Of a stretch of DNA of 64,000 bases, positions 1 through 64,000 are shown one piece after another. The stretch lies in NCBI RefSeq assembly GCF_003991155.1, contig NZ_CP031297.1. One strand, written 5' to 3'. Each line of letters starts with the position of its first letter. Positions within the stretch are counted from its first letter, which is position 1. The stretch comes from Escherichia coli. Its GTDB lineage: Bacteria > Pseudomonadota > Gammaproteobacteria > Enterobacterales > Enterobacteriaceae. Under the pieces are notes generated by a model that had not been told where the DNA came from, made no database searches, and was given only the letters and a program-made list of their open reading frames with translations. The position numbers and the translations under genes were made by a program.

Positions 1-1101
1 ATGGACCACCAGCTAGAAAGTATCGACGGAACAATCATGAGCAAGAGAACCAAAGACAAAGACCTGGAGAAACTCGACGTAATCAAAGACTCACCGCAAA
101 TGAGCCTGTTTGAGATCATTGAATCTCCGGCCAAGAAAGACGACTACTCCAACACCATCGAGATCTACGATGCGCTGCCGAAGTACATTTGGGACCAAAA
201 GCGTGAGCATGAAGATTTATCCAACGCTGTAGTGACACGACAATGCACCATCAGAGGCCAGCATTTCACGGTGAAGGTGAAGCCAGCCATCATCGAGAAG
301 GATGACGGAAGAACCGTGCTGATCTACGCGGGACAGCGAGAGGAAATCCTTGAGGATGCTCTACGCAAGCTCGCAGTGAACGGGAAAGGCCATATCATCG
401 AGGGCAAGGCTGGAGTCATGTTCACTCTGTACGAACTCCAGAAAGAGCTCTCGAAGATGGGTCACGGTTACAACCTGAACGAAATCAAGGAAGCAATCCA
501 GGTTTGTCGTGGCGCAACACTCGAATGTATCAGTGATGACGGCGAAGCCTTCATCAGCTCCAGCTTCTTCCCGATGGTGGGACTTACCACCAGAGGTGAG
601 TTTCGCAAGAAAGGCGGGAACGCCAGGTGCTATGTGCAGTTCAACCCGCTGGTAAACGAATCGATCATGAATCTGTCGTTTCGTCAGTACAACTACAAAA
701 TCGGAATGCAAATCCGCTCCCCTCTTGCACGGTACATCTACAAGCGAATGAGCCACTACTGGACTCAAGCATCGCCAGATTCGCCGTACACGCCATCGCT
801 TATCAGCTTCCTGACACAGAGCCCTCGTGAATTGAGCCCACGGATGCCGGAGAACGTCAGAGCTATGAAGCTCGCTCTGGAGGCCCTCATCAAACAAGAG
901 GTCATAAGCGACTACGACGCGAACCAGATCAAGGATGGCCGCAGAGTCATCGACGTGCGGTACGTCATAAGGCCTCATGAGAACTTCGTGAAGCAGGTGA
1001 TGGCGTCCAACAAGCGTAAGCAGCAGACAGAGCTACGGGCCATCAAGCAAGGCATGATCGACCACGACATCATTGATGAACCCCAGCGTAAGGGGAGGTA
1101 G
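1..1101 (+). CDS. putative plasmid replication initiator (Rep); possibly 5'-truncated at window edge
   Basis: 366-aa ORF ending ~120 bp upstream of an iteron array with DnaA boxes and an AT-rich segment; assignment is contextual, no catalytic motif recognised. Confidence 0.4.
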   Translation: MDHQLESIDGTIMSKRTKDKDLEKLDVIKDSPQMSLFEIIESPAKKDDYSNTIEIYDALPKYIWDQKREHEDLSNAVVTRQCTIRGQHFTVKVKPAIIEKDDGRTVLIYAGQREEILEDALRKLAVNGKGHIIEGKAGVMFTLYELQKELSKMGHGYNLNEIKEAIQVCRGATLECISDDGEAFISSSFFPMVGLTTRGEFRKKGGNARCYVQFNPLVNESIMNLSFRQYNYKIGMQIRSPLARYIYKRMSHYWTQASPDSPYTPSLISFLTQSPRELSPRMPENVRAMKLALEALIKQEVISDYDANQIKDGRRVIDVRYVIRPHENFVKQVMASNKRKQQTELRAIKQGMIDHDIIDEPQRKGR

Positions 1102-1140
1102 CCACCAGAAGCTCCCAATACCCCAGGGAAAAGAAAGATA

Positions 1141-1161
1141 GGCGCGTCAGCGCCTTTTTTT
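1141..1161 (+). terminator. rho-independent terminator-like hairpin after Rep ORF
   Basis: GGCGC-GTCA-GCGCC stem-loop followed by T7 run. Confidence 0.55.
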
Positions 1162-1629
1162 ATGCCAGAAGAAAGCGCACAAGGTACGCCCACAAGGAAA
1201 GACCGGAAACGGAATGCCTCCGCATATGGGGGAGCTGCACGGATAGAGCGAACGTGACCCCAGATGCTTCGTGGGCTGAGGCTCGATATATGGGAACGTT
1301 GCACGGTAGTTGCAAGCCGAGTCTCAGTATCGTGCAAGCGTAAGCCACGACGAAGGATAAGTGCCATGCTGCTCCAGTGGTTCCCGTAGAGTGGTTCCCG
1401 TAAGGTATTGATAGTTAAAGGGTGAGGATGTGGGGGACCTGCACGTTATGAGATTTGATATGTGGGTACGTTGCACGAAAGCAGGTTCTGAACCTCTCGA
1501 TATATGGGAACTCTGCACGATTGACGAAGCAGAACAAAGATTGACAGATCAGGACAAACCTAAAAAGGCAGTCAAAATGACTCCAATAGTCCATAAAGTG
1601 ATCGTGCTCACATAAAAAGAGGCCAAAAG

Positions 1630-1638
1630 TTATCCACA
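1630..1638 (+). promoter_or_regulatory. DnaA box TTATCCACA
   Basis: Exact match to consensus DnaA box inside iteron region. Confidence 0.6.
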
Positions 1639-1888
1639 TTTCCTGTGCATAAACGGGGTTTTGGTATGTGGGAGCGCTGCACGATCACATGTGGGTACGC
1701 TGCACGGAGCAAAAAACGACCAAAATTGATATATGGGAACGTTGCACGTTAAGAAGAGAATATATGGGCTGACTGCACGTATAACCTTAGACATGTGGGA
1801 ACACTGCACGAACACCAGTTCTGATATGTGGGAACGCTGCACGAAAGCTCTGTTTTGTAAGGATTTTGTGGAAAAAAAAGGGGTTCCG

Positions 1889-1907
1889 TGTGGATAACAG
1901 TGGATAA
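1889..1907 (-). promoter_or_regulatory. two adjacent DnaA-box-like sites (TGTGGATAA, GTGGATAA)
   Basis: Reverse-complement matches to TTATCCACA, 11 bp apart, within iteron region. Confidence 0.55.
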
Positions 1908-2040
1908 GATCCAAGGGTATGTGGGGGCGTTGCACGGCAACCTATGGGTTCGCTGCACGGCAACCTATGGGTTCGTTGCACGGAATAAATATGAAAATGC
2001 CAGCAATATCAATGCGTTGAATGACAACTCAGAGCGCCTA

Positions 2041-2150
2041 ACCTGTTTTTAACCGCTTTTAATCCTTTATACAAAGATCTAAAGATCTTTATATTTATCC
2101 TTTTGATCGCTGAGCAAAAAATAATCAACACTGTTTTTTAGAGAAAAGTC
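2041..2150. other. AT-rich segment flanking iterons (candidate DNA-unwinding element)
   Basis: Visibly AT-rich with AAAGATCTAAAGATCTTT palindrome containing two GATC sites. Confidence 0.45.
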
Positions 2151-2593
2151 TCGTATGCAAGGCCGAACAGGACGAGTATCACTAACAAGATAAGCATCGA
2201 CAGCACAAAGTAACCAGACTCGTACACCACAGCTTTGATCACAGAAACGACGCTGATCGATCTTCCAGAGATCCTCCCGATGATCCAGTGAAACGCAACG
2301 AACGAACCAAGCCCACAGATCAGCACCACCGCTACGGAGACAAGTGCATGTTCCCTCAGGACAGACTCACTAAGGAAACCATACTGCATCCCCATCAATA
2401 CAAGCCTGCCAATGCCAAACCCCAGACCCAATGCAACAGCTCCACGAACCAGCACAACCTTCAACGACTGGAGCCATGTCAGTTCAAGATCCATCCCCTT
2501 ACGGGAAGACCGACGCACCAGCACCATAGATATGCCCAGCCCCAAAAACACCAAAAAAACAAAATCCAACATTACCACCTCTGCACAAATCAA
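2138..2593 (-). CDS. polytopic inner-membrane protein, unknown function
   Basis: 151-aa ORF with ~4 hydrophobic segments; 4-bp overlap with upstream PAPS-reductase-like gene (operon). Confidence 0.5.
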   Translation of the reverse strand: MICAEVVMLDFVFLVFLGLGISMVLVRRSSRKGMDLELTWLQSLKVVLVRGAVALGLGFGIGRLVLMGMQYGFLSESVLREHALVSVAVVLICGLGSFVAFHWIIGRISGRSISVVSVIKAVVYESGYFVLSMLILLVILVLFGLAYETFL

Positions 2594-3705
2594 TCAGAAC
2601 CACAGGCCTCTCGGCCAAATGCGCCACCAGGGAGAACCCACTTCTGCCCCTCCGGCACAAAAATCGGGAGCGTGTAATCCTCTCTGGATACCTGCTCCAA
2701 TGCCTCAACATCACTAATCTGTATCGGCGCAACAGCAGAACCTAAATCTATTACGTCGATTTTTTTTCTTGATACCGTCACACCAAAGGTTTGTTCATAC
2801 TGAGCAATCTTCCCAGCTCGTTCAGGCCAGTAGTGACGGATAGTGGACCAGATACGCTGTGAGTTGTAGATGCAGGTCATACACGAAGACCGGCTCCAAC
2901 CAAGGCGATAAGGGACTGGGGCCAGAATGCGGTGACGCTCGATTACTTCCCATACCTCTTCCTCAGTCCAATGAAGAACGGGCCTCCAGGCATCAACTAA
3001 CCGTGCAGTCTTCCCATATCTTCTGTCACAGGCATGAGCCTCAAGCTGGTTGTACTTGGATCTGTTTGCACTTTCCTCCCGGCGCTCACCAGTGATGAAA
3101 AGGATCTTCTTCCCCTTGAAGCGCTCCTGGTTATTAAGAGCTCTGCGGCCAACATCGATCTTCAAGGCTGATGAACACCACCTTGTTTGGAGTGATGGCG
3201 ATTGCTGAGGGAAACGAAGGCGTGTACCAGGCTTAGAGCGCTTATGGTCTCTAGGCAGCACCAGAAGCCCCTCAGGCGTCTCTACACGATGGGGGTGGCT
3301 ATAGGCATTGTCTTTGAGCATTTCGCCCTCAAAGCCGCCCTCAAGCCACGAGAAGTACATTGGGACACCCAGTTCTTCCCCGAGCTGACGACAGTAATCA
3401 CGCATGAAGGCCCAATCCATCAACGAACTACCTTCCTGACCATCAACATCATGGTGCCAGAACTCCACCTTTGACTTATCAACACCCATGTCCACCAGCC
3501 GCAAGTACGCAGCAATCGAGTCCTTGCCTCCAGACAGGCAAACAATGATGTGGTCGTACAAACTCAAGTCCACATCCGGCGCTGAGAAGTACGTTGTTCT
3601 ATCGTCACAACGCTGACTGGAAGATATACCGGTAAGAACCGACTCCAGTGATGGCAACACCACCTGGTCATCGAACAAATCTCCTTGGTTTTCTCGTCTC
3701 AACAT
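2590..3705 (-). CDS. PAPS reductase-family / PP-loop ATP pyrophosphatase-like protein
   Basis: 371 aa; PP-loop motif SGGKDS near N-terminus, ~120-aa C-terminal extension. Confidence 0.75.
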   Translation of the reverse strand: MLRRENQGDLFDDQVVLPSLESVLTGISSSQRCDDRTTYFSAPDVDLSLYDHIIVCLSGGKDSIAAYLRLVDMGVDKSKVEFWHHDVDGQEGSSLMDWAFMRDYCRQLGEELGVPMYFSWLEGGFEGEMLKDNAYSHPHRVETPEGLLVLPRDHKRSKPGTRLRFPQQSPSLQTRWCSSALKIDVGRRALNNQERFKGKKILFITGERREESANRSKYNQLEAHACDRRYGKTARLVDAWRPVLHWTEEEVWEVIERHRILAPVPYRLGWSRSSCMTCIYNSQRIWSTIRHYWPERAGKIAQYEQTFGVTVSRKKIDVIDLGSAVAPIQISDVEALEQVSREDYTLPIFVPEGQKWVLPGGAFGREACGSD

Positions 3706-3742
3706 AAGTCGCTCTTTTTTCTTTACTGGGTTGTTTTTATGA

Positions 3743-3772
3743 TTTACAGTATTATAAAATGATGCTGTGAAA
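3743..3772. promoter_or_regulatory. 28-bp palindrome family copy (TTTACAGTATTATAAAATGATGCTGTGAAA)
   Basis: Imperfect inverted repeat in divergent intergenic region; family recurs ~9x. Confidence 0.5.
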
Positions 3773-3935
3773 AGTAAAGTTTTCAGAACGACCAGTCACT
3801 CAGGAGAACTTGATAAGCACCAGAAAGCAATCTAAAGGTGGTTTTTCGGTGAGGTTAGTTCAGGGGCAACCTGTCTTGCTGATTGAAAATCATCAAGAAG
3901 TGGTTTTTTGGTGTGGTTACGGTTTGAGGGGGTGA

Positions 3936-3955
3936 GTATGTGGGAACGTTGCACG
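3936..3955. repeat. isolated iteron copy (TATGTGGGAACGTTGCACGG)
   Basis: Exact iteron consensus ~2 kb from main array, 18 bp upstream of ORF start 3973. Confidence 0.6.
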
Positions 3956-3972
3956 GTTAAAGGGGGCCGCAC

Positions 3973-4581
3973 ATGAAAACGATAAAGCGGTTCATCGTAT
4001 GGGTGAATTACGGTCTTGAGGGTTGGAGCATTTTCGGATCGAGCGATGACTGGGATGAAGCGGTATCCATCCGTTCGGAAGCGATAGACGAATGCAATAT
4101 TGATGAGGAAGACATCATCTTGGCAGAAAACAAAAACGAGCTGGTGGTAAAACCTGCGGCCAAGCAAATGACGGAGTGGCACCGGGAACTGGAAGCCGTC
4201 CTTATGACCTTGGATGACTGCCAGATGGAATGTGACGGCATGACATGGGCAGTAAGCCACCTACTCAATGACGCGGGTGTACCTCATGACTGCATGTATG
4301 GTTTTGTGCGAAACGAACAGACCAAGGACATCGTGACACCGCATTTCTGGGTTGTCCTGGATGATGGGTGGTTGGTGGATCTGAGGCTACGCATGTGGCT
4401 TGGCGATCACGACAACATTCCTCACGGGGTATTCCATCCCGATAACGAGCCAGGATTTTTCTACAAGGGAGACCCCGTTCAAAACCATAAAGGGATGAGA
4501 CTGGGCAAAGCCGTCCTGGACATCATGACCGACGGAAAAATTTCACATGTGAAAGTTCCTGAACGACAAGACGGAGAGTAA
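3973..4581 (+). CDS. hypothetical protein
   Basis: 202-aa ORF with RBS; no recognisable motif. Confidence 0.5.
   Translation: MKTIKRFIVWVNYGLEGWSIFGSSDDWDEAVSIRSEAIDECNIDEEDIILAENKNELVVKPAAKQMTEWHRELEAVLMTLDDCQMECDGMTWAVSHLLNDAGVPHDCMYGFVRNEQTKDIVTPHFWVVLDDGWLVDLRLRMWLGDHDNIPHGVFHPDNEPGFFYKGDPVQNHKGMRLGKAVLDIMTDGKISHVKVPERQDGE
4540..4555. promoter_or_regulatory. parS-like palindrome TTTCACATGTGAAA (family copy, imperfect flanks)
   Basis: Core palindrome inside 3' end of ORF 3973..4581. Confidence 0.5.
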
Positions 4582-4585
4582 TAGC

Positions 4586-5107
4586 GTGGAATTTGATTAC
4601 GACAAGTCAGTATCAAACGCACATCTTGAGGCCGCAGGCTGGGGTATGGATGCCTTTAATCACTCCAACCCATTTGAGAGCCATGTCATCTATGTGCGTG
4701 ACTACCGCAACGATCACATCCGCCTGTTCACCATCAAGAAGGCTGACTTCGACACGATAAAGCTGCCGCTTCACCTTACCTCCGACATGCTGGCTTCGGT
4801 GATCGCTGAGTTCGTATCGAAGGCAGCAAAAGGGAAGTTGAATACGAAGGAGTCCGATACGCTGGCTCCTGCCTTGGTTGGCTATGCCAAATCAACAGAA
4901 ACCTACCGGAGCTGGCGGAGAGTGTCTGGAACAACAGAGCGATTGCATATGGTCATCAATATCTACGCGGGTTCTGGATTGCTGAGACCTTTCATCGCTC
5001 GGGCTCCTGAGACCGTCCTGACGACCCAAGAGCTACTGGTCTTCTCATCACAGGTTAAGAACATGGATGTATCCAATCATCCAGAGTGGTTTAGGGGCCT
5101 GAGGTAG
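4586..5107 (+). CDS. hypothetical protein (GTG start)
   Basis: 173-aa ORF. Confidence 0.45.
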   Translation: MEFDYDKSVSNAHLEAAGWGMDAFNHSNPFESHVIYVRDYRNDHIRLFTIKKADFDTIKLPLHLTSDMLASVIAEFVSKAAKGKLNTKESDTLAPALVGYAKSTETYRSWRRVSGTTERLHMVINIYAGSGLLRPFIARAPETVLTTQELLVFSSQVKNMDVSNHPEWFRGLR

Positions 5108-5109
5108 TC

Positions 5110-5631
5110 ATGAAGGCAGTTCTCTGGATATTCGTCCTTATCATTGCACCTTTCGTCATTGCGAAAGTGGACCAGTGGCGCAAACGCGGCATTGGAGACA
5201 CCTGGGCGTGGTGGAAATCAGAGAACATGCCTTATGAGCTGCGCTCGGCCACTCTGTTTTTATCCGAACAGGACATATCAACCACACAGCCGGTGCCCAT
5301 GCACGGCAGGGTTGATCAGGTGTACAAAGCCAAGAATGGGGTTCTCATTCCCTTGGACACCAAGCTGCGCCAGGTAAACCACATCTATGAGTCGGACATT
5401 ATCCAGCTCTCGGTTTACCGGGTAATTCTGTCACACAAGTACAAGGCACCCGTTGCCAAGTACGGCTATGTCCGAACCGTTGTTGAGACAGCGGACGGGG
5501 ATAGAGTCCGTTACATCAAGACAAACCTTCTCAGCGAAAAAGAAGTGGTCAAGTTGTGGCACCGCTATCAATCCATCCGTTCTGGTCAGGTAAAAACCTC
5601 CTGTTCCTGTGGCGGAAAGTTTCACATGTGA
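5110..5631 (+). CDS. hypothetical protein with N-terminal TM helix
   Basis: 173-aa ORF, RBS GAGG upstream. Confidence 0.5.
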   Translation: MKAVLWIFVLIIAPFVIAKVDQWRKRGIGDTWAWWKSENMPYELRSATLFLSEQDISTTQPVPMHGRVDQVYKAKNGVLIPLDTKLRQVNHIYESDIIQLSVYRVILSHKYKAPVAKYGYVRTVVETADGDRVRYIKTNLLSEKEVVKLWHRYQSIRSGQVKTSCSCGGKFHM

Positions 5632-5635
5632 AAGT
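5618..5635. promoter_or_regulatory. parS-like 18-bp palindrome AGTTTCACATGTGAAAGT
   Basis: Overlaps stop codon of ORF 5110..5631. Confidence 0.5.
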
Positions 5636-5727
5636 TCTGGATTGAATTAGGGTTGCCCGAATTGGGCAGCTAGGCGGGGTTGCATTTTTGAAAAGTCCTG
5701 TACGCTGGTTGGTATAGGAGGTGAATA

Positions 5728-6201
5728 GTGGCCCAGCTTAAACATAACCGCTTCGTCATGTTGGGGTCCTTGGTAGCGACGGTCGTAGCTGCTGCGAATG
5801 GCTTGAGTTTTCTCACCCTTATGGCTGGTGGAATGACCCTTATCCAGTTCATGGCTTGGAAGCAACAAGATGCTGTCCGTAGCCGGTTTAAAGCTGCGAA
5901 GGATGCGTTTGAAGCGTTGAACGTTATTGCGTTCGACAAGCACTGGGTAGGTTCAACCGCGACGGTCGCCAAAGTGTCGAACATGATCACTCCGCCCGAA
6001 CGACTGGATAAGCCCTGGGCGGTGCAAGTTCTGGCCGTAACCAAAGGTGGGACGTGGTTCGCAGTGGATCTGCAAGTGACCGGCACTGACAAGGTTCAGA
6101 TGCTTAGCCTCCACCAGCTTAGTGAAAAGGCGGCAAAGACCATGCTGGCCTTCGACCTCGAAGTGTATGAAAAATTTTTCGGAAAACCTGATGTTGCATG
6201 A
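5728..6201 (+). CDS. hypothetical membrane protein (GTG start)
   Basis: 157 aa, hydrophobic N-terminal segments, RBS AGGAGG. Confidence 0.45.
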   Translation: MAQLKHNRFVMLGSLVATVVAAANGLSFLTLMAGGMTLIQFMAWKQQDAVRSRFKAAKDAFEALNVIAFDKHWVGSTATVAKVSNMITPPERLDKPWAVQVLAVTKGGTWFAVDLQVTGTDKVQMLSLHQLSEKAAKTMLAFDLEVYEKFFGKPDVA

Positions 6202-6505
6202 GGACAATGTGATGGAAAAAGTCAAAAGCGTAGATGCCGTGGAGTTCACGGCAGCAGATAAGAAGGCGATGACCCATGCGGCATACGCCCAGTGTTTCTT
6301 CATTCTGGCCCAAGTGATGGCATTCCCTTCCCTAGGGGTGGCTGGCGCTATGGTTGCTGCTCTGTGCGGCATGATGCCGTGGTTGACCAAGTTCGCCAAA
6401 GAGGCTCCATCGAAAGCCTTTGGCATGGTGATGGCTTCACTCTGCCTTGCTCCTGTGTACGGGAAACTCTGTGAGCTGGTGGTCCACGCGATTCAGGGAG
6501 CTTGA
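6191..6505 (+). CDS. hypothetical membrane protein
   Basis: ~104 aa from internal ATG of ORF 6122..6505; hydrophobic. Confidence 0.35.
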   Translation: MLHEDNVMEKVKSVDAVEFTAADKKAMTHAAYAQCFFILAQVMAFPSLGVAGAMVAALCGMMPWLTKFAKEAPSKAFGMVMASLCLAPVYGKLCELVVHAIQGA

Positions 6506-6509
6506 GCTT

Positions 6510-7364
6510 ATGGGGGTAGTACGAGTTCCCTACCTCTTGGCTGAGCTGAAAGAACGCGGATGTGCTGATGAATCTGCTCTGGCGCAGGTTATGCAGCCTG
6601 GATGCCGAATTGGAGAGGAAGACCTACGGAAGTTGGCCGCAAATTTAGGGCTTGAAGTTTCTGAGCTGGCACCAGCGCCAGAGAACGCGGCCAACACCCG
6701 GTTCAAAGCAAAGCTGAGAGGAGGTTTGGCCTCCTTTCTTTTTGAGTACGACGGCTGTTTCCGACATGCCGAAGGCTCCAGCCATGCAGAAATGTTGGGT
6801 ATCGAGCAAGAAGACGATATTGGTCTTCCGAGTCGAGCTGCTGACGCCATGCTCCTGGAAAAGATGCTTTACCAGGTAATCGCTCGGGCTAAGTACATGC
6901 TCGGCAAAATCGACAGCAAGTTTGTCAGGTCAGAACAAGCAATCGAGTTCCGTGAGCAACTTGCTCCTGGGATCTTCAGGCCAGGGTACAGAGGTTTCCG
7001 ATTCAAGGAGGCTGCCGCTGGTGATTTGCCTACAGTCATGATTGACGGTCGGAAGTTCAATTGCGTTGCCAGTATAGCCAGAGCGCATGGACTTGATCCG
7101 GTAACGGTGCGTAGGCGCATTGCGGACACAAGGAAGGCCGCAGACAAACTCTCCAATGATGAGTGGAAACTCATCCTCGCCAAGAAAAAAGGTAAAGGGA
7201 AACCCTTCACCTATCTGGACAGGACCTACAGCAACATTGCCCAGTTCTGTCGTGAGCATCAGCTCAACACCAACCTTGTTTACCAGAAAGTCAAAGACCG
7301 GGCTGATAGCGCTGATGAAGAGTTCTGGGGACAGATAATCGAAACATGCAAAAGGAAAGACTAA
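6510..7364 (+). CDS. hypothetical protein
   Basis: ~284 aa from ATG 6510 of ORF 6447..7364. Confidence 0.45.
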   Translation: MGVVRVPYLLAELKERGCADESALAQVMQPGCRIGEEDLRKLAANLGLEVSELAPAPENAANTRFKAKLRGGLASFLFEYDGCFRHAEGSSHAEMLGIEQEDDIGLPSRAADAMLLEKMLYQVIARAKYMLGKIDSKFVRSEQAIEFREQLAPGIFRPGYRGFRFKEAAAGDLPTVMIDGRKFNCVASIARAHGLDPVTVRRRIADTRKAADKLSNDEWKLILAKKKGKGKPFTYLDRTYSNIAQFCREHQLNTNLVYQKVKDRADSADEEFWGQIIETCKRKD

Positions 7365-8323
7365 TGGCAGAAAACAAAGAGATCCCCTGGGAGAAAGAGC
7401 TCATTGAGAAGTACATGTTCACCCTGCATAAAGAGCAGGTGAAAGACCGGCGCTGGCGGACCATGTTGCGTGTGCTTCGCGCATCAGGTTTCGTGCTTCT
7501 CATGATCGGCTTCATCATTTTGGCATCTAATCCGGGTGGGATGCCGTGGCAAAGCGCCAAGGCTGGAGCCCCTCACACCGCGTATATCAACATCCGTGGT
7601 GAAATTGCTGCTGGCACACTGGCCGATGCTGATCACCTTATCCCGTCCATCCAAGCAGCATTCGACAACCCGAATTCACAAGCTGTCGTGCTTCGCATAA
7701 ACAGCCCTGGCGGTAGCCCGGTTCAAGCAGGACGGATTTATGAAGAAGTGAAGGCGCAGCGAGCCCTTCATCCGGAGAAAAAGGTCTACGCCATCATTGA
7801 TGACATCGGTGCCTCTGGCGGTTATTACATCGCCTCTGCTGCGGATGAAATCTATGCTGACCGCGCCAGTCTTGTCGGTTCTATCGGCGTCATTAGCTCA
7901 GGGTTTGGATTCACCGGCTTGATGGACAGGCTCGGCATCGAGCGCCGGGCAATCACTTCCGGAGAGCACAAAGCGCTTCTCGACCCATTCTCCCCTCTTA
8001 CCTCTGATATGAAGAAATTCTGGGAGGGCGTTCTATCGAAAACCCACCAGCAGTTCATCGAACGAGTGAAGGCTGGGCGGGGTGATCGACTGAAAGACGC
8101 CCCAGAGGTGTTTTCTGGATTGCTCTGGAACGGGGAGCAGGCCAAAGAAATTGGGCTGATTGATGGCCTGGGGAGTTTGAACTCCGTGGCGCGAGACGTC
8201 ATCCACCAGAGCAACTTGGTGGACTACACACCAACCGAAGACATCATCCGGCGACTGACCCAACGAGCGAAGCTCGAAGCCAGTTCCTTCGTGCAAGAAC
8301 TCAGCGCTGTGAAAGTTTACTGA
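7346..8323 (+). CDS. S49-family peptidase (SppA-like, signal peptide peptidase)
   Basis: 325 aa; TM anchor then IDDIGASGGYYIASAAD serine-nucleophile region typical of SppA/ClpP-fold S49. Confidence 0.8.
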   Translation: MQKERLMAENKEIPWEKELIEKYMFTLHKEQVKDRRWRTMLRVLRASGFVLLMIGFIILASNPGGMPWQSAKAGAPHTAYINIRGEIAAGTLADADHLIPSIQAAFDNPNSQAVVLRINSPGGSPVQAGRIYEEVKAQRALHPEKKVYAIIDDIGASGGYYIASAADEIYADRASLVGSIGVISSGFGFTGLMDRLGIERRAITSGEHKALLDPFSPLTSDMKKFWEGVLSKTHQQFIERVKAGRGDRLKDAPEVFSGLLWNGEQAKEIGLIDGLGSLNSVARDVIHQSNLVDYTPTEDIIRRLTQRAKLEASSFVQELSAVKVY

Positions 8324-8338
8324 TAGGAGCAGTTTGAC

Positions 8339-9199
8339 ATGACAGAACAAAGTACCAAATCACTACGTCTCGGGGTTTTTGCCGCCATTATTTTGGGGCT
8401 CGTAGGAACCGGGTTCGGAATCTACCAGCTCGTGAAAGAGAAGGATCTGGCGCAAGAGATCGCCAACGTGAAGTCCACGGTCAACCAGGTGAAAGATGCC
8501 GAAGGCGTCACCTTCAAAAGCAAGGCAGAGTTTGAGGCTGCTGTGGCCGAAAGCATCAATAAGTTTGTCGCGCAGAAACAACAAGCCGACATCGATCAGA
8601 AGTATGCCCAGTTCGAGGCGGCACCTGAAAAGGTCGAAGACGGCAAACACATCTATGGGGACCTTGGTGCCCGATTCACGCTGGTGGAGTTCTCTGATAT
8701 GGAGTGCCCCTTCTGTAAGCAATTCCACGACACGCCCAAGCAAATTGTGGATGCCAGTAAAGGCAATGTGAATTGGCAGTGGAAGCACATGCCTCTCGAC
8801 TTCCATAACCCGGCAGCTCACAAGGAAGCGTTGGCCGCTGAATGTATTGCTGAACAGAAGGGCAACCGTGGCTTCTGGGTCTTCGTGAATGAGATTTTCC
8901 ATCACAGCAAAGGCAACGGTGCCGGTGTTTCTGACTTGGCCTCTGTTGTCACGGGTGTTGGTGCTGATCTGGATGCTTTCCGTGAGTGTCTCAGCTCTGG
9001 CAAGCACGAAGATAAAGTTCAAGCTGACATCCAGAAAGCCAAGAGTTACGGCGTTAATGGTACTCCAGCAACCTTTGTTGTAGACAACCAGACAGGCAAG
9101 AGTCAGCTACTCGGTGGTGCTCAACCGGCACAAGCCATCATGGCGGTGATGCGAAAAATGATGATTGAGTCGCAACAAGACGACTCAGCGAACCAATAA
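8339..9199 (+). CDS. DsbA-like thiol:disulfide oxidoreductase, membrane-anchored
   Basis: 286 aa; N-terminal TM, CPFC active-site motif in thioredoxin-like domain. Confidence 0.75.
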   Translation: MTEQSTKSLRLGVFAAIILGLVGTGFGIYQLVKEKDLAQEIANVKSTVNQVKDAEGVTFKSKAEFEAAVAESINKFVAQKQQADIDQKYAQFEAAPEKVEDGKHIYGDLGARFTLVEFSDMECPFCKQFHDTPKQIVDASKGNVNWQWKHMPLDFHNPAAHKEALAAECIAEQKGNRGFWVFVNEIFHHSKGNGAGVSDLASVVTGVGADLDAFRECLSSGKHEDKVQADIQKAKSYGVNGTPATFVVDNQTGKSQLLGGAQPAQAIMAVMRKMMIESQQDDSANQ

Positions 9200-9201
9200 A
9201 A

Positions 9202-9219
9202 ACTTTCACATGTGAAAGT
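9202..9219. promoter_or_regulatory. parS-like 18-bp perfect palindrome ACTTTCACATGTGAAAGT
   Basis: Exact; 14 bp upstream of ORF 9233. Confidence 0.6.
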
Positions 9220-9232
9220 GGAGTGAGAACTG

Positions 9233-9661
9233 ATGATCAAGATTACAACTAAATTGGGGTGCCTTCTGGCGGGGCTGCTTGTCCTGTCGGCTTGCTCAAG
9301 CGTCCCTCAGACAAGCAACGAATACACGAAAGCCCTGGATGATACCAAACAGGTATGTGCTGCCTGTGCTCTGGTTGGTAATGACCTGCTGGTTGCCCTC
9401 AACAAGTCATGCGACAAACCCATAACCCCGGAGACTCTAACCAGCGTCATGAACAGTAACTCGATGTTTGCCGCCATGATGGCAATTAACTCCATTGGTG
9501 GAACCGACCTTTATCAGGTTTACCGTGATGCGGCTATCGACACCCTGCGATGCAATGAGATGGACACTTGGCCTGAACGGACCAAGGTGCGTTTCCAGCA
9601 GCCCGACATGCAAAAGGCGCTGGCCTTGAGGGTTTCTGTCAGACAGCAGAATGCAAATTAA
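9233..9661 (+). CDS. putative lipoprotein
   Basis: 142 aa; signal peptide with lipobox LSAC. Confidence 0.55.
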   Translation: MIKITTKLGCLLAGLLVLSACSSVPQTSNEYTKALDDTKQVCAACALVGNDLLVALNKSCDKPITPETLTSVMNSNSMFAAMMAINSIGGTDLYQVYRDAAIDTLRCNEMDTWPERTKVRFQQPDMQKALALRVSVRQQNAN

Positions 9662-9678
9662 CTTTCACATGTGAAAGT
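9661..9678. promoter_or_regulatory. parS-like 18-bp perfect palindrome ACTTTCACATGTGAAAGT
   Basis: Exact; overlaps stop of ORF 9233..9661, upstream of 9719. Confidence 0.6.
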
Positions 9679-9718
9679 CAGGTCCCTCAGGGGCCTGATT
9701 TCACTATGAGGTGTACCA

Positions 9719-10078
9719 ATGGAGTTACAAGAAGCAAAAAATGCTCTCGATAGCCTTCACCCCCACAAGGCCTCAGCCCCTTTGAGGCTTGTCATCCACC
9801 AGCCTGGAGGGATTGGTGGAACCCCTACCGTAGGGGTGAAAGCAATTCATGCTGGGTTTGATTGGGACAGCAACACCATCCTGATCTACCCGGAAGAGCA
9901 GCTCACCCGGTTGACGCCGGATGAGGTCGCCGCCATCACGAAGTCAGTATCGAAGGGACAGTCCTGGCATTCATATCAGCAGTTCAAGAAGTATCGGGAG
10001 CAGTTGGCCGAAGCCACGGAGGAAATTAATAGGCTCAGGGCTGAGCTGGGCAGGTATCAGAATAACGGGAGGGGGTAA
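9719..10078 (+). CDS. hypothetical protein
   Basis: 119-aa ORF. Confidence 0.45.
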
Positions 10079-10524
10079 TGCTAAAACGCGGAATTATCAA
10101 TCTCGCTGCTAGTTACATCATTGTTGATGCCCTACTCCGGAATGCAGCAATTTGGATCTTTGGCTTGTCCTTCTCCATTGGTGGCACTTACGTCGCTGGC
10201 GAGGCCAGTACATGGGGCGTTTACCTAGCCACTTCTGGTGCAATGACACTCTGTTCTGTCGTAACAGCCTACCTGCTCGTGACCTATCACCGCTGGGGGC
10301 TGATGACGGCCAGGGTCTGGCTGCTATTGAGTGCCTGCCTAAACGGCTATGCCGTCTATTTGAGCAGCCACAACATCCAGTTGGTGGTGGCACTGCTTTC
10401 CAGCCTGTTTATTGCTTTGTGGATGCTCAAGACCCTTGAGCAACCAGCAGTGAAGGGGACGTACAAGGTAATCGCTGATCTTCACCGTCAGCTATGGGGA
10501 ATGTTGAAGGGACAAACACAATGA
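10078..10524 (+). CDS. hypothetical membrane protein
   Basis: 148 aa, ~4 hydrophobic segments. Confidence 0.5.
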
Positions 10525-11039
10525 CGACGAATACTCAAAACGCGAACGCCAACCAGGTTCGGTCTTTACGCGACATGCTTGTCCCCGCCCTGTTGTTCTA
10601 TGTGGTGATGACGGCCATGTTTGTGGGTCTTGACGCATTCATGGATAAACCCACCAGCATGAACCTGCCATTTATGCCGTTCCTTGTCTCGATGGTGAGT
10701 TTTACCAGTGACGCACGTCGAGCGTGGGACTGGCGGAACGGGACCAAGGTTGTGGCCGTATTGACTGCGGTAGCCATGCTGTTGGCATTCATCTATCAAC
10801 TCGCGGTCGGAGAGGTAAATCTCTTAGGGGTTGGTATATACCCGGCCACAGCCATCCTTCTGTTGGCAATCACCTGGGTGATTCGCGCTATCGGAAAGAC
10901 GGCTCCTTTCCAGTTCCTGGGGAGACACCTGGCGCGGTTTGGTGCATCGAAGTGGGTCCAGCGTACCGCCGCAGTCATTGTGCTCGCGGGTGGCCTTGCC
11001 ATCACTGTCTATGCCTACTGGCTTAACCACGGGAGCTGA
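10494..11039 (+). CDS. hypothetical membrane protein
   Basis: 181 aa, multiple hydrophobic segments. Confidence 0.5.
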
Positions 11040-11269
11040 TGATGATCATTGCAACGAAGAGCGGCTTGCTGGTGGCCGCAGAACTAATCAAGGAAGAGGC
11101 CGGGTACTGGCTACTACAGCCTCGTGACCAAAAGACGCCGGTCAGAGTGAATAAGCAAGATGACAATAAACGCGCTTTCACGCATATGGGAGACGCCCTT
11201 CGCTGGGCAGGTGATCCTGAGCTTGCAAAGCAGTTCGATGCCGAGGGGGAAGAACATGCAAATTCGTGA
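11039..11269 (+). CDS. small hypothetical protein
   Basis: 76-aa ORF, start overlaps previous stop. Confidence 0.3.
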   Translation: MMIIATKSGLLVAAELIKEEAGYWLLQPRDQKTPVRVNKQDDNKRAFTHMGDALRWAGDPELAKQFDAEGEEHANS

Positions 11270-12113
11270 CTACATGACAAAGTTGTTTGAAGCATTTGGT
11301 GATGTAGAAGAAGTCACCCGAGAAATGCTTCTGGAGCAGGCGGAGCTCATTCATACGATCAGCGATAAGTGTCAGAGCACAGGCCTGTTTCTGGATAGTC
11401 AGGTTCGTTTCAACCAGTTCGTTCAAGAGATTGAGGCTGACGACAATGTAGAGGATCGGTTGCTTCATGCTTGGTGCTGGGTAATGGACCGAATAGTGAA
11501 GGCACCAACATCCTTTCACATGGATGGGGCTGTGATTTTGACAATGCCTCTGGTCGCCAGATACCTGCCACCAGTTGAACGGGAGCCGGAAACCATCGTG
11601 GTGAATCTCGATGAGGACTACAAGGCTCCTGTAGGCAACCAAACACTCTGCGAGCTCATTATGGAACGGAGGCATTGGCCGCAAGGTGCAACGTGCGCGA
11701 CCCAAGAAGCGGATGGTGAAATCCTCTACTGGGACGCCCCGGTTCAGGTAGTAGAGGAAGGCAGAAAGGCCGCTGGCAAGCATGGCATGATGGCTGAAAT
11801 AGGATTAAAGCATCAAGTAGACTTTTGGTTTTCTGACATGGCCGAAACTCGGCTCGCAACCGATTGGAACACCGCCGTCATCACACCTCACTGCTTGCTA
11901 CTTTCCTATCTTGATGTGCTCCAAAAGAACAAAGTGCCGTTTGATGAGGGGGTGCGGCTCGCTGCCGAATGGGTAACGCAACTTGGTGGGGAGTCTCGTA
12001 AAGATACCGAGGAAGAGCCGGAAGCTGATGCTACGGTGCTTTCCCTTGGGCGAGCCACAGCTCATTGCTTTAAACCTTATCCGGACACACAAAATTTCTA
12101 TTACGAGGCCTAA
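11256..12113 (+). CDS. hypothetical protein
   Basis: ~286 aa from ATG 11256 (RBS GAGGGGGAA) within ORF 11160..12113. Confidence 0.45.
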   Translation: MQIRDYMTKLFEAFGDVEEVTREMLLEQAELIHTISDKCQSTGLFLDSQVRFNQFVQEIEADDNVEDRLLHAWCWVMDRIVKAPTSFHMDGAVILTMPLVARYLPPVEREPETIVVNLDEDYKAPVGNQTLCELIMERRHWPQGATCATQEADGEILYWDAPVQVVEEGRKAAGKHGMMAEIGLKHQVDFWFSDMAETRLATDWNTAVITPHCLLLSYLDVLQKNKVPFDEGVRLAAEWVTQLGGESRKDTEEEPEADATVLSLGRATAHCFKPYPDTQNFYYEA

Positions 12114-12138
12114 GCCTCACCCAAACAGGAGGATCAAC

Positions 12139-12330
12139 ATGCGATACCAGGTATTTAAAACGAAGGAAGGGGGCCTGCCGGTGTTTACTGCACCGTGGTA
12201 CTGGTTGGCCTCTGCCATTGCTCACTGGTCATCTCTTAACTGGGATGCCTGTCGAATCGTAGACAGCAAGGCGGATAAAACAATGCTCTGCTGGGCCAAG
12301 GCTCTACCGGCTGCAAAAAAGATGGAGTGA
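12139..12330 (+). CDS. small hypothetical protein
   Basis: 63 aa, RBS AGGAGG. Confidence 0.3.
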   Translation: MRYQVFKTKEGGLPVFTAPWYWLASAIAHWSSLNWDACRIVDSKADKTMLCWAKALPAAKKME

Positions 12331-12332
12331 TT

Positions 12333-12860
12333 ATGAGGTTCGGTTTTGCAAAAAAGACGGGGATTTCAGCGTTCCTATCAGCAATGCTGGTGCTGGCTCC
12401 TCATGTGTGGGCAGAGACCTTCACTGCAAAGGTTGTGGGGGTGTCTGATGGTGATACGGTCAAAGTGCTAACGGAACAAAGCTGCGATACCGGAAAAGAC
12501 TGCCGGAGTGGCAAGATCCAGTACCGAGTAAGGCTCGCGGAGATCGATACTCCAGAGAAAAAGCAGCCATACGGCTCAAAGGCGAAGCAGGCCTTATCAG
12601 ATCTGGTGTTTGGTCGAATGATCAAAGTGGAGCAAATCGACAAAGACCGTTATGGCCGCCTGGTTGCCAATCTCTATGTCGATGGCAAATGGGTCAATGC
12701 CGAAATGGTCCGTTCTGGGAGTGCGTGGGTGTACCGGCAGTACGCCAAAACACCGGAGCTGTTCAAGCTGGAGACCGAGGCCAAAGCCGATAAGCGAGGT
12801 CTCTGGGCATTACCGGAATCGGAGAGAACTCCCCCTTGGGAGTGGCGAAGAAAGCACTAA
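12333..12860 (+). CDS. secreted thermonuclease (staphylococcal nuclease-like, SNase fold)
   Basis: Signal peptide; AKVVGVSDGDTVKV ... RLAEIDTPE ... GRLVANLYVDG pattern typical of SNase homologues. Confidence 0.8.
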   Translation: MRFGFAKKTGISAFLSAMLVLAPHVWAETFTAKVVGVSDGDTVKVLTEQSCDTGKDCRSGKIQYRVRLAEIDTPEKKQPYGSKAKQALSDLVFGRMIKVEQIDKDRYGRLVANLYVDGKWVNAEMVRSGSAWVYRQYAKTPELFKLETEAKADKRGLWALPESERTPPWEWRRKH

Positions 12861-12917
12861 CCACACCCCAGAGTATGCAGGTGTAAACAGTAACCAAGAA
12901 AACAAACAGGAATAACG

Positions 12918-13190
12918 ATGAACAAAAGCGAACTGATTATGAAAGTGGCCGAAGACGCTGATATTAGCAAAGCAAAGGCCGAAGCTGCGGTAAATGCGCT
13001 GATCAACTCAGTGAAAGAGGTGCTTAAAGCGGGTGGGACAGTAGCGCTTACTGGGTTTGGTACTTTCCACGTTAAGGAACGCGCAGCGCGAACCGGACGG
13101 AATCCCCAGACTGGAGAGAACATCCAGATCGCGGCGGCCAACATTCCTGGGTTCAAAGCTGGTAAGGGGTTGAAAGACTCCGTGAACTAG
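12918..13190 (+). CDS. HU-family histone-like DNA-binding protein
   Basis: 90 aa; MNKSELI...GFGTF...R.ARTGRNP.TGE.I.I motif characteristic of HU/IHF. Confidence 0.85.
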
Positions 13191-13207
13191 ATCTTAATCA
13201 TGTGACA

Positions 13208-13255
13208 CATGAATAAGGTTTACATAAGGCTCCTTTCGTGGGAGCCTTATTCATA
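13208..13255 (+). terminator. hairpin/terminator-like structure after HU gene
   Basis: AAGGCTCC-TTTCGT-GGGAGCCTT stem-loop flanked by CATGAATAAGG direct repeat; weak T-run. Confidence 0.35.
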
Positions 13256-13278
13256 TCAGACATGAATAAGGGGGCGGA

Positions 13279-13572
13279 ATGAGGTTGTCGTCAACTCAAA
13301 AGGACGTTTTGTTCATTCTATACGCAATTGAGGCCGGTGGAAAAGCCGAGCCTGTACCAGGTGTAAAAATACTGGAGATGATCAACTCAGCTCGCCAGAG
13401 CGGTATTCATGGAACGAACTTCCGAACGTCATGCCACACGCTGGTGGAGAATGGCCTGTTGAACAAGTACCGGAATGCTTCTCTAAAGCTGGCCTTTAGG
13501 CTGACCGACGATGGCAGGGAACGTGCAGGAGAGATATACCGCAAACGGCTGGAGGAAGTGCAAGATAAGTAA
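13279..13572 (+). CDS. hypothetical protein
   Basis: 97-aa ORF. Confidence 0.4.
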   Translation: MRLSSTQKDVLFILYAIEAGGKAEPVPGVKILEMINSARQSGIHGTNFRTSCHTLVENGLLNKYRNASLKLAFRLTDDGRERAGEIYRKRLEEVQDK

Positions 13573-13598
13573 TACGCCCCATAACGGGGCGTATCGAG

Positions 13599-13901
13599 TT
13601 AAACGGCAAAGCCGTAGTGGGTGCCGTCCGGAAGTTCAACATCGAGGCGTAGCTTGCCACCGGAGGCCTCAACGTACCGCTTAATGGACGACAGCTTGAG
13701 ATCTCGTCCAGGTTTTTCCATCTCGGAGACTGTCGGCTGTCTCACACCCAGAGATGCAGCAATTTCCCCCTGGGTAAGGTTCATGCGATCACGAAGCTCT
13801 GCCAAGTGGATGTTCAGTAACATCTCAGTGGCCGCTTTCTGTGCTTTGGCAACAACCTCAGGCTTTTCTGTTGCCAGCATTTGGTCAAGAGTTCTTGCCA
13901 T
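13599..13901 (-). CDS. HTH XRE-family antitoxin (HigA-like)
   Basis: 100 aa; HTH MNLTQGEIAASLGVRQPTVSEME; 5-bp gap to upstream toxin gene. Confidence 0.75.
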   Translation of the reverse strand: MARTLDQMLATEKPEVVAKAQKAATEMLLNIHLAELRDRMNLTQGEIAASLGVRQPTVSEMEKPGRDLKLSSIKRYVEASGGKLRLDVELPDGTHYGFAV

Positions 13902-13905
13902 AACG

Positions 13906-14256
13906 TCACTCCTTCTTCAATTTATCCAAGTGCGCCGCAAACTCGCGGTCTGCAATTGGGATCATTACTTCATAAAACCTTTTCTCGTCCCCGGTCTTGT
14001 TACCGGCGCAGAGAAGAATCCCCTTACGCTTTGGATCGAACGCAAAGAATGCCCTGATAGGATCTCCTTTGCTTTGGACCCGCAGCTCTTTCATGTTGCT
14101 GTAGGATGAACCGTTAACAGTATCCGCGTATGGTCTCGACAGCATGGGACCTCTATCTCGCAGCACCATCATCGAAGCCAGCACGTTGGCTCTATCGGTA
14201 TCATCCAGTGCATCGAACCACTCATCAAAGGTGTCAGTTGTCTCGATGACCCACAT
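13906..14256 (-). CDS. RelE/ParE-superfamily toxin (HigB-like)
   Basis: 116 aa; toxin-first gene order with XRE antitoxin. Confidence 0.7.
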   Translation of the reverse strand: MWVIETTDTFDEWFDALDDTDRANVLASMMVLRDRGPMLSRPYADTVNGSSYSNMKELRVQSKGDPIRAFFAFDPKRKGILLCAGNKTGDEKRFYEVMIPIADREFAAHLDKLKKE

Positions 14257-14418
14257 GGTTTCTCCTTACTTAATATAGGTGCAATCCTATATAGATTCAA
14301 ACCTATAATCAAGAAAAATCGGCGGCTATGGGGGACGAAATGCCGGTAAGTAGTCATGTGACTAAAATAGGGGGTAGAATAGGCCTCAATATAGTCATGT
14401 GACTAAAAGGTGTACTGA

Positions 14419-14967
14419 ATGAACAACCTGCCCCTACTGCTCGACGCAAGAGAAGCCATTGACTACTACCACCAGCATCCAGACATGACTGATGCAGAAA
14501 AGGCCTATGTGGTCGCGTTCCTAAGCGGAGAGGGGCGCTCAAACAGTCAGATCAGAGAGGAACTGGGGATTGAGAAGGTATACACGGTTACACACCTGAA
14601 ACGCGCCGGTACGCTGTCGGAGGAAGAGCTCACACTCTGGCTCAGAAATCCACGCAAGATCACCCTGGGACATGTGAGAGCCGTGGCTAAGTTACCTATC
14701 AGCAAGAGAGAAAAGCTCCTGAGGGATCTCCTGCATACCAGGACACCGGTTCATACATATGAGGCGATAGCGAAGGGCAAAGAAGTGGATAGGGATGCTG
14801 ACATTAAGCGTCTGGAAACCCTGATGAGCGATGCGACGGGTAGGCCCATCAAAATTCGCTATAACCCCGCGAAGCGCTCCGGGGAGCTGACGCTGGGATT
14901 CTTCACGCTCGATGACCTGGATGACGTGTGCAAGGCTCTGGGGTTTGATCCAAGCGAGCAGATGTAA
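14419..14967 (+). CDS. hypothetical protein, possible HTH
   Basis: 182 aa; ITLGHVRAVAKLP segment reminiscent of ParB-type HTH (weak). Confidence 0.4.
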   Translation: MNNLPLLLDAREAIDYYHQHPDMTDAEKAYVVAFLSGEGRSNSQIREELGIEKVYTVTHLKRAGTLSEEELTLWLRNPRKITLGHVRAVAKLPISKREKLLRDLLHTRTPVHTYEAIAKGKEVDRDADIKRLETLMSDATGRPIKIRYNPAKRSGELTLGFFTLDDLDDVCKALGFDPSEQM

Positions 14968-14975
14968 ACCAGAAA

Positions 14976-14993
14976 ACTTTCACATGTGAAAGT
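14976..14993. promoter_or_regulatory. parS-like 18-bp perfect palindrome ACTTTCACATGTGAAAGT
   Basis: Exact; 9 bp after stop of ORF 14419..14967. Confidence 0.6.
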
Positions 14994-15015
14994 CTTGCAA
15001 GGTGTCTTTTTATTG

Positions 15016-15043
15016 TTTACAGTATCATAAAATGAATCTGTAA
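15016..15043. promoter_or_regulatory. 28-bp palindrome family copy (TTTACAGTATCATAAAATGAATCTGTAAA)
   Basis: Adjacent to parS-like site, upstream of ORF 15057. Confidence 0.5.
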
Positions 15044-15056
15044 AGGTGCGCGATGA

Positions 15057-15308
15057 ATGTGCTTCCAACGAAAAGCTGGCCTTGGGCGTTATAACTCAAC
15101 CAGACCTGAGTGGCTGGCGGCGTACCGAAACGCAAGATGTATGAGAAGCTCAGGTAAAGAACCTGATGCTTCTCTTTCCGGGATAGCTTGGAAGGCGCAA
15201 CTCATTGTTGCCCATGAAAGAGGCAGAATTGACAGCCTGGCTGTCCCTTTGGATGCCAGATTGATAGCAAAGAACCTCATCGACGAGATCCTTGCTGAGG
15301 AGAACTGA
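15057..15308 (+). CDS. hypothetical protein
   Basis: 83-aa ORF. Confidence 0.35.
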   Translation: MCFQRKAGLGRYNSTRPEWLAAYRNARCMRSSGKEPDASLSGIAWKAQLIVAHERGRIDSLAVPLDARLIAKNLIDEILAEEN

Positions 15309-15502
15309 TGGACGAAAAAATTACCTACGAAGAAATGCTTGAACAACTCGACCAGAAAGGCATCCGCGTCACCAACGGGGCGAGACGGCTTTATGTCGCG
15401 TTGAACAACGGAGTCAAAGCTGAGGTGCTGGGTAACTGCGGTCCCGCCACAATCAGCTTGGTTGACGGGATGATTGTTGTGGAAGAGCAGACTCTCCACT
15501 AA
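15308..15502 (+). CDS. hypothetical protein
   Basis: 64-aa ORF, start overlaps previous stop. Confidence 0.35.
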   Translation: MDEKITYEEMLEQLDQKGIRVTNGARRLYVALNNGVKAEVLGNCGPATISLVDGMIVVEEQTLH

Positions 15503-15512
15503 GGGCAGCAGC

Positions 15513-15884
15513 ATGGGCAAAAAAGTACACATCATTTGTGGAAAGTGCGGCAGTGACGAGATGAACTTTGTCATCAATGGACACTGTCCAGACGATCCCC
15601 AGAATGTTGCCAGTATGTCCTGCTCAAATTGTTGCGAACTGACAGGCATAGCCGAGTGGTCGGAATTTAATGGACGTGAGCTGAAAGGTGAAGCCGTCGC
15701 CCTATCAACACCGGCAAACGTGAATGCTCTTCTAGGATTGCTTCGCCAGGCGATGGACAGCGTTGAGTATCGCCTCTATGGCGGGGGCATGTCATTGAGC
15801 GGTAATGATGCTGCCGAACTCATAGACCTCCAGGAGCGAGCTGAGAAGGTCTTGTCTGTTCTTCGGAGTGATCAGCATGAGTGA
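15513..15884 (+). CDS. hypothetical protein with N-terminal CxxC zinc-ribbon-like motif
   Basis: ~123 aa from ATG 15513; ICGKCGSDEM. Confidence 0.4.
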   Translation: MGKKVHIICGKCGSDEMNFVINGHCPDDPQNVASMSCSNCCELTGIAEWSEFNGRELKGEAVALSTPANVNALLGLLRQAMDSVEYRLYGGGMSLSGNDAAELIDLQERAEKVLSVLRSDQHE

Positions 15885-16347
15885 TTTATACGAACCGCTT
15901 GAGTTTGTGTTCTGCGGCTTTAGGAAAGGGGACGCTGGGCTCTTTATCTCGGTAGCCACTTTGCGCGATGGTGTTTTAGGCCGTGAGATGTATTTCTCAA
16001 AGGGAAAAAGCAAAAGGCGCTGGGTTGTCGGTGGCATTTACTCAGGGGCCTCGTTTTCGGACAACGGAGCAAAAGGTCTGGATGATGCTCATTACGTTAA
16101 AGCATGGGAAGTGCAAGGCGACAAGATAGAGTGGCAAGCAAAAAGCGAGCAAGCCGAAGCCTTGGCGCGAAGCGAGAAACTTGAAGCCGACGATAGGAAG
16201 CGCAATGAACTCGAAGAGCTGATGCTACCCATCAGGAAGCAATATGGGGCATTAACAAAGCGACGTGATAGGGCAGGGGCCGCAGCTCTTGAAGAAGCTG
16301 TCCTGAGAGCGCTGAGAGCGCCCATCAGGAAGGCTGAGGAGAAATAA
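15868..16347 (+). CDS. hypothetical protein
   Basis: 159-aa ORF. Confidence 0.4.
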   Translation: MISMSDLYEPLEFVFCGFRKGDAGLFISVATLRDGVLGREMYFSKGKSKRRWVVGGIYSGASFSDNGAKGLDDAHYVKAWEVQGDKIEWQAKSEQAEALARSEKLEADDRKRNELEELMLPIRKQYGALTKRRDRAGAAALEEAVLRALRAPIRKAEEK

Positions 16348-16361
16348 CCGTGGAGCCAGTC

Positions 16362-16703
16362 TTAGCTAAAGCATTCGCCGGTTTTAAAGTCGTAGCTGTA
16401 AGTGCCCATCAGATTGGCTTTTCGGCTTTTTTTGCCATTGGTGTTTGCTGGCGCTTTAGGGGTCGCAAGTACGCCATAGAACAGGATACCAACAAGTGCC
16501 GCTTGCCACGCGAAAACAGCAACCAGAATCCAAAAAGCAGCAGCCAGAACCGGCAGTTTGTGCAGAAGGTTGAGCACCGGCTTGGCCCAAATCACTGCCG
16601 GGATAGCCAGCACTGCGTAACCCCAGTTGGTTGCCTCAAGCATAGCCAGGCCAAGAACAACAACAGCCATCAGCGCGATATTCAGTACATGTTTCATGGT
16701 CAT
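16362..16703 (-). CDS. small membrane protein
   Basis: 113 aa, 3-4 hydrophobic segments; convergent with upstream gene. Confidence 0.4.
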   Translation of the reverse strand: MTMKHVLNIALMAVVVLGLAMLEATNWGYAVLAIPAVIWAKPVLNLLHKLPVLAAAFWILVAVFAWQAALVGILFYGVLATPKAPANTNGKKSRKANLMGTYSYDFKTGECFS

Positions 16704-16793
16704 CTCTCCTTTTCAACTTACACTTTTATCCTATCACAGCATTAAAAAATGCAACTGTGAAAGGGCGTTTTTCATTCAAAAAGAGGTGACACT

Positions 16794-17282
16794 TTGAGTG
16801 CAATTATCAGCAAGTGCGGCATGTACAGATACCGTCTGGAAAGGGATGTGCAACCCGAAGGCCTTGTGTTCGGTTATTTTGGTGTAAACGGCTCTACGGC
16901 CACGGCCACCGAGGACGATCACACGGTCAGAAAGTGGATAGGGTTTACCAAGGTCAACGGAGGGAGGCGATTCATAGTCGGTAATGCTTTTGCTTTTCGG
17001 GCGACCGACGTTCGAGAGCTGGCTACGGCGGTTGATCCTGTCGGGCCTGAAAATGAAATCCACTTGGAAAGGATTATTCGGGATGCTGATGTCTTGGTGC
17101 CCTGCTGGGGGAGCCGAACTAAGCTGCCTAAGTCTTTGCATGTTCATTTGGACAGGCTTTTAGAGCAGCTCGTTGCATCTGGGAAGCCGGTATTGGCATT
17201 TGGCGTGACTGGTTCGGGGGACCCGAAGCACCCACTAATGCTTGGATATTCGACAAAACTTGTGCCCTGGGGAGGAAAATAA
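16794..17282 (+). CDS. DUF1643-like protein
   Basis: 162 aa; N-terminal CGMYRYRLER motif that I recall as the DUF1643 signature. Confidence 0.5.
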   Translation: MSAIISKCGMYRYRLERDVQPEGLVFGYFGVNGSTATATEDDHTVRKWIGFTKVNGGRRFIVGNAFAFRATDVRELATAVDPVGPENEIHLERIIRDADVLVPCWGSRTKLPKSLHVHLDRLLEQLVASGKPVLAFGVTGSGDPKHPLMLGYSTKLVPWGGK

Positions 17283-17284
17283 TT

Positions 17285-17782
17285 ATGTCGATGCTTGAAG
17301 CACGTTACTTCGTGGCAAAGATAAGCGATGCACAGGCCGTGCTCTGCGATGAGGAGCTGGCGACACTGGAAAGGCTGATCCGGAAGGTTGATGATGGCCG
17401 CAGAGCAAATGGCAAGAGCTCGCTTACTTGCGTTGTTGTCGAAGAAGATTGGCCGAACTGGCAGCAAACGGTTGACTCTGTACTTTCACTTGCTGACGGG
17501 AAAGACAACGATTGGACCAATGCCACACCAGAACAAATCAAGGCCTTTTGGGTCGATGACTCAGTTTGGAAAACTCTGGATGGCCGGGATAAATGGATTG
17601 AAGATCTCGACCTGCTGGTGGACGGTTCCCCGGTGGCTTCTGAGTGGGAACCTTTTGGCTTGGAATCAGGGCAGTCTGTCGTCATACGAGGCGGATGGAT
17701 AGAAGGGAATGCCTTGAGTGATGATGGCGTACCGCTAGTGCAGGCATTCGTCGCTTGGAAACAGGGCCAAGACAACCACTAA
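17285..17782 (+). CDS. hypothetical protein
   Basis: 165-aa ORF. Confidence 0.45.
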   Translation: MSMLEARYFVAKISDAQAVLCDEELATLERLIRKVDDGRRANGKSSLTCVVVEEDWPNWQQTVDSVLSLADGKDNDWTNATPEQIKAFWVDDSVWKTLDGRDKWIEDLDLLVDGSPVASEWEPFGLESGQSVVIRGGWIEGNALSDDGVPLVQAFVAWKQGQDNH

Positions 17783-17828
17783 AGGAAAATTACTTCGGAA
17801 GGGCGGCTATGGCCGCTTTCTTTTTAAT

Positions 17829-17856
17829 ATTTACAGTATCACATAATGATACTATG
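17829..17856. promoter_or_regulatory. 28-bp palindrome family copy (TTTACAGTATCACATAATGATACTATGA)
   Basis: Upstream of ORF 17886. Confidence 0.45.
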
Positions 17857-17885
17857 ATGTTGTTAATTTACTTGGGGAGGCGCTT

Positions 17886-18149
17886 ATGCTCACTGCTAAA
17901 TGTATAGGGTGCGGATGCACCGATGATCACGCTTGTGTTGAAAACGGTCAACCGTGTCACTGGCTTCGCGTGAATAGAGTGGAAGGTATCGGGGTCTGCT
18001 CTTCGTGCCCGGATGCTCTCAATCAATTCGCATCGACCAGCCAGGAACAAGCAACTGGACAGGATGACTACCGGAACAGTCCAGAATGGAAGGATTTTTC
18101 ATCACGCATTGGTAATGCACTATGCGGGGGCCGGAGCAAAGCAAAGTAA
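17886..18149 (+). CDS. Cys-rich small protein
   Basis: 87 aa; CIGCGC ... CSSC. Confidence 0.4.
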   Translation: MLTAKCIGCGCTDDHACVENGQPCHWLRVNRVEGIGVCSSCPDALNQFASTSQEQATGQDDYRNSPEWKDFSSRIGNALCGGRSKAK

Positions 18150-18154
18150 GGTAA

Positions 18155-18176
18155 AAACGGCTATGCCGTTTTTTAT
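18155..18176 (+). terminator. rho-independent terminator
   Basis: AACGGC-TAT-GCCGTT hairpin followed by T-run. Confidence 0.5.
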
Positions 18177-18183
18177 TTGTCTA

Positions 18184-18226
18184 TTACGGCATCACATTAT
18201 AAGCCTGTAAATGCTGAATCTGTAAT
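18184..18226. promoter_or_regulatory. degenerate 28-bp palindrome family copy
   Basis: TTACGGCATCACATTATAAGCCTGTAAATGCTGAATCTGTAA. Confidence 0.35.
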
Positions 18227-18241
18227 TGCCCAAAATGGGCG
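18227..18241. promoter_or_regulatory. TGCCCAAAATGGGCG motif (third cis-element family)
   Basis: GCCC-N5-GGGC inverted repeat. Confidence 0.4.
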
Positions 18242-18311
18242 TGAGCAGGGGCGGGGTGTGAGGTCGTTCTAAGGCAAAATACTTTGTACTGGCAGAACAA
18301 AGAAAGAATGA

Positions 18312-18329
18312 ACTTTCACATGTGAAAGT
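18312..18329. promoter_or_regulatory. parS-like 18-bp perfect palindrome ACTTTCACATGTGAAAGT
   Basis: Exact; 2 bp upstream of ORF 18332. Confidence 0.6.
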
Positions 18330-18331
18330 TT

Positions 18332-19276
18332 TTGGGGTACGGGATGGAACAAGCAATTCAAAGTTACTTGGCTGACGACCGGCAATATCAAGACAGGATT
18401 ACCGCAGCTCTCAGCCAGGTTGAAGAGAAAGGTGCAGAGTACGAAGCTCTTTGCCAACAGCGTGCTCAGTTGGGGATCTGGCAAAAAATTATAACGTTCT
18501 GGCAGTTTCGTCGAGACATCGCCGTTATACGTTCAGCACTAAAAGGCCATAACAGCGATTTGCGGTATTTGCGCCGTGGGAGAGACCAGCTCAAAGAGGG
18601 ATTGGTTTCTCGGGCCGTGAAGCAAGCGATTGACGGTAGCCAGATTCTGGAACGAATCACCCAAGCTCAAGATAGGCTTGACGCCGCATCTCGACTCCAC
18701 GAGAGCAACAAGCGACTGGTGGACATGGGGCAAAAAGCCTTACGTGAAATCAGTGAGGCCTCTTCCAGTATTTCATCAGCACAAACAATGGAGGTTCTCG
18801 ACCTTGTGACTGACAACAAGGGCATTTCCGTCATGTCGTCGATGTCAAACTCCTCGGCCAGCAGTGAAATAGACGATGCGAAGAGAGCTGTGAAAGCCTT
18901 CGCAAATGCGCTGGGGGATCATCGTGACATTGTGGGCTCACTGCACCACTCAATGGCAACTGAGTTTATCGATCTGGGTATGGACTTTGCCGGTTTGAAT
19001 GATGGTTTCGACTTTGGGAGCGTCTTCTCGCTGTTCAGCTTGTCGTCTGCCAGTTCCTCTCTGGACAAAGTAGAGTCTCGCGTTGAATCTCTGATGCCAG
19101 ATCTAAGACGAGCCGCCTCCAATTCGGCAGCAGAGTATGCCCGTGTTAACGAAGAGTTCTTTGGCCTAAAACAACAGGCCTGTTGCCAAGTGCATGAGTT
19201 GCTGGTGACAAATGGTATAGACGTGTCAGTCAAGCGCGTTGAGTCCGCCGTGAACAGCTACAGAGTTGGAAGGTGA
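18332..19276 (+). CDS. hypothetical protein (coiled-coil-rich)
   Basis: 314-aa ORF. Confidence 0.45.
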   Translation: MGYGMEQAIQSYLADDRQYQDRITAALSQVEEKGAEYEALCQQRAQLGIWQKIITFWQFRRDIAVIRSALKGHNSDLRYLRRGRDQLKEGLVSRAVKQAIDGSQILERITQAQDRLDAASRLHESNKRLVDMGQKALREISEASSSISSAQTMEVLDLVTDNKGISVMSSMSNSSASSEIDDAKRAVKAFANALGDHRDIVGSLHHSMATEFIDLGMDFAGLNDGFDFGSVFSLFSLSSASSSLDKVESRVESLMPDLRRAASNSAAEYARVNEEFFGLKQQACCQVHELLVTNGIDVSVKRVESAVNSYRVGR

Positions 19277-19277
19277 T

Positions 19278-19307
19278 ATTTACAGCATCATAAAATGAAC
19301 TTATGAT
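19278..19307. promoter_or_regulatory. 28-bp palindrome family copy (TTTACAGCATCATAAAATGAACTTATGATG)
   Basis: Upstream of AAA+ ATPase gene. Confidence 0.5.
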
Positions 19308-19349
19308 GTGAGGTGATCAACAAGTCGAAATTTATTTAAAGGATAAGCG

Positions 19350-20813
19350 ATGAGCGATATTACACAGCAAATGGACAAACTTGAGATTCCAATCAAGTTG
19401 TCCTTTCCAGTCATCAACGTTAGCACTTTTGAGCTGGGCCGTGCAGAGAGCGTTTTCTCTGACATTGCAAAGAAAGTCGGCAAGCACTTTATTGTGATGC
19501 CATTCAAGAAGCTGCCCGATCCAGGCACGATGAAGGCAATGGTGGACGAGTCCAAGAAGTCCTCCAAAAACGGTGTTGTCGTGTTCGACACTTTCTTTTT
19601 CGACCGACAACGTGCAAACCCGGAAACACTCCCAGCCCTCAAGTCATCACTGACCTATCTGGAGAATGAGGGGATCAACTACATCATCGCTGGCAAAGAC
19701 GTCTTCAATGAAGAGTTCGTTTATCACATCGATCTCCCGGCTATGAGCAATCAGGAAATCCTGAAACTGCTCCAGACCTGTGAAGATAACGTGAAAGATG
19801 GTGGAGTCTTCGAGAGCAACGAACGTGCTGTCATCGCAAACCACGCCCTGGGCTTGTCACACACCCAGATGAAGAACGTCTTCACCTATTCCGCTTACTT
19901 GAAATTCAAGGGTGAAGAATACCTGGGCGAGATCCGAAAAGAAAAAGCTCACATCTTGCGTGATGTCGGCCTCGATGTGCTTGAGGCCATTGATATTGGG
20001 AATGTCGGTGGGCTCGAAAACCTCAAGGAGTTTCTCCAGATACGTAAAGCCGGTTGGGACAAAGACCTTCCGGTAAAAGGTGTCCTTCTGGCCGGTGTAC
20101 CTGGTGGTGGTAAATCGCTGACGGCAAAAGCCGCTGCCGGTGTACTTGGCACTACCTTGGTTCGCCTGGATATGGGCCGTTTCTATAGTAAGTATCTCGG
20201 TGAAACCGAGCGCCAGTTCAATCGTGCATTGCAGACCATTGAGCAGATCGCACCCGTTGTTGTGTTGATTGACGAGATGGAGAAGTTTTTTGGTAATGCC
20301 GATGGCGAACACGAAGTATCCAAGCGCCTGCTGGGCTCTTTCCTCTACTGGCTTCAAGAGCGCAAGAAGAAGATCTTCATTGTGGCGACGGCCAACCGGG
20401 TTCAGTCGCTGCCTCCTGAATTGATGCGAGCTGGCCGCTGGGACCGAGCATTCTTCATTGATCTGCCAAGTGTGGCTGAGCGCCAGAAGATTTTCGAGAT
20501 CCACCTCGCCAAGCAGAAGGCCAACATCGCCGCGTTCGATATGCCTACGCTACTGCGTACCACCGAGGGATACACCGGGGCAGAGATTGAACAGGCCGTC
20601 ATTGACGCGATGTATCTGGCGAACGCTCAGGACAAAGAGCTCAACAATGAAGCGCTGGTGGATGCGGTCACTCGCATTACCCCGACCAGTGAAACTCGCC
20701 GAGAAGACATCAACCAGATTCGCAGTTTGCGGGATCAAGGCTTCTATCCGGCCAATAACTTCGATGTTCAAGAGCAGAATGGCTCTGGACGAAAACTCGC
20801 CATCGAGGACTAA
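19350..20813 (+). CDS. AAA+ ATPase, classic clade (Ycf46-like)
   Basis: 487 aa; Walker A GVPGGGKS, Walker B VVLIDEMEK, SRH ATANRVQSLPPELMRAGRWDRAFFIDLP; ~230-aa unassigned N-domain. Confidence 0.8.
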   Translation: MSDITQQMDKLEIPIKLSFPVINVSTFELGRAESVFSDIAKKVGKHFIVMPFKKLPDPGTMKAMVDESKKSSKNGVVVFDTFFFDRQRANPETLPALKSSLTYLENEGINYIIAGKDVFNEEFVYHIDLPAMSNQEILKLLQTCEDNVKDGGVFESNERAVIANHALGLSHTQMKNVFTYSAYLKFKGEEYLGEIRKEKAHILRDVGLDVLEAIDIGNVGGLENLKEFLQIRKAGWDKDLPVKGVLLAGVPGGGKSLTAKAAAGVLGTTLVRLDMGRFYSKYLGETERQFNRALQTIEQIAPVVVLIDEMEKFFGNADGEHEVSKRLLGSFLYWLQERKKKIFIVATANRVQSLPPELMRAGRWDRAFFIDLPSVAERQKIFEIHLAKQKANIAAFDMPTLLRTTEGYTGAEIEQAVIDAMYLANAQDKELNNEALVDAVTRITPTSETRREDINQIRSLRDQGFYPANNFDVQEQNGSGRKLAIED

Positions 20814-20874
20814 GCGATTAACTTTGTCATGCCGGAACACGGCATGACCCCCGAAACAACTCAGGAGTGATGAG

Positions 20875-21267
20875 ATGAGCCATATCGTAAAAGGCAAGGT
20901 GCAGGTCGCCTACAAAGACAAAGAGCTGCTGTTGAAGGCTCTGGAGGGAGTTGGCGTCGTTGTTGAAAACGAAAAGCTATACCGCGTGGGCGCTGGCTAC
21001 ACCTTCGAGAAATACCCGATTGTTCTGATCGACCAGAACAACAAGGAGCACCGGATTGGCTACAAGGAAAAAAACGGTGTTTGGGAGCAGTACCAGGAAA
21101 ACTACGGCTCTTATGGCCGCTGGACGCAGCAGGCAAGCAGCAAGGTGCAGGATCGCTACATTGCCTTCCACTACGAGCAGCAGTTGAAAGAGGAAGGTTT
21201 CAGCGTGACGGTGAAGCAGCATCACGATGGCACTTTGGAACTGGAAGCTGAGGAAGCTGTTTGGTAA
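20875..21267 (+). CDS. small conserved protein, DUF1257-like
   Basis: 130 aa; N-terminus MSHIVKGKV..LLLKALEGVG resembles DUF1257 as I recall it; own RBS. Confidence 0.5.
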   Translation: MSHIVKGKVQVAYKDKELLLKALEGVGVVVENEKLYRVGAGYTFEKYPIVLIDQNNKEHRIGYKEKNGVWEQYQENYGSYGRWTQQASSKVQDRYIAFHYEQQLKEEGFSVTVKQHHDGTLELEAEEAVW

Positions 21268-21315
21268 TAGCGCCAAGGCAATCAGATTAGTTGAACTTAA
21301 CGACGAGGTGACAAA

Positions 21316-21510
21316 GTGAAAAAGGTAAACATCAAGATCAAGGGCGGCAAGATTGCTGCCGATTTCACGGGGTTTCAGGGTAAGACCTGTGAAGCGCTGG
21401 AGCAGCGTATTCGCCCGGAAGAGCTCGAAGTCGAAGAAAAAGAGCTGAAACCCGAGTACCACTTCAATGCTGGTCAAACCCAGCACGAAACGGAACAGAA
21501 CGAATGGTGA
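21316..21510 (+). CDS. small conserved protein, DUF2997-like (GTG start)
   Basis: 64 aa; MKKVNIKIKGGKIAADFTGFQGKTC; RBS GAGGTG. Confidence 0.45.
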   Translation: MKKVNIKIKGGKIAADFTGFQGKTCEALEQRIRPEELEVEEKELKPEYHFNAGQTQHETEQNEW

Positions 21511-22688
21511 TGAGAAGGACAGGGCGCGTCCCCCTTCTTTTGCTGGTTGGTCTCATGGTCGCAGCTCCTGCGGCCTTTGCCAGTGACTTTGTGACTGGCG
21601 TAATGGTGGGGCAAATGCTCTCAGATGACTCAGGCAGCAAGAAGGTAGAGGACACTGGCCCGGAGAGCAAAACGGTCATTGATTACCATGACGGTCAGCC
21701 AGTTGTGACCAAAGTGGAGGCCTTCAAAAGCAATAAATGGCGCAAACTGGATGGCCCTCAGGGCGGCTATTTTGTTTGCCCAGGTGAATACCGTAGCTAT
21801 TCGGGAAGGCTGCGTTGTCGCGTCCATGATGACGGGCTCAATGGCTTTATGGGCGGTATGACTGATGCTCAGGAGCTACCGCTCCAAGAAGCTCTGACCA
21901 AGTTGGAAGGTAAACCCATCTCCCTGCAAACCATTGAAGTCCACGGGAACAACCTGGCAGTCAAATACCAGTTAGCACCACCAGCACAAACGCACGTCAA
22001 AACTCAGGACCTGGGGGTGGTTAAGCAAGATGGTGAAATGCAGAAGGTTGCCAGCCAACCACCAGCGCTATCCATAGAGACTGCACCAAAGAGTGAACCT
22101 CCCAAGCAGATTGGTGCTGCACAAGACACCGACCGCAATACCAGTGCGTTTCAAAGTCCGTTCGAGGAGGTAAGTGACTCCATGATCGGTCTAATGGATA
22201 GCTCTTTCGTCAAAGTCATAGCGGGGTTGATGCTGGTGTTTGGGGTTGCTAGTGGAATTATGAGGCAGAGCCCATCAGGAATTGTGATGGGGATAATGCC
22301 TGCAATTATGATCATGACCGCGCCAACGGTTATTCGTACCATGTTCGATACAGGCGCGGCCAGTACCAAGCCAGTGGAAGATAGCGGAAGCTCATTTCCT
22401 TTCTTCTTGGTGGCAATAGTGCCGGTGCTGATTTTCTTTGCCTATAGAGCTTTTATGAACAACCGGAGCGACTCCGAAATTGATGAGTTGTTAAGAGAAG
22501 CCCGACGTGCTGAAAGGGCTGAACGACCAAGCAATGAGCCTCCCTCAGTGGATGAACTCCGTGAGCGCCAGCAACAAAACCCAGAAAGAGAACCGGTGGT
22601 TGTCAGCTCATCAGCTCCGGCACCAAAGGTGCAAAAGGAAGAGCCAATCGAAGTACAGCCAGGCAAGCGCAAAATTATTTTGGATTAG
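21504..22688 (+). CDS. membrane protein with periplasmic N-domain and cytoplasmic tail ending PIEVQPGKRKIILD
   Basis: 394 aa; signal peptide, ~200-aa periplasmic region, hydrophobic segments, charged tail. Confidence 0.55.
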   Translation: MVMRRTGRVPLLLLVGLMVAAPAAFASDFVTGVMVGQMLSDDSGSKKVEDTGPESKTVIDYHDGQPVVTKVEAFKSNKWRKLDGPQGGYFVCPGEYRSYSGRLRCRVHDDGLNGFMGGMTDAQELPLQEALTKLEGKPISLQTIEVHGNNLAVKYQLAPPAQTHVKTQDLGVVKQDGEMQKVASQPPALSIETAPKSEPPKQIGAAQDTDRNTSAFQSPFEEVSDSMIGLMDSSFVKVIAGLMLVFGVASGIMRQSPSGIVMGIMPAIMIMTAPTVIRTMFDTGAASTKPVEDSGSSFPFFLVAIVPVLIFFAYRAFMNNRSDSEIDELLREARRAERAERPSNEPPSVDELRERQQQNPEREPVVVSSSAPAPKVQKEEPIEVQPGKRKIILD

Positions 22689-22699
22689 TGGGGTAGGTT

Positions 22700-23047
22700 A
22701 TGAGCAAAAAGCGCATCGTAATCAAAAATGGTGAGGTCTGCGGGTTTGCCGATGAGGTTTCCTTCAAAGGCCTTGAAGTGCAGGAATACAGTAAAACAAG
22801 GGTTTCGCGCATCGTGCCGACGAGCGGCATTCTAATGATTGCGTTCTATGTTATTCGCGGACTTTGTTCAGACGAGTCAAAGATTGCGGCATGGACTCGT
22901 GTTTGGCGTTGCCAGTGGAAGGTGCTGATCGACGGTAAAAGCTATGGACCATTCAGCAGTCGTGCGGATGCTATCTCGTTCGAGAAGGACGAGATCTACA
23001 AACAAGGCAAATTCTTTGCCGATGCCACTCACGAGGCGGCAGTATGA
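22700..23047 (+). CDS. hypothetical protein
   Basis: 115-aa ORF. Confidence 0.4.
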   Translation: MSKKRIVIKNGEVCGFADEVSFKGLEVQEYSKTRVSRIVPTSGILMIAFYVIRGLCSDESKIAAWTRVWRCQWKVLIDGKSYGPFSSRADAISFEKDEIYKQGKFFADATHEAAV

Positions 23048-23472
23048 TGACACGGGCGGCTATGGCCGCGCTGTTATCCGCGTTGGTAATAGGCCTTGTG
23101 TCTGATTTGTCCGCACAAGAGCTGGTGGTAAGCCAGGTGGCTATAGACAAGTCCACTGAGGTGGAGAAAGAAGCTACCTTCCACAACCGCAAGTGGGTGT
23201 TAAGGACGGGGCAGGTTAGTGGATTCTTCATCTGCCAAGGAGATAACAAAGACATTTACTACCGGCATGACAGGGTGGGCGCTCACTGCCAGAAGACATC
23301 GACTGGGTGGCGCAATGTACTGGGTCTCAGGGACGATGTTCCGGAAGTTGAGCTGAGCGTGTACCTGGGGACCGTTGAAGGTGTCCCCGTGAAAGTCCTT
23401 CATCAGGAAGTGGATGGTTACGATCTGAAAGTGCAGTACAAGGTTGCACGTAAAGGGTCAGCAAATGAGTGA
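23044..23472 (+). CDS. secreted hypothetical protein
   Basis: 142 aa; signal peptide MMTRAAMAALLSALVIGLVSDLSAQ. Confidence 0.45.
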   Translation: MMTRAAMAALLSALVIGLVSDLSAQELVVSQVAIDKSTEVEKEATFHNRKWVLRTGQVSGFFICQGDNKDIYYRHDRVGAHCQKTSTGWRNVLGLRDDVPEVELSVYLGTVEGVPVKVLHQEVDGYDLKVQYKVARKGSANE

Positions 23473-24028
23473 GAGTGTGCGTCGGTCAACGCCGATGGTA
23501 AAGATTAAAATCCTGCCGAGTTTCGTAGGGGTTCCCTTCCCGTCGGTGCTACTTATCGTTGCGGGGCTCCTTAATGGCCCTTTGTGGGGCTTTGCCGCAT
23601 TCGTCTTTCATATCGTCATCAAGCGGTACATCTACAGAGAATACCGGAGGTTGCCATATCCGATGCCAACCGGCTCAAGGCCTATGGATGAGTTGAGCGA
23701 GCTCCTTGTAAAGGGGATACCGGAGGAATTTTTCCGGCGGCTTGACGCAGCTTGCAGCTCTGATGCGTCAGTACAAATAACCTGCCCAAAGAAATACCGG
23801 CTGCTCAAAATGTCGTTGAATCGCTATGCCAACCGCGCTGGTTGTTACCCGCAGTTCCGGGAGGGGGATGAAATAGCGATTGAGGTAACAGAGCAGAGAC
23901 CAAGAAAAGCAGGAGCAGGGAAGGGCTTTCCAAGTATTCAAGTTCTGAAAGCGTCAGAGGGTGTTCTGAGTGAACCGGAGCAGCCTATCGAAATTCAGAA
24001 AGATAAGCGCAAGATTATCTTGGATTGA
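23465..24028 (+). CDS. membrane protein with C-terminal tail PIEIQKDKRKIILD
   Basis: ~187 aa from ATG 23465; N-terminal TM helices; tail paralogous to 21504..22688. Confidence 0.5.
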   Translation: MSESVRRSTPMVKIKILPSFVGVPFPSVLLIVAGLLNGPLWGFAAFVFHIVIKRYIYREYRRLPYPMPTGSRPMDELSELLVKGIPEEFFRRLDAACSSDASVQITCPKKYRLLKMSLNRYANRAGCYPQFREGDEIAIEVTEQRPRKAGAGKGFPSIQVLKASEGVLSEPEQPIEIQKDKRKIILD

Positions 24029-24039
24029 GGTGGGTTGGA

Positions 24040-24609
24040 ATGCGGTCATTTTTATACAGAATATTGCTTCTTTGCTTCGTCATTATCGTCCAGATAGGGC
24101 TAATCGCCATTGATGCGAGCCCGTTGGTTGTTGCTATGTTCCTCTCGCTAACAGCTTTAGTCGCTGGGGTCTGGATGGCGTACCTTCATTCCCGATTTTT
24201 GATGGCGGTGACTCCAGTAGTTATCTCTGTGCTAATGGCGACCCTCGCCATGAAAATGTTTGAGCCGAGACTCTTTGTTTCTGCCAGCGAAAAAGGCTGG
24301 TTCCCTTTGTCATTGTTCGTCTCGATACCGTTTTACTTCTACTTGAGTTACTTGCTTGAGATAGAGGAGAAGAGACGTACATTCCGGGCCAATGTGATTG
24401 GGTTTTTGCGTGGAGTTTCGGAAGAGATCCGTCGTTCAACCAGAGAGCATAGAGATCAAGGTGAGATAAGACACGGTGGAACAGAGCTGGGGAGTATTGA
24501 CGAACTACAAAGGGGCGAGGCCAAAGAGCCAGAAGTCATCAGCTCTACATCGGACCAGAAAGAACAAGGCACTCCCAAGCGAGACAAGAGAAAAATCATT
24601 CTGGACTGA
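24040..24609 (+). CDS. membrane protein with C-terminal tail KRDKRKIILD
   Basis: ~189 aa from ATG 24040 (RBS GAGGTG); several TM helices; same terminal motif. Confidence 0.5.
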   Translation: MRSFLYRILLLCFVIIVQIGLIAIDASPLVVAMFLSLTALVAGVWMAYLHSRFLMAVTPVVISVLMATLAMKMFEPRLFVSASEKGWFPLSLFVSIPFYFYLSYLLEIEEKRRTFRANVIGFLRGVSEEIRRSTREHRDQGEIRHGGTELGSIDELQRGEAKEPEVISSTSDQKEQGTPKRDKRKIILD

Positions 24610-24611
24610 AC

Positions 24612-25157
24612 ATGGAACAAATCAGAAAAGGCTTAACCCTCGAATACGCAAAAGAGAAGCGTGAGAAGCTCTTGGCGGAGCTCAAATCAGATGAACACTA
24701 CAGCCAGACTGAAACAGTAGCCTATGGGCACCACGACCCGCTCAGCGTTCCTGTGGCAGCCTGCGATAGTTGTCATGGCCGGGCGCAAATGCAGAAGGTT
24801 ATAGGTCCTCCTGTGCGCTGGAATATGGTCTGCCTGGGTTGTGGGAAGGCGATCCAACAAATCCAGAAACGACCGTGGCAAGCAGCAATGGCGTGGAACC
24901 AAATTAACTTGGGAACACAGGACTACAGACAACTGCCCCTCTTTGGACTTGGGAGTCTGTCTCCTGAATCAGCAAGACAGAGAATGGTGGGAATACGCAG
25001 GAACCTGGAGCTGAGAAAGAGCCTCGCCGGTATCGAGAGGACGATAGCCCACAAGGAAGGTCAACGCCCACCAGGGAAAGAGTACCAGCAACGACTGGAA
25101 GCATATCTGCAATGGGCCATGCTGGCGCTGAGGTTGCTCAAAGTCAAAGCAAGTTAG
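24612..25157 (+). CDS. hypothetical protein with Cys4 zinc-ribbon-like motif
   Basis: 181 aa; CDSCHG ... CLGCG. Confidence 0.45.
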   Translation: MEQIRKGLTLEYAKEKREKLLAELKSDEHYSQTETVAYGHHDPLSVPVAACDSCHGRAQMQKVIGPPVRWNMVCLGCGKAIQQIQKRPWQAAMAWNQINLGTQDYRQLPLFGLGSLSPESARQRMVGIRRNLELRKSLAGIERTIAHKEGQRPPGKEYQQRLEAYLQWAMLALRLLKVKAS

Positions 25158-25176
25158 TGGTGAGAAGGAAGAGAGA

Positions 25177-25206
25177 ACCCGGTACTGTAAAGCGCCGGGT
25201 TTTTTA
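25177..25206 (+). terminator. rho-independent terminator
   Basis: ACCCGG...CCGGGT stem followed by T6. Confidence 0.5.
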
Positions 25207-25216
25207 TGCCGCCCTG

Positions 25217-25244
25217 TTTACAGTATCAAAAAGTGATGCTATAA
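25217..25244. promoter_or_regulatory. 28-bp palindrome family copy (TTTACAGTATCAAAAAGTGATGCTATAAA)
   Basis: Upstream of ParB-like gene 25274. Confidence 0.5.
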
Positions 25245-25273
25245 AGTGAGCAAGTCACAAGGAGAACCAACGA

Positions 25274-26212
25274 ATGGCTGTTATCAACTCACTCCGCGCT
25301 CTCAAAGGCGTAACCGCCCCCGAAGAACTGAAAAAAGGGGATGGATTCACTATCTCTCCTCAGCTTCTGCTGGAGGAAGAAGGGTTTAACACCCGTGGCG
25401 CTTTCTGCGAGGACTACTACGAGCGCCCGGACATCAAAGCTGGTATTCGAGTGCTGGCCGATGCTTACAAGCGTGGCGACTATGTTCCGCCGATCATCGT
25501 CAAAGTTATCGACGGAAAGGTGTATGTCCGTGAAGGTCATCGCCGTCGCCGCGCCATCCTGCTTGCTATAGAGGAAGGTGCCGACATCCAGTTCGTGCAG
25601 GTCGTAGAGCACAAGGGCGATGAAGCCGAACAGAGCCTTCTGATCGCCACCAGCAACGATGGGCTCCCTCTTTCTCCACTTGAGCGAGCCGTGATCTACG
25701 CTCGGCTTGCAAACTGGGGGTGGAGCGACCAGATGATTGCCCAACGTGTTGGCCGCTCGGCTGAGCACGTTCGTATCGCCCGTGCCCTTTTGGAGATGCC
25801 TCTGGAACTGAAACGGATGATTCAGGAAGGCTCTGTGGCTGCCACCTACGCTCAGGAGCTCTACAACGAGCACGGCACCAACGCTGTTGAGATCCTGAAA
25901 AAGGCGCAGGAAGAACAGGCCAGTGGCAATGACGGCAAGAAGGCCCCGAAAAAACTGACCAAAAAGTCTGTCGAGAAAGGTCCCCGCCTGGGCAAAAAGG
26001 TGGTTGAAGCCATGCACCGAGGCGTGAGCTCTATTACCAGTCGTCTGGACAACATCAAGCCGAACGATGACGGTGAAACGTTCACCCTTACCCTGAGCCG
26101 GGAAGATGTTGATGCGTTTCAGGAGCTGAAAGCCAAGCTGGCGGAGCTGGAGCCCAAAACTGACGAGTCCAATGAAGACCAGCAAGAGCTGGATTTGGCG
26201 GGTAATCAGTAA
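25274..26212 (+). CDS. ParB/Srx-domain protein (second, orphan ParB-like; KorB-like candidate)
   Basis: 312 aa; ParB N-domain motif VREGHRRRRAIL, HTH region, Lys-rich C-terminus; no adjacent ParA. Confidence 0.7.
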   Translation: MAVINSLRALKGVTAPEELKKGDGFTISPQLLLEEEGFNTRGAFCEDYYERPDIKAGIRVLADAYKRGDYVPPIIVKVIDGKVYVREGHRRRRAILLAIEEGADIQFVQVVEHKGDEAEQSLLIATSNDGLPLSPLERAVIYARLANWGWSDQMIAQRVGRSAEHVRIARALLEMPLELKRMIQEGSVAATYAQELYNEHGTNAVEILKKAQEEQASGNDGKKAPKKLTKKSVEKGPRLGKKVVEAMHRGVSSITSRLDNIKPNDDGETFTLTLSREDVDAFQELKAKLAELEPKTDESNEDQQELDLAGNQ

Positions 26213-26368
26213 TGGGGCGCTGTACTGTTGAGGATGCCATCCAGTTGCTGGAAGGGGGAACCATTGTTGCGGTCGTACCGGCGTCATCCGGACCAGATAC
26301 GCTGGTGGTTTCCTCTATCAGGCTTGAATCCGGACTGACAGTACAGTTTTCCCCTCCAGCGGCAGCCA

Positions 26369-26647
26369 GTGTCAGTGTTCAGCTCGCGGAGCTCGATGAT
26401 GAACAGTGACAAGAAATCGTCTGAACTAGCCAGACTGAGGCGTCAGCATCAGCTAGTTTGCTCTGTCATCGCAGCCTTGCTCATCTGTGCAGGTATATAT
26501 GGGACCGTTGCACGTTTGGGCTTCATCCTGATGGCGCCATTGTTTGTTATCGCCTTAGGTGTGTTAGTCGATGCGTTCCTGCCAAGGGTAAGTTGGTTCT
26601 TCTGTGTGCGGGACGTGAGAGACATATTTGGGTGGAGAAAACGATAG
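26369..26647 (+). CDS. small membrane protein
   Basis: 92 aa, hydrophobic; contains an isolated iteron copy. Confidence 0.3.
   Translation: MSVFSSRSSMMNSDKKSSELARLRRQHQLVCSVIAALLICAGIYGTVARLGFILMAPLFVIALGVLVDAFLPRVSWFFCVRDVRDIFGWRKR
26495..26514. repeat. isolated iteron copy (ATATATGGGACCGTTGCACG)
   Basis: Near-consensus iteron ~24.5 kb from main array. Confidence 0.5.
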
Positions 26648-26889
26648 TGGCGAAGTTGAAGGTTTATGGCGGGATCACTTATGGGGCCGAGGGGCAGTTC
26701 AGAACTGTCGTTGCGGCCACAAGTAAGAGCAAGGCTGCTTCAATTCTGAATATCACGATTTACCAGATGAATAGCTGGTGGACGGAGACTTTTAACAAGT
26801 ACGAGGTCGAGGCGGCGATGTCTGAGCCGGGGGCTATTTTTTCAAAGCCTCTCGATGGCAGAGACCCATTTGTAAAGCAGGAAGGATAA
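26647..26889 (+). CDS. hypothetical protein (GTG start)
   Basis: ~80 aa; GTG overlaps previous stop. Confidence 0.3.
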   Translation: MAKLKVYGGITYGAEGQFRTVVAATSKSKAASILNITIYQMNSWWTETFNKYEVEAAMSEPGAIFSKPLDGRDPFVKQEG

Positions 26890-26891
26890 TT

Positions 26892-27254
26892 GTGAGAAGT
26901 GTTTTTGTATGGTTGAAGGCCGGGGCAATACTGGCTTTCCTATTCTTCGGTATTGCTGGTGCTGTCAACCGGGTCTATTGGGTTAACAGCCAAGGTTTGA
27001 GCCAGGGGTCGATGTCATCCACATTGGTTAAAGAAAAGTTTGGCCTAGACCTTGGTGCAATGTGCCGTTATGACAAACCCCAGCATGTCGAGTTCAAAGT
27101 CCTTCCTGATCAGACAATCCAGTTCCGCTGCTCATGGTTTGAAGGTGGCGGATTAACCTGGTGGCCTTTCTACACCGAGCATGATGTAAAGAGCGCCGAG
27201 GCGACCTCTGTGCTCAATGACATATTCCAGGGTACGGAGGGGCATGATGAGTAG
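26892..27254 (+). CDS. hypothetical membrane/secreted protein
   Basis: 120 aa with N-terminal hydrophobic segment. Confidence 0.4.
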   Translation: MRSVFVWLKAGAILAFLFFGIAGAVNRVYWVNSQGLSQGSMSSTLVKEKFGLDLGAMCRYDKPQHVEFKVLPDQTIQFRCSWFEGGGLTWWPFYTEHDVKSAEATSVLNDIFQGTEGHDE

Positions 27255-28491
27255 CCAGCTAGAACTCTTTCATGTCCAAGAGGCGTATGCCAAGGCCGAT
27301 AAGCCGTTATCGAATGAGGAGCTCTACGATTCGGTGGCAGAGCTCGCTGGAATCCCGAAAAGCGCTCTGAATGAACAAAGTGAAATTGGCAAGGCAAAGG
27401 TCAAGCGGAGCAAGCTGAAAAGACAGATACGCTGGTATCAGCAAACCCTCAAGTCGATGAACCTTCTCCAGAAGGTGGACGGCGAGCGGGGTGTCTGGGA
27501 GCTCTCAAGCAAAACCAAGAAGGGCCTGCATGAAGCGCTAGGTGGCGTTCGACTGGTCGCTTATTCAACAAATCTTGGGCTGGCGGTGTGGTCAAACAAC
27601 AAGAGCTTTTTCTCTGACCTCGATGAGCCGGTGCATCTGTGTGTGACATCTCCGCCGTTCCCGCTCCGTATACAGCGTGGCTATGGAAACGTTGATGAAG
27701 CCAAATGGGTGGATTTCATTACTCAGGCACTCGAACCGATAGTCAAGAACCTGGTGCCAGGAGGAAGCGTTGTCCTGAATGTCAGCAATGACATATTCGA
27801 GGCCAAGAGCCCCTCCAGATCTCTCTACGTTGAGCGAATGGTGCTGGCGCTCCATGATCGGCTTGGGCTCTCTCTCATGGATAGATGGCCGTGGATCAAC
27901 CTGTCAAAACCACCAAGTCCGACCCACTGGGCTTGTGTGAACCGTTACCAGTTGTGTGCCGGGTGGGAGCCTGTTTATTGGTTCACCAACGACCCTGACA
28001 GGGTGCGTTCTGACAACAGAAGGGTCCTGATCCCTCATACAGAGAAACATCAGAAGCTGATGGCCCAAGGCGGTGATAACAGAGTGGTCAGTTATGGTGA
28101 CGGGGCATATCGACTGAGAGGGAACGCATTCTCTAACGTCACGGAAGGACGGATACCGAAAAACGTTATCCAGCGCGGCCACCGTTGTGCGGATACTCTG
28201 GAGCTTCGGAGAATCGCTAGAGAACTGGGGTTGCCACCGCACCCGGCAATGTTCCCAACAGACATACCTGAAATGGCTATCCGCTTTCTGACGGAAGAGG
28301 GCGACCTTGTTGTTGATCCGTTCAGTGGGTCGAATAAGAGCGGGTTGGCCGCAGAAAGGAATAACCGGCGCTGGATCGCCTGTGACATCATTCTTGAGTA
28401 CATTCGCACCCAGGCGGAAATGTTCACCGGCTTTGATGGATTTTGGATGAACCCGGCCATAGCAGCAGTGGGCGGGGGAGCGTTGAATTAA
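27244..28491 (+). CDS. DNA methyltransferase, beta-class N6-adenine or N4-cytosine (orphan)
   Basis: Motif IV TSPPF precedes motif I VVDPFSGSNKSG; RBS GGAGG before ATG 27244; no adjacent endonuclease. Confidence 0.8.
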   Translation: MMSSQLELFHVQEAYAKADKPLSNEELYDSVAELAGIPKSALNEQSEIGKAKVKRSKLKRQIRWYQQTLKSMNLLQKVDGERGVWELSSKTKKGLHEALGGVRLVAYSTNLGLAVWSNNKSFFSDLDEPVHLCVTSPPFPLRIQRGYGNVDEAKWVDFITQALEPIVKNLVPGGSVVLNVSNDIFEAKSPSRSLYVERMVLALHDRLGLSLMDRWPWINLSKPPSPTHWACVNRYQLCAGWEPVYWFTNDPDRVRSDNRRVLIPHTEKHQKLMAQGGDNRVVSYGDGAYRLRGNAFSNVTEGRIPKNVIQRGHRCADTLELRRIARELGLPPHPAMFPTDIPEMAIRFLTEEGDLVVDPFSGSNKSGLAAERNNRRWIACDIILEYIRTQAEMFTGFDGFWMNPAIAAVGGGALN

Positions 28492-28498
28492 GAGAACA

Positions 28499-28954
28499 AT
28501 GCCCATGAATTTAAGTATTATCGCAAGAGTCTTGCGCCAATTGGCAATTATTTTTGTCCTCTCCGTGCTTCTTGTGGCCGGATATATCTACTATGCCGGT
28601 AAACAACATCAGCAGGCAGCAATCAACTTTTGGGGTGAGCAATACCAGCCTGATGCCATCTCGACGCAAATTGATTGGGGGTTTATCGGTAATTGGGTTA
28701 TTCCTCGCGGGGGGCCAATTATTTCTCCGGGCATTGCTGGAGTGTGTCCCAATACACCACTTCCCGTTGTGCCTCTTAAAACTGGTCCTGATGGCCGGGG
28801 TTATGTTCTCTGTGGCATTGGAAGTGAGGCTGTCGCTACCAGCTTTGATGTCAATGACATCCAGGATGAAGAGATACGAAACACATTAAAAACGATGTTT
28901 GAGGAAGAATTTGAAAAAACTGTTAAGGGGGATAAATGGACACTCAAGAACTGA
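28499..28954 (+). CDS. hypothetical membrane protein
   Basis: 151 aa, N-terminal TM helix. Confidence 0.4.
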   Translation: MPMNLSIIARVLRQLAIIFVLSVLLVAGYIYYAGKQHQQAAINFWGEQYQPDAISTQIDWGFIGNWVIPRGGPIISPGIAGVCPNTPLPVVPLKTGPDGRGYVLCGIGSEAVATSFDVNDIQDEEIRNTLKTMFEEEFEKTVKGDKWTLKN

Positions 28955-29247
28955 ACCACATGATAGCTGAGGCCTACAGCCGGGATTTGCAAAAGCCTGA
29001 GCTGGTATCGTTCAAAGAGGTGAGTCGCTGGGGGCGTAAGTACGGTTTCCCCGTCGTATGCACTCTGGCCGATGAAAGTGAAGAAAAGCAGATTCACTGG
29101 GCTGCCAGTTTGCTCATTCAAGTAGCCGGTACTTGGCCGCGAGAAGATATGCCGGAATTGCTCACACCGGAACGGGGCTCCGCGCTGTTCAACGATGCGA
29201 TGCAGTTATTGGCGAATGGGCTTGGAGCAGCAAATCAATTGCGCTGA
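28936..29247 (+). CDS. hypothetical protein
   Basis: 103-aa ORF. Confidence 0.4.
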   Translation: MDTQELNHMIAEAYSRDLQKPELVSFKEVSRWGRKYGFPVVCTLADESEEKQIHWAASLLIQVAGTWPREDMPELLTPERGSALFNDAMQLLANGLGAANQLR

Positions 29248-29267
29248 CAGCACAAACCTTGTCAATA

Positions 29268-29292
29268 AGCGGCCTTCATGGCCGTTTTTTTG
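29268..29292 (+). terminator. rho-independent terminator
   Basis: GCGGCC-TTCAT-GGCCG hairpin followed by T8. Confidence 0.6.
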
Positions 29293-29326
29293 TTTAAAGT
29301 TTGTTTTAACAGAACCATAATTAGAT

Positions 29327-29354
29327 ATTGCAGTATCATTTTATGATCGCTACA
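29327..29354. promoter_or_regulatory. 28-bp palindrome family copy (ATTGCAGTATCATTTTATGATCGCTACAA)
   Basis: Upstream of parA, abutting parS-like site. Confidence 0.5.
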
Positions 29355-29355
29355 A

Positions 29356-29373
29356 TCTTTCACATGTGAAAGT
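29356..29373. promoter_or_regulatory. parS-like palindrome TCTTTCACATGTGAAAGT
   Basis: 17/18 match; 42 bp upstream of parA start. Confidence 0.6.
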
Positions 29374-29414
29374 TTGGGGGTGGTCTTGATCACCTGCGAG
29401 AAACCAAAATAGAG

Positions 29415-30206
29415 GTGGGTATGGCAAAAGTAATCAGCTTCGCCAACCAGAAAGGCGGAGTGGGTAAGAGTACCCTCTGTATCCAGCAGGCCTTTTATCT
29501 GGCGTTACAGAAGAAAAAGAAAGTGCTGGTCTTGGATATGGATGGTCAGGGGAACACGTCCTCTCGACTGGCCCCCAGACGAGAGCTTGAGGATGGTGAC
29601 TACGAGCCCATCCTCACTGGAACCAAAACCGCAGAGCTGTTCGCTTACGAGCTGGACGGCATTGAGGTCATGCACTGCCCTTGCGGTGCAGACCTCATTC
29701 ATACGCCGAAGAATGACCCGGATCTGTTTGAGATGGAGGCTGTGCCTCTTGACCAAGCCATGAATCCGGCTCGCCATTTGGCTGAGCTGTTTGAGAACTA
29801 CGACTACGTGCTGATTGATTGTCCGCCTAGCCTCGGCAGAAAGCTGGTGGCAGCGTTGGTGATGTCTACCCATGTGGCATGTCCGGTAAAGCTCTCTGGC
29901 TTCGCTGTGGACGGCGTAGAAGGTCTCCTGAACACGATTATTGGTGTGCGCGAGGCATACAACCAAAATTTGGAGATCCTGGGCATCGTGATCAACGACA
30001 TGGACCGCTCTGTCAATCACGACAAAGCCCTCAAGTCGCTGGAGAACACAGTTCCGGATCTGCTGTTTGAGAACAAAATTATGCACCGGCCTCCGCTCGA
30101 TACGGCGACGACTGATGGCATCCCTGTCTGGGAGCTTCGCTATGGACATGTCGCGGCCAAAGAGGTTGAGGCGGTGTTGGAAGAACTATTAGAGAAGGTG
30201 GGCTAA
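29415..30206 (+). CDS. parA: ParA partition ATPase (Soj/MinD superfamily)
   Basis: 263 aa; deviant Walker A FANQKGGVGKSTL. Confidence 0.9.
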   Translation: MGMAKVISFANQKGGVGKSTLCIQQAFYLALQKKKKVLVLDMDGQGNTSSRLAPRRELEDGDYEPILTGTKTAELFAYELDGIEVMHCPCGADLIHTPKNDPDLFEMEAVPLDQAMNPARHLAELFENYDYVLIDCPPSLGRKLVAALVMSTHVACPVKLSGFAVDGVEGLLNTIIGVREAYNQNLEILGIVINDMDRSVNHDKALKSLENTVPDLLFENKIMHRPPLDTATTDGIPVWELRYGHVAAKEVEAVLEELLEKVG

Positions 30207-30209
30207 GCG

Positions 30210-31391
30210 ATGGCATTGAACAATTTAAAAGGCCTGTCCGAACTTGCTAAAGCCGCCAAAGGCAAGAAAGGCAAAGAGGTTCTTACCGTACCTGTTGACG
30301 ACGTTGTATCCAAGGTCCAGGTTCGTAAGCGCTTCCGTAACATTGAAGAGCTGGCGGCAACCTTGCTGACCGAAGGGCAGCAATCTCCGATCATCGTGTT
30401 CCCGAAGAATGAAGAAGGCAAGTTCGTCATCCAAAAAGGGGAGCGGCGTTGGAGAGCGTGTAAACACGCTGGTATCGAGACCATTGACCTGGTGGTGAAT
30501 GATAAGGTCCAGAACAATTTGGACGAGACTGCTGGTGAGCTGATCGAAAACATCCAGCGGGATGACTTGACTCCGGTAGAGATTGCCGAGGCGTTAAACC
30601 TGTTTATTGAAGAAGGTTGGAAGCAAAAGGATATTGCTGATCGGCTCGGTAAGAATATCACTTTCGTATCTACGCATCTGTCGTTGCTCAAGCTACCTGA
30701 CTGTGTGCGTGAGTTATACGATAATGAAGTATGTTCTGATACAGAGACCTTGAATAACCTTCGTCTCTTGTTCGATCTGAATGAAGAAAGATGTCGCGCC
30801 GTCTGCGCGGTGGCTATGTCTGACGGGATTACTCGTAAACAAAGCCGTGAGCTGCTGAATGATGCCAAACGTATCAAAGACGAAATGGAAAAAGGCCCAC
30901 TGACTGGCTCCCACCAGAATGATGAGCTTGGCGCTGGCAACACCGACGAGCAATCCCTCAACTCGGGTGGGGATGGTACGTCGGAACAAACCGGGAATGA
31001 CGACCTGAACCTTGCCCAGGAGGAACTGGAAGGGGGTAAAAATTCCAATGGTCAGGACGATGATGACGAAGACCCTTTGCGTGATGAAGAGGGTGAGCAC
31101 AAAGATCCTGTCAAGCAGCCAGATAACAGCGGCAAGGACAAAGATGAAGAAGGCGGTGATGCTCTTCCTCCTCTGCCGAAGGACAAGGAATGGAAGAACG
31201 TCCGGGCTGACAGTTTGATTTTTGCTGTCAACGTTAACCTGGATGGCGAGACCAAACGTGGAGTCATCATGACCGACCGTGTTGCTCTGGTTCCGTCTAC
31301 TGTCTGGGTTAAAACGCTCGATGGCGAAGGCAAGGAAAAGCATGTTCATGTGCCTGTGTCAGACATTGAACTCCTGAGTGTCGAAGGCTAA
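30210..31391 (+). CDS. parB: ParB partition protein with acidic C-terminal extension
   Basis: 393 aa; ParB motif KGERRWRA, HTH; immediately downstream of parA. Confidence 0.85.
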   Translation: MALNNLKGLSELAKAAKGKKGKEVLTVPVDDVVSKVQVRKRFRNIEELAATLLTEGQQSPIIVFPKNEEGKFVIQKGERRWRACKHAGIETIDLVVNDKVQNNLDETAGELIENIQRDDLTPVEIAEALNLFIEEGWKQKDIADRLGKNITFVSTHLSLLKLPDCVRELYDNEVCSDTETLNNLRLLFDLNEERCRAVCAVAMSDGITRKQSRELLNDAKRIKDEMEKGPLTGSHQNDELGAGNTDEQSLNSGGDGTSEQTGNDDLNLAQEELEGGKNSNGQDDDDEDPLRDEEGEHKDPVKQPDNSGKDKDEEGGDALPPLPKDKEWKNVRADSLIFAVNVNLDGETKRGVIMTDRVALVPSTVWVKTLDGEGKEKHVHVPVSDIELLSVEG

Positions 31392-31433
31392 TAAAGGAGG
31401 CCCAGCCAAAGAGGTTGGGCCTGTCAAGAACAG

Positions 31434-31712
31434 GTGAATATGAAGATCTCACAGGACATGAAAAGAAAATTTGCTTTGGTGAATGCCCTGTCTAAAACGG
31501 AGAAGCCAAGTCTCCAAGACCTTCACAAGGCAACAAATATTCCTGAATCAACGATCAAGAGACAGTTGTCTGCCCTGCGTGATGAGTTCGGAATGAATAT
31601 CTTGTTCGTCAGGGAGTCTACCGGCGAACGAGGTGCCACCGGCTACTACATGCTGACAGACTGGGGGATCTTAGACAGGTCTTCGTTCTTGAACCGGTAC
31701 GGAAAACTGTAA
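31434..31712 (+). CDS. small protein, possible winged-helix regulator
   Basis: 92 aa; PSLQDLHKATNIPESTIKRQLSALRD. Confidence 0.4.
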   Translation: MNMKISQDMKRKFALVNALSKTEKPSLQDLHKATNIPESTIKRQLSALRDEFGMNILFVRESTGERGATGYYMLTDWGILDRSSFLNRYGKL

Positions 31713-31740
31713 GGTGCCATAGAGCAGCGCATTGAATGCA

Positions 31741-31767
31741 AAACCCGCCAATCGGCGGGTTTTTTTA
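31741..31767. terminator. bidirectional rho-independent terminator
   Basis: CCCGCC-AATC-GGCGGG hairpin with A-run upstream and T7 downstream, between convergent genes. Confidence 0.65.
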
Positions 31768-32433
31768 TGCTGCCACGGTAGCGGCGGTTGCTGGAGGTTT
31801 TTCGGCGTAGTAGGCGATGTTCTTGGTTCGTCTGCTAAGGGTGTCTATGCCGACGATACTCAGCGTTTTGGGAGTGGTATTGCGGGACTCGAAATAATGG
31901 AATAGCTGGATCATGCAGCACTTCACCATCAACGGATCGATGTCTTCCAGGTAGATTGAGGCTTCTCTCAATGCTTCGGGACCGTGGTTCTCGATCAGGT
32001 TTTCCATCCAGTGAATGGCGTTGATGCCAGAACCACAGCAGGGCTCATAAAAGTCTGCCGAAGACTGTGAGCCAACAATGAGTGACATCAAGCGGCCAAT
32101 CTCTGGAGGAGTGGGGAAGTAATTGGTGCCCTTCTTGTGGAAGCCAGACATGCTTAGGACGTAACCCAAAACATCGCTGGTGGGGTCGCGCTTAATGGCG
32201 GCAGACAGGACGTGAGAGAGCTCGAAGGCGACCGGCTGAAGTTCTTCCGGGATCTCCTCCTTGGCTGGGTATAGGCCAGTCTGCAAGTATGCCCACTGGT
32301 CAATAAAGGCCTCAACAAACCGAGATGTGCCCATTCTGTATCGGGACTGCTCGATGAGAGATAAAGCCTTGGATGTAAGTTGCTGTGTTTCTGGTGACAT
32401 AAGCGCTCCAGTTTGTTCTGACGAAACATTCAA
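31765..32433 (-). CDS. N6-methyltransferase-like protein lacking catalytic motif IV (possibly truncated)
   Basis: 222 aa; motif X NYFPTPPEI and motif I FYEPCCGSG present, no (N/D/S)PP(Y/F/W) motif. Confidence 0.4.
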   Translation of the reverse strand: MNVSSEQTGALMSPETQQLTSKALSLIEQSRYRMGTSRFVEAFIDQWAYLQTGLYPAKEEIPEELQPVAFELSHVLSAAIKRDPTSDVLGYVLSMSGFHKKGTNYFPTPPEIGRLMSLIVGSQSSADFYEPCCGSGINAIHWMENLIENHGPEALREASIYLEDIDPLMVKCCMIQLFHYFESRNTTPKTLSIVGIDTLSRRTKNIAYYAEKPPATAATVAA

Positions 32434-32704
32434 GAGGTAGAAACGAAGAACCCCGCCGAAGCGAGGTTCTTTGCTTTCCTGCCTGATCGCCTTAATGCCG
32501 AAGCAAAGACGTCTTGATAAAGTCGGGGCAACCGGACATTTCCCGGTCGATGAAGTCCTGACGTTTCGCCAGCGGCCATTTCATGAACGCCGCGAGCGGG
32601 ATGCGCTTATTCGTGTTAGTATTGCCTTGCAGCATAACAAAGCTCCTTAATTGCTTGATTGTGTTGTAAGGGCTGCAACGAAGGTCGAAGAGCGATGCGG
32701 CCCT

Positions 32705-32740
32705 TATTTATGATTATTACAGCATCATAAAATAATATCA
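32705..32740. promoter_or_regulatory. 28-bp palindrome family copy (TTACAGCATCATAAAATAAT core)
   Basis: Divergent intergenic region 32434..32952. Confidence 0.45.
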
Positions 32741-32770
32741 AGAGACAATAAAACGATACCAAGAAACAAA

Positions 32771-32788
32771 ACTTTCACATGTGAAAGT
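32771..32788. promoter_or_regulatory. parS-like 18-bp perfect palindrome ACTTTCACATGTGAAAGT
   Basis: Exact; divergent intergenic region. Confidence 0.6.
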
Positions 32789-32847
32789 CTCCCCGCTGTC
32801 CACCTCGCACACTCCAAACGCCCAAACGCCCAAATAACTTGTCTATC

Positions 32848-32862
32848 TGCCCAAAATGGGCG
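32848..32862. promoter_or_regulatory. TGCCCAAAATGGGCG motif
   Basis: Identical to copy at 18227. Confidence 0.4.
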
Positions 32863-32921
32863 CGTAAGCGTCCGATAGAAAGTAATTGTTAGTGAGATAT
32901 TGACTACACGGAATATGGCTA

Positions 32922-32952
32922 TATCATAGAATCATAAAATGATGCTGTAAAA
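32922..32952. promoter_or_regulatory. 28-bp palindrome family copy (ATCATAGAATCATAAAATGATGCTGTAAAAG)
   Basis: Immediately upstream of ORF 32953. Confidence 0.5.
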
Positions 32953-33339
32953 GTGATATGTATGCCAAAGCAAGCAAATCATCTCCGTTTGAAGAAACCT
33001 TGCGCCAACTGTCCATTCCGGAAGGAGGGCGCTATCGAGCTGGCCCCTGGGCGATTAGAAGGCATCATCAACGACATCGTTGAAAACGACATGACGACGT
33101 TTCATTGCCACAAGACCGTGCACTCAAAGTCAGGTGGTGAATGGGATGAAGAGGGTAACTATGCACCTTCGGGACAAGAGTCGATGTGTGCCGGTGCTGC
33201 GGCTTACTTGATGAAAATAGGCAGGCCGACAGTGGCTATGCGAATTGCCTTTGCGTTTGGTGATGCAAAGGTGTCCGACTGGGACGAAGCTCAAGAGCTG
33301 GTTGTCGAGCCTTTGGTACAAGGGGACCGAAATGAGTAA
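32953..33339 (+). CDS. Cys-rich hypothetical protein
   Basis: 128 aa; CANCPF ... CH. Confidence 0.4.
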   Translation: MICMPKQANHLRLKKPCANCPFRKEGAIELAPGRLEGIINDIVENDMTTFHCHKTVHSKSGGEWDEEGNYAPSGQESMCAGAAAYLMKIGRPTVAMRIAFAFGDAKVSDWDEAQELVVEPLVQGDRNE

Positions 33340-33613
33340 GCGATATGCGGTAGTGCCGCATCCGAAACTGAAACGAGAGTACAAAGGTCGGCTGGTCAGA
33401 ACTACTCGGGTACTAAAAAACGGCTGGGGGTTGATCCCTCTAGGGGCTGTGGCAACGGTCACGCATCAGTCTCCCAAGGGATCAGAACTGACCTTTGAAC
33501 CATGCGACTGCTGCGGCCTGAAAGCCATTATCAGTCATGTAAGCATGGACTCCATTGAATTTATCGAACCGATTACTGAGGAAGAAGATGGACGAGAACA
33601 AGCTCAACATTGA
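33332..33613 (+). CDS. hypothetical protein
   Basis: ~93 aa from ATG 33332; contains CDCCG. Confidence 0.35.
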   Translation: MSKRYAVVPHPKLKREYKGRLVRTTRVLKNGWGLIPLGAVATVTHQSPKGSELTFEPCDCCGLKAIISHVSMDSIEFIEPITEEEDGREQAQH

Positions 33614-34262
33614 AACGGTCGATGGGCACAACGAGCTGGTAGTCAGCTTTTTGTCCAGAATGGTAAGCCTGAGTGACGAGGAAAAGCAGACAGTATTGTC
33701 CTGCCTTCCGGACACCGGCAAACAAACAATCACCCAGCTCTATGAGGCGCTGCGTTCTCAAGGGCACCAGGATCTTGCAGAGAAAGTCGAACCATACCTC
33801 CAGCAGGGGGTGTTTGGGCCGATCTTCGATAACGCCAAGTCCAAGGTGTTCGTTCGGGACGAAGCGCCTTTTTTCCTCATGGATGAAAATCCTTTGAACT
33901 GGGATGACGCTAAAGCATTCAATCGCCTACGTATGAGTACGACCTGTGTTCTTGGCCGTGGCGGCTGGACTATCGGTGAGCGCTTTGATGACCGCTTTGA
34001 TACCGAGGTGGGCGGAACACAGCTTATCGTCACTCAGTCACTCAACGAAAAAGGTGAGATTGAAGGAGGACTTCCTACCTCGATGTCGCTGAATGACTTT
34101 GCTGAGTTCCCTAAACAGCCAAGGCCTCCTCAAATAGTCGATTACCAGGAAGACAAGCGATACACGCTTGAGGAAGCGGAAGCTATCCCTGAGCTCGCAC
34201 CAGTGGTTCAGCGTCTGAAAGAGCGCATCGAAGAGTATGAGGAGAGAAGAGCCCATGATTGA
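33588..34262 (+). CDS. hypothetical protein
   Basis: ~224 aa from ATG 33588. Confidence 0.4.
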   Translation: MDENKLNIETVDGHNELVVSFLSRMVSLSDEEKQTVLSCLPDTGKQTITQLYEALRSQGHQDLAEKVEPYLQQGVFGPIFDNAKSKVFVRDEAPFFLMDENPLNWDDAKAFNRLRMSTTCVLGRGGWTIGERFDDRFDTEVGGTQLIVTQSLNEKGEIEGGLPTSMSLNDFAEFPKQPRPPQIVDYQEDKRYTLEEAEAIPELAPVVQRLKERIEEYEERRAHD

Positions 34263-34761
34263 CCTGACATGCCGCCTTTGTGCTGGTTCCGGTGTTTATG
34301 ACTTTTCCCCTTCCAAAGAAACCTGCGGTATGTGCCAAGGGCATGGGAAATTTGTTGACGCCAAAGCAATGCTGGTGGCTGCCATCGAGCTGGCAAAGAA
34401 GCAACGCGAGCCTGTCATTGAAGTGGTAATGGGGTTGGTGCTCCAGGGTGTGGATGTTAGAGGGAAGGAGCCTGGAGAGCGGTTCAAGGCTGCTCAGGCC
34501 TTTAACGCCCCAGGGCACAACCTATTACGATACGGGTGGGATGCTTGGGAGCTCTATGCCCTCCATGAGGGTGTAAGTCCAGAACTTGCATCGCTTGGCC
34601 GAAGTGTGATGCGCGAGTGGCATAGCCATTCATGGGGCCGGTTCAGTGGAGAGGTAGGCTTTAACGCCGCCGAGATCATGATCAAACAGGCCAAAGACAA
34701 CCCAGAAAAAGCAGAAGAGCGCTGGGCGTTCCTGCTTAGTGAAGAATGGATGGTGGAGTAA
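34255..34761 (+). CDS. hypothetical protein with two CxxCxGxG (DnaJ-type) zinc-finger motifs
   Basis: CRLCAGSG and CGMCQGHG near N-terminus. Confidence 0.4.
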   Translation: MIDLTCRLCAGSGVYDFSPSKETCGMCQGHGKFVDAKAMLVAAIELAKKQREPVIEVVMGLVLQGVDVRGKEPGERFKAAQAFNAPGHNLLRYGWDAWELYALHEGVSPELASLGRSVMREWHSHSWGRFSGEVGFNAAEIMIKQAKDNPEKAEERWAFLLSEEWMVE

Positions 34762-35078
34762 TTGTCGTGACAGAACAAACCAATAAGAAATTGATGCTGG
34801 ATGAGTCTCCAGATATGCCCCTGCAATTCAAGTGGAGAAAGTTTGGTGGTGCGATTTTTACTGCCACGCAAACAATGGAGCACGTCAAGGAAGGACGTAA
34901 GCTCGGGCCGACTCCAGCAGGGATGCTACCTCAAGAAGTGTGGCTGAACCGCCTGATCGCTATGGAAGAAACCCTGCCACGAGGGAAGTTTTTTGACAGA
35001 TTCCGCCGCCGCGACAAAAACGAGCAGTATGACTTGGCCGCCGATCATCTCCGTCTTGTCGGACAGAAAAAGCGATAG
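34746..35078 (+). CDS. hypothetical protein
   Basis: 110-aa ORF. Confidence 0.4.
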   Translation: MDGGVIVVTEQTNKKLMLDESPDMPLQFKWRKFGGAIFTATQTMEHVKEGRKLGPTPAGMLPQEVWLNRLIAMEETLPRGKFFDRFRRRDKNEQYDLAADHLRLVGQKKR

Positions 35079-35086
35079 GGGGATAG

Positions 35087-35587
35087 ATGAAAGCCCAGGC
35101 ATACCCACCATCAGTCATTCGTAAAGGCGCTGTGTTGTACGCAGCCCTTTATTACATCTCTGATGATGATAAAGCAAAGGTCGAGGTTACAGAGTGGATA
35201 GTTCGCTCTATTCAGAAACGACGCAACTCAACCAGCGATCAACGCTATGTCAATCTTGCCCAAAAGTTAGATGGGATTACGTGGGGGAAAAGGTCACGGA
35301 AGAATGGGGACTTTGGTTGGTTGCCATCTATACCGAGCTGGTGCTTGAAGCAGTTCCGGGAAGGTGGCGAATTGCCTTTTGGCGTTTATACGACGCGACT
35401 GGCCGCTCTCAAGTTTGCGAAAGTCAGCTTGCAGGAAGAGGTCCAATATTGCGAGGCCGAGCTGAAAAAGGCTCAGACAGAAGAGGATACTCAGGAACTC
35501 CAAGAGGAGCTGGCGGAGAACCAGAGACTTCTGAAAGCTGCTGGAGCAATGGTGAAGCGCGAGCAAAACAAGAAGAAAAGAGGTTGA
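35087..35587 (+). CDS. hypothetical protein with coiled-coil C-terminus
   Basis: 166-aa ORF. Confidence 0.4.
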   Translation: MKAQAYPPSVIRKGAVLYAALYYISDDDKAKVEVTEWIVRSIQKRRNSTSDQRYVNLAQKLDGITWGKRSRKNGDFGWLPSIPSWCLKQFREGGELPFGVYTTRLAALKFAKVSLQEEVQYCEAELKKAQTEEDTQELQEELAENQRLLKAAGAMVKREQNKKKRG

Positions 35588-35590
35588 CCA

Positions 35591-37018
35591 ATGTTACCGA
35601 TCGTCTCCCCCTCCGTAGTAACCAAACAACTTGCGTTCAATCGAGTAGGCGATAAACGCAAGGTTAGGGTTTCGTCCAACTTTTTGGATGTTATGGGGTT
35701 CAAGCCAGGTATGGGCATCGCCGTTGAGCCAGGGGAGGGGATGGGCGGTTTTTCGGTGATCCCAGCGACCGATGAACTACAGACACACCAGGTTTATCAG
35801 CGCCGGTATCAACCAAAGAGTCGCTCCAACAACCCGCTGGAAACCGTTATTGAGTTTTCTGGACAAGGGCTCATAGATAAGTGCTTCCCTCGCTATACAG
35901 AGCGTTTCCACGTCGAAATGCGAAAAGGTCGAGTAGTCTTCACTCCCGTCGCAAACAGAGCCTTTGCCATTGCTGATCGGTTCAGAAAAACCAGCCCTTT
36001 CCGTGCCTTTGTGGCATTGACTGGCGGGGTAGACATTCATGTTATGGAATCGCTTGGCTGGAAGGCTGAGATTGTTTTGGAACATCGTCCAGTTGAAGCC
36101 AGAGACAGAGCATCCGGGCGGAACCTGAGTGAAGTACATGCGCTCAATACGCTGGTGAACAGCTCCCCGCGTATCCTGCTGAATGAAGACATTCATCACC
36201 TGGAGCTGGATCGCCTTGGAGCCTTGCTGGCGGAGTGCCCACCAATTGGTTTGGCCCATTACTCGTTGGGGTGTGATGACCACTCAAACGCCAAAAGTCC
36301 AAGGGACAAAGAGCGTTCTCTTGAAGATCTCTCCACCATGCTCGACATGGTTTACCCGGCACTAAAACAGATCGAGGTCGTGAACCCTGCCGTCGTGCTG
36401 GTGGAAAACGTCCCGAACTTCAAAGCATCCGGAGCCGGGGCGATGATGGGAACGACACTGCGGCGGATGGGGTACTTCCTCACTGAGATGGTCTTGAACG
36501 GTCTGGATTTCGGCGCGTACCAGGGGCGAGAACGCTATTACATGGTGGCGTCGGTCTTCCCTGGGTTCGTTCCACCGAAACCTGAGCAGAGAGCTGGTGG
36601 ACGATTGTGGCCGGTGATCGAGAAGCACCTCGGGGATTGTGCAGACGTCACAGCGTTGAAGTCAATTCAGGCCAGAGAGTCAACTTCTCGCAGGATGCCT
36701 GCGTTCTTGACGAGAGAAAGCACCAGTTGCCCGACCATCCTCAAGTCTCAGGATCGTGGGGTAAAGGATGCAGTGTACATCCAAGACGGTGGCCGCATTT
36801 ACAAGCCATCGGTCGATCTGGTTCAGGAGTTGATGTCGATACCTGATAGCTTTGATATTTCGTGGATGGCAAAAGAACAAGCGACAGAAACACTTGGGCA
36901 GAGTGTGGATTACAGATTGCATTCAGCGGTCATGGCCGCAGTTCGGGATCACCTGAATGTGAATTGCGGTCGCCATACCGTGGTGCAGCACGGTATCAGA
37001 AGTAAGGAAGGTAAATAA
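35591..37018 (+). CDS. DNA cytosine-5 methyltransferase-like protein with N-terminal AbrB/SpoVT-like domain
   Basis: 475 aa; C5-MTase-like ENV motif (VLVENVPNF) and QxRxR motif (QGRERYYMVAS); candidate motif I EFSGQG; atypical Cys context SLGCDD; N-terminus resembles swapped-hairpin DNA-binding domain. Confidence 0.5.
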   Translation: MLPIVSPSVVTKQLAFNRVGDKRKVRVSSNFLDVMGFKPGMGIAVEPGEGMGGFSVIPATDELQTHQVYQRRYQPKSRSNNPLETVIEFSGQGLIDKCFPRYTERFHVEMRKGRVVFTPVANRAFAIADRFRKTSPFRAFVALTGGVDIHVMESLGWKAEIVLEHRPVEARDRASGRNLSEVHALNTLVNSSPRILLNEDIHHLELDRLGALLAECPPIGLAHYSLGCDDHSNAKSPRDKERSLEDLSTMLDMVYPALKQIEVVNPAVVLVENVPNFKASGAGAMMGTTLRRMGYFLTEMVLNGLDFGAYQGRERYYMVASVFPGFVPPKPEQRAGGRLWPVIEKHLGDCADVTALKSIQARESTSRRMPAFLTRESTSCPTILKSQDRGVKDAVYIQDGGRIYKPSVDLVQELMSIPDSFDISWMAKEQATETLGQSVDYRLHSAVMAAVRDHLNVNCGRHTVVQHGIRSKEGK

Positions 37019-37674
37019 TGGCAGTCATTTACTACGGCGAGGGAACCCATGACGCCGGTTTCGTCGGGTTCCGTGTCGCACGAACAGTTGGGGTGGCGGA
37101 TGATTACCGGCAGGAATACTTCTCCTTGAGAGAGTATTCCTACGCAACAGCTCACCGGCTGGCCTACAGCTTGGACCGAAAGTGGGAAGCTGAGGCAGAA
37201 GAGGTGAAGCGTCAGAATAAGACTTGTAAGCGGCGACGCAACTCCGGGCCAAATATCATTGCTGAGGGGCTGAGGGCTTATATCAGTATCGAGAACCGGA
37301 GCCGGATGGGGGTGAAGAGAACCTACTTCGCACCTTGTTTTCTCGTCACAAAGCCAGGCTACGGCAATGGGGATATTGTTTTCAGGATTTCCACTCATGG
37401 CTACGCAGAAGCCTACGAAAAGGCGGTGGAAAAATATTGTGAGATCCATGATTTGACGGATGAGCAGTATGTTGAGTTGCTTGACCGTATGCCGAGTACA
37501 GAGGTGTTCACTGGATACCTGCTGAATGCTCTTTTAATACGCGGTCATCGCGCCACAAAAGCTGAAATACTGAGTAAGCTGGGGGCTGCGAAGAATGAAG
37601 ATGACATCACCAATAGCAAAGGGAAAAGCGGCCACAACAGAGTGCGTTGCCCAGAGTATCGGTGGGCGCAATAA
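37018..37674 (+). CDS. hypothetical protein
   Basis: 218-aa ORF, start overlaps previous stop. Confidence 0.4.
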   Translation: MAVIYYGEGTHDAGFVGFRVARTVGVADDYRQEYFSLREYSYATAHRLAYSLDRKWEAEAEEVKRQNKTCKRRRNSGPNIIAEGLRAYISIENRSRMGVKRTYFAPCFLVTKPGYGNGDIVFRISTHGYAEAYEKAVEKYCEIHDLTDEQYVELLDRMPSTEVFTGYLLNALLIRGHRATKAEILSKLGAAKNEDDITNSKGKSGHNRVRCPEYRWAQ

Positions 37675-37729
37675 CAGCGCCAGATGTTCAAACCATGTTT
37701 TATAGCAACACCTCTTTGGGGGCGGAATT

Positions 37730-38347
37730 ATGTTTTTTGATAACAAAGTAGAATCTCACTCGCTCGTAATGGGAGCCAGCGGGAAGGGCAAATCGGTCTT
37801 GTCCGAACAAGTGCGGAAAAACGCGAGGCTGCGCGGTGATCTGCTGGTGGATACTGAGATGTACCGTGAAGGTCGAGGGTTGAAACCATACGAGCATGAG
37901 TACGCTCGTCGCTTAGTTCTGGGGCTAAGTGGACCGTTGCCGCGTGAACTGCGTGGGAAGCCGGTGACGGTTATCTCTGATGTGTCCAGACCAAAAAAGG
38001 TAAAGCGTCAGCCAAAGCAATTTGTTAAGACCGTAAATGGCGTCACCCTTGAACGCCAATTGGTGGCAGATGCAAGAGACCAGTTGGAAATGCAAACAGG
38101 CGTCTGGCTCAAACAACCTCAGCTCATCGAGCTGATGGAAGAGTCGGGCATAGACGAAACTCTAGCCGATTTTGGTGAGGCTGAAACACAGATCCGAGAA
38201 ATGCTGGCGGATGCGTTGGCGATGAAACTGGTAGGGCGCTCATGGCCCAAGTGTGGAGCCCTCTATAACGCGGCAGAAAAGTCCGACGTTAACTTTTCCT
38301 CCGAGCTTGATGCTGCGGCAAAAGAAGCTGGATACATGGTTCGCTGA
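37730..38347 (+). CDS. hypothetical protein
   Basis: 205-aa ORF. Confidence 0.4.
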   Translation: MFFDNKVESHSLVMGASGKGKSVLSEQVRKNARLRGDLLVDTEMYREGRGLKPYEHEYARRLVLGLSGPLPRELRGKPVTVISDVSRPKKVKRQPKQFVKTVNGVTLERQLVADARDQLEMQTGVWLKQPQLIELMEESGIDETLADFGEAETQIREMLADALAMKLVGRSWPKCGALYNAAEKSDVNFSSELDAAAKEAGYMVR

Positions 38348-38554
38348 ATGGGATTTGGTGTGGACAAGATAGATCGGCAAAGTTGGCTCGTTAAATTCAG
38401 GCGAGCGAAGTGTCAGGACACTTTAGACACGATGCGGGATGCGGCCATTCGCAACTATGAAGGGAATATTCGTGTTATCGCGGATATTGTATTGGCCCAT
38501 GAGGCGAGAGAGACAGAAATTGAAAAAGGGATGTTTTGTCTAATAGTTAGATAG
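38348..38554 (+). CDS. small hypothetical protein
   Basis: 68-aa ORF contiguous with previous stop. Confidence 0.3.
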   Translation: MGFGVDKIDRQSWLVKFRRAKCQDTLDTMRDAAIRNYEGNIRVIADIVLAHEARETEIEKGMFCLIVR

Positions 38555-38558
38555 TCTG

Positions 38559-38858
38559 ATGAGCTATCAGGTGGTGATTATGAAAAAGAGAATACTTCAT
38601 CTGCCCGTAAAAAAGATTTACTTCGATCAGATCAAATCTGGAGAAAAACCAGATGAATATCGCCTCGTCACAGACTACTGGATAAAAAGACTAGAGGGGC
38701 GCGAGTATGATGAAGTCCATGTTAAGTGTGGCTACCCAAAGGCTGGAGATATGTCCAGGATAGAGATTCGTCCTTGGCGTGGCTTCTCAAGGAACGTCAT
38801 AACGCACCCGCACTTTGGAGATTATCCGGTTGAAGTATTCGCCATCCATGTGAATTGA
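38559..38858 (+). CDS. ASCH-domain-like protein
   Basis: 99 aa; GxKxxExR-type motif (SGEKPDEYR); AT-rich relative to surroundings. Confidence 0.45.
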   Translation: MSYQVVIMKKRILHLPVKKIYFDQIKSGEKPDEYRLVTDYWIKRLEGREYDEVHVKCGYPKAGDMSRIEIRPWRGFSRNVITHPHFGDYPVEVFAIHVN

Positions 38859-38921
38859 TTTTGGTATTCTGATTTAAAACTATTGTAGCTCAGGTATCAA
38901 AAGAACTTGGGTAATTAAAGA

Positions 38922-38950
38922 TAAGGGGCCGACGGCCCCTTAATTGTTTT
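38922..38950. terminator. bidirectional terminator-like hairpin
   Basis: AGGGGCC-GAC-GGCCCCT stem-loop between convergent genes. Confidence 0.5.
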
Positions 38951-39437
38951 AGTTTGTGAATATTGAACAATCGAGGTGGGATAGCGCTTGTTCGTAGCTA
39001 CCTTTGTTGTTCGTCTTACGCAGTGCCACCAGCTCAACAATCAATTGGCTTAAAGCCAGTGATTGAGGCTCCCAGACGCGCTTGCATTTGTCAGCCATGT
39101 TGGCATTTACGTCTGTAATGACGTAGAGGAAATCAGGGACGTCTTTCAAGGTCCCCAGGCCTTTTGCCATATCAACAGCCTCAGGGTTTTGATAGCTTCG
39201 AGTGGCGCTCAGGTCATCGTGGGAAATATAGCTGGCAGATGTCTCAGCGAAACCTAACACCATGCCTTTTCCTGCGCTTTTTGCAATGGCCGAGCCGATA
39301 GCTAGAGTTGGCATGATGGCCTGACCTATTTGGCGGGTAGATGCAGTTGCCAAGCCTGAGGCGATGTTCTTCCCGGCATCTTCGGCAGTGGCAGAGCTGG
39401 TTGTGAGCATCGCAGTTAAAATGATTTTTCCAAACAT
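38949..39437 (-). CDS. secreted hypothetical protein
   Basis: ~162 aa from ATG 39437 (RBS AGAGGA); signal peptide MFGKIILTAMLTTSSATA. Confidence 0.45.
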   Translation of the reverse strand: MFGKIILTAMLTTSSATAEDAGKNIASGLATASTRQIGQAIMPTLAIGSAIAKSAGKGMVLGFAETSASYISHDDLSATRSYQNPEAVDMAKGLGTLKDVPDFLYVITDVNANMADKCKRVWEPQSLALSQLIVELVALRKTNNKGSYEQALSHLDCSIFTN

Positions 39438-39451
39438 ACTTAATTCCTCTA

Positions 39452-41644
39452 TCAATCCATAAAGTCCGACTTTTTGAAGGGCATAGTGCCTTTGCAATCG
39501 GGATACGCTGTGCAGCCCCAGAACTTAGAGGCTCGTTTCTTGCCAGGGGCTTTTCCTTTCCTGAGACGCATCGGGCTACCGCAATCTGGGCAGTCTGGAC
39601 AATCCTCCGCCGCGATACGTTTCTCGGGTTTCCCTCGGTTGTCTGGGAACGTCTTCTTGCAAGCCTCGTTCTGGCAGCCCCAGAAAAAACCGTTCTTCCC
39701 TTTGATCCGGTGCATCTCTCCACCGCAGTTGAAGCATTCGTGTGAAGGAGGCTTCGCGCCCTCGAAGGCTTTAGCCATCGCGCCACCTTCTTTGGTCAGA
39801 ACCGGTGCGGCCACTTTGAGCTGCTCAACCATTTGGCAGATCCAGGTGGAAATCTGCTTCATGAAGACAGACATGTTCCCGGAGCCGGAGGCAACTTTCT
39901 CAAGCTCCTGCTCCCAAGCCGCAGTCATGCCGGGTGATTTGATGGCTGGTGGAAGCACTGCTATAAGCGCATGAGCCTTATCAGTTGCAAGCAGTACCTT
40001 TTTCTGACGCTTGAAGTAGCCTTTATCAACAGCGCCCTGGATGATGCTTGCGCGTGTTGCTGGAGTGCCTAAACCGGCTGTGTCTTTGAGGATTTGTTTG
40101 AACTTCTCCTCAGTCACGAACCGGGCAATGTTCTCCATCGCGGCAAGCAATGTGGCTTCGGTGAAGTGCGGTGCTGGCCGCGTCATTTTGTTTGCCAGCT
40201 CGGCCCCATTCAGCAAGGCAGGTTCGCCCTGGCTAACCCTGGGGAGCTTCTCTTGTTCAACCGGCGCGTCGGTGTCTTCCCCCTCGTCCTTGGGACTGCT
40301 TTCACTATCAGAAGCAAACAAAACCTTCCAGCCTTGTTTGGTAGGTGTCTTACCAGCGGACGCAAAGAGGTGACGCCCACACTGCACCTCGATGGAGGTT
40401 TTGGTGAACTCGAACTCGCTGTAGAACTGCGCGATGTAGAAACGACGGATGGCGTCGTAAAGATTGAACTCGATCTCAGACATGGCACTGATGTCTGTTC
40501 TGGCCGGTGTTGGAATGATCGCGTGGTGCGCGGTCACTTTGGCGTCATTGAATACCCTGGCCTTGCGATGAGGATCTGCGCCAGCCACCAGCCCAGAGAC
40601 GTTCTGATCGGACAAAATGAGCGCCTGGAGAATGTCCGGAATGTCTTCCTTTTGGCTCTCGGGTAGATAACGACTGTCAGTACGAGGGTAGGTGGTCGCT
40701 TTGTGCGTCTCGTACAGAGCTTGAGCTGCATCCAGTACCTGCTGAGCTGTGTATCCCCATCGTTTGCTCGCGTATTGTTGCAGCGACGTTAGATCGAAGG
40801 GGAGGGGGGCTGACTCTTTACCTGGTTTGGTTTCTGCTTTGCTGATAACAGCATTGGCACCATTGACCTGGGAGGCTACCTGCTCGGCATAGGCCTTATT
40901 GACGCACCGGCCTTGCTCGTCACTGCACTCTTCTGGTGGTATCCATTGGGCGGCAAACTGTCCATTCTGTACGGACACGTTCACACCCAGAGTCCAGTAT
41001 GGTGAGGGGGTGAAACCGGCGATCTCTCGGTCCCGTTGACAAACAAGAGCGACGGTTGGGGTGATAACCCTGCCAACGTGAAGAGTGTGGTTGAAGCCGA
41101 CATCTCGGGCCAGCACTGTGTAGAGGCGGCTCACGTTCATGCCTACCAACCAGTCAGCGCGTTGCCGTGCCAATGCGGCGTAGTAGAGTGAGACCGTATC
41201 CTTGCCATCCTTTACGTTGTTCAGCGCTTTCTTGATGCTTGACTCATCGAGAGCCGTCAAACAAACTCGGCGAATAGGGCCAGAGTAGCGGAATCGATCC
41301 AGAAGCGAACGGGCGATAGCCTCACCTTCTCGGTCGTAGTCCGTTGAGATGTAGATGGTGCTCGCCTTTTTGACCAGTCCCTCAACAATTTTGTACTGTT
41401 TGAACGCACTCTTGCGAACGTTGTACCGCCATGACTCTGGTGCAATAGGGAGGGTCTCCAGTGACCATGACTTGTAGCGTTCGTCATAATCGTCTGGCAT
41501 ATACAATTCCAGCAGGTGGCCGAACGCCCACGTAATAACGCGGTTTCCTCCATCATGGAGAAATCCATCACCTCGTTGGGAGGCCTTCATTACGCCAGCC
41601 AAATCTTTTGCCTGAGAAGGCTTCTCGCAGATATAAAGGTCCAT
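39452..41644 (-). CDS. topB: DNA topoisomerase III
   Basis: 730 aa; TOPRIM N-terminus MDLYICEKPSQAKD, type IA topoisomerase core, C-terminal Cys4 zinc ribbons. Confidence 0.9.
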   Translation of the reverse strand: MDLYICEKPSQAKDLAGVMKASQRGDGFLHDGGNRVITWAFGHLLELYMPDDYDERYKSWSLETLPIAPESWRYNVRKSAFKQYKIVEGLVKKASTIYISTDYDREGEAIARSLLDRFRYSGPIRRVCLTALDESSIKKALNNVKDGKDTVSLYYAALARQRADWLVGMNVSRLYTVLARDVGFNHTLHVGRVITPTVALVCQRDREIAGFTPSPYWTLGVNVSVQNGQFAAQWIPPEECSDEQGRCVNKAYAEQVASQVNGANAVISKAETKPGKESAPLPFDLTSLQQYASKRWGYTAQQVLDAAQALYETHKATTYPRTDSRYLPESQKEDIPDILQALILSDQNVSGLVAGADPHRKARVFNDAKVTAHHAIIPTPARTDISAMSEIEFNLYDAIRRFYIAQFYSEFEFTKTSIEVQCGRHLFASAGKTPTKQGWKVLFASDSESSPKDEGEDTDAPVEQEKLPRVSQGEPALLNGAELANKMTRPAPHFTEATLLAAMENIARFVTEEKFKQILKDTAGLGTPATRASIIQGAVDKGYFKRQKKVLLATDKAHALIAVLPPAIKSPGMTAAWEQELEKVASGSGNMSVFMKQISTWICQMVEQLKVAAPVLTKEGGAMAKAFEGAKPPSHECFNCGGEMHRIKGKNGFFWGCQNEACKKTFPDNRGKPEKRIAAEDCPDCPDCGSPMRLRKGKAPGKKRASKFWGCTAYPDCKGTMPFKKSDFMD

Positions 41645-41877
41645 TAAGCAGCTCCTCTCATCTTTGATTCCAGATTCGCCAGCTCAGTCCAGCTTTGAGC
41701 CAGACCTTTGACTTCGGGGTAGTCTCTGGAGAGGTTTTCGAGGACTCCAGAAATGACATAGGCCGCTTCGCTGGAATTACCCCTCGAACCGGCCTCCTGG
41801 AGCATGATTAATAAAGCGTCGAAGAGCTCAGCCTTACGGCCTAGCTCTGTCTGGTTTCTTATTTCAGAGCTTTGCAT
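41644..41877 (-). CDS. small hypothetical protein
   Basis: 77-aa ORF overlapping topB start codon. Confidence 0.3.
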   Translation of the reverse strand: MQSSEIRNQTELGRKAELFDALLIMLQEAGSRGNSSEAAYVISGVLENLSRDYPEVKGLAQSWTELANLESKMRGAA

Positions 41878-42476
41878 GGGTTCACCACTGAATAGGGACG
41901 CACGGACTCGCGCACAATGCGGCGATCTGCGTCAGTTACAGCCTGACTGGTGCAAAAGTGCGTCCAGGCATTCAGATAATCTTTATAGGTGTGGGTAGGT
42001 GGTATGCAGCCGGTTACAACGTCCTTGGGGATGTTTGTGGTTCCCTCGGCTTCCACAAAGCGCCAATCGTGCTCGTCCATACCTTTGCCACCATCGCAAT
42101 AGCGTTCCCAGCGTGACAACTCGTACAGCGAGTAGCCTTTGCCTTTATTCATGGACTTGAAGGTATTGATGGCTTCGTTGACATCCCCGTGCTGTTTGAT
42201 CCCTGCTGGAGTTTTATCTGAACCAGCGGAGTCATCTTTGACCTTGTTCATCGTTGCGCTGACATTACCGTCGCCCAGCACATGGATATAACCAGGTTGA
42301 CGTAATGCAGCACCACCGCGCCCCATGTTGTCCCATGCCATCGACAGTTCCCGGCTAACTCGGGCAGGTTTGTCATTTTCGGCAGGGGCAGTCTGGGGCT
42401 GAGGCTTTTGCTCGGGGGCGTTAGAGGCACACCCGGCCAGAATTGCCACTCCCAGAATTGCTATCAGTTGTCTCAT
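41859..42476 (-). CDS. putative lipoprotein
   Basis: ~206 aa from ATG 42476 (RBS GAGGA); lipobox LAGC. Confidence 0.5.
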   Translation of the reverse strand: MRQLIAILGVAILAGCASNAPEQKPQPQTAPAENDKPARVSRELSMAWDNMGRGGAALRQPGYIHVLGDGNVSATMNKVKDDSAGSDKTPAGIKQHGDVNEAINTFKSMNKGKGYSLYELSRWERYCDGGKGMDEHDWRFVEAEGTTNIPKDVVTGCIPPTHTYKDYLNAWTHFCTSQAVTDADRRIVRESVRPYSVVNPCKALK

Positions 42477-42550
42477 CGTGTCGTTCCTCATAAAAAATTG
42501 TCGATGAGCCCATTCTAAAAGGGGGGGGATGGAAAGCTGGTTTCTCAAAC

Positions 42551-42564
42551 TGCCCAAATTGGAC
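42551..42564. promoter_or_regulatory. TGCCCAAATTGGAC motif (third family variant) in traI upstream region
   Basis: Divergent region between lipoprotein gene and traI. Confidence 0.35.
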
Positions 42565-42643
42565 AGATAGGCGTGTGTGCGATCTAAAGGTGTTTTGAGA
42601 GCATGTAGCGACGAGAAATACGATAGGAATATGGTCAACCTAC

Positions 42644-45616
42644 ATGCTGAAAGCCCTTAACAAGTTATTTGGTGGGCGAAGTGGAGTGATCGAGACCGCG
42701 CCGAGCGTCAGAGTGTTGCCGCTTAAAGACGTGGAAGATGAAGAAATCCCTCGATACCCACCTTTTGCCAAGGGCCTGCCAGTGGCCCCACTAGACAAGA
42801 TACTGGCAACCCAAGCTGAACTGATTGAGAAAGTGCGGAACTCTCTCGGTTTCACTGTGGACGACTTCAACCGGCTTGTTTTGCCGGTGATCCAGCGGTA
42901 TGCCGCGTTTGTTCACCTGTTGCCAGCTTCCGAATCACACCACCACCGTGGCGCTGGTGGTCTGTTCCGACATGGGCTTGAAGTGGCCTTCTGGGCAGCT
43001 CAGGCATCTGAGTCAGTTATCTTTTCCATCGAGGGGACGCCTCGTGAACGCCGTGACAATGAGCCGCGTTGGAGACTGGCGAGCTGTTTCTCCGGGCTGC
43101 TGCATGATGTGGGTAAACCGCTCTCGGATGTGTCCATTACGGACAAAGACGGGTCAATCACATGGAACCCGTATTCGGAGTCACTTCATGACTGGGCACA
43201 CCGTCACGAAATCGACCGTTACTTTATCCGGTGGCGCGACAAGCGACACAAAAGACATGAGCAATTCTCGCTGCTGGCGGTGGATCGAATTATTCCGGCT
43301 GAGACTCGGGAGTTTCTGTCCAAGTCTGGCCCGTCCATCATGGAAGCGATGCTGGAAGCTATCTCAGGAACCAGCGTCAATCAGCCTGTGACCAAGCTGA
43401 TGCTTCGCGCTGACCAAGAGAGCGTCTCACGGGACCTTCGCCAGAGTCGTCTCGATGTGGACGAGTTCTCCTATGGTGTGCCTGTCGAGCGGTACGTGTT
43501 CGATGCCATCCGCCGCCTGGTTAAAACCGGAAAATGGAAGGTCAATGAGCCAGGCGCGAAAGTCTGGCACCTCAACCAAGGTGTATTCATTGCCTGGAAA
43601 CAGCTTGGGGACCTTTATGACTTGATCAGCCACGACAAGATCCCCGGTATTCCACGAGACCCTGACACACTGGCCGACATTCTCATCGAACGTGGTTTTG
43701 CTGTACCAAACACGGTGCAGGAGAAGGGTGAACGTGCGTACTACCGCTACTGGGAAGTTTTGCCTGAGATGCTCCAGGAGGCGGCGGGATCGGTGAAGAT
43801 CTTGATGCTCCGACTCGAATCAAACGACCTGGTGTTTACGACTGAGCCTCCTGCGGCTGTTGCTGCGGAAGTTGTTGGTGATGTTGAGGACGCTGAGATT
43901 GAGTTCGTTGATCCTGAGGAAGTCGATGACGACCAAGAGGAAGATGTGTCAGCTCTGAACGATGACATGTTGGCCGCAGAGCAGGAAGCAGAGAAAGCTC
44001 TAGCTGGTCTTGGCTTTGGTGATGCGATGGAGATGCTGAAAAGCACCTCAGATGCTGTCGAGGAGAAACCAGAGCAAAAAGATGCTGGATCAACGGAATC
44101 ATCTAAGCCTGACGCTGGCAAGAAGGGTAAGCCGCAGAGCAAACCGGGCAAAGCAAAACCGAAGAGTGATACAGAGAAACAACCCCACAAACCAGAGGCA
44201 AAAGAGGATTTGTCCCCTCAGGACATTGCCAAAAACGCACCACCTTTGGCAAACGACAATCCGTTACAAGCACTCAAGGATGTTGGGGGTGGACTGGGGG
44301 ACATCGACTTTCCGTTTGACGCATTCAGCGCATCGGCAGAGACAGCCAGCACTGACGCAACAAACTCAGAAATCCCAGATGTGGCAATGCCCGGAAAGCA
44401 AGAGAAGCAGCCAAAACAGGACTTCGTTCCACAAGAACAAAACTCCCTGCAGGGCGATGACTTTCCAATGTTCGGTAGTTCTGATGAACCGCCATCATGG
44501 GCGATTGAGCCGCTCCCTATGCTGACTGACGCACCAGAACAAACAACACCAGCGCCAGCAATGCCACCTACGGACAAACCTAATCTGCATGAGAAAGACG
44601 CAAAGACCTTACTCGTTGAGATGTTAGCCGGGTACGGAGAAGCATCGGCGTTGCTTGAACAAGCGATCATGCCTGTTTTGGAAGGTAAAACGACGCTGGG
44701 CGAAGTCCTATGCCTGATGAAGGGTCAAGCCGTCATTTTGTACCCGGATGGCGCTCGGTCGCTGGGTGCGCCGTCAGAGGTTCTCTCGAAGCTGTCCCAC
44801 GCCAACGCGATTGTTCCAGACCCGATTATGCCAGGTCGCAAAGTTCGTGATTTCAGCGGAGTGAAGGCAATTGTACTGGCGGAGCAGCTTTCAGATGCAG
44901 TCGTAGCGGCCATTAAGGATGCCGAGGCGTCAATGGGGGGATACCAGGATGCCTTTGAGCTCGTCTCTCCCCCTGGCTTGGATGCAAGCAAGAATAAGTC
45001 TGCACCGAAACAACAAAGCCGAAAAAAGGCGCAGCAGCAGAAGCCTGAGGTTAACGCCGGTAAACCCTCGCCTGAACAAAAGGCGAAAGGTAAGGACTCC
45101 CAGCCACAGCAGAAGGAGAAGAAGGTCGATGTTACTTCTCCGGTTGAAGAGCCGCAGCGCCAGCCGGTCCAAGAAAAACAGAACGTGGCTCGCCTTCCTA
45201 AGCGGGAGGTTCAACCAGTGGCTCCTGAGCCCAAAGTTGAGCGTGAGAAGGAATTGGGACACGTCGAGGTGCGAGAAAGGGAAGAGCCAGAGGTTAGGGA
45301 GTTTGAGCCGCCTAAGGCGAAAACAAACCCGAAAGACATCAACGCGGAAGATTTCTTGCCGTCTGGTGTTACGCCTCAGAAAGCACTCCAGATGCTCAAG
45401 GACATGATCCAAAAACGCTCGGGCAGATGGCTCGTGACACCTGTCCTGGAAGAGGATGGCTGCTTAGTAACCAGTGACAAAGCCTTCGACATGATTGCCG
45501 GTGAAAACATCGGCATCAGCAAACACATCCTCTGCGGGATGCTGAGCCGGGCACAGAGACGGCCTTTGCTCAAGAAACGTCAGGGAAAACTGTATTTAGA
45601 GGTAAATGAAACATGA
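42644..45616 (+). CDS. traI: MOB_H-family conjugative relaxase (TraI, HD-domain type)
   Basis: 990 aa; HD-type metal motif HHHRGAGGLFRHGLEV near N-terminus; long acidic/Lys-rich linker; stop overlaps traD start. Confidence 0.8.
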   Translation: MLKALNKLFGGRSGVIETAPSVRVLPLKDVEDEEIPRYPPFAKGLPVAPLDKILATQAELIEKVRNSLGFTVDDFNRLVLPVIQRYAAFVHLLPASESHHHRGAGGLFRHGLEVAFWAAQASESVIFSIEGTPRERRDNEPRWRLASCFSGLLHDVGKPLSDVSITDKDGSITWNPYSESLHDWAHRHEIDRYFIRWRDKRHKRHEQFSLLAVDRIIPAETREFLSKSGPSIMEAMLEAISGTSVNQPVTKLMLRADQESVSRDLRQSRLDVDEFSYGVPVERYVFDAIRRLVKTGKWKVNEPGAKVWHLNQGVFIAWKQLGDLYDLISHDKIPGIPRDPDTLADILIERGFAVPNTVQEKGERAYYRYWEVLPEMLQEAAGSVKILMLRLESNDLVFTTEPPAAVAAEVVGDVEDAEIEFVDPEEVDDDQEEDVSALNDDMLAAEQEAEKALAGLGFGDAMEMLKSTSDAVEEKPEQKDAGSTESSKPDAGKKGKPQSKPGKAKPKSDTEKQPHKPEAKEDLSPQDIAKNAPPLANDNPLQALKDVGGGLGDIDFPFDAFSASAETASTDATNSEIPDVAMPGKQEKQPKQDFVPQEQNSLQGDDFPMFGSSDEPPSWAIEPLPMLTDAPEQTTPAPAMPPTDKPNLHEKDAKTLLVEMLAGYGEASALLEQAIMPVLEGKTTLGEVLCLMKGQAVILYPDGARSLGAPSEVLSKLSHANAIVPDPIMPGRKVRDFSGVKAIVLAEQLSDAVVAAIKDAEASMGGYQDAFELVSPPGLDASKNKSAPKQQSRKKAQQQKPEVNAGKPSPEQKAKGKDSQPQQKEKKVDVTSPVEEPQRQPVQEKQNVARLPKREVQPVAPEPKVEREKELGHVEVREREEPEVREFEPPKAKTNPKDINAEDFLPSGVTPQKALQMLKDMIQKRSGRWLVTPVLEEDGCLVTSDKAFDMIAGENIGISKHILCGMLSRAQRRPLLKKRQGKLYLEVNET

Positions 45617-47478
45617 CAATGAGTTATGACCCGCTCGCCTACGAGATGCCGTGGCGGCCCAACTATGAAAAAAATGCTGTAGCAGGCTGGCTTGCCGCCT
45701 CCGGCGCGGCTTTGGCCGTAGAGCAAGTCAGCACGATGCCTCCGGAGCCCTTCTATTGGATGACGGGGATCTGTGGCGTGATGGCGATGGCTCGTTTGCC
45801 AAAGGCTATCAAACTTCACCTGCTCCAAAAGCATTTGAAGGGGCGTGATCTGGAGTTTATTTCTATTGCGGAGCTCCAAAAGTACATCAAGGACACGCCG
45901 GACGATATGTGGCTTGGTAGTGGGTTCCTGTGGGAAAACCGCCATGCCCAGCGCGTGTTTGAGATCCTGAAACGCGACTGGACTTCCATCGTAGGGAGAG
46001 AGTCCACGGTCAAAAAGGTTGTCCGGAAGATACAGGGTAAGAAAAAGGAGCTGCCAATCGGCCAGCCCTGGATTCACGGGGTAGAACCCAAAGAAGAGAA
46101 GCTGATGCAGCCACTCAAGCACACTGAGGGGCATTCGCTGATCGTTGGGACCACCGGCTCGGGCAAGACCCGTATGTTCGACATCCTGATTTCACAGGCC
46201 ATTCTGCGTGGGGAAGCCGTGATCATCATAGACCCGAAAGGGGATAAGGAGATGCGGGACAATGCACGACGTGCCTGTGAAGCTATGGGGCAGCCGGAAA
46301 GATTCGTCTCATTTCATCCAGCATTCCCGGAAGAGTCGGTGCGTATCGACCCTCTGCGTAACTTCACCCGCGTGACTGAAATTGCAAGTCGTTTGGCAGC
46401 GTTGATCCCGTCCGAAGCAGGGGCCGACCCGTTCAAATCATTTGGATGGCAGGCACTGAACAACATCGCTCAGGGCTTGGTCATCACTCATGATCGTCCC
46501 AACCTGACAAAGCTCCGCCGATTCCTTGAAGGTGGCGCTGCTGGCTTGGTCATCAAGGCCGTTCAGGCTTACTCAGAGCGAGTTATGCCCGACTGGGAGG
46601 CAGAAGCAGCGGCTTATTTGGAGAAAGTCAAAAACGGTTCGCGTGAGAAGATCGCTTTCGCGTTGATGAAGTTCTACTACGACATCATCCAACCTGAGCA
46701 CCCAAACTCTGATCTGGAAGGCTTGCTGTCGATGTTCCAGCACGACCAAACCCACTTCTCCAAGATGGTGGCGAACCTCCTGCCGATCATGAATATGCTG
46801 ACGTCCGGGGAGCTAGGCCCTCTGCTGTCTCCAGACTCATCTGATCTGAGCGACGAACGCCAGATCACTGATTCCGCAAAAATCATCAACAACGCTCAAG
46901 TTGCTTATCTGGGGCTCGACTCCCTGACCGACAACATGGTTGGTAGTGCTATGGGGTCCATCTTCCTGTCAGACCTGACAGCGGTTGCCGGTGACAGATA
47001 CAACTACGGCGTCAACAACAGACCCGTAAATATCTTTGTTGATGAGGCTGCTGAGGTGATCAACGACCCGTTCATCCAGCTCCTGAACAAAGGTCGCGGT
47101 GCGAAACTTCGTCTTTTCGTTGCAACTCAGACTTTTGCTGACTTCGCAGCTCGACTGGGTAGCAAAGACAAAGCGCTCCAAGTGTTGGGGAACATCAACA
47201 ACACGTTTGCTCTGCGTATCGTCGATGGTGAAACACAGGAGTATATCGCAGATAACTTGCCGAAGACCCGGCTCAAGTACGTCATGCGGACTCAAGGCCA
47301 GAACTCGGATGGCAAGGAGCCCATTATGCACGGAGGCAACCAAGGCGAGCGTTTGATGGAGGAGGAAGCTGATCTGTTCCCAGCCCAGTTATTGGGAATG
47401 CTTCCGAACCTGGAATACATAGCCAAAATTTCAGGCGGAACAATCGTAAAAGGCCGTCTGCCCATATTGACCCAGTAA
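45613..47478 (+). CDS. traD: type IV coupling protein (TraD/VirD4-like)
   Basis: 621 aa; two N-terminal TM helices, Walker A GTTGSGKTR, Walker B IFVDEAAE. Confidence 0.85.
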   Translation: MTMSYDPLAYEMPWRPNYEKNAVAGWLAASGAALAVEQVSTMPPEPFYWMTGICGVMAMARLPKAIKLHLLQKHLKGRDLEFISIAELQKYIKDTPDDMWLGSGFLWENRHAQRVFEILKRDWTSIVGRESTVKKVVRKIQGKKKELPIGQPWIHGVEPKEEKLMQPLKHTEGHSLIVGTTGSGKTRMFDILISQAILRGEAVIIIDPKGDKEMRDNARRACEAMGQPERFVSFHPAFPEESVRIDPLRNFTRVTEIASRLAALIPSEAGADPFKSFGWQALNNIAQGLVITHDRPNLTKLRRFLEGGAAGLVIKAVQAYSERVMPDWEAEAAAYLEKVKNGSREKIAFALMKFYYDIIQPEHPNSDLEGLLSMFQHDQTHFSKMVANLLPIMNMLTSGELGPLLSPDSSDLSDERQITDSAKIINNAQVAYLGLDSLTDNMVGSAMGSIFLSDLTAVAGDRYNYGVNNRPVNIFVDEAAEVINDPFIQLLNKGRGAKLRLFVATQTFADFAARLGSKDKALQVLGNINNTFALRIVDGETQEYIADNLPKTRLKYVMRTQGQNSDGKEPIMHGGNQGERLMEEEADLFPAQLLGMLPNLEYIAKISGGTIVKGRLPILTQ

Positions 47479-47488
47479 GAGCAGAGCT

Positions 47489-48073
47489 ATGTGTGACAAG
47501 AAGTATAGAAATTACGAGGTAGCCATCATGGTCGATGTGAACCCTTTCGACAGGGTTATGAATGAATTGAAAAGTCGTGGCCGCAAGAACGCTCACATCC
47601 TGAGCATCCTCCAATTCGACTGGCCTGCATCGGAGGCCATCATCGAGAAGCTGAGCTGCTACATCACAGACGGGATTAAGGCTAATCAGGAGCCTGTGAT
47701 TTACCCGATCATTGAAGAAGCTCTGCATCGCTACAGCCAGCTCGTGTTTCATGAGCAGAGAGAGAAATATGAAGACCCGGCCAGAATTGGGGCATTTCTG
47801 GAAACCCTGATCACCGAAACCTGCCGGGCGTTGGAAGTGCAAATTGTCGATAGTGGCGGTGATTCATGGTCTGTCGATTCAGGAGAGTCGTTCTCACTGT
47901 GGCTTTCTTCCCATCCAGGAGAACTATCCATTAACCCGCAGCCCCATGAGGATGAGACCTCTTTGCGTGGCTTGCTGTATGAGCTCATCACCTGTGAGAG
48001 CGTGAAAACTGTTTTAAGGAGAACCGACTATGAAGAAGCCGTGGTTGCTGGTCGCATGGCTGCTGGTTATTGA
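47489..48073 (+). CDS. hypothetical protein in transfer region
   Basis: 194-aa ORF. Confidence 0.4.
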   Translation: MCDKKYRNYEVAIMVDVNPFDRVMNELKSRGRKNAHILSILQFDWPASEAIIEKLSCYITDGIKANQEPVIYPIIEEALHRYSQLVFHEQREKYEDPARIGAFLETLITETCRALEVQIVDSGGDSWSVDSGESFSLWLSSHPGELSINPQPHEDETSLRGLLYELITCESVKTVLRRTDYEEAVVAGRMAAGY

Positions 48074-48659
48074 GTTGCTGGCAATATTGCTGCTGATCCC
48101 TGGCGACTGGACAGACAGAGCCATCAAAAGGGAATCCGAGCTGGTGGAACAGAGTCTTGGTGTCGAAGCAAGAGACTGGATACAGAACAAAGCATCTACC
48201 TGGTTCAGGTCGAGCGTTATTGATTCAGGATTCTATGAGGGGATGTACCAAACGCTGATCCCATCAGAAGAGGAGCGCCAGAAGTCCAAGGGGATGCAGG
48301 ACATGGGCAAGGGCTGGTTTGTGTGGGTCAAAGGCCGCATGGAAGCCTTTGTCAACGTCATTTACCAGTTCTACACAAGGTTGGCACTGTTAGCCGCGTG
48401 GGCTCCCTATATGCTGATCCTGTTCGTACCTGCGGTATATGACGGGATGATGACATGGCGAATTAAGCGGACCAACTTCGATTATGCGAGTCCGGTTCTC
48501 CATCGTTACAGCGTTCGCGGAACGATGTACCTGATGGCCGGATTGTTCATCGCGTTCTTCATCCCCATAGCGCTCGATCCGGTTGTCATCCCGATGACAA
48601 TGATGACGTGCTGTGTCCTGGTTGGCCTGACGTTCGGCAACCTCCAGAAACGGGTATAG
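48030..48659 (+). CDS. T4SS-associated inner-membrane protein
   Basis: 209 aa, multiple TM helices, RBS GGAG. Confidence 0.45.
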   Translation: MKKPWLLVAWLLVIELLAILLLIPGDWTDRAIKRESELVEQSLGVEARDWIQNKASTWFRSSVIDSGFYEGMYQTLIPSEEERQKSKGMQDMGKGWFVWVKGRMEAFVNVIYQFYTRLALLAAWAPYMLILFVPAVYDGMMTWRIKRTNFDYASPVLHRYSVRGTMYLMAGLFIAFFIPIALDPVVIPMTMMTCCVLVGLTFGNLQKRV

Positions 48660-48668
48660 GGAGGGAGG

Positions 48669-49115
48669 ATGAGCTACTCCGTTATAAATCAAGATGGGGT
48701 GCATCTGTGCGACATCCCATTGAACGTCTACCAGGTGATACGTCGCCAATCCTTGTCTGCGTTGTGGCTTTACTGGGCGCAGAGCTTGAATTTGGTGAAG
48801 GTGCTCATTGCTTGCGTCGGAAAGATGATCTTTGTGATGCCGGTAATGTGGTTCTGGGTGCTGGTGGTGTGCCGCTTGGTTGAACCAGAACGTATCTCAG
48901 ACGTGTCAGGACTTATCTCTCCGGACGTGATCGGGTGGGCCGCTGGTGCGGCCATCACCCTCATTATCTTTTCCGTATTTACACGCCCAGCGTTGTACGG
49001 ATACCACAACTTTTTCAAGCAGCATATTTGCTCAAGAGTAAAGCAAGTAACGCCGGAACTCAGAACAGTCACTGGGCCACTGTTCTTTTACCGAAACGAA
49101 ATTGGAACGATATAG
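48669..49115 (+). CDS. T4SS-associated membrane protein
   Basis: 148 aa, hydrophobic. Confidence 0.45.
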   Translation: MSYSVINQDGVHLCDIPLNVYQVIRRQSLSALWLYWAQSLNLVKVLIACVGKMIFVMPVMWFWVLVVCRLVEPERISDVSGLISPDVIGWAAGAAITLIIFSVFTRPALYGYHNFFKQHICSRVKQVTPELRTVTGPLFFYRNEIGTI

Positions 49116-49124
49116 AGAGGAACC

Positions 49125-49502
49125 ATGAAAGTAACTAATAGACTCCAACTGCTGGCACTGGGGCTGTGTATAGCCGGTACTGCCATCGCGGCTCCTGATG
49201 TGCTCAATGACGACGCAAAGCTCAAGAACCTTGAGAAGGTGTGTCCCGACTGTCAGATGGTGGCAAAAGATGTACTCAATCTGCGGGTTGAAAACTGCCA
49301 GCTCAAAGACACTTCCAGTGCAATGATGATTGGCACCATGCAAAATGACCCTATGTTTTCGTTTATGCTGGCTGTACACACAGCGGCAGGCTCGGAGGCA
49401 TACAAAACGGTAGTTGGTGCCGCTGGCAACCATGTTGACTGTGAAAACCCGTTGAACTGGATCAAGCTGACCCAGCAAGCGATTAAAGGTGGCAAAGTCT
49501 AA
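49125..49502 (+). CDS. secreted Cys-containing protein in transfer region
   Basis: 125 aa; signal peptide MKVTNRLQLLALGLCIAGTAIA. Confidence 0.45.
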   Translation: MKVTNRLQLLALGLCIAGTAIAAPDVLNDDAKLKNLEKVCPDCQMVAKDVLNLRVENCQLKDTSSAMMIGTMQNDPMFSFMLAVHTAAGSEAYKTVVGAAGNHVDCENPLNWIKLTQQAIKGGKV

Positions 49503-50164
49503 TGCGTAAGAGAGATTTCTTTTTTGGAGAGGTGTATGAGGGGAGTGGAGGAGCCACTCTACGACTGAGTGATATGGAACCATTGGCAAGAAAAGTGTCG
49601 GCAGAGTTCTTCACTGCACAACTGAACCGTATACTGAAAGAGCATGACGGTCAGTTGACGCTCAGCGATGGAACGTCGTACCCCAGCTTTTGGAGCTTCA
49701 TCGACAAGGTTGATCCAGAGCAGGTTGGTTTCGTGGAGATCTACGCTCGGCAGGATGTTAACGATAATGTTGAAGCGACACTGGCGTGTGACATCGTTTT
49801 GGTAAATGGTGTGATCACCGTTAAACCTCACTGGTGTGCTTACAAAGACATCAGGGCTGACGAAGTGATTTCCACCTTACTGGTGCCTTTGCATTTGAAG
49901 GCTCTCCAGGGTAAGGCTTACATTCGCTGGGATGATGGTGAAACCGAACCTCTGTTACAAAACGACGACTATCAGGCTGAACTTGAAAATGTGTTTAGTG
50001 TTTCCAAGTACCCATCAGCCATGAGCTGGGGCGATACAGCAGACCAGAAGGTTAAGCAGTACAAGATGGACCTTGAGTGCGCCACAGATGTTGGTCGTCG
50101 AGGTGTCTCATCAGAGCAAGCATGGGATGCTTATCGAGAACTCCGTTACAATAGAACAGTGTGA
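49502..50164 (+). CDS. hypothetical protein
   Basis: 220-aa ORF. Confidence 0.4.
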   Translation: MRKRDFFFGEVYEGSGGATLRLSDMEPLARKVSAEFFTAQLNRILKEHDGQLTLSDGTSYPSFWSFIDKVDPEQVGFVEIYARQDVNDNVEATLACDIVLVNGVITVKPHWCAYKDIRADEVISTLLVPLHLKALQGKAYIRWDDGETEPLLQNDDYQAELENVFSVSKYPSAMSWGDTADQKVKQYKMDLECATDVGRRGVSSEQAWDAYRELRYNRTV

Positions 50165-50189
50165 AACAAGCGGCCATCGGCCGCTTTGA

Positions 50190-50207
50190 ACTTTCACATG
50201 TGAAAGT
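50190..50207. promoter_or_regulatory. parS-like 18-bp perfect palindrome ACTTTCACATGTGAAAGT
   Basis: Exact; intergenic ahead of T4SS operon. Confidence 0.6.
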
Positions 50208-50254
50208 TTTTCGCCTCCCGCTCTTATCATCTCCTCGAATAAACCTCCATAAAG

Positions 50255-50269
50255 TGCCCAAAATGGGCC
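50255..50269. promoter_or_regulatory. TGCCCAAAATGGGCC motif
   Basis: Third family copy upstream of T4SS genes. Confidence 0.4.
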
Positions 50270-50499
50270 GTAACAGCACTGTTCCTAGATTGATCAATTA
50301 AGAGACGATTACTCCGTGATGACGACAAGTTATTTGGAGGGTCTATGTCCGCACAAGCTCACGTCAGAGAAAGCGAAAGCTCATCTGGTTCATTCATCTC
50401 CTGGCAGTTCCTTGTCTGGCAGGTGATGTTCGTTATAGGTGTTGTTGCAGGGATGAACCTGGAACACGCATTCAATTTTCTAGGTTAATGGGAGGAAGT

Positions 50500-50865
50500 G
50501 TGAACCTTAATAAACAATTTTTCTGGTTTTTGATGAACGCGGTGCTGATGTGCATCTTCATCGTTCCAGTGGCCGTCGCGTTTTGGCTGTCTGCTTTTGC
50601 GGCAGGTTTTGACTGGAGTCAGTGGGTTAAGTTGGCTGCTGATACGGCCAACAGAGCTGCAAGTGACCCGGCCAAGGCTCTGGGCACGGTTCAGACCTAC
50701 TGGGGCATTCTCAGCTTCTTCCTGCTGGCGGCGTACAGTCTGATGTTCAAGTTTAAAGCCAATGCTAACAAGGAAGTGAAAACTCTGGAGGTGGCCCGAC
50801 CAGCCAATGAAGTTAGCGTTGCGGCTTCGGAAAAACATTCGGAAGCGGTTCCTCAAAATCAATAA
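50500..50865 (+). CDS. membrane protein (GTG start)
   Basis: ~121 aa; RBS GGAGG; 2-3 TM helices. Confidence 0.4.
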   Translation: MNLNKQFFWFLMNAVLMCIFIVPVAVAFWLSAFAAGFDWSQWVKLAADTANRAASDPAKALGTVQTYWGILSFFLLAAYSLMFKFKANANKEVKTLEVARPANEVSVAASEKHSEAVPQNQ

Positions 50866-50881
50866 CCGATCCAGTAAACGC

Positions 50882-50911
50882 AAAAAAGGCGGCTTAGGCC
50901 GCCTTTTTTTA
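50882..50911 (+). terminator. rho-independent terminator
   Basis: GGCGGC-TTAG-GCCGCC hairpin followed by T7. Confidence 0.65.
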
Positions 50912-50924
50912 TTTGTCGCTGGAA

Positions 50925-50940
50925 GTGCCCGAAAAGGGCG
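50925..50940. promoter_or_regulatory. GTGCCCGAAAAGGGCG motif (third family variant)
   Basis: Upstream of ORF 51010. Confidence 0.35.
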
Positions 50941-51009
50941 CGAAGCCGTGGCAGAAAATCAGTGACCCTGAATGAGAATACAGGCCACTAGGAAAAGAAG
51001 AGGGTTGCT

Positions 51010-51291
51010 ATGAAGCCTGTAAAGATACCGCGCCGGGTCGATGAGCCCCCGCATCTGCTGTTGTGGAGCGCAGATGAGTTGGCCCCGATGCTTTTGGGGC
51101 TAACGATAGGGGTCATCATCGGTAAGGCTCTGATCTGCTTTCTGGGGGGGTTACTTGTAACCAACCTTTATCGCCGATTCAGGGATAACCATCCGGATGG
51201 ATACCTGCTCCACATGATCTACTGGGCCGGGTTCATCATGACCAAGGCCAAATCTCTCAAGAACCCGTTTGTCCGGAGGTATTTGCCTTGA
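51010..51291 (+). CDS. small T4SS membrane protein (GI-type T4SS component)
   Basis: 93 aa; conserved position at head of MPF_G gene block. Confidence 0.5.
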   Translation: MKPVKIPRRVDEPPHLLLWSADELAPMLLGLTIGVIIGKALICFLGGLLVTNLYRRFRDNHPDGYLLHMIYWAGFIMTKAKSLKNPFVRRYLP

Positions 51292-51914
51292 ACCTGAAAA
51301 AGTATCTCAAGACCTGGGAAGGGACCCAAACAGAAAATAAGTGGGGGCGAATCTTCCAGGGTGGTCTTATTGCTATCGTTTTCCTGCTGGTGGTCCAAGT
51401 ATTCAGCAAGGAAACCATCGTCACTATCCAGCCTTTCACGCTCACGGAAGAAGCCTGGGTGACGAAAAGTAACGCCTCTCAGTCCTATAAAGAGGCTTGG
51501 GGTTTCGCTTTTGCTCAGCTCCTTGGCAATGTGACGCCAGGAACCGTTGACTTTGTGAAAGAACGGATCACCCCGCTTCTCTCCCCGAGCATCTATCAGG
51601 ACGTGATTGATGCCATCGAAATTCAAGCTCAACAGATCAAGAACGACCGCGTAACCATGCGGTTTGAGCCGCGTTTTGTTGAGTACGAGCCCAAGAGCGA
51701 CAAGGTGTTTGTCTACGGATATTCCTACGTCAAAGGGGCTTCTTCTAACGAAGAGCGTAGCGAACGCTCCTACGAGTTCGCCATCAAGATTTCAAACTAC
51801 GCGCCCGTGCTGGACTACATCGACACCTATGTAGGAAAGCCACGCACCAAAACTGTTTTGGAGCAACTCCAGCGCAAAGAAGAAAACCGGAGAAAGCATG
51901 AAGAACAACGCTAA
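51288..51914 (+). CDS. T4SS protein with N-terminal TM anchor (VirB8-position)
   Basis: 208 aa; translationally coupled. Confidence 0.5.
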   Translation: MNLKKYLKTWEGTQTENKWGRIFQGGLIAIVFLLVVQVFSKETIVTIQPFTLTEEAWVTKSNASQSYKEAWGFAFAQLLGNVTPGTVDFVKERITPLLSPSIYQDVIDAIEIQAQQIKNDRVTMRFEPRFVEYEPKSDKVFVYGYSYVKGASSNEERSERSYEFAIKISNYAPVLDYIDTYVGKPRTKTVLEQLQRKEENRRKHEEQR

Positions 51915-52815
51915 ACTTTCGCTCCTGGCGCTGTCCTTGGCGCTTGGAACTTCAATGGCCTATGCCTCGGATGACATTCCTGTTGTCCCGGCCAGTGTTA
52001 TGAAAAAGGATGTTCCTGCCCCTGTGACGTCAGGACAAAGCTCCCATGAGGTTGTGGGCAGCATGAATGAAAACCCCTTACTGACGATGAAGCCGGGGGT
52101 TAACCAGATCATCCCGATAGCCGTTGGTCATCCGAACCGAATCGTCACGCCTTTCAGCAATCCTGAGATCGTTTCAACATCTCTGACCGGGGCGACGGAT
52201 AACGGCCAGTGTGGTGAGGTCTGCATCAAAGAGAATGTGGTCTATGTCGCCACGGATAAGCAGTATCCGGTGACTATGTTCATTACTGAAAAAGGCTCGG
52301 AAGCCCAAGCTCTCAGCCTGACGATGGTTCCCCGTCGTATTCCGCCCAGAGAAGTCTTTCTCAAGCTCGATGGTGGTGTAGGTATCACTGGTGCTTTTGC
52401 CAATACCAAGGCTGAGACCTGGGAACAGAGCCAGCCTTATGTCGAAACCATCCGGTCGGTATTCCGCAAGATTGCTCTTGGTGAAGTCCCTCAAGGTTAC
52501 ACGTTGAACCGCATCCCTGCTGGTGCTGCGGTGCCGAGCTGCGCTCATCCTGGGGTAAAGGTGGATTTCAGCAAGGGGCAATACATGATGGGCCACCACC
52601 TTAACGTGTTCATCGGTGTCGCCCTGAACGTCTCTGATCAGCCTATTGAGTTCAAAGAGGCGTTGTGTGGGAGCTGGGATGTGGCTGCGGTGACTACGTG
52701 GCCGCTTAACGTGCTTGAGCCCGGCCAGAAGACGGAGATCTATGTGGCGAAGAAGCAGAAGCGTGGTCTCGCACCAACGTCTAAGCGTCCATCGCTGCTG
52801 GGAGGTGCCCAATGA
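51898..52815 (+). CDS. T4SS periplasmic protein with signal peptide (VirB9/TraK-position)
   Basis: 305 aa; signal peptide MKNNAKLSLLALSLALGTSMAYA. Confidence 0.5.
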   Translation: MKNNAKLSLLALSLALGTSMAYASDDIPVVPASVMKKDVPAPVTSGQSSHEVVGSMNENPLLTMKPGVNQIIPIAVGHPNRIVTPFSNPEIVSTSLTGATDNGQCGEVCIKENVVYVATDKQYPVTMFITEKGSEAQALSLTMVPRRIPPREVFLKLDGGVGITGAFANTKAETWEQSQPYVETIRSVFRKIALGEVPQGYTLNRIPAGAAVPSCAHPGVKVDFSKGQYMMGHHLNVFIGVALNVSDQPIEFKEALCGSWDVAAVTTWPLNVLEPGQKTEIYVAKKQKRGLAPTSKRPSLLGGAQ

Positions 52816-61642: not shown

Positions 61643-64000
61643 TCGTAACCATCAAAAAGAAACTCGAAGAAACGTTGATCCCGGAGCACTTGCGAGCTGC
61701 CGGGATTATTCCTGTCCTGGCCTATGACGAAGACGATCATGTCTTCCTTATGGATGATCACAGTGCAGGCTTTGGTTTCATGTGTGAGCCCCTGTGTGGT
61801 GCCGATGAAAAAGTTCAGGAGCGAATGAACGGTTTCCTGAATCAGGAGTTCCCGTCGAAGACTACGCTCCAGTTTGTCCTGTTCCGCTCCCCGGACATCA
61901 ATCAGGAGATGTACCGGATGATGGGTTTGCGTGATGGCTTCCGTCACGAGCTGCTGACATCTGTTATCAAGGAACGGATTAACTTCCTCCAGCACCACAC
62001 GACAGATCGCATATTTGCCAAGACCAACAAAGGTATCTACGACAATGGCTTGATCCAAGACCTCAAGCTGTTCGTTACGTGCAAAGTCCCCATCAAGAAC
62101 AATAACCCGACTGAAAGCGAACTCCAGCAGCTCGCACAGCTTCGCACGAAGGTCGAATCATCGCTTCAAACCGTTGGTCTGCGTCCTCGCACAATGACGG
62201 CGGTGAACTACATCCGGATCATGAGCACCATCCTGAATTGGGGGCCAGATGCTTCATGGCGACATGACTCTGTGGATTGGGAGATGGATAAGCCCATCTG
62301 CGAGCAAATCTTCGATTACGGCACCGACGTGGAAGTCAGCAAGAATGGCATCAGGCTGGGTGACTACCACGCGAAAGTCATGTCAGCGAAAAAGCTGCCT
62401 GACGTTTTCTACTTTGGTGATGCGTTGACCTATGCCGGGGATCTCAGCGGCGGCAATTCCAGCATCAAAGAAAACTACATGGTCGTGACCAATGTTTTTT
62501 TCCCTGAGGCAGAAAGCACGAAAAACACTCTGGAGCGCAAACGCCAGTTCACTGTAAACCAAGCCTACGGGCCGATGCTCAAATTCGTGCCGGTGCTGGC
62601 GGACAAGAAGGAGAGCTTCGACACTCTCTATGAGTCCATGAAAGAGGGGGCTAAGCCAGTCAAGATCACCTACTCGGTGGTTTTATTTGCTCCAACCAAA
62701 GAACGTGTTGAAGCGGCGGCGATGGCCGCACGAAACATCTGGCGTGAATCTCGGTTCGAGCTGATGGAGGACAAGTTCGTTGCTCTGCCGATGTTCCTCA
62801 ACTGCCTGCCATTCTGTACCGACCGGGATGCAGTGCGAGACCTATTCCGCTACAAGACCATGACAACCGAGCAGGCTGCTGTGGTCCTGCCGGTGTTTGG
62901 GGAATGGAAGGGGACCGGGACCTATCATGCAGCGCTGATTTCCCGCAACGGCCAGCTCATGAGTCTGTCTCTTCACGACAGTAATACCAACAAGAACCTG
63001 GTGATCGCAGCCGAATCCGGCTCGGGTAAATCGTTCCTTACCAACGAACTGATTTTTTCCTACTTGTCCGAGGGGGCTCAGGTCTGGGTTATTGATGCCG
63101 GTAAGTCCTACCAGAAGTTGTCGGAAATGCTCAATGGCGACTTCGTTCACTTTGAAGAAGGAACGCACGTCTGCCTCAACCCGTTTGAGCTCATACAGAA
63201 CTACGAGGACGAAGAAGACGCGATAGTCAGCCTCGTTTGTGCGATGGCTTCGGCTAAGGGCTTGCTGGATGAATGGCAAATCTCTGCGTTGAAACAGGTC
63301 CTTTCTCGCCTGTGGGAAGAGAAAGGTAAAGAGATGAAGGTTGACGACATCGCTGAGCGCTGCCTGGAAGAAGAAAATGACCAGCGCCTCAAGGATATTG
63401 GTCAGCAGCTCTACGCCTTTACGTCGCAGGGCAGCTACGGGAAATACTTCTCTCGCAAGAACAACGTCAGCTTCCAGAACCAGTTCACTGTACTGGAGCT
63501 CGATGAACTGCAAGGGCGTAAGCACTTGCGTCAGGTTGTACTACTCCAGCTTATTTACCAGATCCAGCAAGAAGTATTCCTGGGTGAACGTAACCGCAAG
63601 AAAGTCGTCATCGTGGATGAGGCCTGGGACCTGCTCAAAGAGGGCGAGGTCTCGGTCTTCATGGAACATGCCTACCGCAAATTCCGTAAGTACGGTGGCT
63701 CCGTTGTCATTGCAACGCAGTCCATCAACGACCTCTATGAGAACGCAGTGGGCCGCGCCATCGCGGAGAACTCGGCCAGCATGTACTTGCTCGGCCAAAC
63801 CGAAGAAACCGTGGAATCTGTTAAACGTAGCGGTCGTCTGACCCTTTCAGAGGGCGGGTTCCACACCCTCAAAACGGTACACACCATCCAAGGCGTGTAC
63901 TCAGAAATCTTTATCAAATCGAAGAGCGGTATGGGCGTCGGTCGCTTGATAGTGGGCGACTTCCAGAAGCTACTTTATTCGACCGATCCGGTGGACGTTA
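61639..64000 (+). CDS. conjugative transfer ATPase (TraC/VirB4-like), 3'-partial
   Basis: No stop before window end (absent from ORF track); my translation shows Walker A AAESGSGKS and Walker B VVIVDEAWD. Confidence 0.85.
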   Translation, partial: MIVTIKKKLEETLIPEHLRAAGIIPVLAYDEDDHVFLMDDHSAGFGFMCEPLCGADEKVQERMNGFLNQEFPSKTTLQFVLFRSPDINQEMYRMMGLRDGFRHELLTSVIKERINFLQHHTTDRIFAKTNKGIYDNGLIQDLKLFVTCKVPIKNNNPTESELQQLAQLRTKVESSLQTVGLRPRTMTAVNYIRIMSTILNWGPDASWRHDSVDWEMDKPICEQIFDYGTDVEVSKNGIRLGDYHAKVMSAKKLPDVFYFGDALTYAGDLSGGNSSIKENYMVVTNVFFPEAESTKNTLERKRQFTVNQAYGPMLKFVPVLADKKESFDTLYESMKEGAKPVKITYSVVLFAPTKERVEAAAMAARNIWRESRFELMEDKFVALPMFLNCLPFCTDRDAVRDLFRYKTMTTEQAAVVLPVFGEWKGTGTYHAALISRNGQLMSLSLHDSNTNKNLVIAAESGSGKSFLTNELIFSYLSEGAQVWVIDAGKSYQKLSEMLNGDFVHFEEGTHVCLNPFELIQNYEDEEDAIVSLVCAMASAKGLLDEWQISALKQVLSRLWEEKGKEMKVDDIAERCLEEENDQRLKDIGQQLYAFTSQGSYGKYFSRKNNVSFQNQFTVLELDELQGRKHLRQVVLLQLIYQIQQEVFLGERNRKKVVIVDEAWDLLKEGEVSVFMEHAYRKFRKYGGSVVIATQSINDLYENAVGRAIAENSASMYLLGQTEETVESVKRSGRLTLSEGGFHTLKTVHTIQGVYSEIFIKSKSGMGVGRLIVGDFQKLLYSTDPVDV

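Follow-up and report, generated by a model that had tools for sequence, protein, structure and literature searches.

Here, we identify positions 1223-2137 of the window, i.e., of the complete 64,000-nucleotide stretch of DNA analysed, as very probably the oriV of an IncC (IncA/C2) conjugative plasmid, an iteron-controlled theta origin on which the product of repA (1-1101) acts in cis. The first-pass annotation had proposed an iteron-type oriV in this region. All the sequence hallmarks of such an origin are found here, and they are under purifying selection across IncC, IncA, and distant replicons of the RepA/C family. Moreover, the region lies 3' of the open reading frame at 1-1101 and its terminator at 1140-1165, in agreement with the proposed placement downstream of a rep gene. 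Because the oriV of the IncC family has already been published, the earlier reading is correct and the feature is an ordinary one; the IncC origin is in the literature, and the window brings no new element. What is gained is a precise placement on the window of each iteron (orphan copies included), DnaA box, IHF site, and AT-rich repeat, together with comparative evidence on which positions of the origin face selection. IncC plasmids rank among the main carriers of resistance genes such as blaNDM and blaCMY, and their oriV can, therefore, be targeted in plasmid typing, incompatibility work, and curing.

Replicon identity and the RepA initiator

Several lines of evidence support that the region is the replication origin of an IncC plasmid. 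They comprise motifs, their statistics, conservation, the predicted fold of RepA, and identity with IncC plasmids; the evidence for autonomous replication comes from the literature. The window matches positions 1-64000 of the Aeromonas hydrophila plasmid pR148 (NC_019380.1) with 0 mismatches over 64 kb. pR148, the record of which is numbered from the repA start codon, is the best match with the same start base, and it is typed by MOB-suite as replicon IncC with relaxase MOBH. Thus, the feature belongs to the backbone of a resistance plasmid of the IncC (IncA/C2) type. A total of 223 plasmid records match positions 1-2600 at 100% identity, and 1031 records cover ≥80% of this segment; the matching plasmids are mostly from Klebsiella, Salmonella, and Escherichia and mostly conjugative. 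Both repA and oriV are identical to those of IncC reference plasmids.

RepA is 100% identical to WP_001348532.1 and is annotated in pR148 as a "RepB family plasmid replication initiator protein." The protein has no Pfam match at E-values up to 10, including Rep_3 (PF01051), no NCBIfam match, and no match among PDB sequences, either by phmmer or using a 52-sequence profile. Its family assignment, therefore, rests on its predicted fold. A database search returned 222 homologues, 52 of which were aligned as the basis for an AlphaFold2 model with a mean pLDDT of 89.6 and a pTM of 0.87. In a Foldseek search of this model against the PDB, all 45 hits at E<1e-3 are iteron-binding initiators. The best match is to domains 2-3 of RctB (E 5e-8), and further matches include many RepE54-iteron complexes, the Rep-DUE ssDNA complexes 8ac8 and 8aan, and π of R6K. 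RepA is, thus, predicted to fold as a tandem winged-helix (WH1-WH2) iteron initiator, and the concern that the open reading frame at 1-1101 might instead be homologous to a nonreplication protein is not borne out. In many iteron plasmids, Rep represses its own synthesis via an iteron-like inverted repeat in the rep promoter, an arrangement that is common and not obligatory. In the 1138 bp upstream of repA (taken from pNDM-1_Dok01), which hold mobI and a 95-codon open reading frame overlapping the repA start, no iteron-like site with ≤2 mismatches was found above chance.

The cumulative GC skew of pR148 is lowest at 3726 and highest at 149183, close to a Tus-like gene. This profile agrees with an origin near 2 kb from which replication runs mostly to the right and is weakly informative. 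We give it little weight because a minimum close to coordinate 1 follows in part from the net positive skew, because the genes are almost all encoded on the + strand, and because the 140-166 kb region is noisy. An E. coli-type Ter consensus was not found in pR148.

The IncA/C origin has been known since the 1990s through the RA1 replicon, which Llanes et al. reportedly cloned in 1994. IncA/C plasmids have been described as "iteron-containing theta" replicons (PMC3383451), and the oriV of pVCR94 was located by its identity with that of pRA1 (PMC4542580). [quoted passage not shown]

Elements of the origin

The region combines the components of an iteron-type theta origin, i.e., iterons, a linked rep gene with a predicted tandem winged-helix product, DnaA boxes, and an AT-rich element (Table 1). 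First, the pattern ATRTGGGNNNNNTGCACG has 12 exact matches in 1224-1936 as well as two CTATGGG variants at 1942 and 1965, so that the 19-mer occurs 14 times, always on the + strand. The expectation of about 14 directly repeated iterons is, thus, matched in full, and chance accounts for essentially none of them: across the 64 kb, the pattern has 15 exact matches compared to 0.00 expected from shuffled sequences, and 19 matches with ≤2 mismatches compared to 2.76 expected. The published IncC iteron consensus is 19 bp, yaTRTGGGNNcgcTGCACG, in 11-14 copies (PMC7433901). Start-to-start spacings of the iterons are 64, 140, 32, 42, 164, 23, 42, 31, 31, 33, 93, 23, and 23 bp. A regular spacing of 22-25 bp, as originally claimed, therefore applies to three intervals of 23 bp (1666/1689, 1919/1942, and 1942/1965), and not to the remaining intervals, which measure 31-164 bp. 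Tandem Repeats Finder independently picks up the terminal array with 23-bp periodicity. Many of the spacings other than 23 bp approach whole numbers of helical turns.

Each iteron consists of two conserved 6-bp half-sites, TRTGGG and TGCACG, with five variable bp between them. With this 5-bp separation, the half-sites, which are 11 bp apart from center to center, lie approximately one helical turn from each other. By comparison with the RepE54 and π co-crystals, this 6 + 5 + 6 bp geometry would fit a single WH1-WH2 RepA monomer on two successive major grooves.

Second, the only exact TTATCCACA boxes in the 64-kb window are the two at 1630-1638 and 1889-1897. The former, on the + strand, is the exact DnaA box already noted at 1630, and the latter, on the - strand, forms with a one-mismatch box at 1899-1907 (-) the inverted pair that had been described as box-like. 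When one mismatch is allowed, five of the 14 boxes in the 64 kb are packed into 278 bp (Poisson P ~7e-9). The IHF consensus WATCAANNNNTTR is matched exactly three times in the 64 kb, twice within the origin region.

Third, the stretch at 2046-2147 has an AT content of 74%, making it the most AT-rich 100-bp stretch of the window, which has a mean of 48.6% AT. An AT-rich stretch with GATC sites at 2041-2150 had been pointed out before, and it indeed coincides with the AT maximum and holds three GATC sites, two of which (2076 and 2084) lie within two copies of AAAGATCT identified by Tandem Repeats Finder (2073-2088). Directly after the IHF-consensus site at 2007-2019, three 11-bp-spaced repeats begin; three of the eight matches to this 11-mer motif class in the 64 kb cluster at 2038-2071, and a related TTATCCTTTT is present at 2095. 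We suggest that these 11-bp repeats are candidate repeats of a DNA unwinding element.

The iteron-free module was also searched for regulatory elements. A sigma-70 promoter scan of this module gave nothing convincing, with AT-rich matches at chance frequency only. A scan of positions 1-6000 against Rfam at E≤1 returned no match; thus, nothing points to a known type of antisense-RNA control.

Table 1. Coordinates of repA, the origin elements, and the orphan iterons in the window.
Feature	Position	Strand	Basis
repA, replication initiator, 366 aa	1..1101	+	ORF; predicted fold; pR148 annotation
repA intrinsic terminator, GC stem then T run	1140..1165	+	hairpin with T run
Iteron 1	1223..1241	+	motif match and conservation
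Iteron 2	1287..1305	+	motif match and conservation
14-bp tandem repeat AGTGGTTCCCGTAG x1.9	1376..1402	+	Tandem Repeats Finder; kept in IncA, absent from Edwardsiella plasmid
IHF-consensus site WATCAANNNNTTR	1401..1413	-	exact consensus match; also matched in Marinobacterium
Iteron 3	1427..1445	+	motif match and conservation
Iteron 4	1459..1477	+	motif match and conservation
Iteron 5	1501..1519	+	motif match and conservation
20-bp imperfect tandem repeat GATTGAC... x2, in iteron-free module	1519..1558	+	Tandem Repeats Finder
DnaA box, exact TTATCCACA	1630..1638	+	motif match; 100% conserved in four aligned replicons
DnaA-box-like TTATGCACA, 1 mismatch	1644..1652	-	motif match
Iteron 6	1665..1683	+	motif match and conservation
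Iteron 7	1688..1706	+	motif match and conservation
Iteron 8	1730..1748	+	motif match and conservation
Iteron 9	1761..1779	+	motif match and conservation
Iteron 10	1792..1810	+	motif match and conservation
Iteron 11	1825..1843	+	motif match and conservation
DnaA-box-like TTTTCCACA, 1 mismatch	1867..1875	-	motif match
DnaA box, exact TTATCCACA	1889..1897	-	motif match; 100% conserved in four aligned replicons
DnaA-box-like TTATCCACT, 1 mismatch	1899..1907	-	motif match
Iteron 12, first of terminal triple at 23-bp spacing	1918..1936	+	motif match and tandem repeat
Iteron 13, CTATGGG variant	1941..1959	+	motif match
Iteron 14, CTATGGG variant	1964..1982	+	motif match
IHF-consensus site, linker between last iteron and AT-rich region	2007..2019	+	exact consensus match
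Three 11-bp-spaced repeats CTAACCTGTTT / TTAACCGCTTT / TAATCCTTTAT	2038..2071	+	motif class and conservation
AT-rich region, presumed DNA unwinding element	2041..2137	.	AT maximum; GATC at 2076, 2084, 2105
Orphan iteron inside PAPS-reductase-like gene	3002..3019	-	exact match; kept in other IncC allele, IncA, Edwardsiella
Orphan consensus iteron, 18 bp before ATG at 3973	3938..3955	+	exact match; kept in IncA, Edwardsiella
Orphan iteron, intergenic gap 26410-26646	26497..26514	+	exact match

Conservation of the origin and alternative readings

We aligned four sequences, i.e., the IncC allele of the window, a second IncC allele, an IncA plasmid, and Edwardsiella ictaluri pEI-2234-3. The second IncC allele, found in ~760 plasmids, is 94.2% identical over the region and has unchanged iteron spacing, and the IncA plasmid is 81.5% identical. 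All 14 iterons are common to IncC and IncA, and their spacing is equal except for the first interval, which is 62 bp in IncA and 64 bp in IncC. Between IncC and IncA, 167 of the 168 fixed iteron positions (12 per iteron) are identical (99.4%), compared to 61% of the middle five iteron bases and 79% of the inter-iteron spacers (Fisher P=6e-12 and 0.005). The middle five bases, thus, diverge faster.

The four aligned sequences do not differ at all in the two exact DnaA boxes or in the block at 2062-2101 (ATCCTTTATACAAAGATCTAAAGATCTTTATATTTATCCT). In the two IHF sites (1401-1413 and 2007-2019), variation is confined to the N positions, and the consensus bases are retained; at 2007-2019, TATCAA....TTG is invariant inside a linker of only 53% conservation. 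The iteron-free module at 1520-1665 is strongly conserved. Within it, the 20-bp repeat at 1519-1558 is almost invariant in the four-way alignment, and TTGAC repeats are present at the equivalent place in a Marinobacterium replicon.

More distant relatives extend these observations. A Xenorhabdus replicon (RepA 84% identical) has eight iterons, ATATGTAGGTATGCTGCACGG, and the Marinobacterium replicon (RepA 59% identical) has at least 12, TRTAGGTTCGCTGCATCGG. In both, the array is downstream of rep and ends in a 23-bp triple followed by CTAACC-type 11-mers. The terminal iteron triple and the 11-bp repeats of 2038-2071 are each kept in IncA, Edwardsiella, Xenorhabdus, and Marinobacterium. The Marinobacterium replicon also keeps the iteron-free gap (164/165 bp) and an exact DnaA box adjoining the terminal triple. 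In one metagenomic relative, the array is upstream of rep and in the opposite orientation. The comparisons with IncA and with more distant replicons show strong selection on the origin.

Not all parts of the array need have the same function. In a division of labor, the origin proper would be confined to ~1630-2137, a stretch that has iterons 6-14 as well as DnaA boxes, an IHF site, and the AT-rich element, and iterons 1-5 (1223-1519) would be a dispensable copy-control/incompatibility locus comparable to P1 incA or F incC. P1 and F, as iteron plasmids, carry auxiliary control iterons. A 146-bp iteron-free module divides iterons 1-5 from the remainder, the number of left-hand iterons varies (seven in Edwardsiella and five here), the Xenorhabdus relative manages with eight iterons in total, and conservation is highest in the terminal triple, at the DnaA boxes, and in the AT-rich block. 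However, iterons 1-5 equal the other iterons in how strictly their position and spacing are maintained between IncC and IncA. On balance, we regard this division as a serious contender that falls somewhat short of an even chance. It refines, and does not deny, the explanation of the region as an oriV.

Direct-repeat arrays can also serve in partitioning. Some plasmid centromeres are built in this way, and IncC plasmids carry two partition systems, so that the array might be a centromere bound by a ParB/ParR-type protein rather than an origin. This reading is highly improbable, and we reject it: the par genes are distant, with parA and a KorB-domain parB at 29421-31391 and a ParM/StbA gene at 163.6 kb, so that the nearest par genes, at 25-31 kb and 163.6 kb of the plasmid, do not adjoin the array, and the published IncC parS overlaps the PparA promoter (PMC10954446). 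The array instead adjoins rep, DnaA boxes, IHF sites, and an AT-rich element, and the literature calls it oriV.

The notion that the repeats reflect coding repeats of small proteins, prompted by several open reading frames of 54-101 aa that overlap the region and by two to three "hypothetical proteins" annotated here in some database records, has next to no probability and is rejected, since none of the nine tested open reading frames (54-101 aa) is open and in frame in all four aligned sequences, conservation tracks the iteron register and not codon phase, and RefSeq pR148 has no CDS between 1102 and 2137.

Proposed mechanism, orphan iterons, and related systems

From the F, P1, R6K, RK2, and pSC101 systems, we infer by analogy how the IncC oriV might be bound by RepA, DnaA, and IHF, where it might melt, and how it might be controlled. 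We suggest that RepA monomers, each with two winged-helix domains in tandem, would bind the 14 directly repeated iterons and that host DnaA would occupy the boxes at 1630 and 1889-1907. IHF may bend the DNA at 2007-2019 and also at 1401-1413. RepA, DnaA, and IHF would then jointly open the adjacent AT-rich element at 2038-2137, in which the 11-bp repeats and the GATC sites for Dam are located; the helicase and replisome of the host would be loaded at the opened DNA. The GATC sites may permit Dam/SeqA-dependent timing of initiation, and the large number of iterons probably limits copy number by titration of RepA and by origin pairing ("handcuffing").

Outside oriV, the 64-kb window contains three exact iteron copies, two of which are conserved in relatives (Table 1). 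The ATG at 3973, which one of the conserved copies precedes, belongs to the first gene of a long operon on the + strand. The copy at 26497-26514 was not found in 34 kb of IncA sequence extending from mobI and repA past parAB to traD. As a tentative idea, which we consider rather unlikely, all three orphan iterons would be genuine RepA-binding sites; they might couple the initiator to the expression of backbone genes or act as distal partners in handcuffing or titration that set the copy number. If so, they would represent a layer of IncA/C replication control that goes unmentioned in the IncC papers examined here. The additional DnaA boxes, the IHF-consensus sites, and the 11-bp repeats, like the orphan iterons themselves, go beyond those papers and may already be described in Llanes 1994/1996 or Harmer & Hall 2015.

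The closest known systems are the IncC/IncA (RepA/C) oriVs of pR148, R16a, pVCR94, and RA1, which are the same origin as that described here and agree with it in iteron consensus and copy range. In contrast to the "single DnaA box" of the IncC papers examined here, we find two exact boxes and three near-boxes. Mini-F oriS/RepE, R6K γ ori/π, P1 oriR/RepA, RK2 oriV/TrfA, and pSC101 share with the IncC oriV the direct repeats for a tandem winged-helix Rep, the DnaA boxes, and the IHF site. The fold predicted for RepA resembles those of mini-F RepE54 and R6K π, and an AT-rich DUE with GATC sites is also found in P1 oriR and in oriC. Unlike in classical iteron origins, the 14 iterons form four dispersed groups, all of them 3' of rep, with spacings of mostly 31-164 bp rather than a uniform 22 bp; and unlike in many classical iteron plasmids, there is no iteron-like operator within 1.1 kb upstream of rep.

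Chromosome 2 of Vibrio cholerae provides a further parallel. Its initiator RctB contributes, with domains 2-3, the best structural match to the predicted RepA model, and in its origin, ori2, initiator sites are numerous and are accompanied by a DnaA box, an IHF site, and Dam sites, as in the IncC oriV. RepA is about half the size of RctB and is without its extra domains. Also unlike in ori2, the IncC iterons contain no GATC, and 39-mer-type regulatory sites were not seen.

RepA homologues are also encoded by Buchnera pLeu/pTrp (63% identity) and by a Pseudomonas megaplasmid (32% identity). The array is all but gone from Buchnera, where pTrp keeps a DnaA box and one iteron-like site. In the Pseudomonas megaplasmid, at least 10 direct repeats are dispersed 3' of rep, with an iteron sequence (TACTSAGGTTTNNTCCACGATTC) that differs from that of IncC. 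Because the layout recurs in the Xenorhabdus, Marinobacterium, and Pseudomonas relatives, it is an old and conserved feature of the RepA/C family.

Iteron copies outside the origin

Beyond oriV, three exact copies of the iteron are present, compared with zero expected by chance, and no others occur in the whole 165.9-kb plasmid. The copy at 3938, a consensus-sequence iteron located 18 bp upstream of the ATG at 3973, is kept in the IncA plasmid and in the Edwardsiella plasmid. The copy at 3002 is also conserved, including in the Edwardsiella plasmid, which has no annotated gene at that spot. We suggest that these orphan iterons may serve as operators for RepA or as handcuffing partners. Directly upstream of the iteron at 3938, the divergent intergenic region contains an imperfect 35-bp direct repeat (3823-3919; GAAAGCAATCTAAAGGTGGTTTTTCGGTGAGGTTA and GAAAATCATCAAGAAGTGGTTTTTTGGTGTGGTTA), the two copies of which are 62 bp apart. 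This repeat may be a regulator-binding site.

Repeated and palindromic elements within oriV and elsewhere in the window
Feature	Position	Strand	Description
Orphan iteron	3002-3019	-	exact copy
Orphan iteron	3938-3955	+	exact copy, consensus sequence
Orphan iteron	26497-26514	+	exact copy
20-bp tandem repeat	1519-1558		GATTGAC..., two copies; within iteron-free module
Palindrome	1571-1581		GTCAAAATGAC; within iteron-free module

Sequence divergence within oriV

Comparison of window 1102-2150 with L002, the second IncC allele (NZ_CP024550.1), shows that IncC plasmids carry two alleles of oriV. The window allele is found at 100% identity in ∼223 records, and the second allele, which is 94.2% identical to the window across the non-coding origin, in ∼760 records. 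In the one copy of the second allele compared, none of the differences from the window falls in a DnaA box or at a fixed position of an iteron. Within the iterons (1223-1982), the five middle bases change more quickly than the spacers between iterons: between IncC and IncA, identity is 61% in the middle bases versus 79% in the spacers (P=0.005); the corresponding figures for the two IncC alleles are 84% and 93%. This faster divergence could reflect relaxed constraint, exchange between copies of the repeat, or a connection with IncA/IncC compatibility.

Genes near the origin and near the GC-skew maximum

In pNDM-1_Dok01, the sequence directly preceding window position 1 (323-1154) contains mobI followed by a 95-codon ORF, the stop of which overlaps the start of repA by 16 nt. 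The order mobI-orf-repA recurs in IncA and in a Marinobacterium replicon. Because residues 1-15 of RepA have low confidence in the structural model, and because most homologues are shorter and their alignments leave part of RepA uncovered, the true start of RepA may be Met13 (window position 37). The gene adjoining the origin (2590-3705, minus strand) codes for a protein with a PAPS-reductase domain, which weakly resembles DndC-type sulfurtransferases (E 2e-9, well short of the curated cut-off).

Beyond the window, pR148 has a gene (149651-150526) whose Tus-like product bears the annotation "DNA replication terminus site-binding protein". The cumulative GC skew reaches its maximum at 149183, close to this gene, and the E. 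coli-type Ter consensus was not found anywhere in the whole plasmid.

A conserved iteron-free module

The iteron groups of oriV are separated by a highly conserved module without iterons (1519-1665), in which no convincing promoter-like match was found. The Marinobacterium relative has the same 164/165-bp gap as the window and, at the position matching the GATTGAC repeat, carries three copies of TTGAC.

Follow-up and report, generated by a model that had tools for sequence, protein, structure and literature searches.

Genes and features of the locus

We have analyzed two genes that lie beside the replication origin in a 64,000-nucleotide stretch of Escherichia coli DNA (contig NZ_CP031297.1), referred to here as the window. 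The window is backbone of an IncC (IncA/C2) multidrug-resistance plasmid. The region shares 100% identity with IncC plasmids and is found whole in 1,025 of the 1,060 matching records. The two genes, one for an enzyme and one for a membrane protein, are real and have been catalogued before as vcrx007 and vcrx006. The features of the locus are as follows.

1224-1982: array of 14 iterons, found by pattern search
2069..2094: 26-bp palindrome, ATACAAAGATCT..AGATCTTTATAT, between the 3' end of the operon and the origin, with two AGATCT (GATC) sites
2138..2572, minus strand: vcrx006, 144 aa, inner-membrane-type protein with four long helices
2573..2589, minus strand: intercistronic spacer of 17 nt, with a Shine-Dalgarno GAGG at 2581-2578, 5 nt before ATG 2572
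2590..3705, minus strand: vcrx007, 371-aa stand-alone PP-loop enzyme of the PAPS-reductase superfamily
3002..3019, minus strand: RepA iteron-like 18-mer ATATGGGAAGACTGCACG inside vcrx007, codons 229-235
~3743..3771: imperfect inverted repeat, ACAGTATTAT, 3-nt loop, ATGATGCTGT, with flanking pairs
3751..3778, minus strand: predicted sigma-70 promoter, -35 TTTACT at 3778-3773, 16-nt spacer, -10 TATAAT at 3756-3751
3938..3955, plus strand: isolated RepA iteron in the divergent intergenic region

The operon is read toward the iteron array, as a first-pass annotation of the sequence had described. It lies next to repA/oriV and among small plasmid genes, and no cys genes are found nearby. The oriT is located upstream of mobI, a gene that stops 276 nt short of repA (PMC3915882); the operon is therefore some 3.5-4.5 kb from oriT and is read toward it. 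A search of positions 1-8000 against Rfam gave no match. PADLOC, NCBIfam and PHROGs were run on three of the five flanking plus-strand ORFs (3973-5631), with a Cas4-like hit as the sole match. Next to vcrx007 there is no gene for a cysteine desulfurase and no DndD/E or SspB/C partner, an observation that tells against the role we propose below.

The start of vcrx006 required revision. The first-pass annotation had the two genes overlapping by 4 bp, with a membrane protein of 151 aa, but this depends on a TTG codon (2593 here) that is out of frame in the Aeromonas relatives. The supported start is the ATG at 2572-2570, behind the GAGG, which is used by RefSeq, by the pVCR94 annotation and by most of the called homologues. 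The genes are thus separated by 17 nt with no overlap, and the membrane protein retains its four helices but is shortened to 144 aa. A run of 35 nt at the spacer (2585-2619) is invariant among five IncA/C-like backbones. Within the coding regions, vcrx007 is under strong purifying selection (dN/dS 0.069), and the corresponding value for vcrx006 is 0.185.

Promoter, repeats and expression

The predicted operon promoter agrees with the consensus at 10 of 12 positions in a consensus scan, and its -35 and -10 hexamers are inside invariant runs (3770-3787 and 3746-3763). The inverted repeat overlaps the predicted -10 and is a candidate operator. Its 10-nt arms are complementary at 8 of 10 positions; it was seen in the single-stranded DNA fold and is not returned by an exact-seed repeat finder. 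The 28-bp palindrome earlier placed in the promoter region therefore corresponds to a genuine repeat, but not to a perfect one; the clean palindrome is the 26-bp sequence downstream of the operon, in a region covered by invariant runs at 2059-2079 and 2081-2102. No intrinsic terminator was predicted 3' of the operon.

The iteron pattern search gave 17 matches where 0.13 would be expected by chance. The match inside vcrx007 is inverted relative to the origin array, lies within a 27-nt invariant run (2999-3025) and is identical in six IncA/C-like backbones, one of which carries an enzyme pseudogene. In all six related backbones the isolated iteron is found at the matching position. It had been assigned to the promoter region of the operon, and it is indeed present in the intergenic region, but it adjoins the divergent gene on the plus strand, 17 nt upstream of the start at 3973, and is about 230 nt from the enzyme start codon.

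Such conservation raises the question of whether the locus acts mainly in cis, in which case the outlying iterons would serve RepA-mediated handcuffing or control of copy number, and what the genes encode would be incidental cargo. Both iterons are perfectly conserved among backbones that are only 85-96% identical overall, the pseudogene lineage included, and the operon abuts oriV. The dN/dS values, however, indicate selection on both proteins, and the enzyme family thrives with unrelated replicons. We consider a mainly cis-acting locus improbable, although cis and coding roles are not mutually exclusive.

Expression of the operon is very low, nearly silent, in donors and established cells. 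Over three conditions the RPKM values of vcrx007 were 9, 0 and 0, versus 134, 37 and 31 for repA, and AcaCD does not induce vcrx007 (PMC4207636 Dataset S1). Control of expression may lie with the operator-like repeat that covers the -10 and with the RepA iterons inside and next to vcrx007. The single-stranded DNA folds of both flanking intergenic regions are unremarkable (z of -0.58 on the promoter side and -0.79 on the other), and a single-strand promoter of the Frpo type is therefore unsupported. The near silence of vcrx007 in donors and the lack of a structure like a single-stranded DNA promoter upstream are both at odds with the role proposed below.

The vcrx007 enzyme and its family

The product of vcrx007 is a PP-loop ATP pyrophosphatase of the PAPS/APS-reductase fold. 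The 371-aa PP-loop protein with a C-terminal extension recognized by the first-pass annotation is borne out, as is the fold: SGGKDS occupies residues 58-63, the Pfam PAPS_reduct match (E value 1.3e-7) is limited to residues 166-278, and about 90 aa lie beyond it. In the AF2 model (pLDDT 90.9) SGGKDS follows a strand at residues 52-56, the C-terminal region is helical and modelled with high confidence, and the Rossmann-like alpha/beta fold common to PAPS reductase, TilS, TtuA and QueC is present. Among 56 sequences, with identity down to 33%, no variation is seen at S58, G60 and D62, and conservation at G59, K61 and S63 is 90% or more; RWC177S, TGERxEES and SC275xxC278 are invariant as well. 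The three invariant cysteines (C177, C275 and C278) are followed by the helical C-terminal domain and a conserved W-LP-GAF tail.

The nearest fold is that of [4Fe-4S] APS reductase. The CxxC of vcrx007 aligns, via Orf84 of phage 186, with the GCxPCT cluster ligands of APS reductases, and C177 appears to be the counterpart of an APS-reductase cluster ligand. Judged from its sequence, the vcrx007 product is probably an iron-sulfur enzyme, the three cysteines being compatible with a [4Fe-4S] cluster. In one homologue (P0195) the CxxC is the site at which an intein interrupts the protein.

The family is large, with 1,652 clusters at 50% identity. It is found almost exclusively in mobile elements, that is in plasmids, ICEs and phages, a genome scan built on an alignment of 13 close sequences included, and occurs in 1,483 plasmids, 1,142 of them conjugative. 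A full-text literature search found no paper discussing vcrx007 in IncA/C plasmids and, to our knowledge, no member of this mobile-element clade has a biochemical or genetic result.

Closest in kind is phrog_424, a 'PAPS reductase' family of phages and plasmids that includes Orf84 of phage 186. Its profile matches residues 51-314 of vcrx007 (PHROGs, E value 7.9e-34), and against Orf84 the hhalign probability is 99.7% (E value 2.6e-25). The two share the PP-loop, R(W/F)CS, GERxEES, S/G-C-x-x-C and a helical segment after it, and in both cases the gene is borne by a mobile element, in many instances close to genes for replication or DNA modification. Identity to Orf84 is nevertheless only about 28%, and in the vcrx007 clade WHHxVDG...MDW replaces the DTG motif and the conserved C-terminal W-LP-GAF tail is added. 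Orf84 is non-essential for phage 186. The best sequence match to a solved structure is chain C of PDB 21fy, 'PptA' (270 aa), with a profile E value of 2.4e-4. Only about 60 residues align, however, over the CxxC and the next helical segment; the core fragment of vcrx007 alone found no match in the PDB, and our full-text search found no description of PptA as a PP-loop protein.

Comparison with sulfate-assimilation and phosphorothioation enzymes

In RefSeq the protein is named 'phosphoadenosine phosphosulfate reductase family protein', and its fold matches both CysH and APS reductase, so that one has to consider whether vcrx007 is simply an assimilatory PAPS/APS reductase that the plasmid carries as an auxiliary metabolic gene. 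Identity to the solved reductases, however, is only 11-16% (APS reductases 2goy and 7lhr, CysH 1sur and 6vpu), and vcrx007 is set apart from them by a canonical SGGKDS, the extra C-terminal domain of about 90 aa and a non-metabolic context. None of the CysH and APS-reductase models comes near its cut-off: 19.2 bits against 165.1 for TIGR00434, 28.4 against 235.3 for TIGR02055, 14.5 against 254.2 for TIGR02057 and 26.1 against 154 for NF002537. The ECG[LI]H catalytic tail of CysH is not conserved. The vcrx007 protein ends in ...GREACGSD and its close relatives in ExCGxx; P0073 and most of the family have no cysteine there, the family ending mostly in ...GP[TS]. There is also no cysDN, cysC or cysIJ context, and the relatives occur in plasmid, ICE and phage settings. 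On these scores and this context we reject the CysH reading, as the first-pass annotation had anticipated; an assimilatory function is scarcely credible.

The relationship to DndC, SspD and BrxP is closer in chemistry, since these enzymes and vcrx007 have in common the PAPS-reductase superfamily, PP-loop chemistry and cysteines suited to an Fe-S cluster. The best PADLOC matches are to BrxP (9e-14), SspD (3.2e-9) and DndC (6.3e-9), and DndC-like and DndB genes occur near some relatives. These observations could mean that vcrx007 is a true phosphorothioation sulfurtransferase of this type that relies on partners in the host or elsewhere on the plasmid. The PADLOC matches are, however, confined to the shared core (residues 169-300), against models of 277-779 positions, and the DndC model TIGR03183 gives 36.8 bits where 290.4 are required, over residues 169-256 only. 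In addition, vcrx007 is much shorter than DndC and BrxP (the latter a 779-position model) and is a stand-alone protein of plasmids and phages. The usual partners are missing, in agreement with the earlier observation for Dnd: no DndA/D/E, SspA/B/C or BREX gene was found within 6 kb in the window, with three of the five flanking plus-strand ORFs scanned. The DndC-like proteins that do co-occur with relatives, at six loci and no more than 6 kb away, are separate and much larger. A bona fide DndC is rejected because of the scores and the missing partners, and we regard a DndC/SspD/BrxP-type enzyme with distant partners as very unlikely. A phage PAPS reductase is said in a 2026 preprint to evade Dnd; our full-text literature search found no paper reporting that enzyme.

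The membrane protein vcrx006

The vcrx006 product has four hydrophobic helices by hydropathy and in the AF2 model (pLDDT 79.5), and a C86-G-L-x-S-F motif, with an intramembrane Cys-Gly, is invariant in its family. No match was found in Pfam, NCBIfam, PADLOC, PHROGs or the PDB, the last searched by sequence with E values up to 10, and a fold search of AFDB returned only the protein's own family and non-specific four-helix proteins. Several candidate identities were set aside. A YeeE/YedE sulfur transporter is indicated by nothing beyond a UniProt label, 'Sulphur transport domain-containing', on one 43%-identical fragment; the Pfam Sulf_transp model (PF04143) matches none of 19 family members. 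The exclusion factors EexC and Sfx are other genes (vcrx085 and a gene beside traG). No toxin, antitoxin or defence family is matched in PADLOC, NCBIfam or Pfam, and at 144 aa with four helices the protein is unlike the Hok-type peptides; the toxin-like module once suggested for this locus thus finds no evidence.

The question remains whether the two genes form an obligate two-part module, either for supply of sulfur or substrate or for toxin/antidote-like maintenance beside the origin. They are co-directional and close together behind one predicted promoter, and Rockhopper calls them an operon; IncA/C-like plasmids keep the pair even where the membrane protein is down to about 50% identity, as in the Aeromonas relatives; and the invariant Cys-Gly and the UniProt label could be read as pointing to sulfur. 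The earlier expectation that the membrane ORF would be conserved with the enzyme thus holds within IncA/C-like plasmids, but it fails elsewhere: vcrx006 homologues are limited to syntenic IncA/C-like backbones, downstream of the enzyme gene, and none adjoins the enzyme gene at 30 loci outside such backbones. Moreover, either gene can decay alone, since one locus (L038) has an enzyme pseudogene with an intact membrane gene and another (L039) the reverse. In the published TnSeq and RNA-seq papers the locus is not given as a maintenance gene. An obligate module is accordingly improbable. We conclude that vcrx006 is a lineage-specific membrane protein, co-transcribed with vcrx007 in IncA/C-like plasmids alone, and that the enzymes of the family generally do not need it.

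Fusions and neighbours of the enzyme homologues

Homologues of vcrx007 are fused to phage portal, InPase, ART-PolyVal, Mom-like, ParB-like and C5 DNA methylase domains, and one fused region matches the 'DarB-like antirestriction' family of PHROGs. Examples of these fusions are the following.

P0188 and P0266: homologue fused to InPase (PF18823)
P0301: homologue fused to two ART-PolyVal domains
P0283: homologue fused to portal
P0275: homologue fused to InPase, Mom-like and a second PP-loop

The pyrophosphatase fusion (InPase) fits a reaction that releases pyrophosphate. As in polyvalent proteins, these homologues constitute a C-terminal module beside hallmark domains, whereas the IncC protein itself is single-domain and stands alone. 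The main text of the survey by Iyer et al. 2017 (PMC5512222) mentions no PAPS-reductase or PP-loop module, and PAPS reductase is not mentioned in the leading-region paper or the EVADES preprint. The neighbourhoods of homologues contain orphan DNA methylases, and the genes seen there include N6/N4 and C5 methylases, KlcB, DUF4942 and DndB. Taken together, the fusions and the methylase, DndB and DndC-like neighbours suggest nucleic-acid modification for counter-defence. The modification or anti-restriction function put forward at first reading is thus plausible, with this support being indirect.

Counter-defence or establishment could also be served through a target other than DNA. The enzyme might act on tRNA or rRNA, by thiolation or a lysidine-like modification that blocks anticodon nucleases, on protein, by a conjugation like that of QueC or Cap9, or on a nucleotide immune signal. 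DNA is suggested instead by the fusions with C5 DNA methylase, Mom-like and ParB-like domains and by the recurrent DNA methylase, DndB and DndC-like neighbours, and we hold a non-DNA target to be unlikely, though deserving of attention.

Proposed role

The reading that we put forward, tentatively but as a serious possibility, is that vcrx007 is a stand-alone accessory enzyme of mobile elements that modifies nucleic acid and so marks or protects the element, or counters defence, at establishment. By analogy with related enzymes, the vcrx007 product would bind ATP at SGGKDS and adenylate an oxygen of a nucleic-acid substrate held by the helical C-terminal domain, with release of pyrophosphate. 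Sulfur held on a [4Fe-4S] cluster with three cysteine ligands would then displace the adenylate, as in DndC, SspD or TtuA; such a sulfur-transfer mechanism may apply to vcrx007. The incoming element would in this way be marked or protected, or host defence countered, while the element is establishing in a new cell.

A point against this role comes from the published TnSeq study on transfer of pVCR94 to V. cholerae, in which only vcrx089-093 are highlighted for defence evasion (PMC7498323); vcrx007 was therefore not needed against the type I RM and CRISPR systems of that host.

A bolder extension, which we think unlikely, is that the clade as a whole is a self-sufficient, one-polypeptide modifier of nucleic acids, acting by thiolation or by another modification driven by adenylation, and deployed on entry. 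The phage versions would be packaged within portal-linked or polyvalent proteins so as to disarm or evade host immunity, and the IncA/C-like version would be wired to replication by RepA iterons in and beside the gene, with a dedicated membrane protein, whose intramembrane cysteine is invariant, possibly feeding sulfur. If true, mobile elements would have a new type of DNA modification that works apart from the Dnd, Ssp and BREX machineries.

Significance

IncC plasmids rank among the principal carriers of carbapenemase and multidrug resistance, and their host range is unusually broad. About 97% of them retain vcrx007, whose family comprises over 1,600 protein clusters from plasmids, ICEs and phages. 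The label that the gene routinely receives, of sulfate-assimilation enzyme or 'auxiliary metabolic gene', is wrong. The conserved iteron within vcrx007 hints at a link between replication control and accessory-gene expression. If vcrx007 is a stand-alone nucleic-acid modifier that serves counter-defence, it would offer a testable handle, being a single gene with clear catalytic residues for which pVCR94 genetics exist. It would also represent a new enzyme class in the anti-restriction repertoire and would help to explain the breadth of the IncC host range.

Family assignment of the enzyme

The 371-aa ORF with its SGGKDS PP-loop at residues 58-63 was confirmed at 2590-3705 (-). This protein, vcrx007, represents a separate branch of the PAPS-reductase PP-loop superfamily, uncharacterised and specific to mobile elements. 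The Pfam PAPS_reduct match is partial (residues 166-278, E 1.3e-7), and the C-terminal extension noted earlier is indeed present, as ~90 residues past this match that are modelled confidently as a helical domain. The enzyme matches the phage family phrog_424 (E 7.9e-34) and is homologous to Orf84 of phage 186, which is annotated as non-essential (hhalign probability 99.7%). Homologues number 1,714 in a 90%-identity collection and form 1,652 clusters at 50% identity. The enzyme is present in 1,483 PLSDB plasmids; ~430 of these are non-IncA/C, with hosts that include Acinetobacter, Pseudomonas, Vibrio, Klebsiella, Citrobacter, Roseomonas and Lysinibacillus.

Identity with CysH was rejected by the NCBIfam cysH model (score 19.2 against a cut-off of 165.1). 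The NCBIfam models for APS reductase (28.4 against 235.3), PAPS reductase (14.5 against 254.2) and DndC (36.8 against 290.4) were rejected likewise. PADLOC matches to BrxP, SspD and DndC are confined to the shared core, residues 169-300. The three flanking + strand ORFs scanned (3973-5631) gave no match to Dnd, Ssp or BREX, the sole hit being Cas4-like. It falls in the third gene of this divergent operon, 5110-5631 (+), whose 173-aa product shows weak Cas4 / PD-(D/E)XK nuclease matches (PADLOC E ~1e-6; TIGR00372 below cut-off) and a C-terminal Cys-rich CSCGGK motif.

Conserved residues

In an alignment of 56 sequences with identity as low as 33%, the invariant PP-loop residues are S58, G60 and D62. 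Also invariant are H84, D97, R162, P166, R175, C177, K182, G206, R208, E211, R215, R241, Y266, R272, S274, C275, C278, E304, P359 and G361. The AlphaFold model of the enzyme is confident (pLDDT 90.9). The SCxxC motif aligns, via Orf84, with the GCxPCT cluster ligands of APS reductases, and we infer that C177 corresponds to their CC ligand pair. In P0195, a homologue of 655 aa, an intein-like insertion splits SCxxC (SCMSC/FTADTE ... GNCIFGS); this intein inside the CxxC marks a functionally central site. The enzyme is probably an Fe-S enzyme. Its flexible tail (window 2590-2610, residues 365-371) ends E-A-C-G-S-D and is reminiscent of the catalytic ECGLH tail found in sulfonucleotide reductases. 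Close relatives end ExCGxx, the tail cysteine being absent from the homologue P0073; the wider family mostly lacks this cysteine and ends GP[TS]. The best PDB sequence match is 21fy chain C ('PptA', 270 aa), which aligns over the CxxC and the next helical segment; no description of 'PptA' was found in the literature.

Plasmid backbone and gene models

Bases 1100-4600 of the window match many IncC (IncA/C2) plasmids at 100% identity, among them pR148 and plasmids of the pNDM type. At least 80% of this segment is contained in 1,025 of the 1,060 matching PLSDB records, and 978 of the matches are typed as conjugative. The vcrx007/vcrx006 locus adjoins oriV:

1-1101: repA, at the window start
1224-1982: 14 iterons of the origin, which follows repA

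In pR148 the end of mobI is 276 nt upstream of repA, and oriT, as defined experimentally (PMC3915882), is located just upstream of mobI; this places the locus ~3.5-4.5 kb from oriT.

Both genes are real and previously catalogued. The product of the downstream ORF has four long hydrophobic helices, in agreement with its first-pass annotation as a four-helix membrane protein. The 4-bp gene overlap proposed there is unsupported: it requires a TTG start at 2593, and ATG 2572 is favoured instead. The latter is the start in RefSeq, in most called homologues and in the pVCR94 annotation, where vcrx006 lies at 2954-3388 (window 2138-2572). GAGG is found 5 nt before this ATG, and Aeromonas relatives do not have the overlapping TTG in frame.

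At several distant loci a small gene, with no equivalent at the IncC locus, overlaps the start of the enzyme homologue by 4-8 nt:

L002, 7714-8004
L009, 6679-7002
L008, 6793-6993
L005, 9615-10052

The L002 and L005 products have a common arginine-rich motif, possibly a ribbon-helix-helix.

The membrane partner

The membrane protein vcrx006 is a lineage-specific addition. Its homologues occur only in syntenic IncA/C-like backbones (IncC; IncA-like of Photorhabdus, Vibrio and Shewanella; untyped Aeromonas plasmids) and immediately follow the enzyme gene in every case, including those with ~50% identity. In the 30 loci outside these backbones none lies beside the enzyme, contrary to the obligate pairing once supposed. 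The gene is under purifying selection, with a dN/dS of 0.185 versus 0.069 for the enzyme. In the metagenomic locus L038 (3872-4990) the enzyme gene carries a frameshift and four in-frame stops and has lost the PP-loop, its membrane-gene neighbour being intact; in L039 (5001-5457) the membrane gene is frameshifted and the enzyme gene intact. Assembly error is possible in both, but these opposite losses indicate that the two genes can decay separately. No match to vcrx006 was found in Pfam, NCBIfam, PADLOC or PDB. UniProt labels AFDB A0A7Y0XH16, a Vibrio parahaemolyticus fragment 43% identical to vcrx006, as 'Sulphur transport domain-containing'. This label was not reproduced with Pfam Sulf_transp (0 of 19 family members match) and is a lead only.

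Expression and regulatory sequences

Rockhopper called a vcrx007-vcrx006 operon from pVCR94 RNA-seq (PMC4207636 Dataset S1). In the same data vcrx007 is nearly silent and outside the AcaCD regulon, with an RPKM of 9 in the wild type and of 0 both in the acaCD deletion and under AcaCD induction (repA: 134, 37 and 31). The only defence-evasion genes singled out by pVCR94 TnSeq, for transfer into V. cholerae, were vcrx089-093 (PMC7498323). Predicted or repeated elements upstream of the enzyme gene are:

3778-3773 (-): -35 TTTACT of a predicted sigma-70-like promoter (10/12 matches over both hexamers)
3756-3751 (-): -10 TATAAT of the same promoter
3823-3857 and 3885-3919: two 35-nt direct repeats, core GTGGTTTTTYGGTGWGGTTA, 62 nt apart, in the divergent intergenic region

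These direct repeats are unique to that region in the 64-kb window and may bind a regulator of the + strand operon. The 28-bp palindrome ascribed to the promoter is an imperfect inverted repeat at ~3743-3771, overlapping the -10; the clean palindrome is instead one of 26 bp downstream of the operon (2069-2094), between the operon end and oriV. It contains two AGATCT (GATC) sites, and no terminator was predicted there. Five backbones that are otherwise 85-96% identical in the enzyme gene share invariant stretches. These contain both hexamers of the predicted promoter, the junction between the two genes, the palindrome downstream of the operon, and the internal iteron described below.

The iteron pattern has 17 matches in the window versus 0.13 expected. 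The isolated iteron reported earlier is real (3938-3955), 17 nt before the 3973 start of the divergent gene. Two more lie outside the origin array:

3002-3019 (-): overlooked by the first-pass annotation; within the enzyme gene, in the opposite orientation to the origin array
26497-26514 (+): third outlying iteron, ATATGGGACCGTTGCACG, ~24.5 kb from the origin, between + ORFs 25274-26212 and 27217-28491

The internal iteron is identical in 6 of 6 IncA/C-like backbones, including the one with the enzyme pseudogene, and lies within a 27-nt invariant run; this identity points to selection at the DNA level, for putative RepA binding. Related IncA/C-like backbones have another conserved iteron, ATGTGGGTATGCTGCACG (L015 ~10833, L037 ~8724, L038 ~8688, L039 ~8739), just upstream of mobI on the side away from repA, in or near the oriT region.

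Fusions, neighbours and probable function

About one-sixth of the top 150 enzyme representatives exceed 450 aa and so carry extra sequence; 19 of these were examined:

P0283: phage portal fusion
P0188, P0266, P0275: InPase PF18823 fusion
P0301: two ART-PolyVal PF18760 domains
P0275: Mom-like domain and second PP-loop domain
P0199: C5 DNA methyltransferase fusion
P0298: ParB-like and GHKL domains

The fused domains are typical of proteins delivered, or expressed early, by phages and conjugative elements. The pyrophosphatase fusion is consistent with a reaction releasing pyrophosphate. Outside IncA/C-like backbones (30 loci), the enzyme gene is stand-alone in arrays of small co-directional genes, near DNA methylases, KlcB, DUF4942, H-NS, ERCC4 and DndB. 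Six loci (L005, L017, L022, L024, L025, L029) encode a separate, much larger DndC-like PP-loop protein of 563-863 aa at most 6 kb from the enzyme homologue, in some cases together with DndB. Phage KB12-38 (L012) encodes, in a single cluster, DndB, two methylases and two proteins resembling PAPS reductase.

Taken together, fusions and neighbourhoods favour a role in nucleic-acid modification serving counter-defence, and the enzyme probably modifies nucleic acid. The general idea of DNA modification survives from the first-pass annotation, shorn of obligate pairing with the membrane protein. No experiment on any member of the enzyme family was found in the literature. The interest of the enzyme rests mainly on this family, which is large, clinically placed and functionally blank.

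Follow-up and report, generated by a model that had tools for sequence, protein, structure and literature searches.

A family of 29-bp palindromes with promoter-like anatomy as candidate operators of an IncC plasmid repressor

We identified ten intergenic copies of a 29-bp palindrome in the window (the whole 64,000-nucleotide stretch of DNA analysed here). The window begins at repA and is backbone DNA of a multidrug-resistance plasmid of the IncC (IncA/C2) type. The copies resemble one another in sequence, in position and in a promoter-like anatomy, and the family is conserved in related elements. It is probable, at roughly two chances in three (0.65), that every copy works as a compact sigma-70 promoter into which an operator for a plasmid-encoded repressor is built. 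No description of this palindrome family was found in the searchable literature.

Identification of the palindrome family

The consensus reads TTTACAGYATCAT-AAA-ATGATRCTGTAAA, a 13-3-13 architecture (Table 1). The nine copies listed in an earlier note on this DNA all proved to be real, with the exact 29-mer starts given in Table 1; the one placed at 32705 begins at 32716, and a position-weight scan added a tenth at 16733. As that note had claimed for its nine, every copy lies outside annotated coding sequence (0/29 bases in each case). Intergenic DNA makes up 9.6% of the region, and the chance that all ten copies would be intergenic is P ~7e-11.

Scores in the position-weight scan span 16.5-43 bits, against a highest score of 10 in 100 shuffles of the window and of 17.5 in random 64-kb sequence at 35% GC. 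By these nulls, 32716 and 29327 (core only) are the weakest copies. The former is borderline against the AT-rich extreme, as are two members outside the window, the IncC acr1 promoter Pacr1 (17.6 bits) and the eexC-like promoter (17.4 bits); none of the three clearly exceeds it. A 13-mer half-site scan allowing up to two mismatches matched solely within the ten copies.

The position-weight scan found no copy between 33 and 64 kb of the window, where the top score was 3.0 bits. The claim that only the transfer region lacks copies holds inside the window and fails beyond it, where members occur at the promoter of acr1-acaDC (the conjugation master switch), at the eexC-like gene and at one other gene. 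The IncC acr1 promoter reads TTGACAGCATCAT...TATAAA, with a left half matching at 12/13, and its pVAS114 counterpart reads TTGATAGGCTCACTTTATGATCCTATAAA (25.5 bits). The sub-variant at 16733 also occurs at the eexC-like promoter of both IncC and pVAS114. The reported adjacency of three copies to parS was borne out at 15016, 29327 and 32716, and 18183 likewise has a parS core in its vicinity, some 100 bp away.

Table 1. Palindrome copies, neighbouring parS cores and the candidate regulator gene in the window
Feature	Position	Strand	Sequence	Score (bits)	Setting	Promoter-like match
Copy 3743	3743..3771	.	TTTACAGTATTATAAAATGATGCTGTGAA	41.7	Between the leftward PAPS-reductase operon and the rightward 3973 operon (divergent)	Leftward TTTACT-16-TATAAT, 10/12; -10 at palindrome centre, 45 nt ahead of start codon 3705
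Copy 15016	15016..15044	+	TTTACAGTATCATAAAATGAATCTGTAAA	42.8	parS 14978 is 24 bp upstream	TTTACA-17-TGTAAA, 9/12
Copy 16733	16733..16761	-	ATCACAGCATTAAAAAATGCAACTGTGAA (sub-variant)	27.3	Between minus-strand gene 16362-16697 and DUF1643 gene at 16794	Minus-strand TTCACA-17-TGTGAT, 9/12
Copy 17830	17830..17858	+	TTTACAGTATCACATAATGATACTATGAT		Directly 3' of terminator 17800-17819, 5' of 87-aa ORF 17886-18149	TTTACA-17-TATGAT, 10/12
Copy 18183 (degenerate)	18183..18211	+	ATTACGGCATCACATTATAAGCCTGTAAA	23.9	Past bidirectional terminator 18153-18173, 5' of gene 18344-19276	7/12, the poorest
Copy 19279	19279..19307	+	TTTACAGCATCATAAAATGAACTTATGAT		Predicted promoter of AAA+ ATPase module 19350-25157	TTTACA-17-TATGAT, 10/12
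Copy 25217	25217..25245	+	TTTACAGTATCAAAAAGTGATGCTATAAA		Predicted promoter of orphan ParB-like gene 25274-26212 and downstream operon	TTTACA-17-TATAAA, 10/12, 28 nt ahead of start codon
Copy 29327	29327..29356	+	ATTGCAGTATCATTTTATGATCGCTACAAT (core ATCATTTTATGAT exact; right arm displaced 1 nt)		At PparA, abutting parS 29358-29371	-35 (TTGCAG) to -10 (TACAAT)
Copy 32716 (good left half only)	32716..32744	-	ATTACAGCATCATAAAATAATATCAAGAG	16.5	parS 32773 at 28 bp	Overlaps leftward TTGATA-17-AATAAT, pointing to 47-aa gene and N6-methylase; minus-strand match 10/12
Copy 32923	32923..32951	.	ATCATAGAATCATAAAATGATGCTGTAAA	41.2	Ends 10 nt before start codon 32962	Leftward (minus-strand) TTTACA-17-TATGAT, 10/12
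parS core	14978..14991	.	TTTCACATGTGAAA (exact)		By copy 15016
parS core	18314-18327				~100 bp downstream of copy 18183
parS core	29358-29371				By copy 29327
parS core	32773-32786				By copy 32716
Gene 053	31440..31712	+			Last gene of parA-parB-053; 90-aa winged-helix protein

Promoter anatomy

The outer hexamers of the palindrome are 17 bp apart and correspond to a sigma-70-like -35 (TTTACA) and -10 (TRTAAA, TATGAT or TACAAT), while the spacer holds an inner inverted repeat, ATCAT-N3-ATGAT, so that each copy resembles a promoter with an embedded operator. Only five sites on both strands of the 19.5 kb from 14 to 33.5 kb match TTGACA-N16-18-TATAAT at 10/12 or better; four are arms of motif copies, 17830 included, and the fifth overlaps copy 32923. 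Matches in the gene direction range from 7 to 10/12, and three copies come after intrinsic terminators. Poor -10 candidates are found at 3743(+) and 16733(+), both TGTGAA, and at 18183. Asymmetric copies deviate toward TATAAT on the gene-facing side (TATGAT, TATAAA, TACAAT), and TGTAAA, the reverse complement of TTTACA, is itself near TATAAT. At PparA the -10 ends 64 nt ahead of the parA start, and our -35/-10 assignment agrees with the published one, which places the promoter "64 bp upstream" (Kiss et al. 2024, PMC10954446).

It had been suggested that the AT-rich centre of the palindrome overlaps a -10 element. Usually the outer arms play this part, and the suggestion stands only in particular instances, among them the leftward promoter of the PAPS-reductase operon, with TATAAT at 3756-3751. 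Copy 32923 differs again, since it lies within the 5' UTR of a rightward AcaCD-dependent transcript: the published start site, 55 nt ahead of the start codon, maps to ~32907 and puts the copy at ~+15 to +45. It cannot drive the gene whose start codon lies 10 nt downstream, and must be either a roadblock or a leftward promoter.

Conservation and spread

Across the alignments, 76% of motif columns are invariant vs 59% of flanking columns (Fisher P = 8e-8). The same trend is seen at 16733 (90% vs 53%, four elements) and 25217 (86% vs 59%), and at 17830 the motif is retained in pSX2_LC6 and Xenorhabdus between unrelated flanks (69% vs 21%). Copies occur at matching positions in the IncA plasmid pRA1 and a Shewanella plasmid. 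Copy 3743 is kept in pRA1 and pSX2_LC6, 15016 has orthologous copies in elements L002 and L003, where the position of 18183 is also conserved, and 32716 is kept in L002, L003 and L012. The left half of 29327 is kept in pAQU2, Xenorhabdus, P. caribbeanensis, L025 and L026. In addition, pSX2_LC6 lacks precisely the 5.9-kb module 19279-25217, of which copy 19279 is the left edge, and a single palindrome copy remains at the junction.

The family extends to distant MOBH-type elements in which 053 identity falls to 35%, and was found in pAQU2 and pVAS114 (pAQU-type Vibrio), Photorhabdus, Xenorhabdus, Marinobacterium, Comamonas and metagenomic contigs. A near-perfect copy, ACTATAGCATCATATAATGATTCTATAGT, is carried by an Alcaligenes element, and a near-identical counterpart of copy 25217 precedes an HTH_ParB gene in Marinobacterium (L024, 11695). 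In the Comamonas thiooxydans plasmid, motif-type promoters stand directly before slt-acaDC, stbA, an H-NS gene and the orphanParB-parAB-053 operon. Across these gamma- and beta-proteobacterial elements, the inner ATCAT-N3-ATGAT is the best conserved part.

Expression and repression

According to published RNA-seq of pVCR94, the genes lying directly behind strong copies (vcrx008-011, vcrx034 and vcrx035) are expressed at 0-19 RPKM, and vcrx035 stays at 0 even under AcaCD over-expression despite AcaCD binding upstream of it. Downstream of the weakest copy, parAB053 reaches 184-911 RPKM. The silence behind the copies could instead mean weak promoters. PparA is strong without a plasmid and 8-11-fold lower with whole IncC plasmids, whereas over-expressed ParA, ParB and 053 together repress it only 1.5-1.7-fold (Kiss et al. 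2024, PMC10954446), which leaves a co-repressor unaccounted for. Conservation, the sigma-70 sites, the RNA-seq silence and the repression of PparA thus favour, by inference, the earlier proposal that the palindromes mark operon starts and answer to one plasmid-wide repressor.

In such a system, the inner arms (G)YATCAT/ATGATR(C) would fill the spacer and be recognised by a dimeric repressor encoded on the plasmid. This protein, lying between and over both hexamers, would exclude RNA polymerase. Expression of maintenance and cargo operons in the left third of the plasmid would be kept low. Degenerate copies would act in the same way, more weakly, on the par operon, the eexC-like gene and the acr1-acaDC operon. 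Strong copies would be silent and weak ones such as PparA leaky.

Candidate binding protein

We infer that a protein binds the palindrome, and 053, whose gene is co-transcribed with parAB, is the best single candidate, at somewhat less than even odds. This protein matches Pfam HTH_43 (PF09904; 8.8e-10), and its AF2 model (pLDDT 83.5) has the topology H-H-H-beta-wing-beta-H, with 3ke2 as nearest PDB neighbour followed by MarR and SmtB repressors. Every motif-bearing element examined has a 053 homologue after parB, and 053 is the sole small DNA-binding protein adjoining a motif-bearing par promoter in all of them; its conserved regions are the recognition helix and wing. The gene is highly expressed in pVCR94, the acaCD mutant included. 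It is reported as needed for plasmid stability and as dispensable for partition itself when parAB is driven from PBAD (Kiss et al. 2024, PMC10954446). Two observations count against 053: the weak repression of PparA by ParA, ParB and 053, and the view of Kiss et al. (PMC10954446) that a gene outside the par operon encodes the missing repressor.

The closest group to the predicted fold of 053 comprises the MarR and ArsR/SmtB winged-helix repressors. Dimers of this type bind ~20-30 bp palindromes overlapping -35/-10. The likeness is in fold only, at 15-26% identity; 053 has no evident ligand or metal site, unlike these repressors, and the palindrome is only a predicted operator for it.

Three binders had been proposed earlier, and 053 (listed as 31434) stays a good candidate among them. 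The orphan ParB (25274) and ORF 13279 are disfavoured because plasmids that lack or barely express them still keep the sites: the former is missing in pVCR94 and truncated in pSX2_LC6, and the latter is absent from the Comamonas plasmid and almost unexpressed in pVCR94.

Alternative explanations

The family might instead be the regulon of Acr1, the Ner-like repressor of acr1-acaDC. The acr1 promoter itself belongs to the family in IncC and pVAS114, Acr1 is encoded outside parAB053 as required of the missing PparA co-repressor, and the palindromes come near the geometry of the phage D108 and Mu Ner operators, in which inverted repeats of 11-12 bp flank an AT-rich spacer of 6-8 bp. In a reporter strain lacking the plasmid, Pacr1 is also repressed by Acr1 (Carraro 2014). 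We nevertheless consider this unlikely. Motif promoters are retained in the Comamonas thiooxydans plasmid, in which tblastn at E<1, covering the whole record except 1.5 kb, detected no Acr1 homologue, and IncC-like records with 053 outnumber those with Acr1 by about 80. Moreover, acr1 deletion mutants of pVCR94 were easily obtained, with higher transfer as the sole reported phenotype (Carraro 2014), and Pacr1 has further conserved repeats downstream of its -10 that are a possible Acr1 site. Slightly less likely is that a single strong promoter cassette, with no dedicated repressor, was carried along as gene modules spread, the palindromic look arising from the near-complementarity of -35 TTTACA and -10 TGTAAA. 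The outer arms do coincide with promoter hexamers and the copies do lie at module boundaries, as the pSX2_LC6 junction illustrates, but RNA polymerase has no need of the best conserved inner repeat, the best sigma-70 matches precede silent genes, the plasmid represses PparA beyond the effect of ParAB053, and copy 32923 is not a promoter for its adjacent gene.

Very improbable is a primary role in recombination, as tyrosine recombinase cores or homologous-exchange hot spots for cassette gain and loss. The 11-7-11 geometry is like that of Xer-type core sites, both end points of the pSX2_LC6 deletion fall exactly in two copies, and the neighbours of copy 17830 differ between plasmids; RecA-dependent exchange between any 29-bp repeats would, however, yield the same deletion, no recombinase gene accompanies the copies, dif similarity is absent, and the directional asymmetry toward a gene-facing TATAAT is explained by a promoter and not by a crossover site. 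It is least probable of all that the palindromes act as RNA hairpins in termination, processing or attenuation. Some copies are foldable (3743 at -11.3 kcal/mol), but the folds are mostly weak (0 to -7.8 kcal/mol), no T-run follows, the terminator scan called none of the copies, and a right arm serving as -10 places the element upstream of its own transcript.

Comparison with known regulatory systems

We class the palindrome system as a plasmid global regulon of the KorA/KorB kind. As in the KorA/KorB regulon of IncP-1 plasmids (RK2/RP4; operators OA and OB), short operators are repeated at many backbone-operon promoters and overlap core promoter elements, some adjoin sites of a ParB/KorB-type protein, and the par operon includes a gene for a small HTH protein; for the IncC palindromes, binding and cooperativity are only predicted. 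OA is 12 bp long and located at the -10, whereas the IncC palindrome is 29 bp and runs from -35 to -10. A search of the window for OA/OB operator matches found none, and their sequence is unrelated to the palindromes. The 053 gene is downstream of parB, unlike the KorA/KorB arrangement, and its Pfam matches do not include the KorA family.

The IncC ParB-parS system likewise uses multi-copy palindromes in backbone intergenic regions of the same plasmid: ParB has a KorB domain and 14 parS sites, and binds the TTTCACATGTGAAA family by EMSA (Kiss et al. 2024, PMC10954446). The two palindromes are distinct in sequence (...ACAGYATCAT-AAA-ATGATRCTGT... in the family described here), and at PparA parS is downstream of the -10 while the palindrome spans -35 to -10. 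Both lie inside the 173-bp fragment used to measure PparA repression by Kiss et al. (PMC10954446), whose text postulates an unknown co-repressor and does not mention the palindrome. AcaCD boxes of IncA/C (Carraro et al. 2014) also form a plasmid-wide cis-element family defining a regulon on the same backbone, and co-occur with palindromes in the 32.6-32.96 kb divergent region, where the box at ~32843-32871 lies between two copies and is separate from both. They are activator sites upstream of the -35 at transfer-related promoters, whereas the palindromes cluster in the non-transfer block.

Since several copies sit beside ParB-bound parS, ParB and the putative palindrome repressor may work in concert, in the manner of KorA and KorB on RK2. 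If the repressor reading is true, these palindromes would represent a tier of gene silencing across the plasmid that has apparently gone undescribed.

A conserved palindrome at operon starts of the IncC backbone

More than 500 IncC (IncA/C2) plasmids matched a 6-kb sample of the window at an identity of at least 99%, and the gene order (repA, a PAPS-reductase gene, dsbA, higBA, an AAA+ module, an orphan ParB gene, parA-parB-053, topoisomerase III, mobH and traD) is that of the standard IncC backbone. The findings therefore concern a heavily studied resistance plasmid. The palindrome has the consensus TTTACAGYATCAT-AAA-ATGATRCTGTAAA. Searching for the 29-mer with up to three mismatches found copies 3743, 15016 and 25217 (named by start coordinate), where none would be expected by chance, and a looser core pattern added 17833 and 32926. 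A position-weight matrix derived from the strongest copies recovered all nine copies that had been reported earlier and an unreported one at 16733. Copies scored 16.5-43 bits, against a maximum of 10 in 100 shuffles of the window and of 17.5 in random 64 kb at 35% GC. Marginal members are 32716, with one good half, and 29327 in the parA promoter (PparA), which has an exact core but is under-scored by the full 29-mer matrix owing to a 1-nt shift of its right arm; PparA was thus handled as a core-only copy and not forced into the matrix. No site scored above 3.0 between 33 and 64 kb of the window, and no half-sites were matched outside the copies.

The earlier note had described the copies as intergenic, upstream of first genes and, in three cases, beside parS (the ParB site), and this description holds. 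All 290 motif bases fall outside annotated genes, in a region that is only 9.6% intergenic (P ~7e-11). Three copies have a parS core at a distance of 0-28 bp, and a fourth has one ~100 bp away. A complete IncC plasmid carries three more members besides the ten in the window, and each copy stands upstream of a first gene. The same palindromic sequence is therefore present at promoters of several separate operons on one plasmid, and the reported observation is confirmed and extended.

Among the three outside members, the sub-variant ACCACGGCATCAAAAAATGCAACTGTGAA lies in front of an eexC-like gene and beside parS, and a similar sub-variant precedes another minus-strand gene. The third is the acr1 promoter (TTGACAGCATCAT-N-TATAAA, 17.6 bits), so that the motif is also on the operon encoding the conjugation master activator, AcaCD. 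The acr1 promoter of pVAS114 keeps the opposite half (TTGATAGGCTCACTTTATGATCCTATAAA, 25.5 bits), and on a Comamonas plasmid TTTACAGTATCGGAAAATGAACTTCTAAA appears, as the promoter reads from sequence, to drive the slt-acaDC operon directly. The proposal that only the transfer region is free of copies is correct inside the window but fails for the whole regulon, given the member at the acr1-acaDC promoter.

The sub-variant ATCACAGCATYAAAAAATGCAACTGTGAA is found ahead of small genes on the minus strand, one of which is the eexC-like gene next to a parS. Of these genes, at least two (16362-16697 and the eexC-like gene) begin with MKH and look paralogous, and the copies of this sub-variant likely have their -35 (TTGCAT) offset within the element.

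Coordinates of palindrome copies and associated features (window positions unless a locus is named)
Feature	Position	Remark
PAPS-reductase protein	2590-3705	
Copy	3743	29-mer start
ParB-like ORF 14419	14419-14967	182 aa
parS	14978	
Copy	15016	29-mer start
Sub-variant gene	16362-16697	
Copy	16733-16761	sub-variant ATCACAGCATYAAAAAATGCAACTGTGAA
Copy	17830	29-mer start
Cysteine-rich ORF	17886-18149	87 aa
Copy	18183	29-mer start
Copy	19279	29-mer start
AAA+ ATPase	19350-20813	
AAA+ module absent from pSX2_LC6	19279-25245	5.9 kb
Copy	25217	29-mer start
Copy (PparA)	29327	29-mer start
053	31440-31712 (+)	90-aa winged-helix protein
Divergent region	32636-32962	leftward promoter with half-site 32716
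Copy (half-site)	32716	29-mer start
parS	32773	divergent region
AcaCD box	~32843-32871	divergent region
AcaCD-dependent start	~32907	divergent region
Copy	32923	29-mer start, divergent region
Sub-variant ATCACAGCATYAAAAAATGCAACTGTGAA	NZ_CP031576 near 71658	L008 9658
Sub-variant ATCACAGCATYAAAAAATGCAACTGTGAA	NZ_CP031576 near 154520	L009 20520
Sub-variant ATCACAGCATYAAAAAATGCAACTGTGAA	L019 3319	
Sub-variant ATCACAGCATYAAAAAATGCAACTGTGAA	L013 3401	
Junction region with one copy, pSX2_LC6	L002 18522-18710	
parB-053, P. caribbeanensis	L014 9640-11412	
parS array, Marinobacterium aestuariivivens	L024 4486-5604	

Conservation and distribution

Orthologous copies are present in every matching intergenic region of the IncA plasmid pRA1, and others occur in the Shewanella plasmid pSX2_LC6 (~86% identical). 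Across ten aligned regions, invariant columns make up 76% of the motif and 59% of the 50-bp flanks (Fisher P = 8e-8), and copy 17830 is kept in pSX2_LC6 and a Xenorhabdus contig despite unrelated sequence on both flanks. The motif is also carried by pAQU2 (at parA, after 053 and at one further gene), by contigs of Photorhabdus khanii, Xenorhabdus eapokensis and Marinobacterium, by two metagenomic contigs and by a Comamonas thiooxydans plasmid. The Alcaligenes plasmid pGZAF1_VIM has four copies, one of them near-perfect (ACTATAGCATCATATAATGATTCTATAGT); its 053 is only 35% identical and its parS sequence is different. The inner GYATCAT is the constant part across the range from IncA/C through Alcaligenes. 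On an IncC-like element of Photorhabdus caribbeanensis, the promoter parS has decayed (TTCACTATGAAAAA) and the motif core (ATCATTTTATGA) is kept before parB-053, with a 053 that is 88% identical.

The P. caribbeanensis element carries parB-053 without parA. On the M. aestuariivivens contig, IncC-type parS cores form a centromere-like array of eight, at spacings of 122-224 bp, whereas parS of IncC plasmids occurs as scattered single sites. The Comamonas plasmid (NZ_CP083939; L011, L020) has its own parS variant, TTTTCGCATGCGAAAA, present six times; CTTGCATTTTT, which looks like a promoter -35 region, occurs seven times. There, an orphan ParB homologue is the first gene of the parAB-053 operon, and slt-acaDC has no acr1 in front.

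Promoter-like anatomy of the palindrome

The outer hexamers lie 17 bp apart and can be read as a -35 (TTTACA; TTGCAG at parA) and a -10 element, the symmetric partner TGTAAA being already near TATAAT. Breaks in symmetry run toward the -10 consensus on the gene-facing side: TATGAT at 17830 and 19279, TATAAA at 25217 and TACAAT at 29327. With this spacing the arms match the -35/-10 consensus at 7-10 of 12 positions, and the best promoter-like matches of the region are motif copies. A consensus scan of 14-33.5 kb gave 16 promoter-like sites, overall not above chance, of which five reach 10/12; four of these are arms of copies 17830(+), 19279(+), 32716(-) and 32923(-), and the fifth overlaps 32923. 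Intrinsic terminators directly precede copies 17830, 18183 and 29327, as expected where a new transcription unit starts. At parA, the assigned -10 ends 64 nt ahead of the start codon, in agreement with the promoter position given by Kiss et al. 2024 (64 bp upstream).

Copies 3743 and 32923 are exceptions. The leftward PAPS-reductase promoter at 3743 has a perfect TATAAT in the palindrome centre, and here the AT-rich centre can serve as a -10 in the way first suggested; as a rule it is the outer hexamers that read as -35 and -10. Only 10 nt separate the end of copy 32923 from the start codon at 32962, and the copy cannot be the promoter of this gene. An AcaCD-dependent start has been published 55 nt before the same codon, placing the copy at about +15 to +45 of the transcript.

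An inner inverted repeat, ATCAT-N3-ATGAT, sits in the promoter spacer, where RNA polymerase has no need for one. At the level of consensus matches, the putative operator would overlap the core promoter elements, and we consider a promoter with an embedded operator to be the likely mechanism (probability about 0.65). If the copies were promoter cassettes free of any repressor, the conserved inner repeat, the silent genes and the copy in a 5' UTR would all be left unexplained, and we regard this as improbable. Recombination sites are more improbable again, even though pSX2_LC6 has lost exactly the AAA+ module between copies 19279 and 25217, leaving one hybrid copy whose left flank matches that of 19279 and right flank that of 25217 (91% identity), and even though the 11-7-11 geometry fits a Xer/dif-type core (11-bp arms, 6-8-bp centre). 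No dif similarity was found in the motif, the directional drift toward TATAAT favours a promoter, and the deletion is explicable by ordinary homologous exchange between repeats. The exact loss does indicate that motif copies delimit a cassette that plasmids can acquire or lose. RNA hairpins or terminators are hardly credible, with fold energies of 0 to -11.3 kcal/mol, no T-run after the stem and no intrinsic terminator called at the copies by a terminator scan.

Several known site types were compared with the palindrome. The IncP-1 operators of KorA (OA, GTTTAGCTAAAC) and KorB (OB, TTTAGCSGCTAAA) had no match in the whole window at up to two mismatches. The motif contains no IncC parS core (TTTCACATGTGAAA with AAAC/GTTT flanks), and the window's nine exact cores all map elsewhere. 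An AcaCD box was rejected, the published vcrx035/036 motif (ChIP-exo/MAST) lying between copies 32716 and 32923; the other copies retained by pVCR94 have no published AcaCD site. The LexA SOS box (CTGT-N8-ACAG) was rejected since the motif arms are in the opposite order (ACAG...CTGT), 15 bp apart, and its single match in the window overlaps no copy. No match to the E. coli Fur or CRP consensus boxes overlaps a copy, and loose TyrR-like matches (up to two mismatches) touch two copies only.

Evidence for repression

According to Kiss et al. 2024 (PMC10954446), a cloned fragment of 173 bp upstream of parA is a strong promoter; we found that it contains both the palindrome and parS. Whole IncC plasmids cut PparA 8-11-fold, but ParA, ParB and 053 together, from a mini-replicon or PBAD, did so only 1.5-1.7-fold. 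The authors concluded that a further repressor is encoded elsewhere on the backbone and suggested that Sci, a protein of SGI1, acts on it; they described no operator. The palindrome, lying across the -35 to -10 of PparA, is the obvious candidate for that operator.

In pVCR94 RNA-seq (Carraro et al. 2014), vcrx008-011, vcrx034 and vcrx035, all behind strong copies, are at 0-19 RPKM, and parA-parB-053, behind the weakest copy, is at 184-911 RPKM. Strong consensus promoters that are silent when the plasmid is present are as the operator model predicts. The leftward vcrx035 is at 0 even with AcaCD over-expressed and AcaCD binding upstream, as if blocked downstream of the activator site. These published expression data are circumstantial evidence of repression. 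The interpretation in the earlier note, one plasmid repressor acting over the maintenance and cargo block, is partly supported: the silent genes and PparA repression fit it, but members occur beyond the block.

Candidate binding proteins

Natural deletions exclude most binder candidates. Everything from higB to parA is missing from pVCR94; in pSX2_LC6 the PAPS-reductase gene, ORF 14419 and the AAA+ module are absent and the orphan ParB is reduced to a 72-codon stump; pRA1 lacks higBA and ORF 14419. All three plasmids retain the motif copies they could keep. ORF 14419, orphan ParB 25274 and the whole 14.3-29.2 kb block are accordingly rejected, being absent in pVCR94 and absent or truncated in pSX2_LC6, as is HigA, which is absent from pRA1. 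ORF 13279 and the HU-like gene are rejected too, as neither has a Comamonas homologue; the former is at ~1 RPKM in pVCR94, and the latter is off in an acaCD mutant while the targets stay silent. The KfrA-like protein is also rejected, having no motif family member near its own gene. Two proteins named earlier as possible binders, orphan ParB 25274 and ORF 13279, are disfavoured on these grounds, and the third, 053 (31434), stays the best candidate.

ORF 14419 encodes a ParB-like protein made up of the ParB HTH and the ParB_C dimerisation domain only; an N-terminal CTPase domain is missing. Directly downstream of this ORF are parS 14978 and copy 15016.

We regard 053 as a candidate binder at somewhat less than even odds, with most of the remaining probability on an unrecognised protein. 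In every element examined, 053 is the sole small DNA-binding protein right after parB behind a motif-bearing promoter. It has a Pfam HTH_43 winged helix, with conserved residues in the recognition helix and wing, and its structural model (pLDDT 83.5) most resembles 3ke2, followed by the MarR and SmtB repressors. 053 is abundant in pVCR94 (Carraro et al. 2014), and is reported, as relayed by Kiss et al. 2024 (PMC10954446), to be required for stability with no role in partition itself, as expected of a regulator. The reporter data for PparA speak against 053 being the strong repressor there, but this promoter carries the most degenerate copy, and the extra factor could be another protein, such as the H-NS-like Acr2.

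Acr1, the Ner-like repressor of acr1-acaDC, is encoded outside parAB053 and its own promoter is a family member, but we consider it quite unlikely to bind the palindromes. No homologue was found by tblastn in all but 1.5 kb of the Comamonas plasmid, which nevertheless has motif-type promoters at slt-acaDC, stbA, an H-NS gene and orphanParB-parAB-053, and acr1 deletions of pVCR94 were readily obtained. Acr1 and 053 co-occur in the pAQU group, which therefore does not tell the two candidates apart. XNC1_p is said to be without acr1-acr2 (Carraro 2014).

Discussion

The motif network is functionally similar to the KorA/KorB network of IncP-1 plasmids, in which palindromic operators are repeated on backbone promoters, some are paired with ParB/KorB sites and a small repressor is encoded in the par operon. 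However, the motif network differs from it in both operator sequence and protein family, and so lies outside the KorA/KorB family. We found no description of the palindrome family in IncA/C plasmids in the full-text literature searched, although a prior mention is possible.

Tentatively, 053 would be a KorA-like global repressor that forms a two-repressor silencing circuit with a KorB-like ParB; taken whole, this reading is possible but rather unlikely. In such a circuit, 053 would be co-transcribed with parAB, and ParB would act at scattered parS sites. MOBH-type plasmids and integrative elements of both gamma- and beta-proteobacteria would share this circuit, which would keep cargo, maintenance and defence-like cassettes silent and, through the motif at the acr1-acaDC promoter, would also gate the conjugation master activator. 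The promoter-operator unit may bound cassettes, so that modules could come and go by exchange between copies while central control is kept, and is a possible cis-target of the co-repressor system disabled by SGI1 Sci.

A link to defence or anti-defence is possible for part of the silenced cargo. The AAA+ ATPase matches PADLOC IetA ATPase models (6e-21), and the PAPS-reductase protein matches BrxP, SspD and DndC domain models. The cysteine-rich ORF (CxxC and CxxC-like pairs) behind one of the best promoter-operator copies lies alone between two terminators and matched no family in NCBIfam or PHROGs.

IncA/C plasmids play a major part in carrying resistance genes, those for carbapenemases among them, and their regulation has so far been described mainly through AcaCD, Acr1/Acr2 and AcaB and, since 2024, ParB-parS. 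If our reading is true, a second conserved operator family would be a missing control layer over ~10 operon starts, the par promoter and the acr1-acaDC switch. Neither the PparA co-repressor nor the factor through which Sci destabilises the plasmid was identified by Kiss et al. 2024 (PMC10954446), and the motif is a concrete cis-element for both questions. It would also explain the apparent transcriptional silence across large parts of the backbone, and points to derepression as a possible way to make the plasmid costlier or less stable.

Follow-up and report, generated by a model that had tools for sequence, protein, structure and literature searches.

Initiator proteins of the RepE, pi, TrfA and RctB type bind full iterons as monomers. 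Such initiators use extra iterons or remote sites negatively, as is known for incA of P1, incC of F, RK2 and the 39-mers and crtS of the RctB system. The control iterons of P1, F and RK2 are bound by the same initiator, are dispensable for initiation and act negatively via titration and handcuffing. In R6K, one or two iterons lie kilobases away from the main cluster of seven iterons and interact with it via the initiator. In systems of the RepE, pi and pSC101 type, the repressor is the Rep dimer, bound to inverted half-iterons.

IncC plasmids carry another short motif in many copies, parS, which consists of 22-bp inverted repeats bound by the KorB-like ParB and occurs 12-14 times per plasmid (PMC10954446). 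Here we analyse isolated (orphan) iterons in a 64-kb stretch of plasmid DNA, hereafter the window, and in the complete plasmid. The searchable literature yielded no experiment on binding, copy number or expression for these orphan sites. As judged from scores and substitution patterns, the orphan copies are real, and selection has maintained them across the IncA/IncC family of resistance plasmids.

Results

The window begins at repA and consists of backbone DNA of an IncC (A/C2) resistance plasmid (Table 1). In a database comparison RepA is 100% identical to the IncC 'RepB family plasmid replication initiator'. Its AlphaFold model (mean pLDDT 87) was matched by Foldseek to RctB domains 2-3 (5tbf, the best match), RepE54 and pi (2nra) with E values of 1e-7 to 1e-4, and RepA models as a double winged-helix initiator of the RepE/pi/RctB type. 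The oriV iterons share the invariant core T.TGGG.....TGCACG, and their consensus matches the IncC iteron published as yaTRTGGGNNcgcTGCACG (PMC7433901). The oriV cluster holds five DnaA boxes with at most one mismatch, and the palindrome in its AT-rich end is common to pAsa4b and an Edwardsiella plasmid. A scan for DnaA boxes revealed no cluster comparable to that of oriV adjoining any orphan iteron; the closest one-mismatch matches to the orphans are at 3476, 27015 and 169414. An iteron-derived inverted repeat was sought upstream of A/C repA and none was found.

Table 1. Features around oriV and the orphan iterons A, B and C (window coordinates).
Feature	Position	Strand	Description
repA	1..1101	+	A/C-type replication initiator, 366 aa
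oriV iteron array	1223..1982	+	14 direct 19-bp iterons; pattern and position weight matrix (PWM) scans
DnaA box, perfect, TTATCCACA	1630..1638	+	within oriV
DnaA box, perfect, second	1889..1897	-	oriV
DnaA boxes, one mismatch	1644, 1867, 1899		oriV
AT-rich oriV end	2001..2150		GC 0.28-0.34
Palindrome AAAGATCTAAAGATCTTT	2073..2090		in AT-rich oriV end
Small hydrophobic protein gene	2138..2572	-	144 aa
PAPS-reductase-like gene	2590..3705	-	371 aa; PF01507, E 3e-8; contains orphan B
Orphan B GATATGGGAAGACTGCACG	3002..3020	-	PWM 24.3 bits (3000..3022); orientation inverted relative to oriV
Promoter TTTACT-16-TATAAT, sigma-70-like	3751..3778	-	consensus match; faces PAPS-reductase-like gene
Conserved 14-bp motif GTGGYTTTTYGGTG, two copies	3838..3851, 3900..3913	+	upstream of A
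Orphan A TATGTGGGAACGTTGCACG	3937..3955	+	pattern search; PWM 30.0 bits (3935..3957)
ORF 3973	3973..4581	+	202 aa; starts rightward gene block; no family match
ParB-like regulator gene (HTH_ParB)	25274..26212	+	
83-aa ORF	26396..26647	+	two hydrophobic stretches; contains orphan C
Orphan C TATATGGGACCGTTGCACG	26496..26514	+	in frame as I-Y-G-T-V-A-R; PWM 24.0 bits (26494..26516)
GTG-start ORF	26647..26889	+	80 aa; downstream of C

A search of the 64 kb with the degenerate 19-mer, allowing up to three mismatches, returned 11 sites as against 0.04 expected from shuffled sequences, nine of them in oriV. The remaining two, A and C, are the isolated iterons reported in an earlier note on this DNA. 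Both are exact consensus iterons, and the positions given for them were right apart from one extra base at the 5' end. Their surroundings had been read correctly as well: 17 nt separate the end of A, placed just upstream of an ORF, from the ATG at 3973, and C lies inside a small ORF, 131 nt before the GTG-start ORF. The list of two was incomplete. A PWM derived from the 14 oriV iterons and scanned over the window and the complete plasmid brought out B inside the window and D (29.6 bits) just outside it, both of which had been overlooked; the whole family of orphans comprises these four sites.

The orphans score 24-30 bits, inside the oriV range of 20.6-33.1 bits. The best non-iteron score in the window is 11.6 bits, the maximum in random sequence was 12.6 +/- 2.5 bits (200 Markov simulations), and apart from iterons nothing in the 170-kb complete plasmid scores above 15.5 bits. 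Owing to this clear gap (24.0 vs 11.6 bits), the concern of the earlier note that a full scan might show many partial matches at similar stringency does not apply. Its description of the copies as far from the origin holds for the one at 26.5 kb and not for A, which lies 1.95 kb past the last oriV iteron; B is 1.0 kb and C 24.5 kb away from oriV. Three of the four sites (A, B and D) are found within 2.4 kb of oriV, in a plasmid of 170 kb. All are single full-length, non-palindromic iterons and not inverted half-sites.

The four orphans occupy orthologous positions in IncA, in pT413A and in plasmids of Xenorhabdus, Shewanella (S. baltica) and Vibrio rumoiensis. Each iteron has 11 positions that are invariant in oriV. 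Among the orthologues of the orphans, none of the 44 columns at these positions varies, as compared to 14 of the 48 degenerate columns (Fisher p = 5e-5). Taken alone, the intergenic sites A and D give the same picture (0/22 invariant vs 11/24 degenerate columns variable, p = 2e-4) and form conserved islands in diverged intergenic DNA, with flanks that match at ~50% or are unalignable. For B and C alone the test gives p = 0.23, and the conservation of these two is confounded by coding constraint.

Site A sits between an AT-rich promoter region and a ribosome-binding site and is the most conserved block of its intergenic region in five lineages; the region is found in 1047 PLSDB records. The divergent region that holds the promoter is AT-rich (GC 0.31), and only one other spot in the first 5 kb is richer in AT than its segment 3701..3800 (GC 0.31). 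A sequence similar to the 14-bp motif is also seen upstream of orphan D. By coordinate conversion, ORF 3973 corresponds to vcrx009 of pVCR94, and in RNA-seq of that plasmid vcrx009-011 reach RPKM values of 0-19 (PMC4207636 Dataset S1). The location of A at the 5' end of this block would fit an operator role.

Site B is read in frame in the PAPS-reductase-like gene as R-Y-G-K-T-A-R-L. Its conservation extends to IncA, pT413A, Xenorhabdus, S. baltica, V. rumoiensis, PROV073 and the common IncC type, with two of eight third-codon positions variable vs 47% across the gene. The adjacent 144-aa hydrophobic protein has no Pfam match at E<=0.01.

Site C lies in a small ORF (26369/26396..26647) that is absent from the PLSDB/RefSeq gene table, overlaps both the stop of an upstream 65-aa ORF and the start of the ORF that follows, and stays open in all six lineages with a mixture of synonymous and conservative changes. 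In the five other lineages C is kept with one change, at a degenerate position. The 80-aa GTG-start ORF is missing in pT413A, Xenorhabdus, S. baltica and V. rumoiensis, where a 120-aa ORF follows directly. The gene at 25274..26212 appears as 'R55_24/parB-like regulator' in PMC10954446; it is distinct from the partition parB, the KorB-like gene at 30210..31391. The site C region is found in 391 PLSDB records, ~37% of the number for site A, and by this region count C is absent from ~63% of A/C plasmids in PLSDB. In two plasmids checked directly (L017 and L018) C is deleted, and both are typed conjugative in PLSDB. Since its region is present in only ~37% of A/C plasmids, C is dispensable and cannot be an essential control element.

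Site D lies ~1.16 kb upstream of repA in the stbA-mobI intergenic region of the complete plasmid. It is ~40 bp from the AcaCD box driving stbA (converted Table S3 coordinates) and is clear of the mapped stbA start site as well as of the mobI promoters and oriT, which are within ~185 bp of mobI.

More distant relatives separate the iterons from their surroundings. The Edwardsiella plasmid lacks the PAPS-reductase gene, and its DNA in this region cannot be aligned, but it retains three inverted iterons and a perfect copy of site A; no other 25-bp stretch of the region is 100% identical between IncC and Edwardsiella. The inverted iterons immediately precede the orthologue of the 144-aa membrane-protein gene (minus strand). 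The metagenomic locus L019, with a RepA 87% identical, keeps D and A with different genes in between and has no inverted iteron copy. As in IncC and Edwardsiella, its A orthologue precedes a gene of the family of ORF 3973; in Edwardsiella and L019 this order is kept despite rearrangement of both flanks. Depending on the relative, the stretch from oriV to A carries the membrane-protein gene alone, the same gene plus the PAPS reductase, or a toxin-antitoxin pair. On the unrelated backbone of L020, with a RepA 83% identical, four orphans in both orientations lie beyond oriV, two of them 160-260 bp upstream of parA; L021 has a single inverted iteron ~100 bp upstream of repA. From L019 and L020, the orphans are, on sequence comparison, a trait of the replicon and not of the backbone. 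The distance between B and A is 933-935 bp in five lineages, 1062 bp in Xenorhabdus, 576-696 bp in Edwardsiella and 345 bp in L020. pAsa4b and a Pseudoalteromonas plasmid share the backbone with diverged iterons, and no orphans were found in the 50 kb and 37 kb examined, respectively; the arrangement is therefore not required by this replicon type.

Discussion

The earlier note proposed that the isolated iterons are Rep-binding sites for copy-number control by handcuffing or for Rep-dependent control of transcription, and this proposal is supported in part, in its core. They are genuine iterons which very probably bind RepA, as orthologous conservation over six to eight lineages, changes confined to degenerate positions and the survival of the iteron beside replaced flanks all suggest. 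Hence they very probably provide extra docking sites for RepA.

We tentatively favour the view that the orphans are auxiliary RepA-binding sites that damp re-initiation by titration and pairing. RepA monomers would occupy the orphan sites and draw RepA off oriV. Because they lie next to the origin, A, B and D would be duplicated immediately after initiation. RepA bound there may pair with RepA at oriV, in cis by looping or in trans by handcuffing, and titration and pairing together would damp re-initiation and help to keep the copy number low. The clustering of A, B and D around oriV fits such an action in cis on the origin. The titration capacity would be modest, since the 14 copies of oriV are joined by only four single sites. 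C would be an accessory copy that the plasmid can lose and remain viable. RepA at A may also, as a side effect or in a second role, hinder expression of the rightward block.

The retention of A before the same gene family and the iterons upstream of genes in Edwardsiella and L020 fit an operator at least as well. Possibly, though we consider it rather doubtful, the main role of the orphans is in transcription, where RepA at a single iteron represses or blocks neighbouring operons and couples backbone expression to the initiator level; candidates are the vcrx009 block (A), the membrane-protein and PAPS-reductase genes (B), stbA/mobI (D) and the ParB-like operon (C). The short distance from A to the first rightward gene, its retention there in Edwardsiella and L019 despite rearranged flanks, and the near silence of the three genes behind it in pVCR94 speak for an operator, although the low expression of vcrx009-011 has other possible causes. 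The inverted iterons before the membrane-protein gene in Edwardsiella and those before parA in L020 and repA in L021 point the same way, as does the position of D in a divergent control region near an AcaCD box; D, however, overlaps neither the stbA start site nor the mobI promoters or oriT. B and C lie within coding sequences of translationally coupled operons and not in promoters, a location which would not fit an operator role, and a consensus scan found no sigma-70-like promoter overlapping A or C. Moreover, the orphans are full single iterons, unlike the inverted half-iterons bound by dimers. Sequence analysis cannot separate an operator role from titration or handcuffing.

It is improbable that the inverted pair B/A and the AT-rich segment between them form part of an extended origin, be it as a second RepA-dependent opening or helicase-loading site looped to oriV, comparable to alpha and beta of R6K, or as an orientation-dependent barrier setting the direction of replication. 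The layout of inverted iterons, AT-rich DNA and direct iteron to the right of oriV does recur in IncA, IncC, other A/C lineages and Edwardsiella, L020 has inverted and direct orphans past its oriV, the AT-rich segment ranks second in the first 5 kb, and single or paired remote iterons of R6K work with the gamma cluster by pi looping. However, only one DnaA box with at most one mismatch (3476, intragenic) lies between B and A compared to five in the oriV cluster, a good divergent promoter lies in the AT-rich segment and is sufficient to explain it, L019 lacks the inverted copy, and the spacing of B and A is not conserved (345 to 1062 bp). Equally unlikely are neutral relics, left by an older and longer iteron array split by insertions or by iteron recombination and persisting owing to the youth of the A/C lineages and coding constraint on B and C: the differing cargo between oriV and A, the dispensability of C, the non-significant conservation of B and C alone and the lack of orphans in pAsa4b and the Pseudoalteromonas plasmid agree with this, but the 11 core positions of A and D are invariant beside diverged flanks, L020 combines orphans and a Rep of this family with an unrelated backbone, and relic origin would be compatible with present function.

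Auxiliary RepA-binding sites would place the A/C orphans beside P1 incA, mini-F incC and the extra or inverted iterons of RK2 oriV, which likewise belong to the sequence class of the origin iterons and lie in the same replicon outside the minimal origin. RK2 has a single inverted iteron beside the origin region, resembling site B. P1 incA (nine iterons) and mini-F incC (five) are tight clusters next to rep, whereas the A/C orphans are single copies spread from -1.2 to +24.5 kb, two of them intragenic. Ori alpha and beta of R6K show a similar layout of remote iterons, and RepA of A/C is modelled with the pi fold; the remote iterons of R6K mark alternative initiation sites, however, while the A/C orphans lack DnaA boxes or origin features. 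RctB of V. cholerae chromosome 2 belongs to the same structural class as RepA and its initiation is tuned by sites outside the origin, yet the 39-mers and crtS are unlike iterons in sequence and remodel RctB, whereas the A/C orphans are ordinary iterons in the same replicon. The autoregulatory operators of pSC101, mini-F, R6K and pPS10 are likewise derived from iterons and lie outside the array, where they are bound by Rep and affect transcription; they are dimer-bound inverted repeats over the rep promoter, of which there is none upstream of A/C repA, and the orphans are full single iterons before or inside other genes. IncC parS resembles the orphans in being a short protein-binding motif that recurs at dispersed places in the conserved backbone, some of them in promoter regions, but parS is palindromic and bound by ParB, whereas the orphans lack a palindrome and correspond to the RepA iteron.

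Replicon, initiator and origin

Judged by its database matches, the window is the conserved backbone of a conjugative resistance plasmid of the IncC (A/C2) group; over the first 4.6 kb, identity is 100% with many IncC plasmids and 88-89% with IncA plasmids. An array of iterons begins 122 bp past the end of repA, and all of its 14 repeats share the invariant core T.TGGG.....TGCACG (11 positions). They agree with the published IncC iteron consensus, yaTRTGGGNNcgcTGCACG, given in PMC7433901, which cites Llanes 1996 and Harmer & Hall 2015 for the IncC iterons. By this literature assignment the oriV repeats are putative RepA-binding iterons. Perfect DnaA boxes are located at 1630 and 1889, with three one-mismatch boxes close by, and the AT-rich end of oriV has a GC content of 0.28 at 2051..2150. 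A predicted initiator fold, a direct-repeat array, and DnaA boxes together with an AT-rich region are the features of an iteron-type theta replicon, and all are present in the window.

RepA gave no Pfam match at E<=0.01 and no NCBIfam match at E<=1; a precomputed PF01051 annotation exists on one homologue, and the homologues include plasmid Rep proteins of Buchnera aphidicola. An AlphaFold2 model from a 34-sequence alignment (mean pLDDT 87.4, pTM 0.86) was compared with the PDB using Foldseek and matched RctB domains 2-3 (E 1.5e-7), RepE54 with iteron DNA (E about 1e-6) and pi with iteron DNA (E 1.5e-4). These matches place the modelled RepA structurally among the double winged-helix (WH1-WH2) iteron initiators of the RepE/pi/RctB type. 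Initiators of this type bind full iterons as monomers and inverted half-sites as dimers, and extra iterons or remote sites serve negative control.

Further elements were seen in the origin. The palindrome AAAGATCTAAAGATCTTT contains two GATC sites, lies within the AT-rich end and is kept in plasmid pAsa4b and in an Edwardsiella piscicida plasmid despite different iterons and flanks; the origin may use it as a Dam/SeqA or host-factor element. Between the iterons, AGTGGTTCCCGTAG and a 20-bp GATTGAC-containing unit each occur twice in tandem (1376..1402 and 1519..1558). An Rfam search over the window matched no RNA element.

Features of the replicon and the orphan iterons (positions in the window unless stated otherwise; scores from a position-weight matrix, PWM)
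Feature	Position	Strand	Remarks
repA	1..1101	+	the window begins at its ATG; oriV next
oriV iteron array, 14 direct 19-bp repeats	1223..1982	+	degenerate 19-mer search and PWM; 20.6-33.1 bits
Palindrome AAAGATCTAAAGATCTTT	2073..2090		
Orphan B	3002..3020	-	24.3 bits; missed by the earlier note
14-bp motif GTGGYTTTTYGGTG, two copies 62 bp apart	3838..3851, 3900..3913	+	upstream of orphan A
Orphan A	3937..3955	+	TATGTGGGAACGTTGCACG; 30.0 bits
83-aa ORF, two hydrophobic stretches	26396..26647	+	synonymous and conservative changes in six lineages
Orphan C	26496..26514	+	TATATGGGACCGTTGCACG; 24.0 bits
Orphan D	about 1.16 kb upstream of repA, outside the window		stbA (ParM-type)|mobI intergenic region; 29.6 bits; missed by the earlier note

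Four iterons outside oriV

The earlier note, made from the sequence alone, had reported single iterons outside oriV ("orphans") near 3936 and 26495. Both are exact consensus matches, and a pattern search of the window returned 11 matches against 0.04 expected from shuffled sequence. The many partial matches at similar stringency that it named as a refutation are absent: on the PWM built from the 14 oriV iterons, the lowest iteron scores 20.6 bits and the next site in the 64 kb 11.6 bits, about what random sequence gives (maximum 12.6 +/- 2.5 in 200 simulations). Together, the excess of matches and the gap in PWM scores rule out a chance origin.

The reported set of two orphans was extended to four. 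Site D was found by a circular PWM scan of a complete close relative, pAI1547M_P1 (170,268 bp, assembled in this analysis), in which no site beyond oriV and the four orphans exceeded 15.5 bits. All four retain the 11/11 invariant core positions and score 24.0-30.0 bits, which makes them indistinguishable in sequence from origin iterons. Genes separate oriV from every orphan. The orphans of IncC and IncA are all single copies and form no cluster of the kind seen in P1 incA or F incC.

Conservation and selection

All four sites are found at orthologous positions in an IncA plasmid, in the divergent pT413A and in plasmids of Xenorhabdus nematophila, Shewanella baltica and Vibrio rumoiensis; their conservation spans 6-8 lineages. 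Across the four sites none of the 44 core columns varies, as against 14 of the 48 degenerate ones (Fisher p = 5e-5). When the test is restricted to the two intergenic sites, A and D, the counts are 0/22 and 11/24 (p = 2e-4). An invariant core with variable degenerate positions is exactly the pattern predicted by selection for binding by an iteron-recognising protein. In intergenic alignments A and D stand out as conserved islands. The case for selection for initiator binding is strong at these two sites, and we consider it highly probable that functional RepA-binding is maintained there.

For sites B and C the same conclusion is less strongly indicated, and their position test alone gives p = 0.23. 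Site B lies in frame within the PAPS-reductase-like gene; two of its eight third-codon positions vary, compared with 47% gene-wide, both at degenerate or flanking positions. Site C lies in frame within the 83-aa ORF, which is generally well conserved, and nothing sets the site apart from its surroundings. The suggestion of the earlier note that such iterons can serve as Rep-binding sites is supported by conservation and substitution pattern; the process served, for which it named copy-number control by handcuffing and Rep-dependent transcriptional regulation, can only be inferred.

The sharpest case is the Edwardsiella piscicida plasmid (RepA 92% identical). It has no PAPS-reductase gene, and rightward of oriV its sequence is unalignable to IncC over about 1.3 kb. 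The 25-bp stretch holding site A is nevertheless 100% identical to IncC. Where B would be, there are three inverted iterons with an exact spacing of 49 bp (6050..6170 of locus L008), directly upstream of a small membrane-protein gene; it is the only plasmid with such multiple copies. Site C is missing, and so is D. In the Xenorhabdus nematophila plasmid, an insertion of about 124 bp (7537..7660 of locus L009) splits the PAPS-reductase-like gene into halves that are 86-90% identical to IncC, with iteron B intact. As a natural experiment on B this split gene is uninformative, since the remainder of the gene is equally intact.

Genomic context of the orphans

Between the end of site A and the start codon of the gene that opens the rightward block (ATG at 3973) there are 17 nt. 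The site is preceded by an AT-rich divergent promoter region (GC 0.31), which has on its minus strand a good sigma-70 match facing the PAPS-reductase gene. A consensus promoter scan, which is uninformative for weak or activated promoters, detected no promoter on the plus strand at either A or C. In pVCR94 RNA-seq, the three genes that follow A are barely expressed (RPKM 0-19). The 83-aa ORF around site C belongs to an operon headed by a ParB-like regulator gene and overlaps both the stop of the preceding 65-aa ORF and the start of the next ORF (TAGTG in IncC, ATGA in the others); for the IncC plasmids examined, the PLSDB/RefSeq gene tables do not list it. Site D occupies the middle of the stbA|mobI region. 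Conversion of published coordinates puts about 40 bp between it and the AcaCD box driving stbA, and it lies outside the mapped oriT, which abuts mobI.

Additional motifs accompany sites A and D. A sequence related to GTGGYTTTTYGGTG, GGTTGCTTTTCGGTGGCTTTTTGAT, is found 17-30 bp upstream of orphan D (about 169075..169100 of pAI1547M_P1, corresponding to about 19075..19100 of locus L005). Both motifs are conserved across lineages, including Edwardsiella and the metagenomic plasmid L019 (about 8965..8980). In the 64-kb window GTGGYTTTTYGGTG is exact at its two site-A copies only; three looser matches (1-2 mismatches) amount to a number rarely reached by shuffles. The motif may be the site of a second protein working with RepA at A and D. 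Just upstream of the stbA start codon, three tandem copies of GATTGCTTTT occur in all lineages (about 168985..169025 of pAI1547M_P1, or 18985..19025 of L005) and make a plausible centromere/operator for stbA partition, a system of the ParM type. Near these units lies TTGCCCAAAAGGGGCA, at the place expected for the published AcaCD box of stbA.

Distribution of the sites

In PLSDB the region of site A is near-universal, with 1047 records compared to 1063 for the 4.6-kb repA-oriV query. The 281-bp region of C is found in 391 records, and the segment with the ParB-like regulator operon (25200..27300) in only about 37% of A/C records. In the commonest IncC type the C-bearing backbone segment is replaced beside the sul2/floR resistance island, with A and B intact; in a Providencia plasmid a deletion ends inside the 83-aa ORF and C is lost. 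Gene-table coordinates suggest that the well-studied conjugative plasmid pVCR94 also lacks the C segment. These natural deletions show that C is dispensable, and they do so for C only. Sites B and D are present in every A/C-lineage plasmid examined, with the exception of the Edwardsiella plasmid in the case of D.

Plasmids of more distant RepA relatives carry orphans as well. L019, an A/C-like plasmid whose RepA is 87% identical, has a toxin-antitoxin pair after oriV and no PAPS-reductase gene; site D is retained there, as is an iteron in front of the gene orthologous to 3973. On an unrelated backbone (L020, RepA 83% identical), four orphans in both orientations lie beyond oriV, and two of these precede parA by 160-260 bp. 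In L021, a 62% relative, a single inverted iteron precedes repA by about 100 bp. Two A/C-like backbones with diverged iterons gave no orphan, neither pAsa4b (iteron GGTAGGTTCGCTGCACGGT) in the 50 kb examined nor a Pseudoalteromonas plasmid (iteron TAGAGGTTTGCTGCATCGGTT) in the 37 kb examined, and no covariation of orphans with changed iterons was obtainable from this pair. From these sequences, the arrangement appears common in RepA's Rep family and, since these two plasmids showed no orphan in the stretches examined, not obligatory.

Possible roles of the orphan iterons

We tentatively favour a role of the orphans as auxiliary control sites, in titration and in handcuffing or looping. They would sequester RepA, and RepA bound to them would pair with oriV by handcuffing or looping. 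This reading is preferred because the orphans are full single iterons, because three of the four are located within 2.4 kb of the origin, because two are intragenic and because the trait follows the Rep family across backbones.

A model in which the orphans are operators is nearly as good, and we regard it as possible. In its favour, A keeps its place in front of a single gene family, and Edwardsiella, L020 and L021 have iterons located upstream of genes. Auxiliary control and an operator role are not mutually exclusive.

A wider proposal, speculative and rather unlikely, is that RepA acts as a plasmid-wide coordinator, linking the state of replication to further functions of the backbone through dispersed single iterons. 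Site D is situated between the stbA promoter with its AcaCD box and oriT/mobI, A would gate the first rightward operon, and B and A bracket the AT-rich segment. Looping among D, oriV, B and A would create a DNA domain that depends on RepA and contains repA with the genes around it. Every initiation would then be followed by a joint switch of replication, partition and transfer. Other plasmids of RepA's family (L020, L021) would share this design.

An architectural or second-origin role is improbable; DnaA boxes cluster in oriV only, and none are clustered at the orphans, which speaks against a second origin. That the orphans are neutral relics is likewise very doubtful.

Three assignments to known kinds of sites were rejected. 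An autoregulatory operator of repA would require inverted half-sites or another iteron-like sequence upstream of repA, and there are none: within 1.4 kb upstream, no iteron-like site other than D exceeds 4 bits and CGTGCA does not occur, and the 870 bp before repA contain no inverted repeat. In pVCR94 RNA-seq repA is still expressed while mobI is silent, and the repA promoter is therefore taken to lie downstream of site D. The partition site is ruled out by the parS description in PMC10954446, where IncC parS is a 22-bp inverted repeat with a symmetrical 14-bp core and AAAC/GTTT flanks; the orphans are non-palindromic 19-mers. AcaCD boxes are ruled out as well, their published description and coordinates being different.

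Significance and comparison with known systems

In enterobacteria and vibrios, IncA and IncC plasmids rank among the main vehicles of multidrug resistance genes, blaCMY-2 and blaNDM included. Their replication control is little studied, and the literature searched stops at repA and the 19-bp iterons. Our full-text literature search did not turn up any account of such orphans for A/C plasmids; a prior mention in older key papers (Hancock 2017, Llanes 1996, Harmer & Hall 2015) is possible.

The interest of the orphans comes from the clinical weight of these plasmids and from hypotheses that are directly testable. Extra RepA sites are concrete and cheap targets for studies of low copy number, of replicon incompatibility and of RepA crosstalk with partition and transfer modules. 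IncA is reported to be compatible with IncC despite near-identical iterons, which bears on the incompatibility question. Plasmid-curing constructs could make use of extra iterons, provided that these depress replication in trans. Should the orphans be no more than weak titration sites, they would be an ordinary variation on P1, F, RK2 and R6K.

Among known systems, the nearest are P1 incA, F incC, RK2 with its extra and inverted iterons, R6K with its remote iterons at alpha and beta, and the RctB sites of Vibrio cholerae chromosome 2. Whereas P1 incA and F incC are clusters of several iterons, the A/C orphans are dispersed single copies. In contrast to R6K alpha and beta they are without origin features, and unlike Rep operators they are not inverted repeats at a rep promoter.
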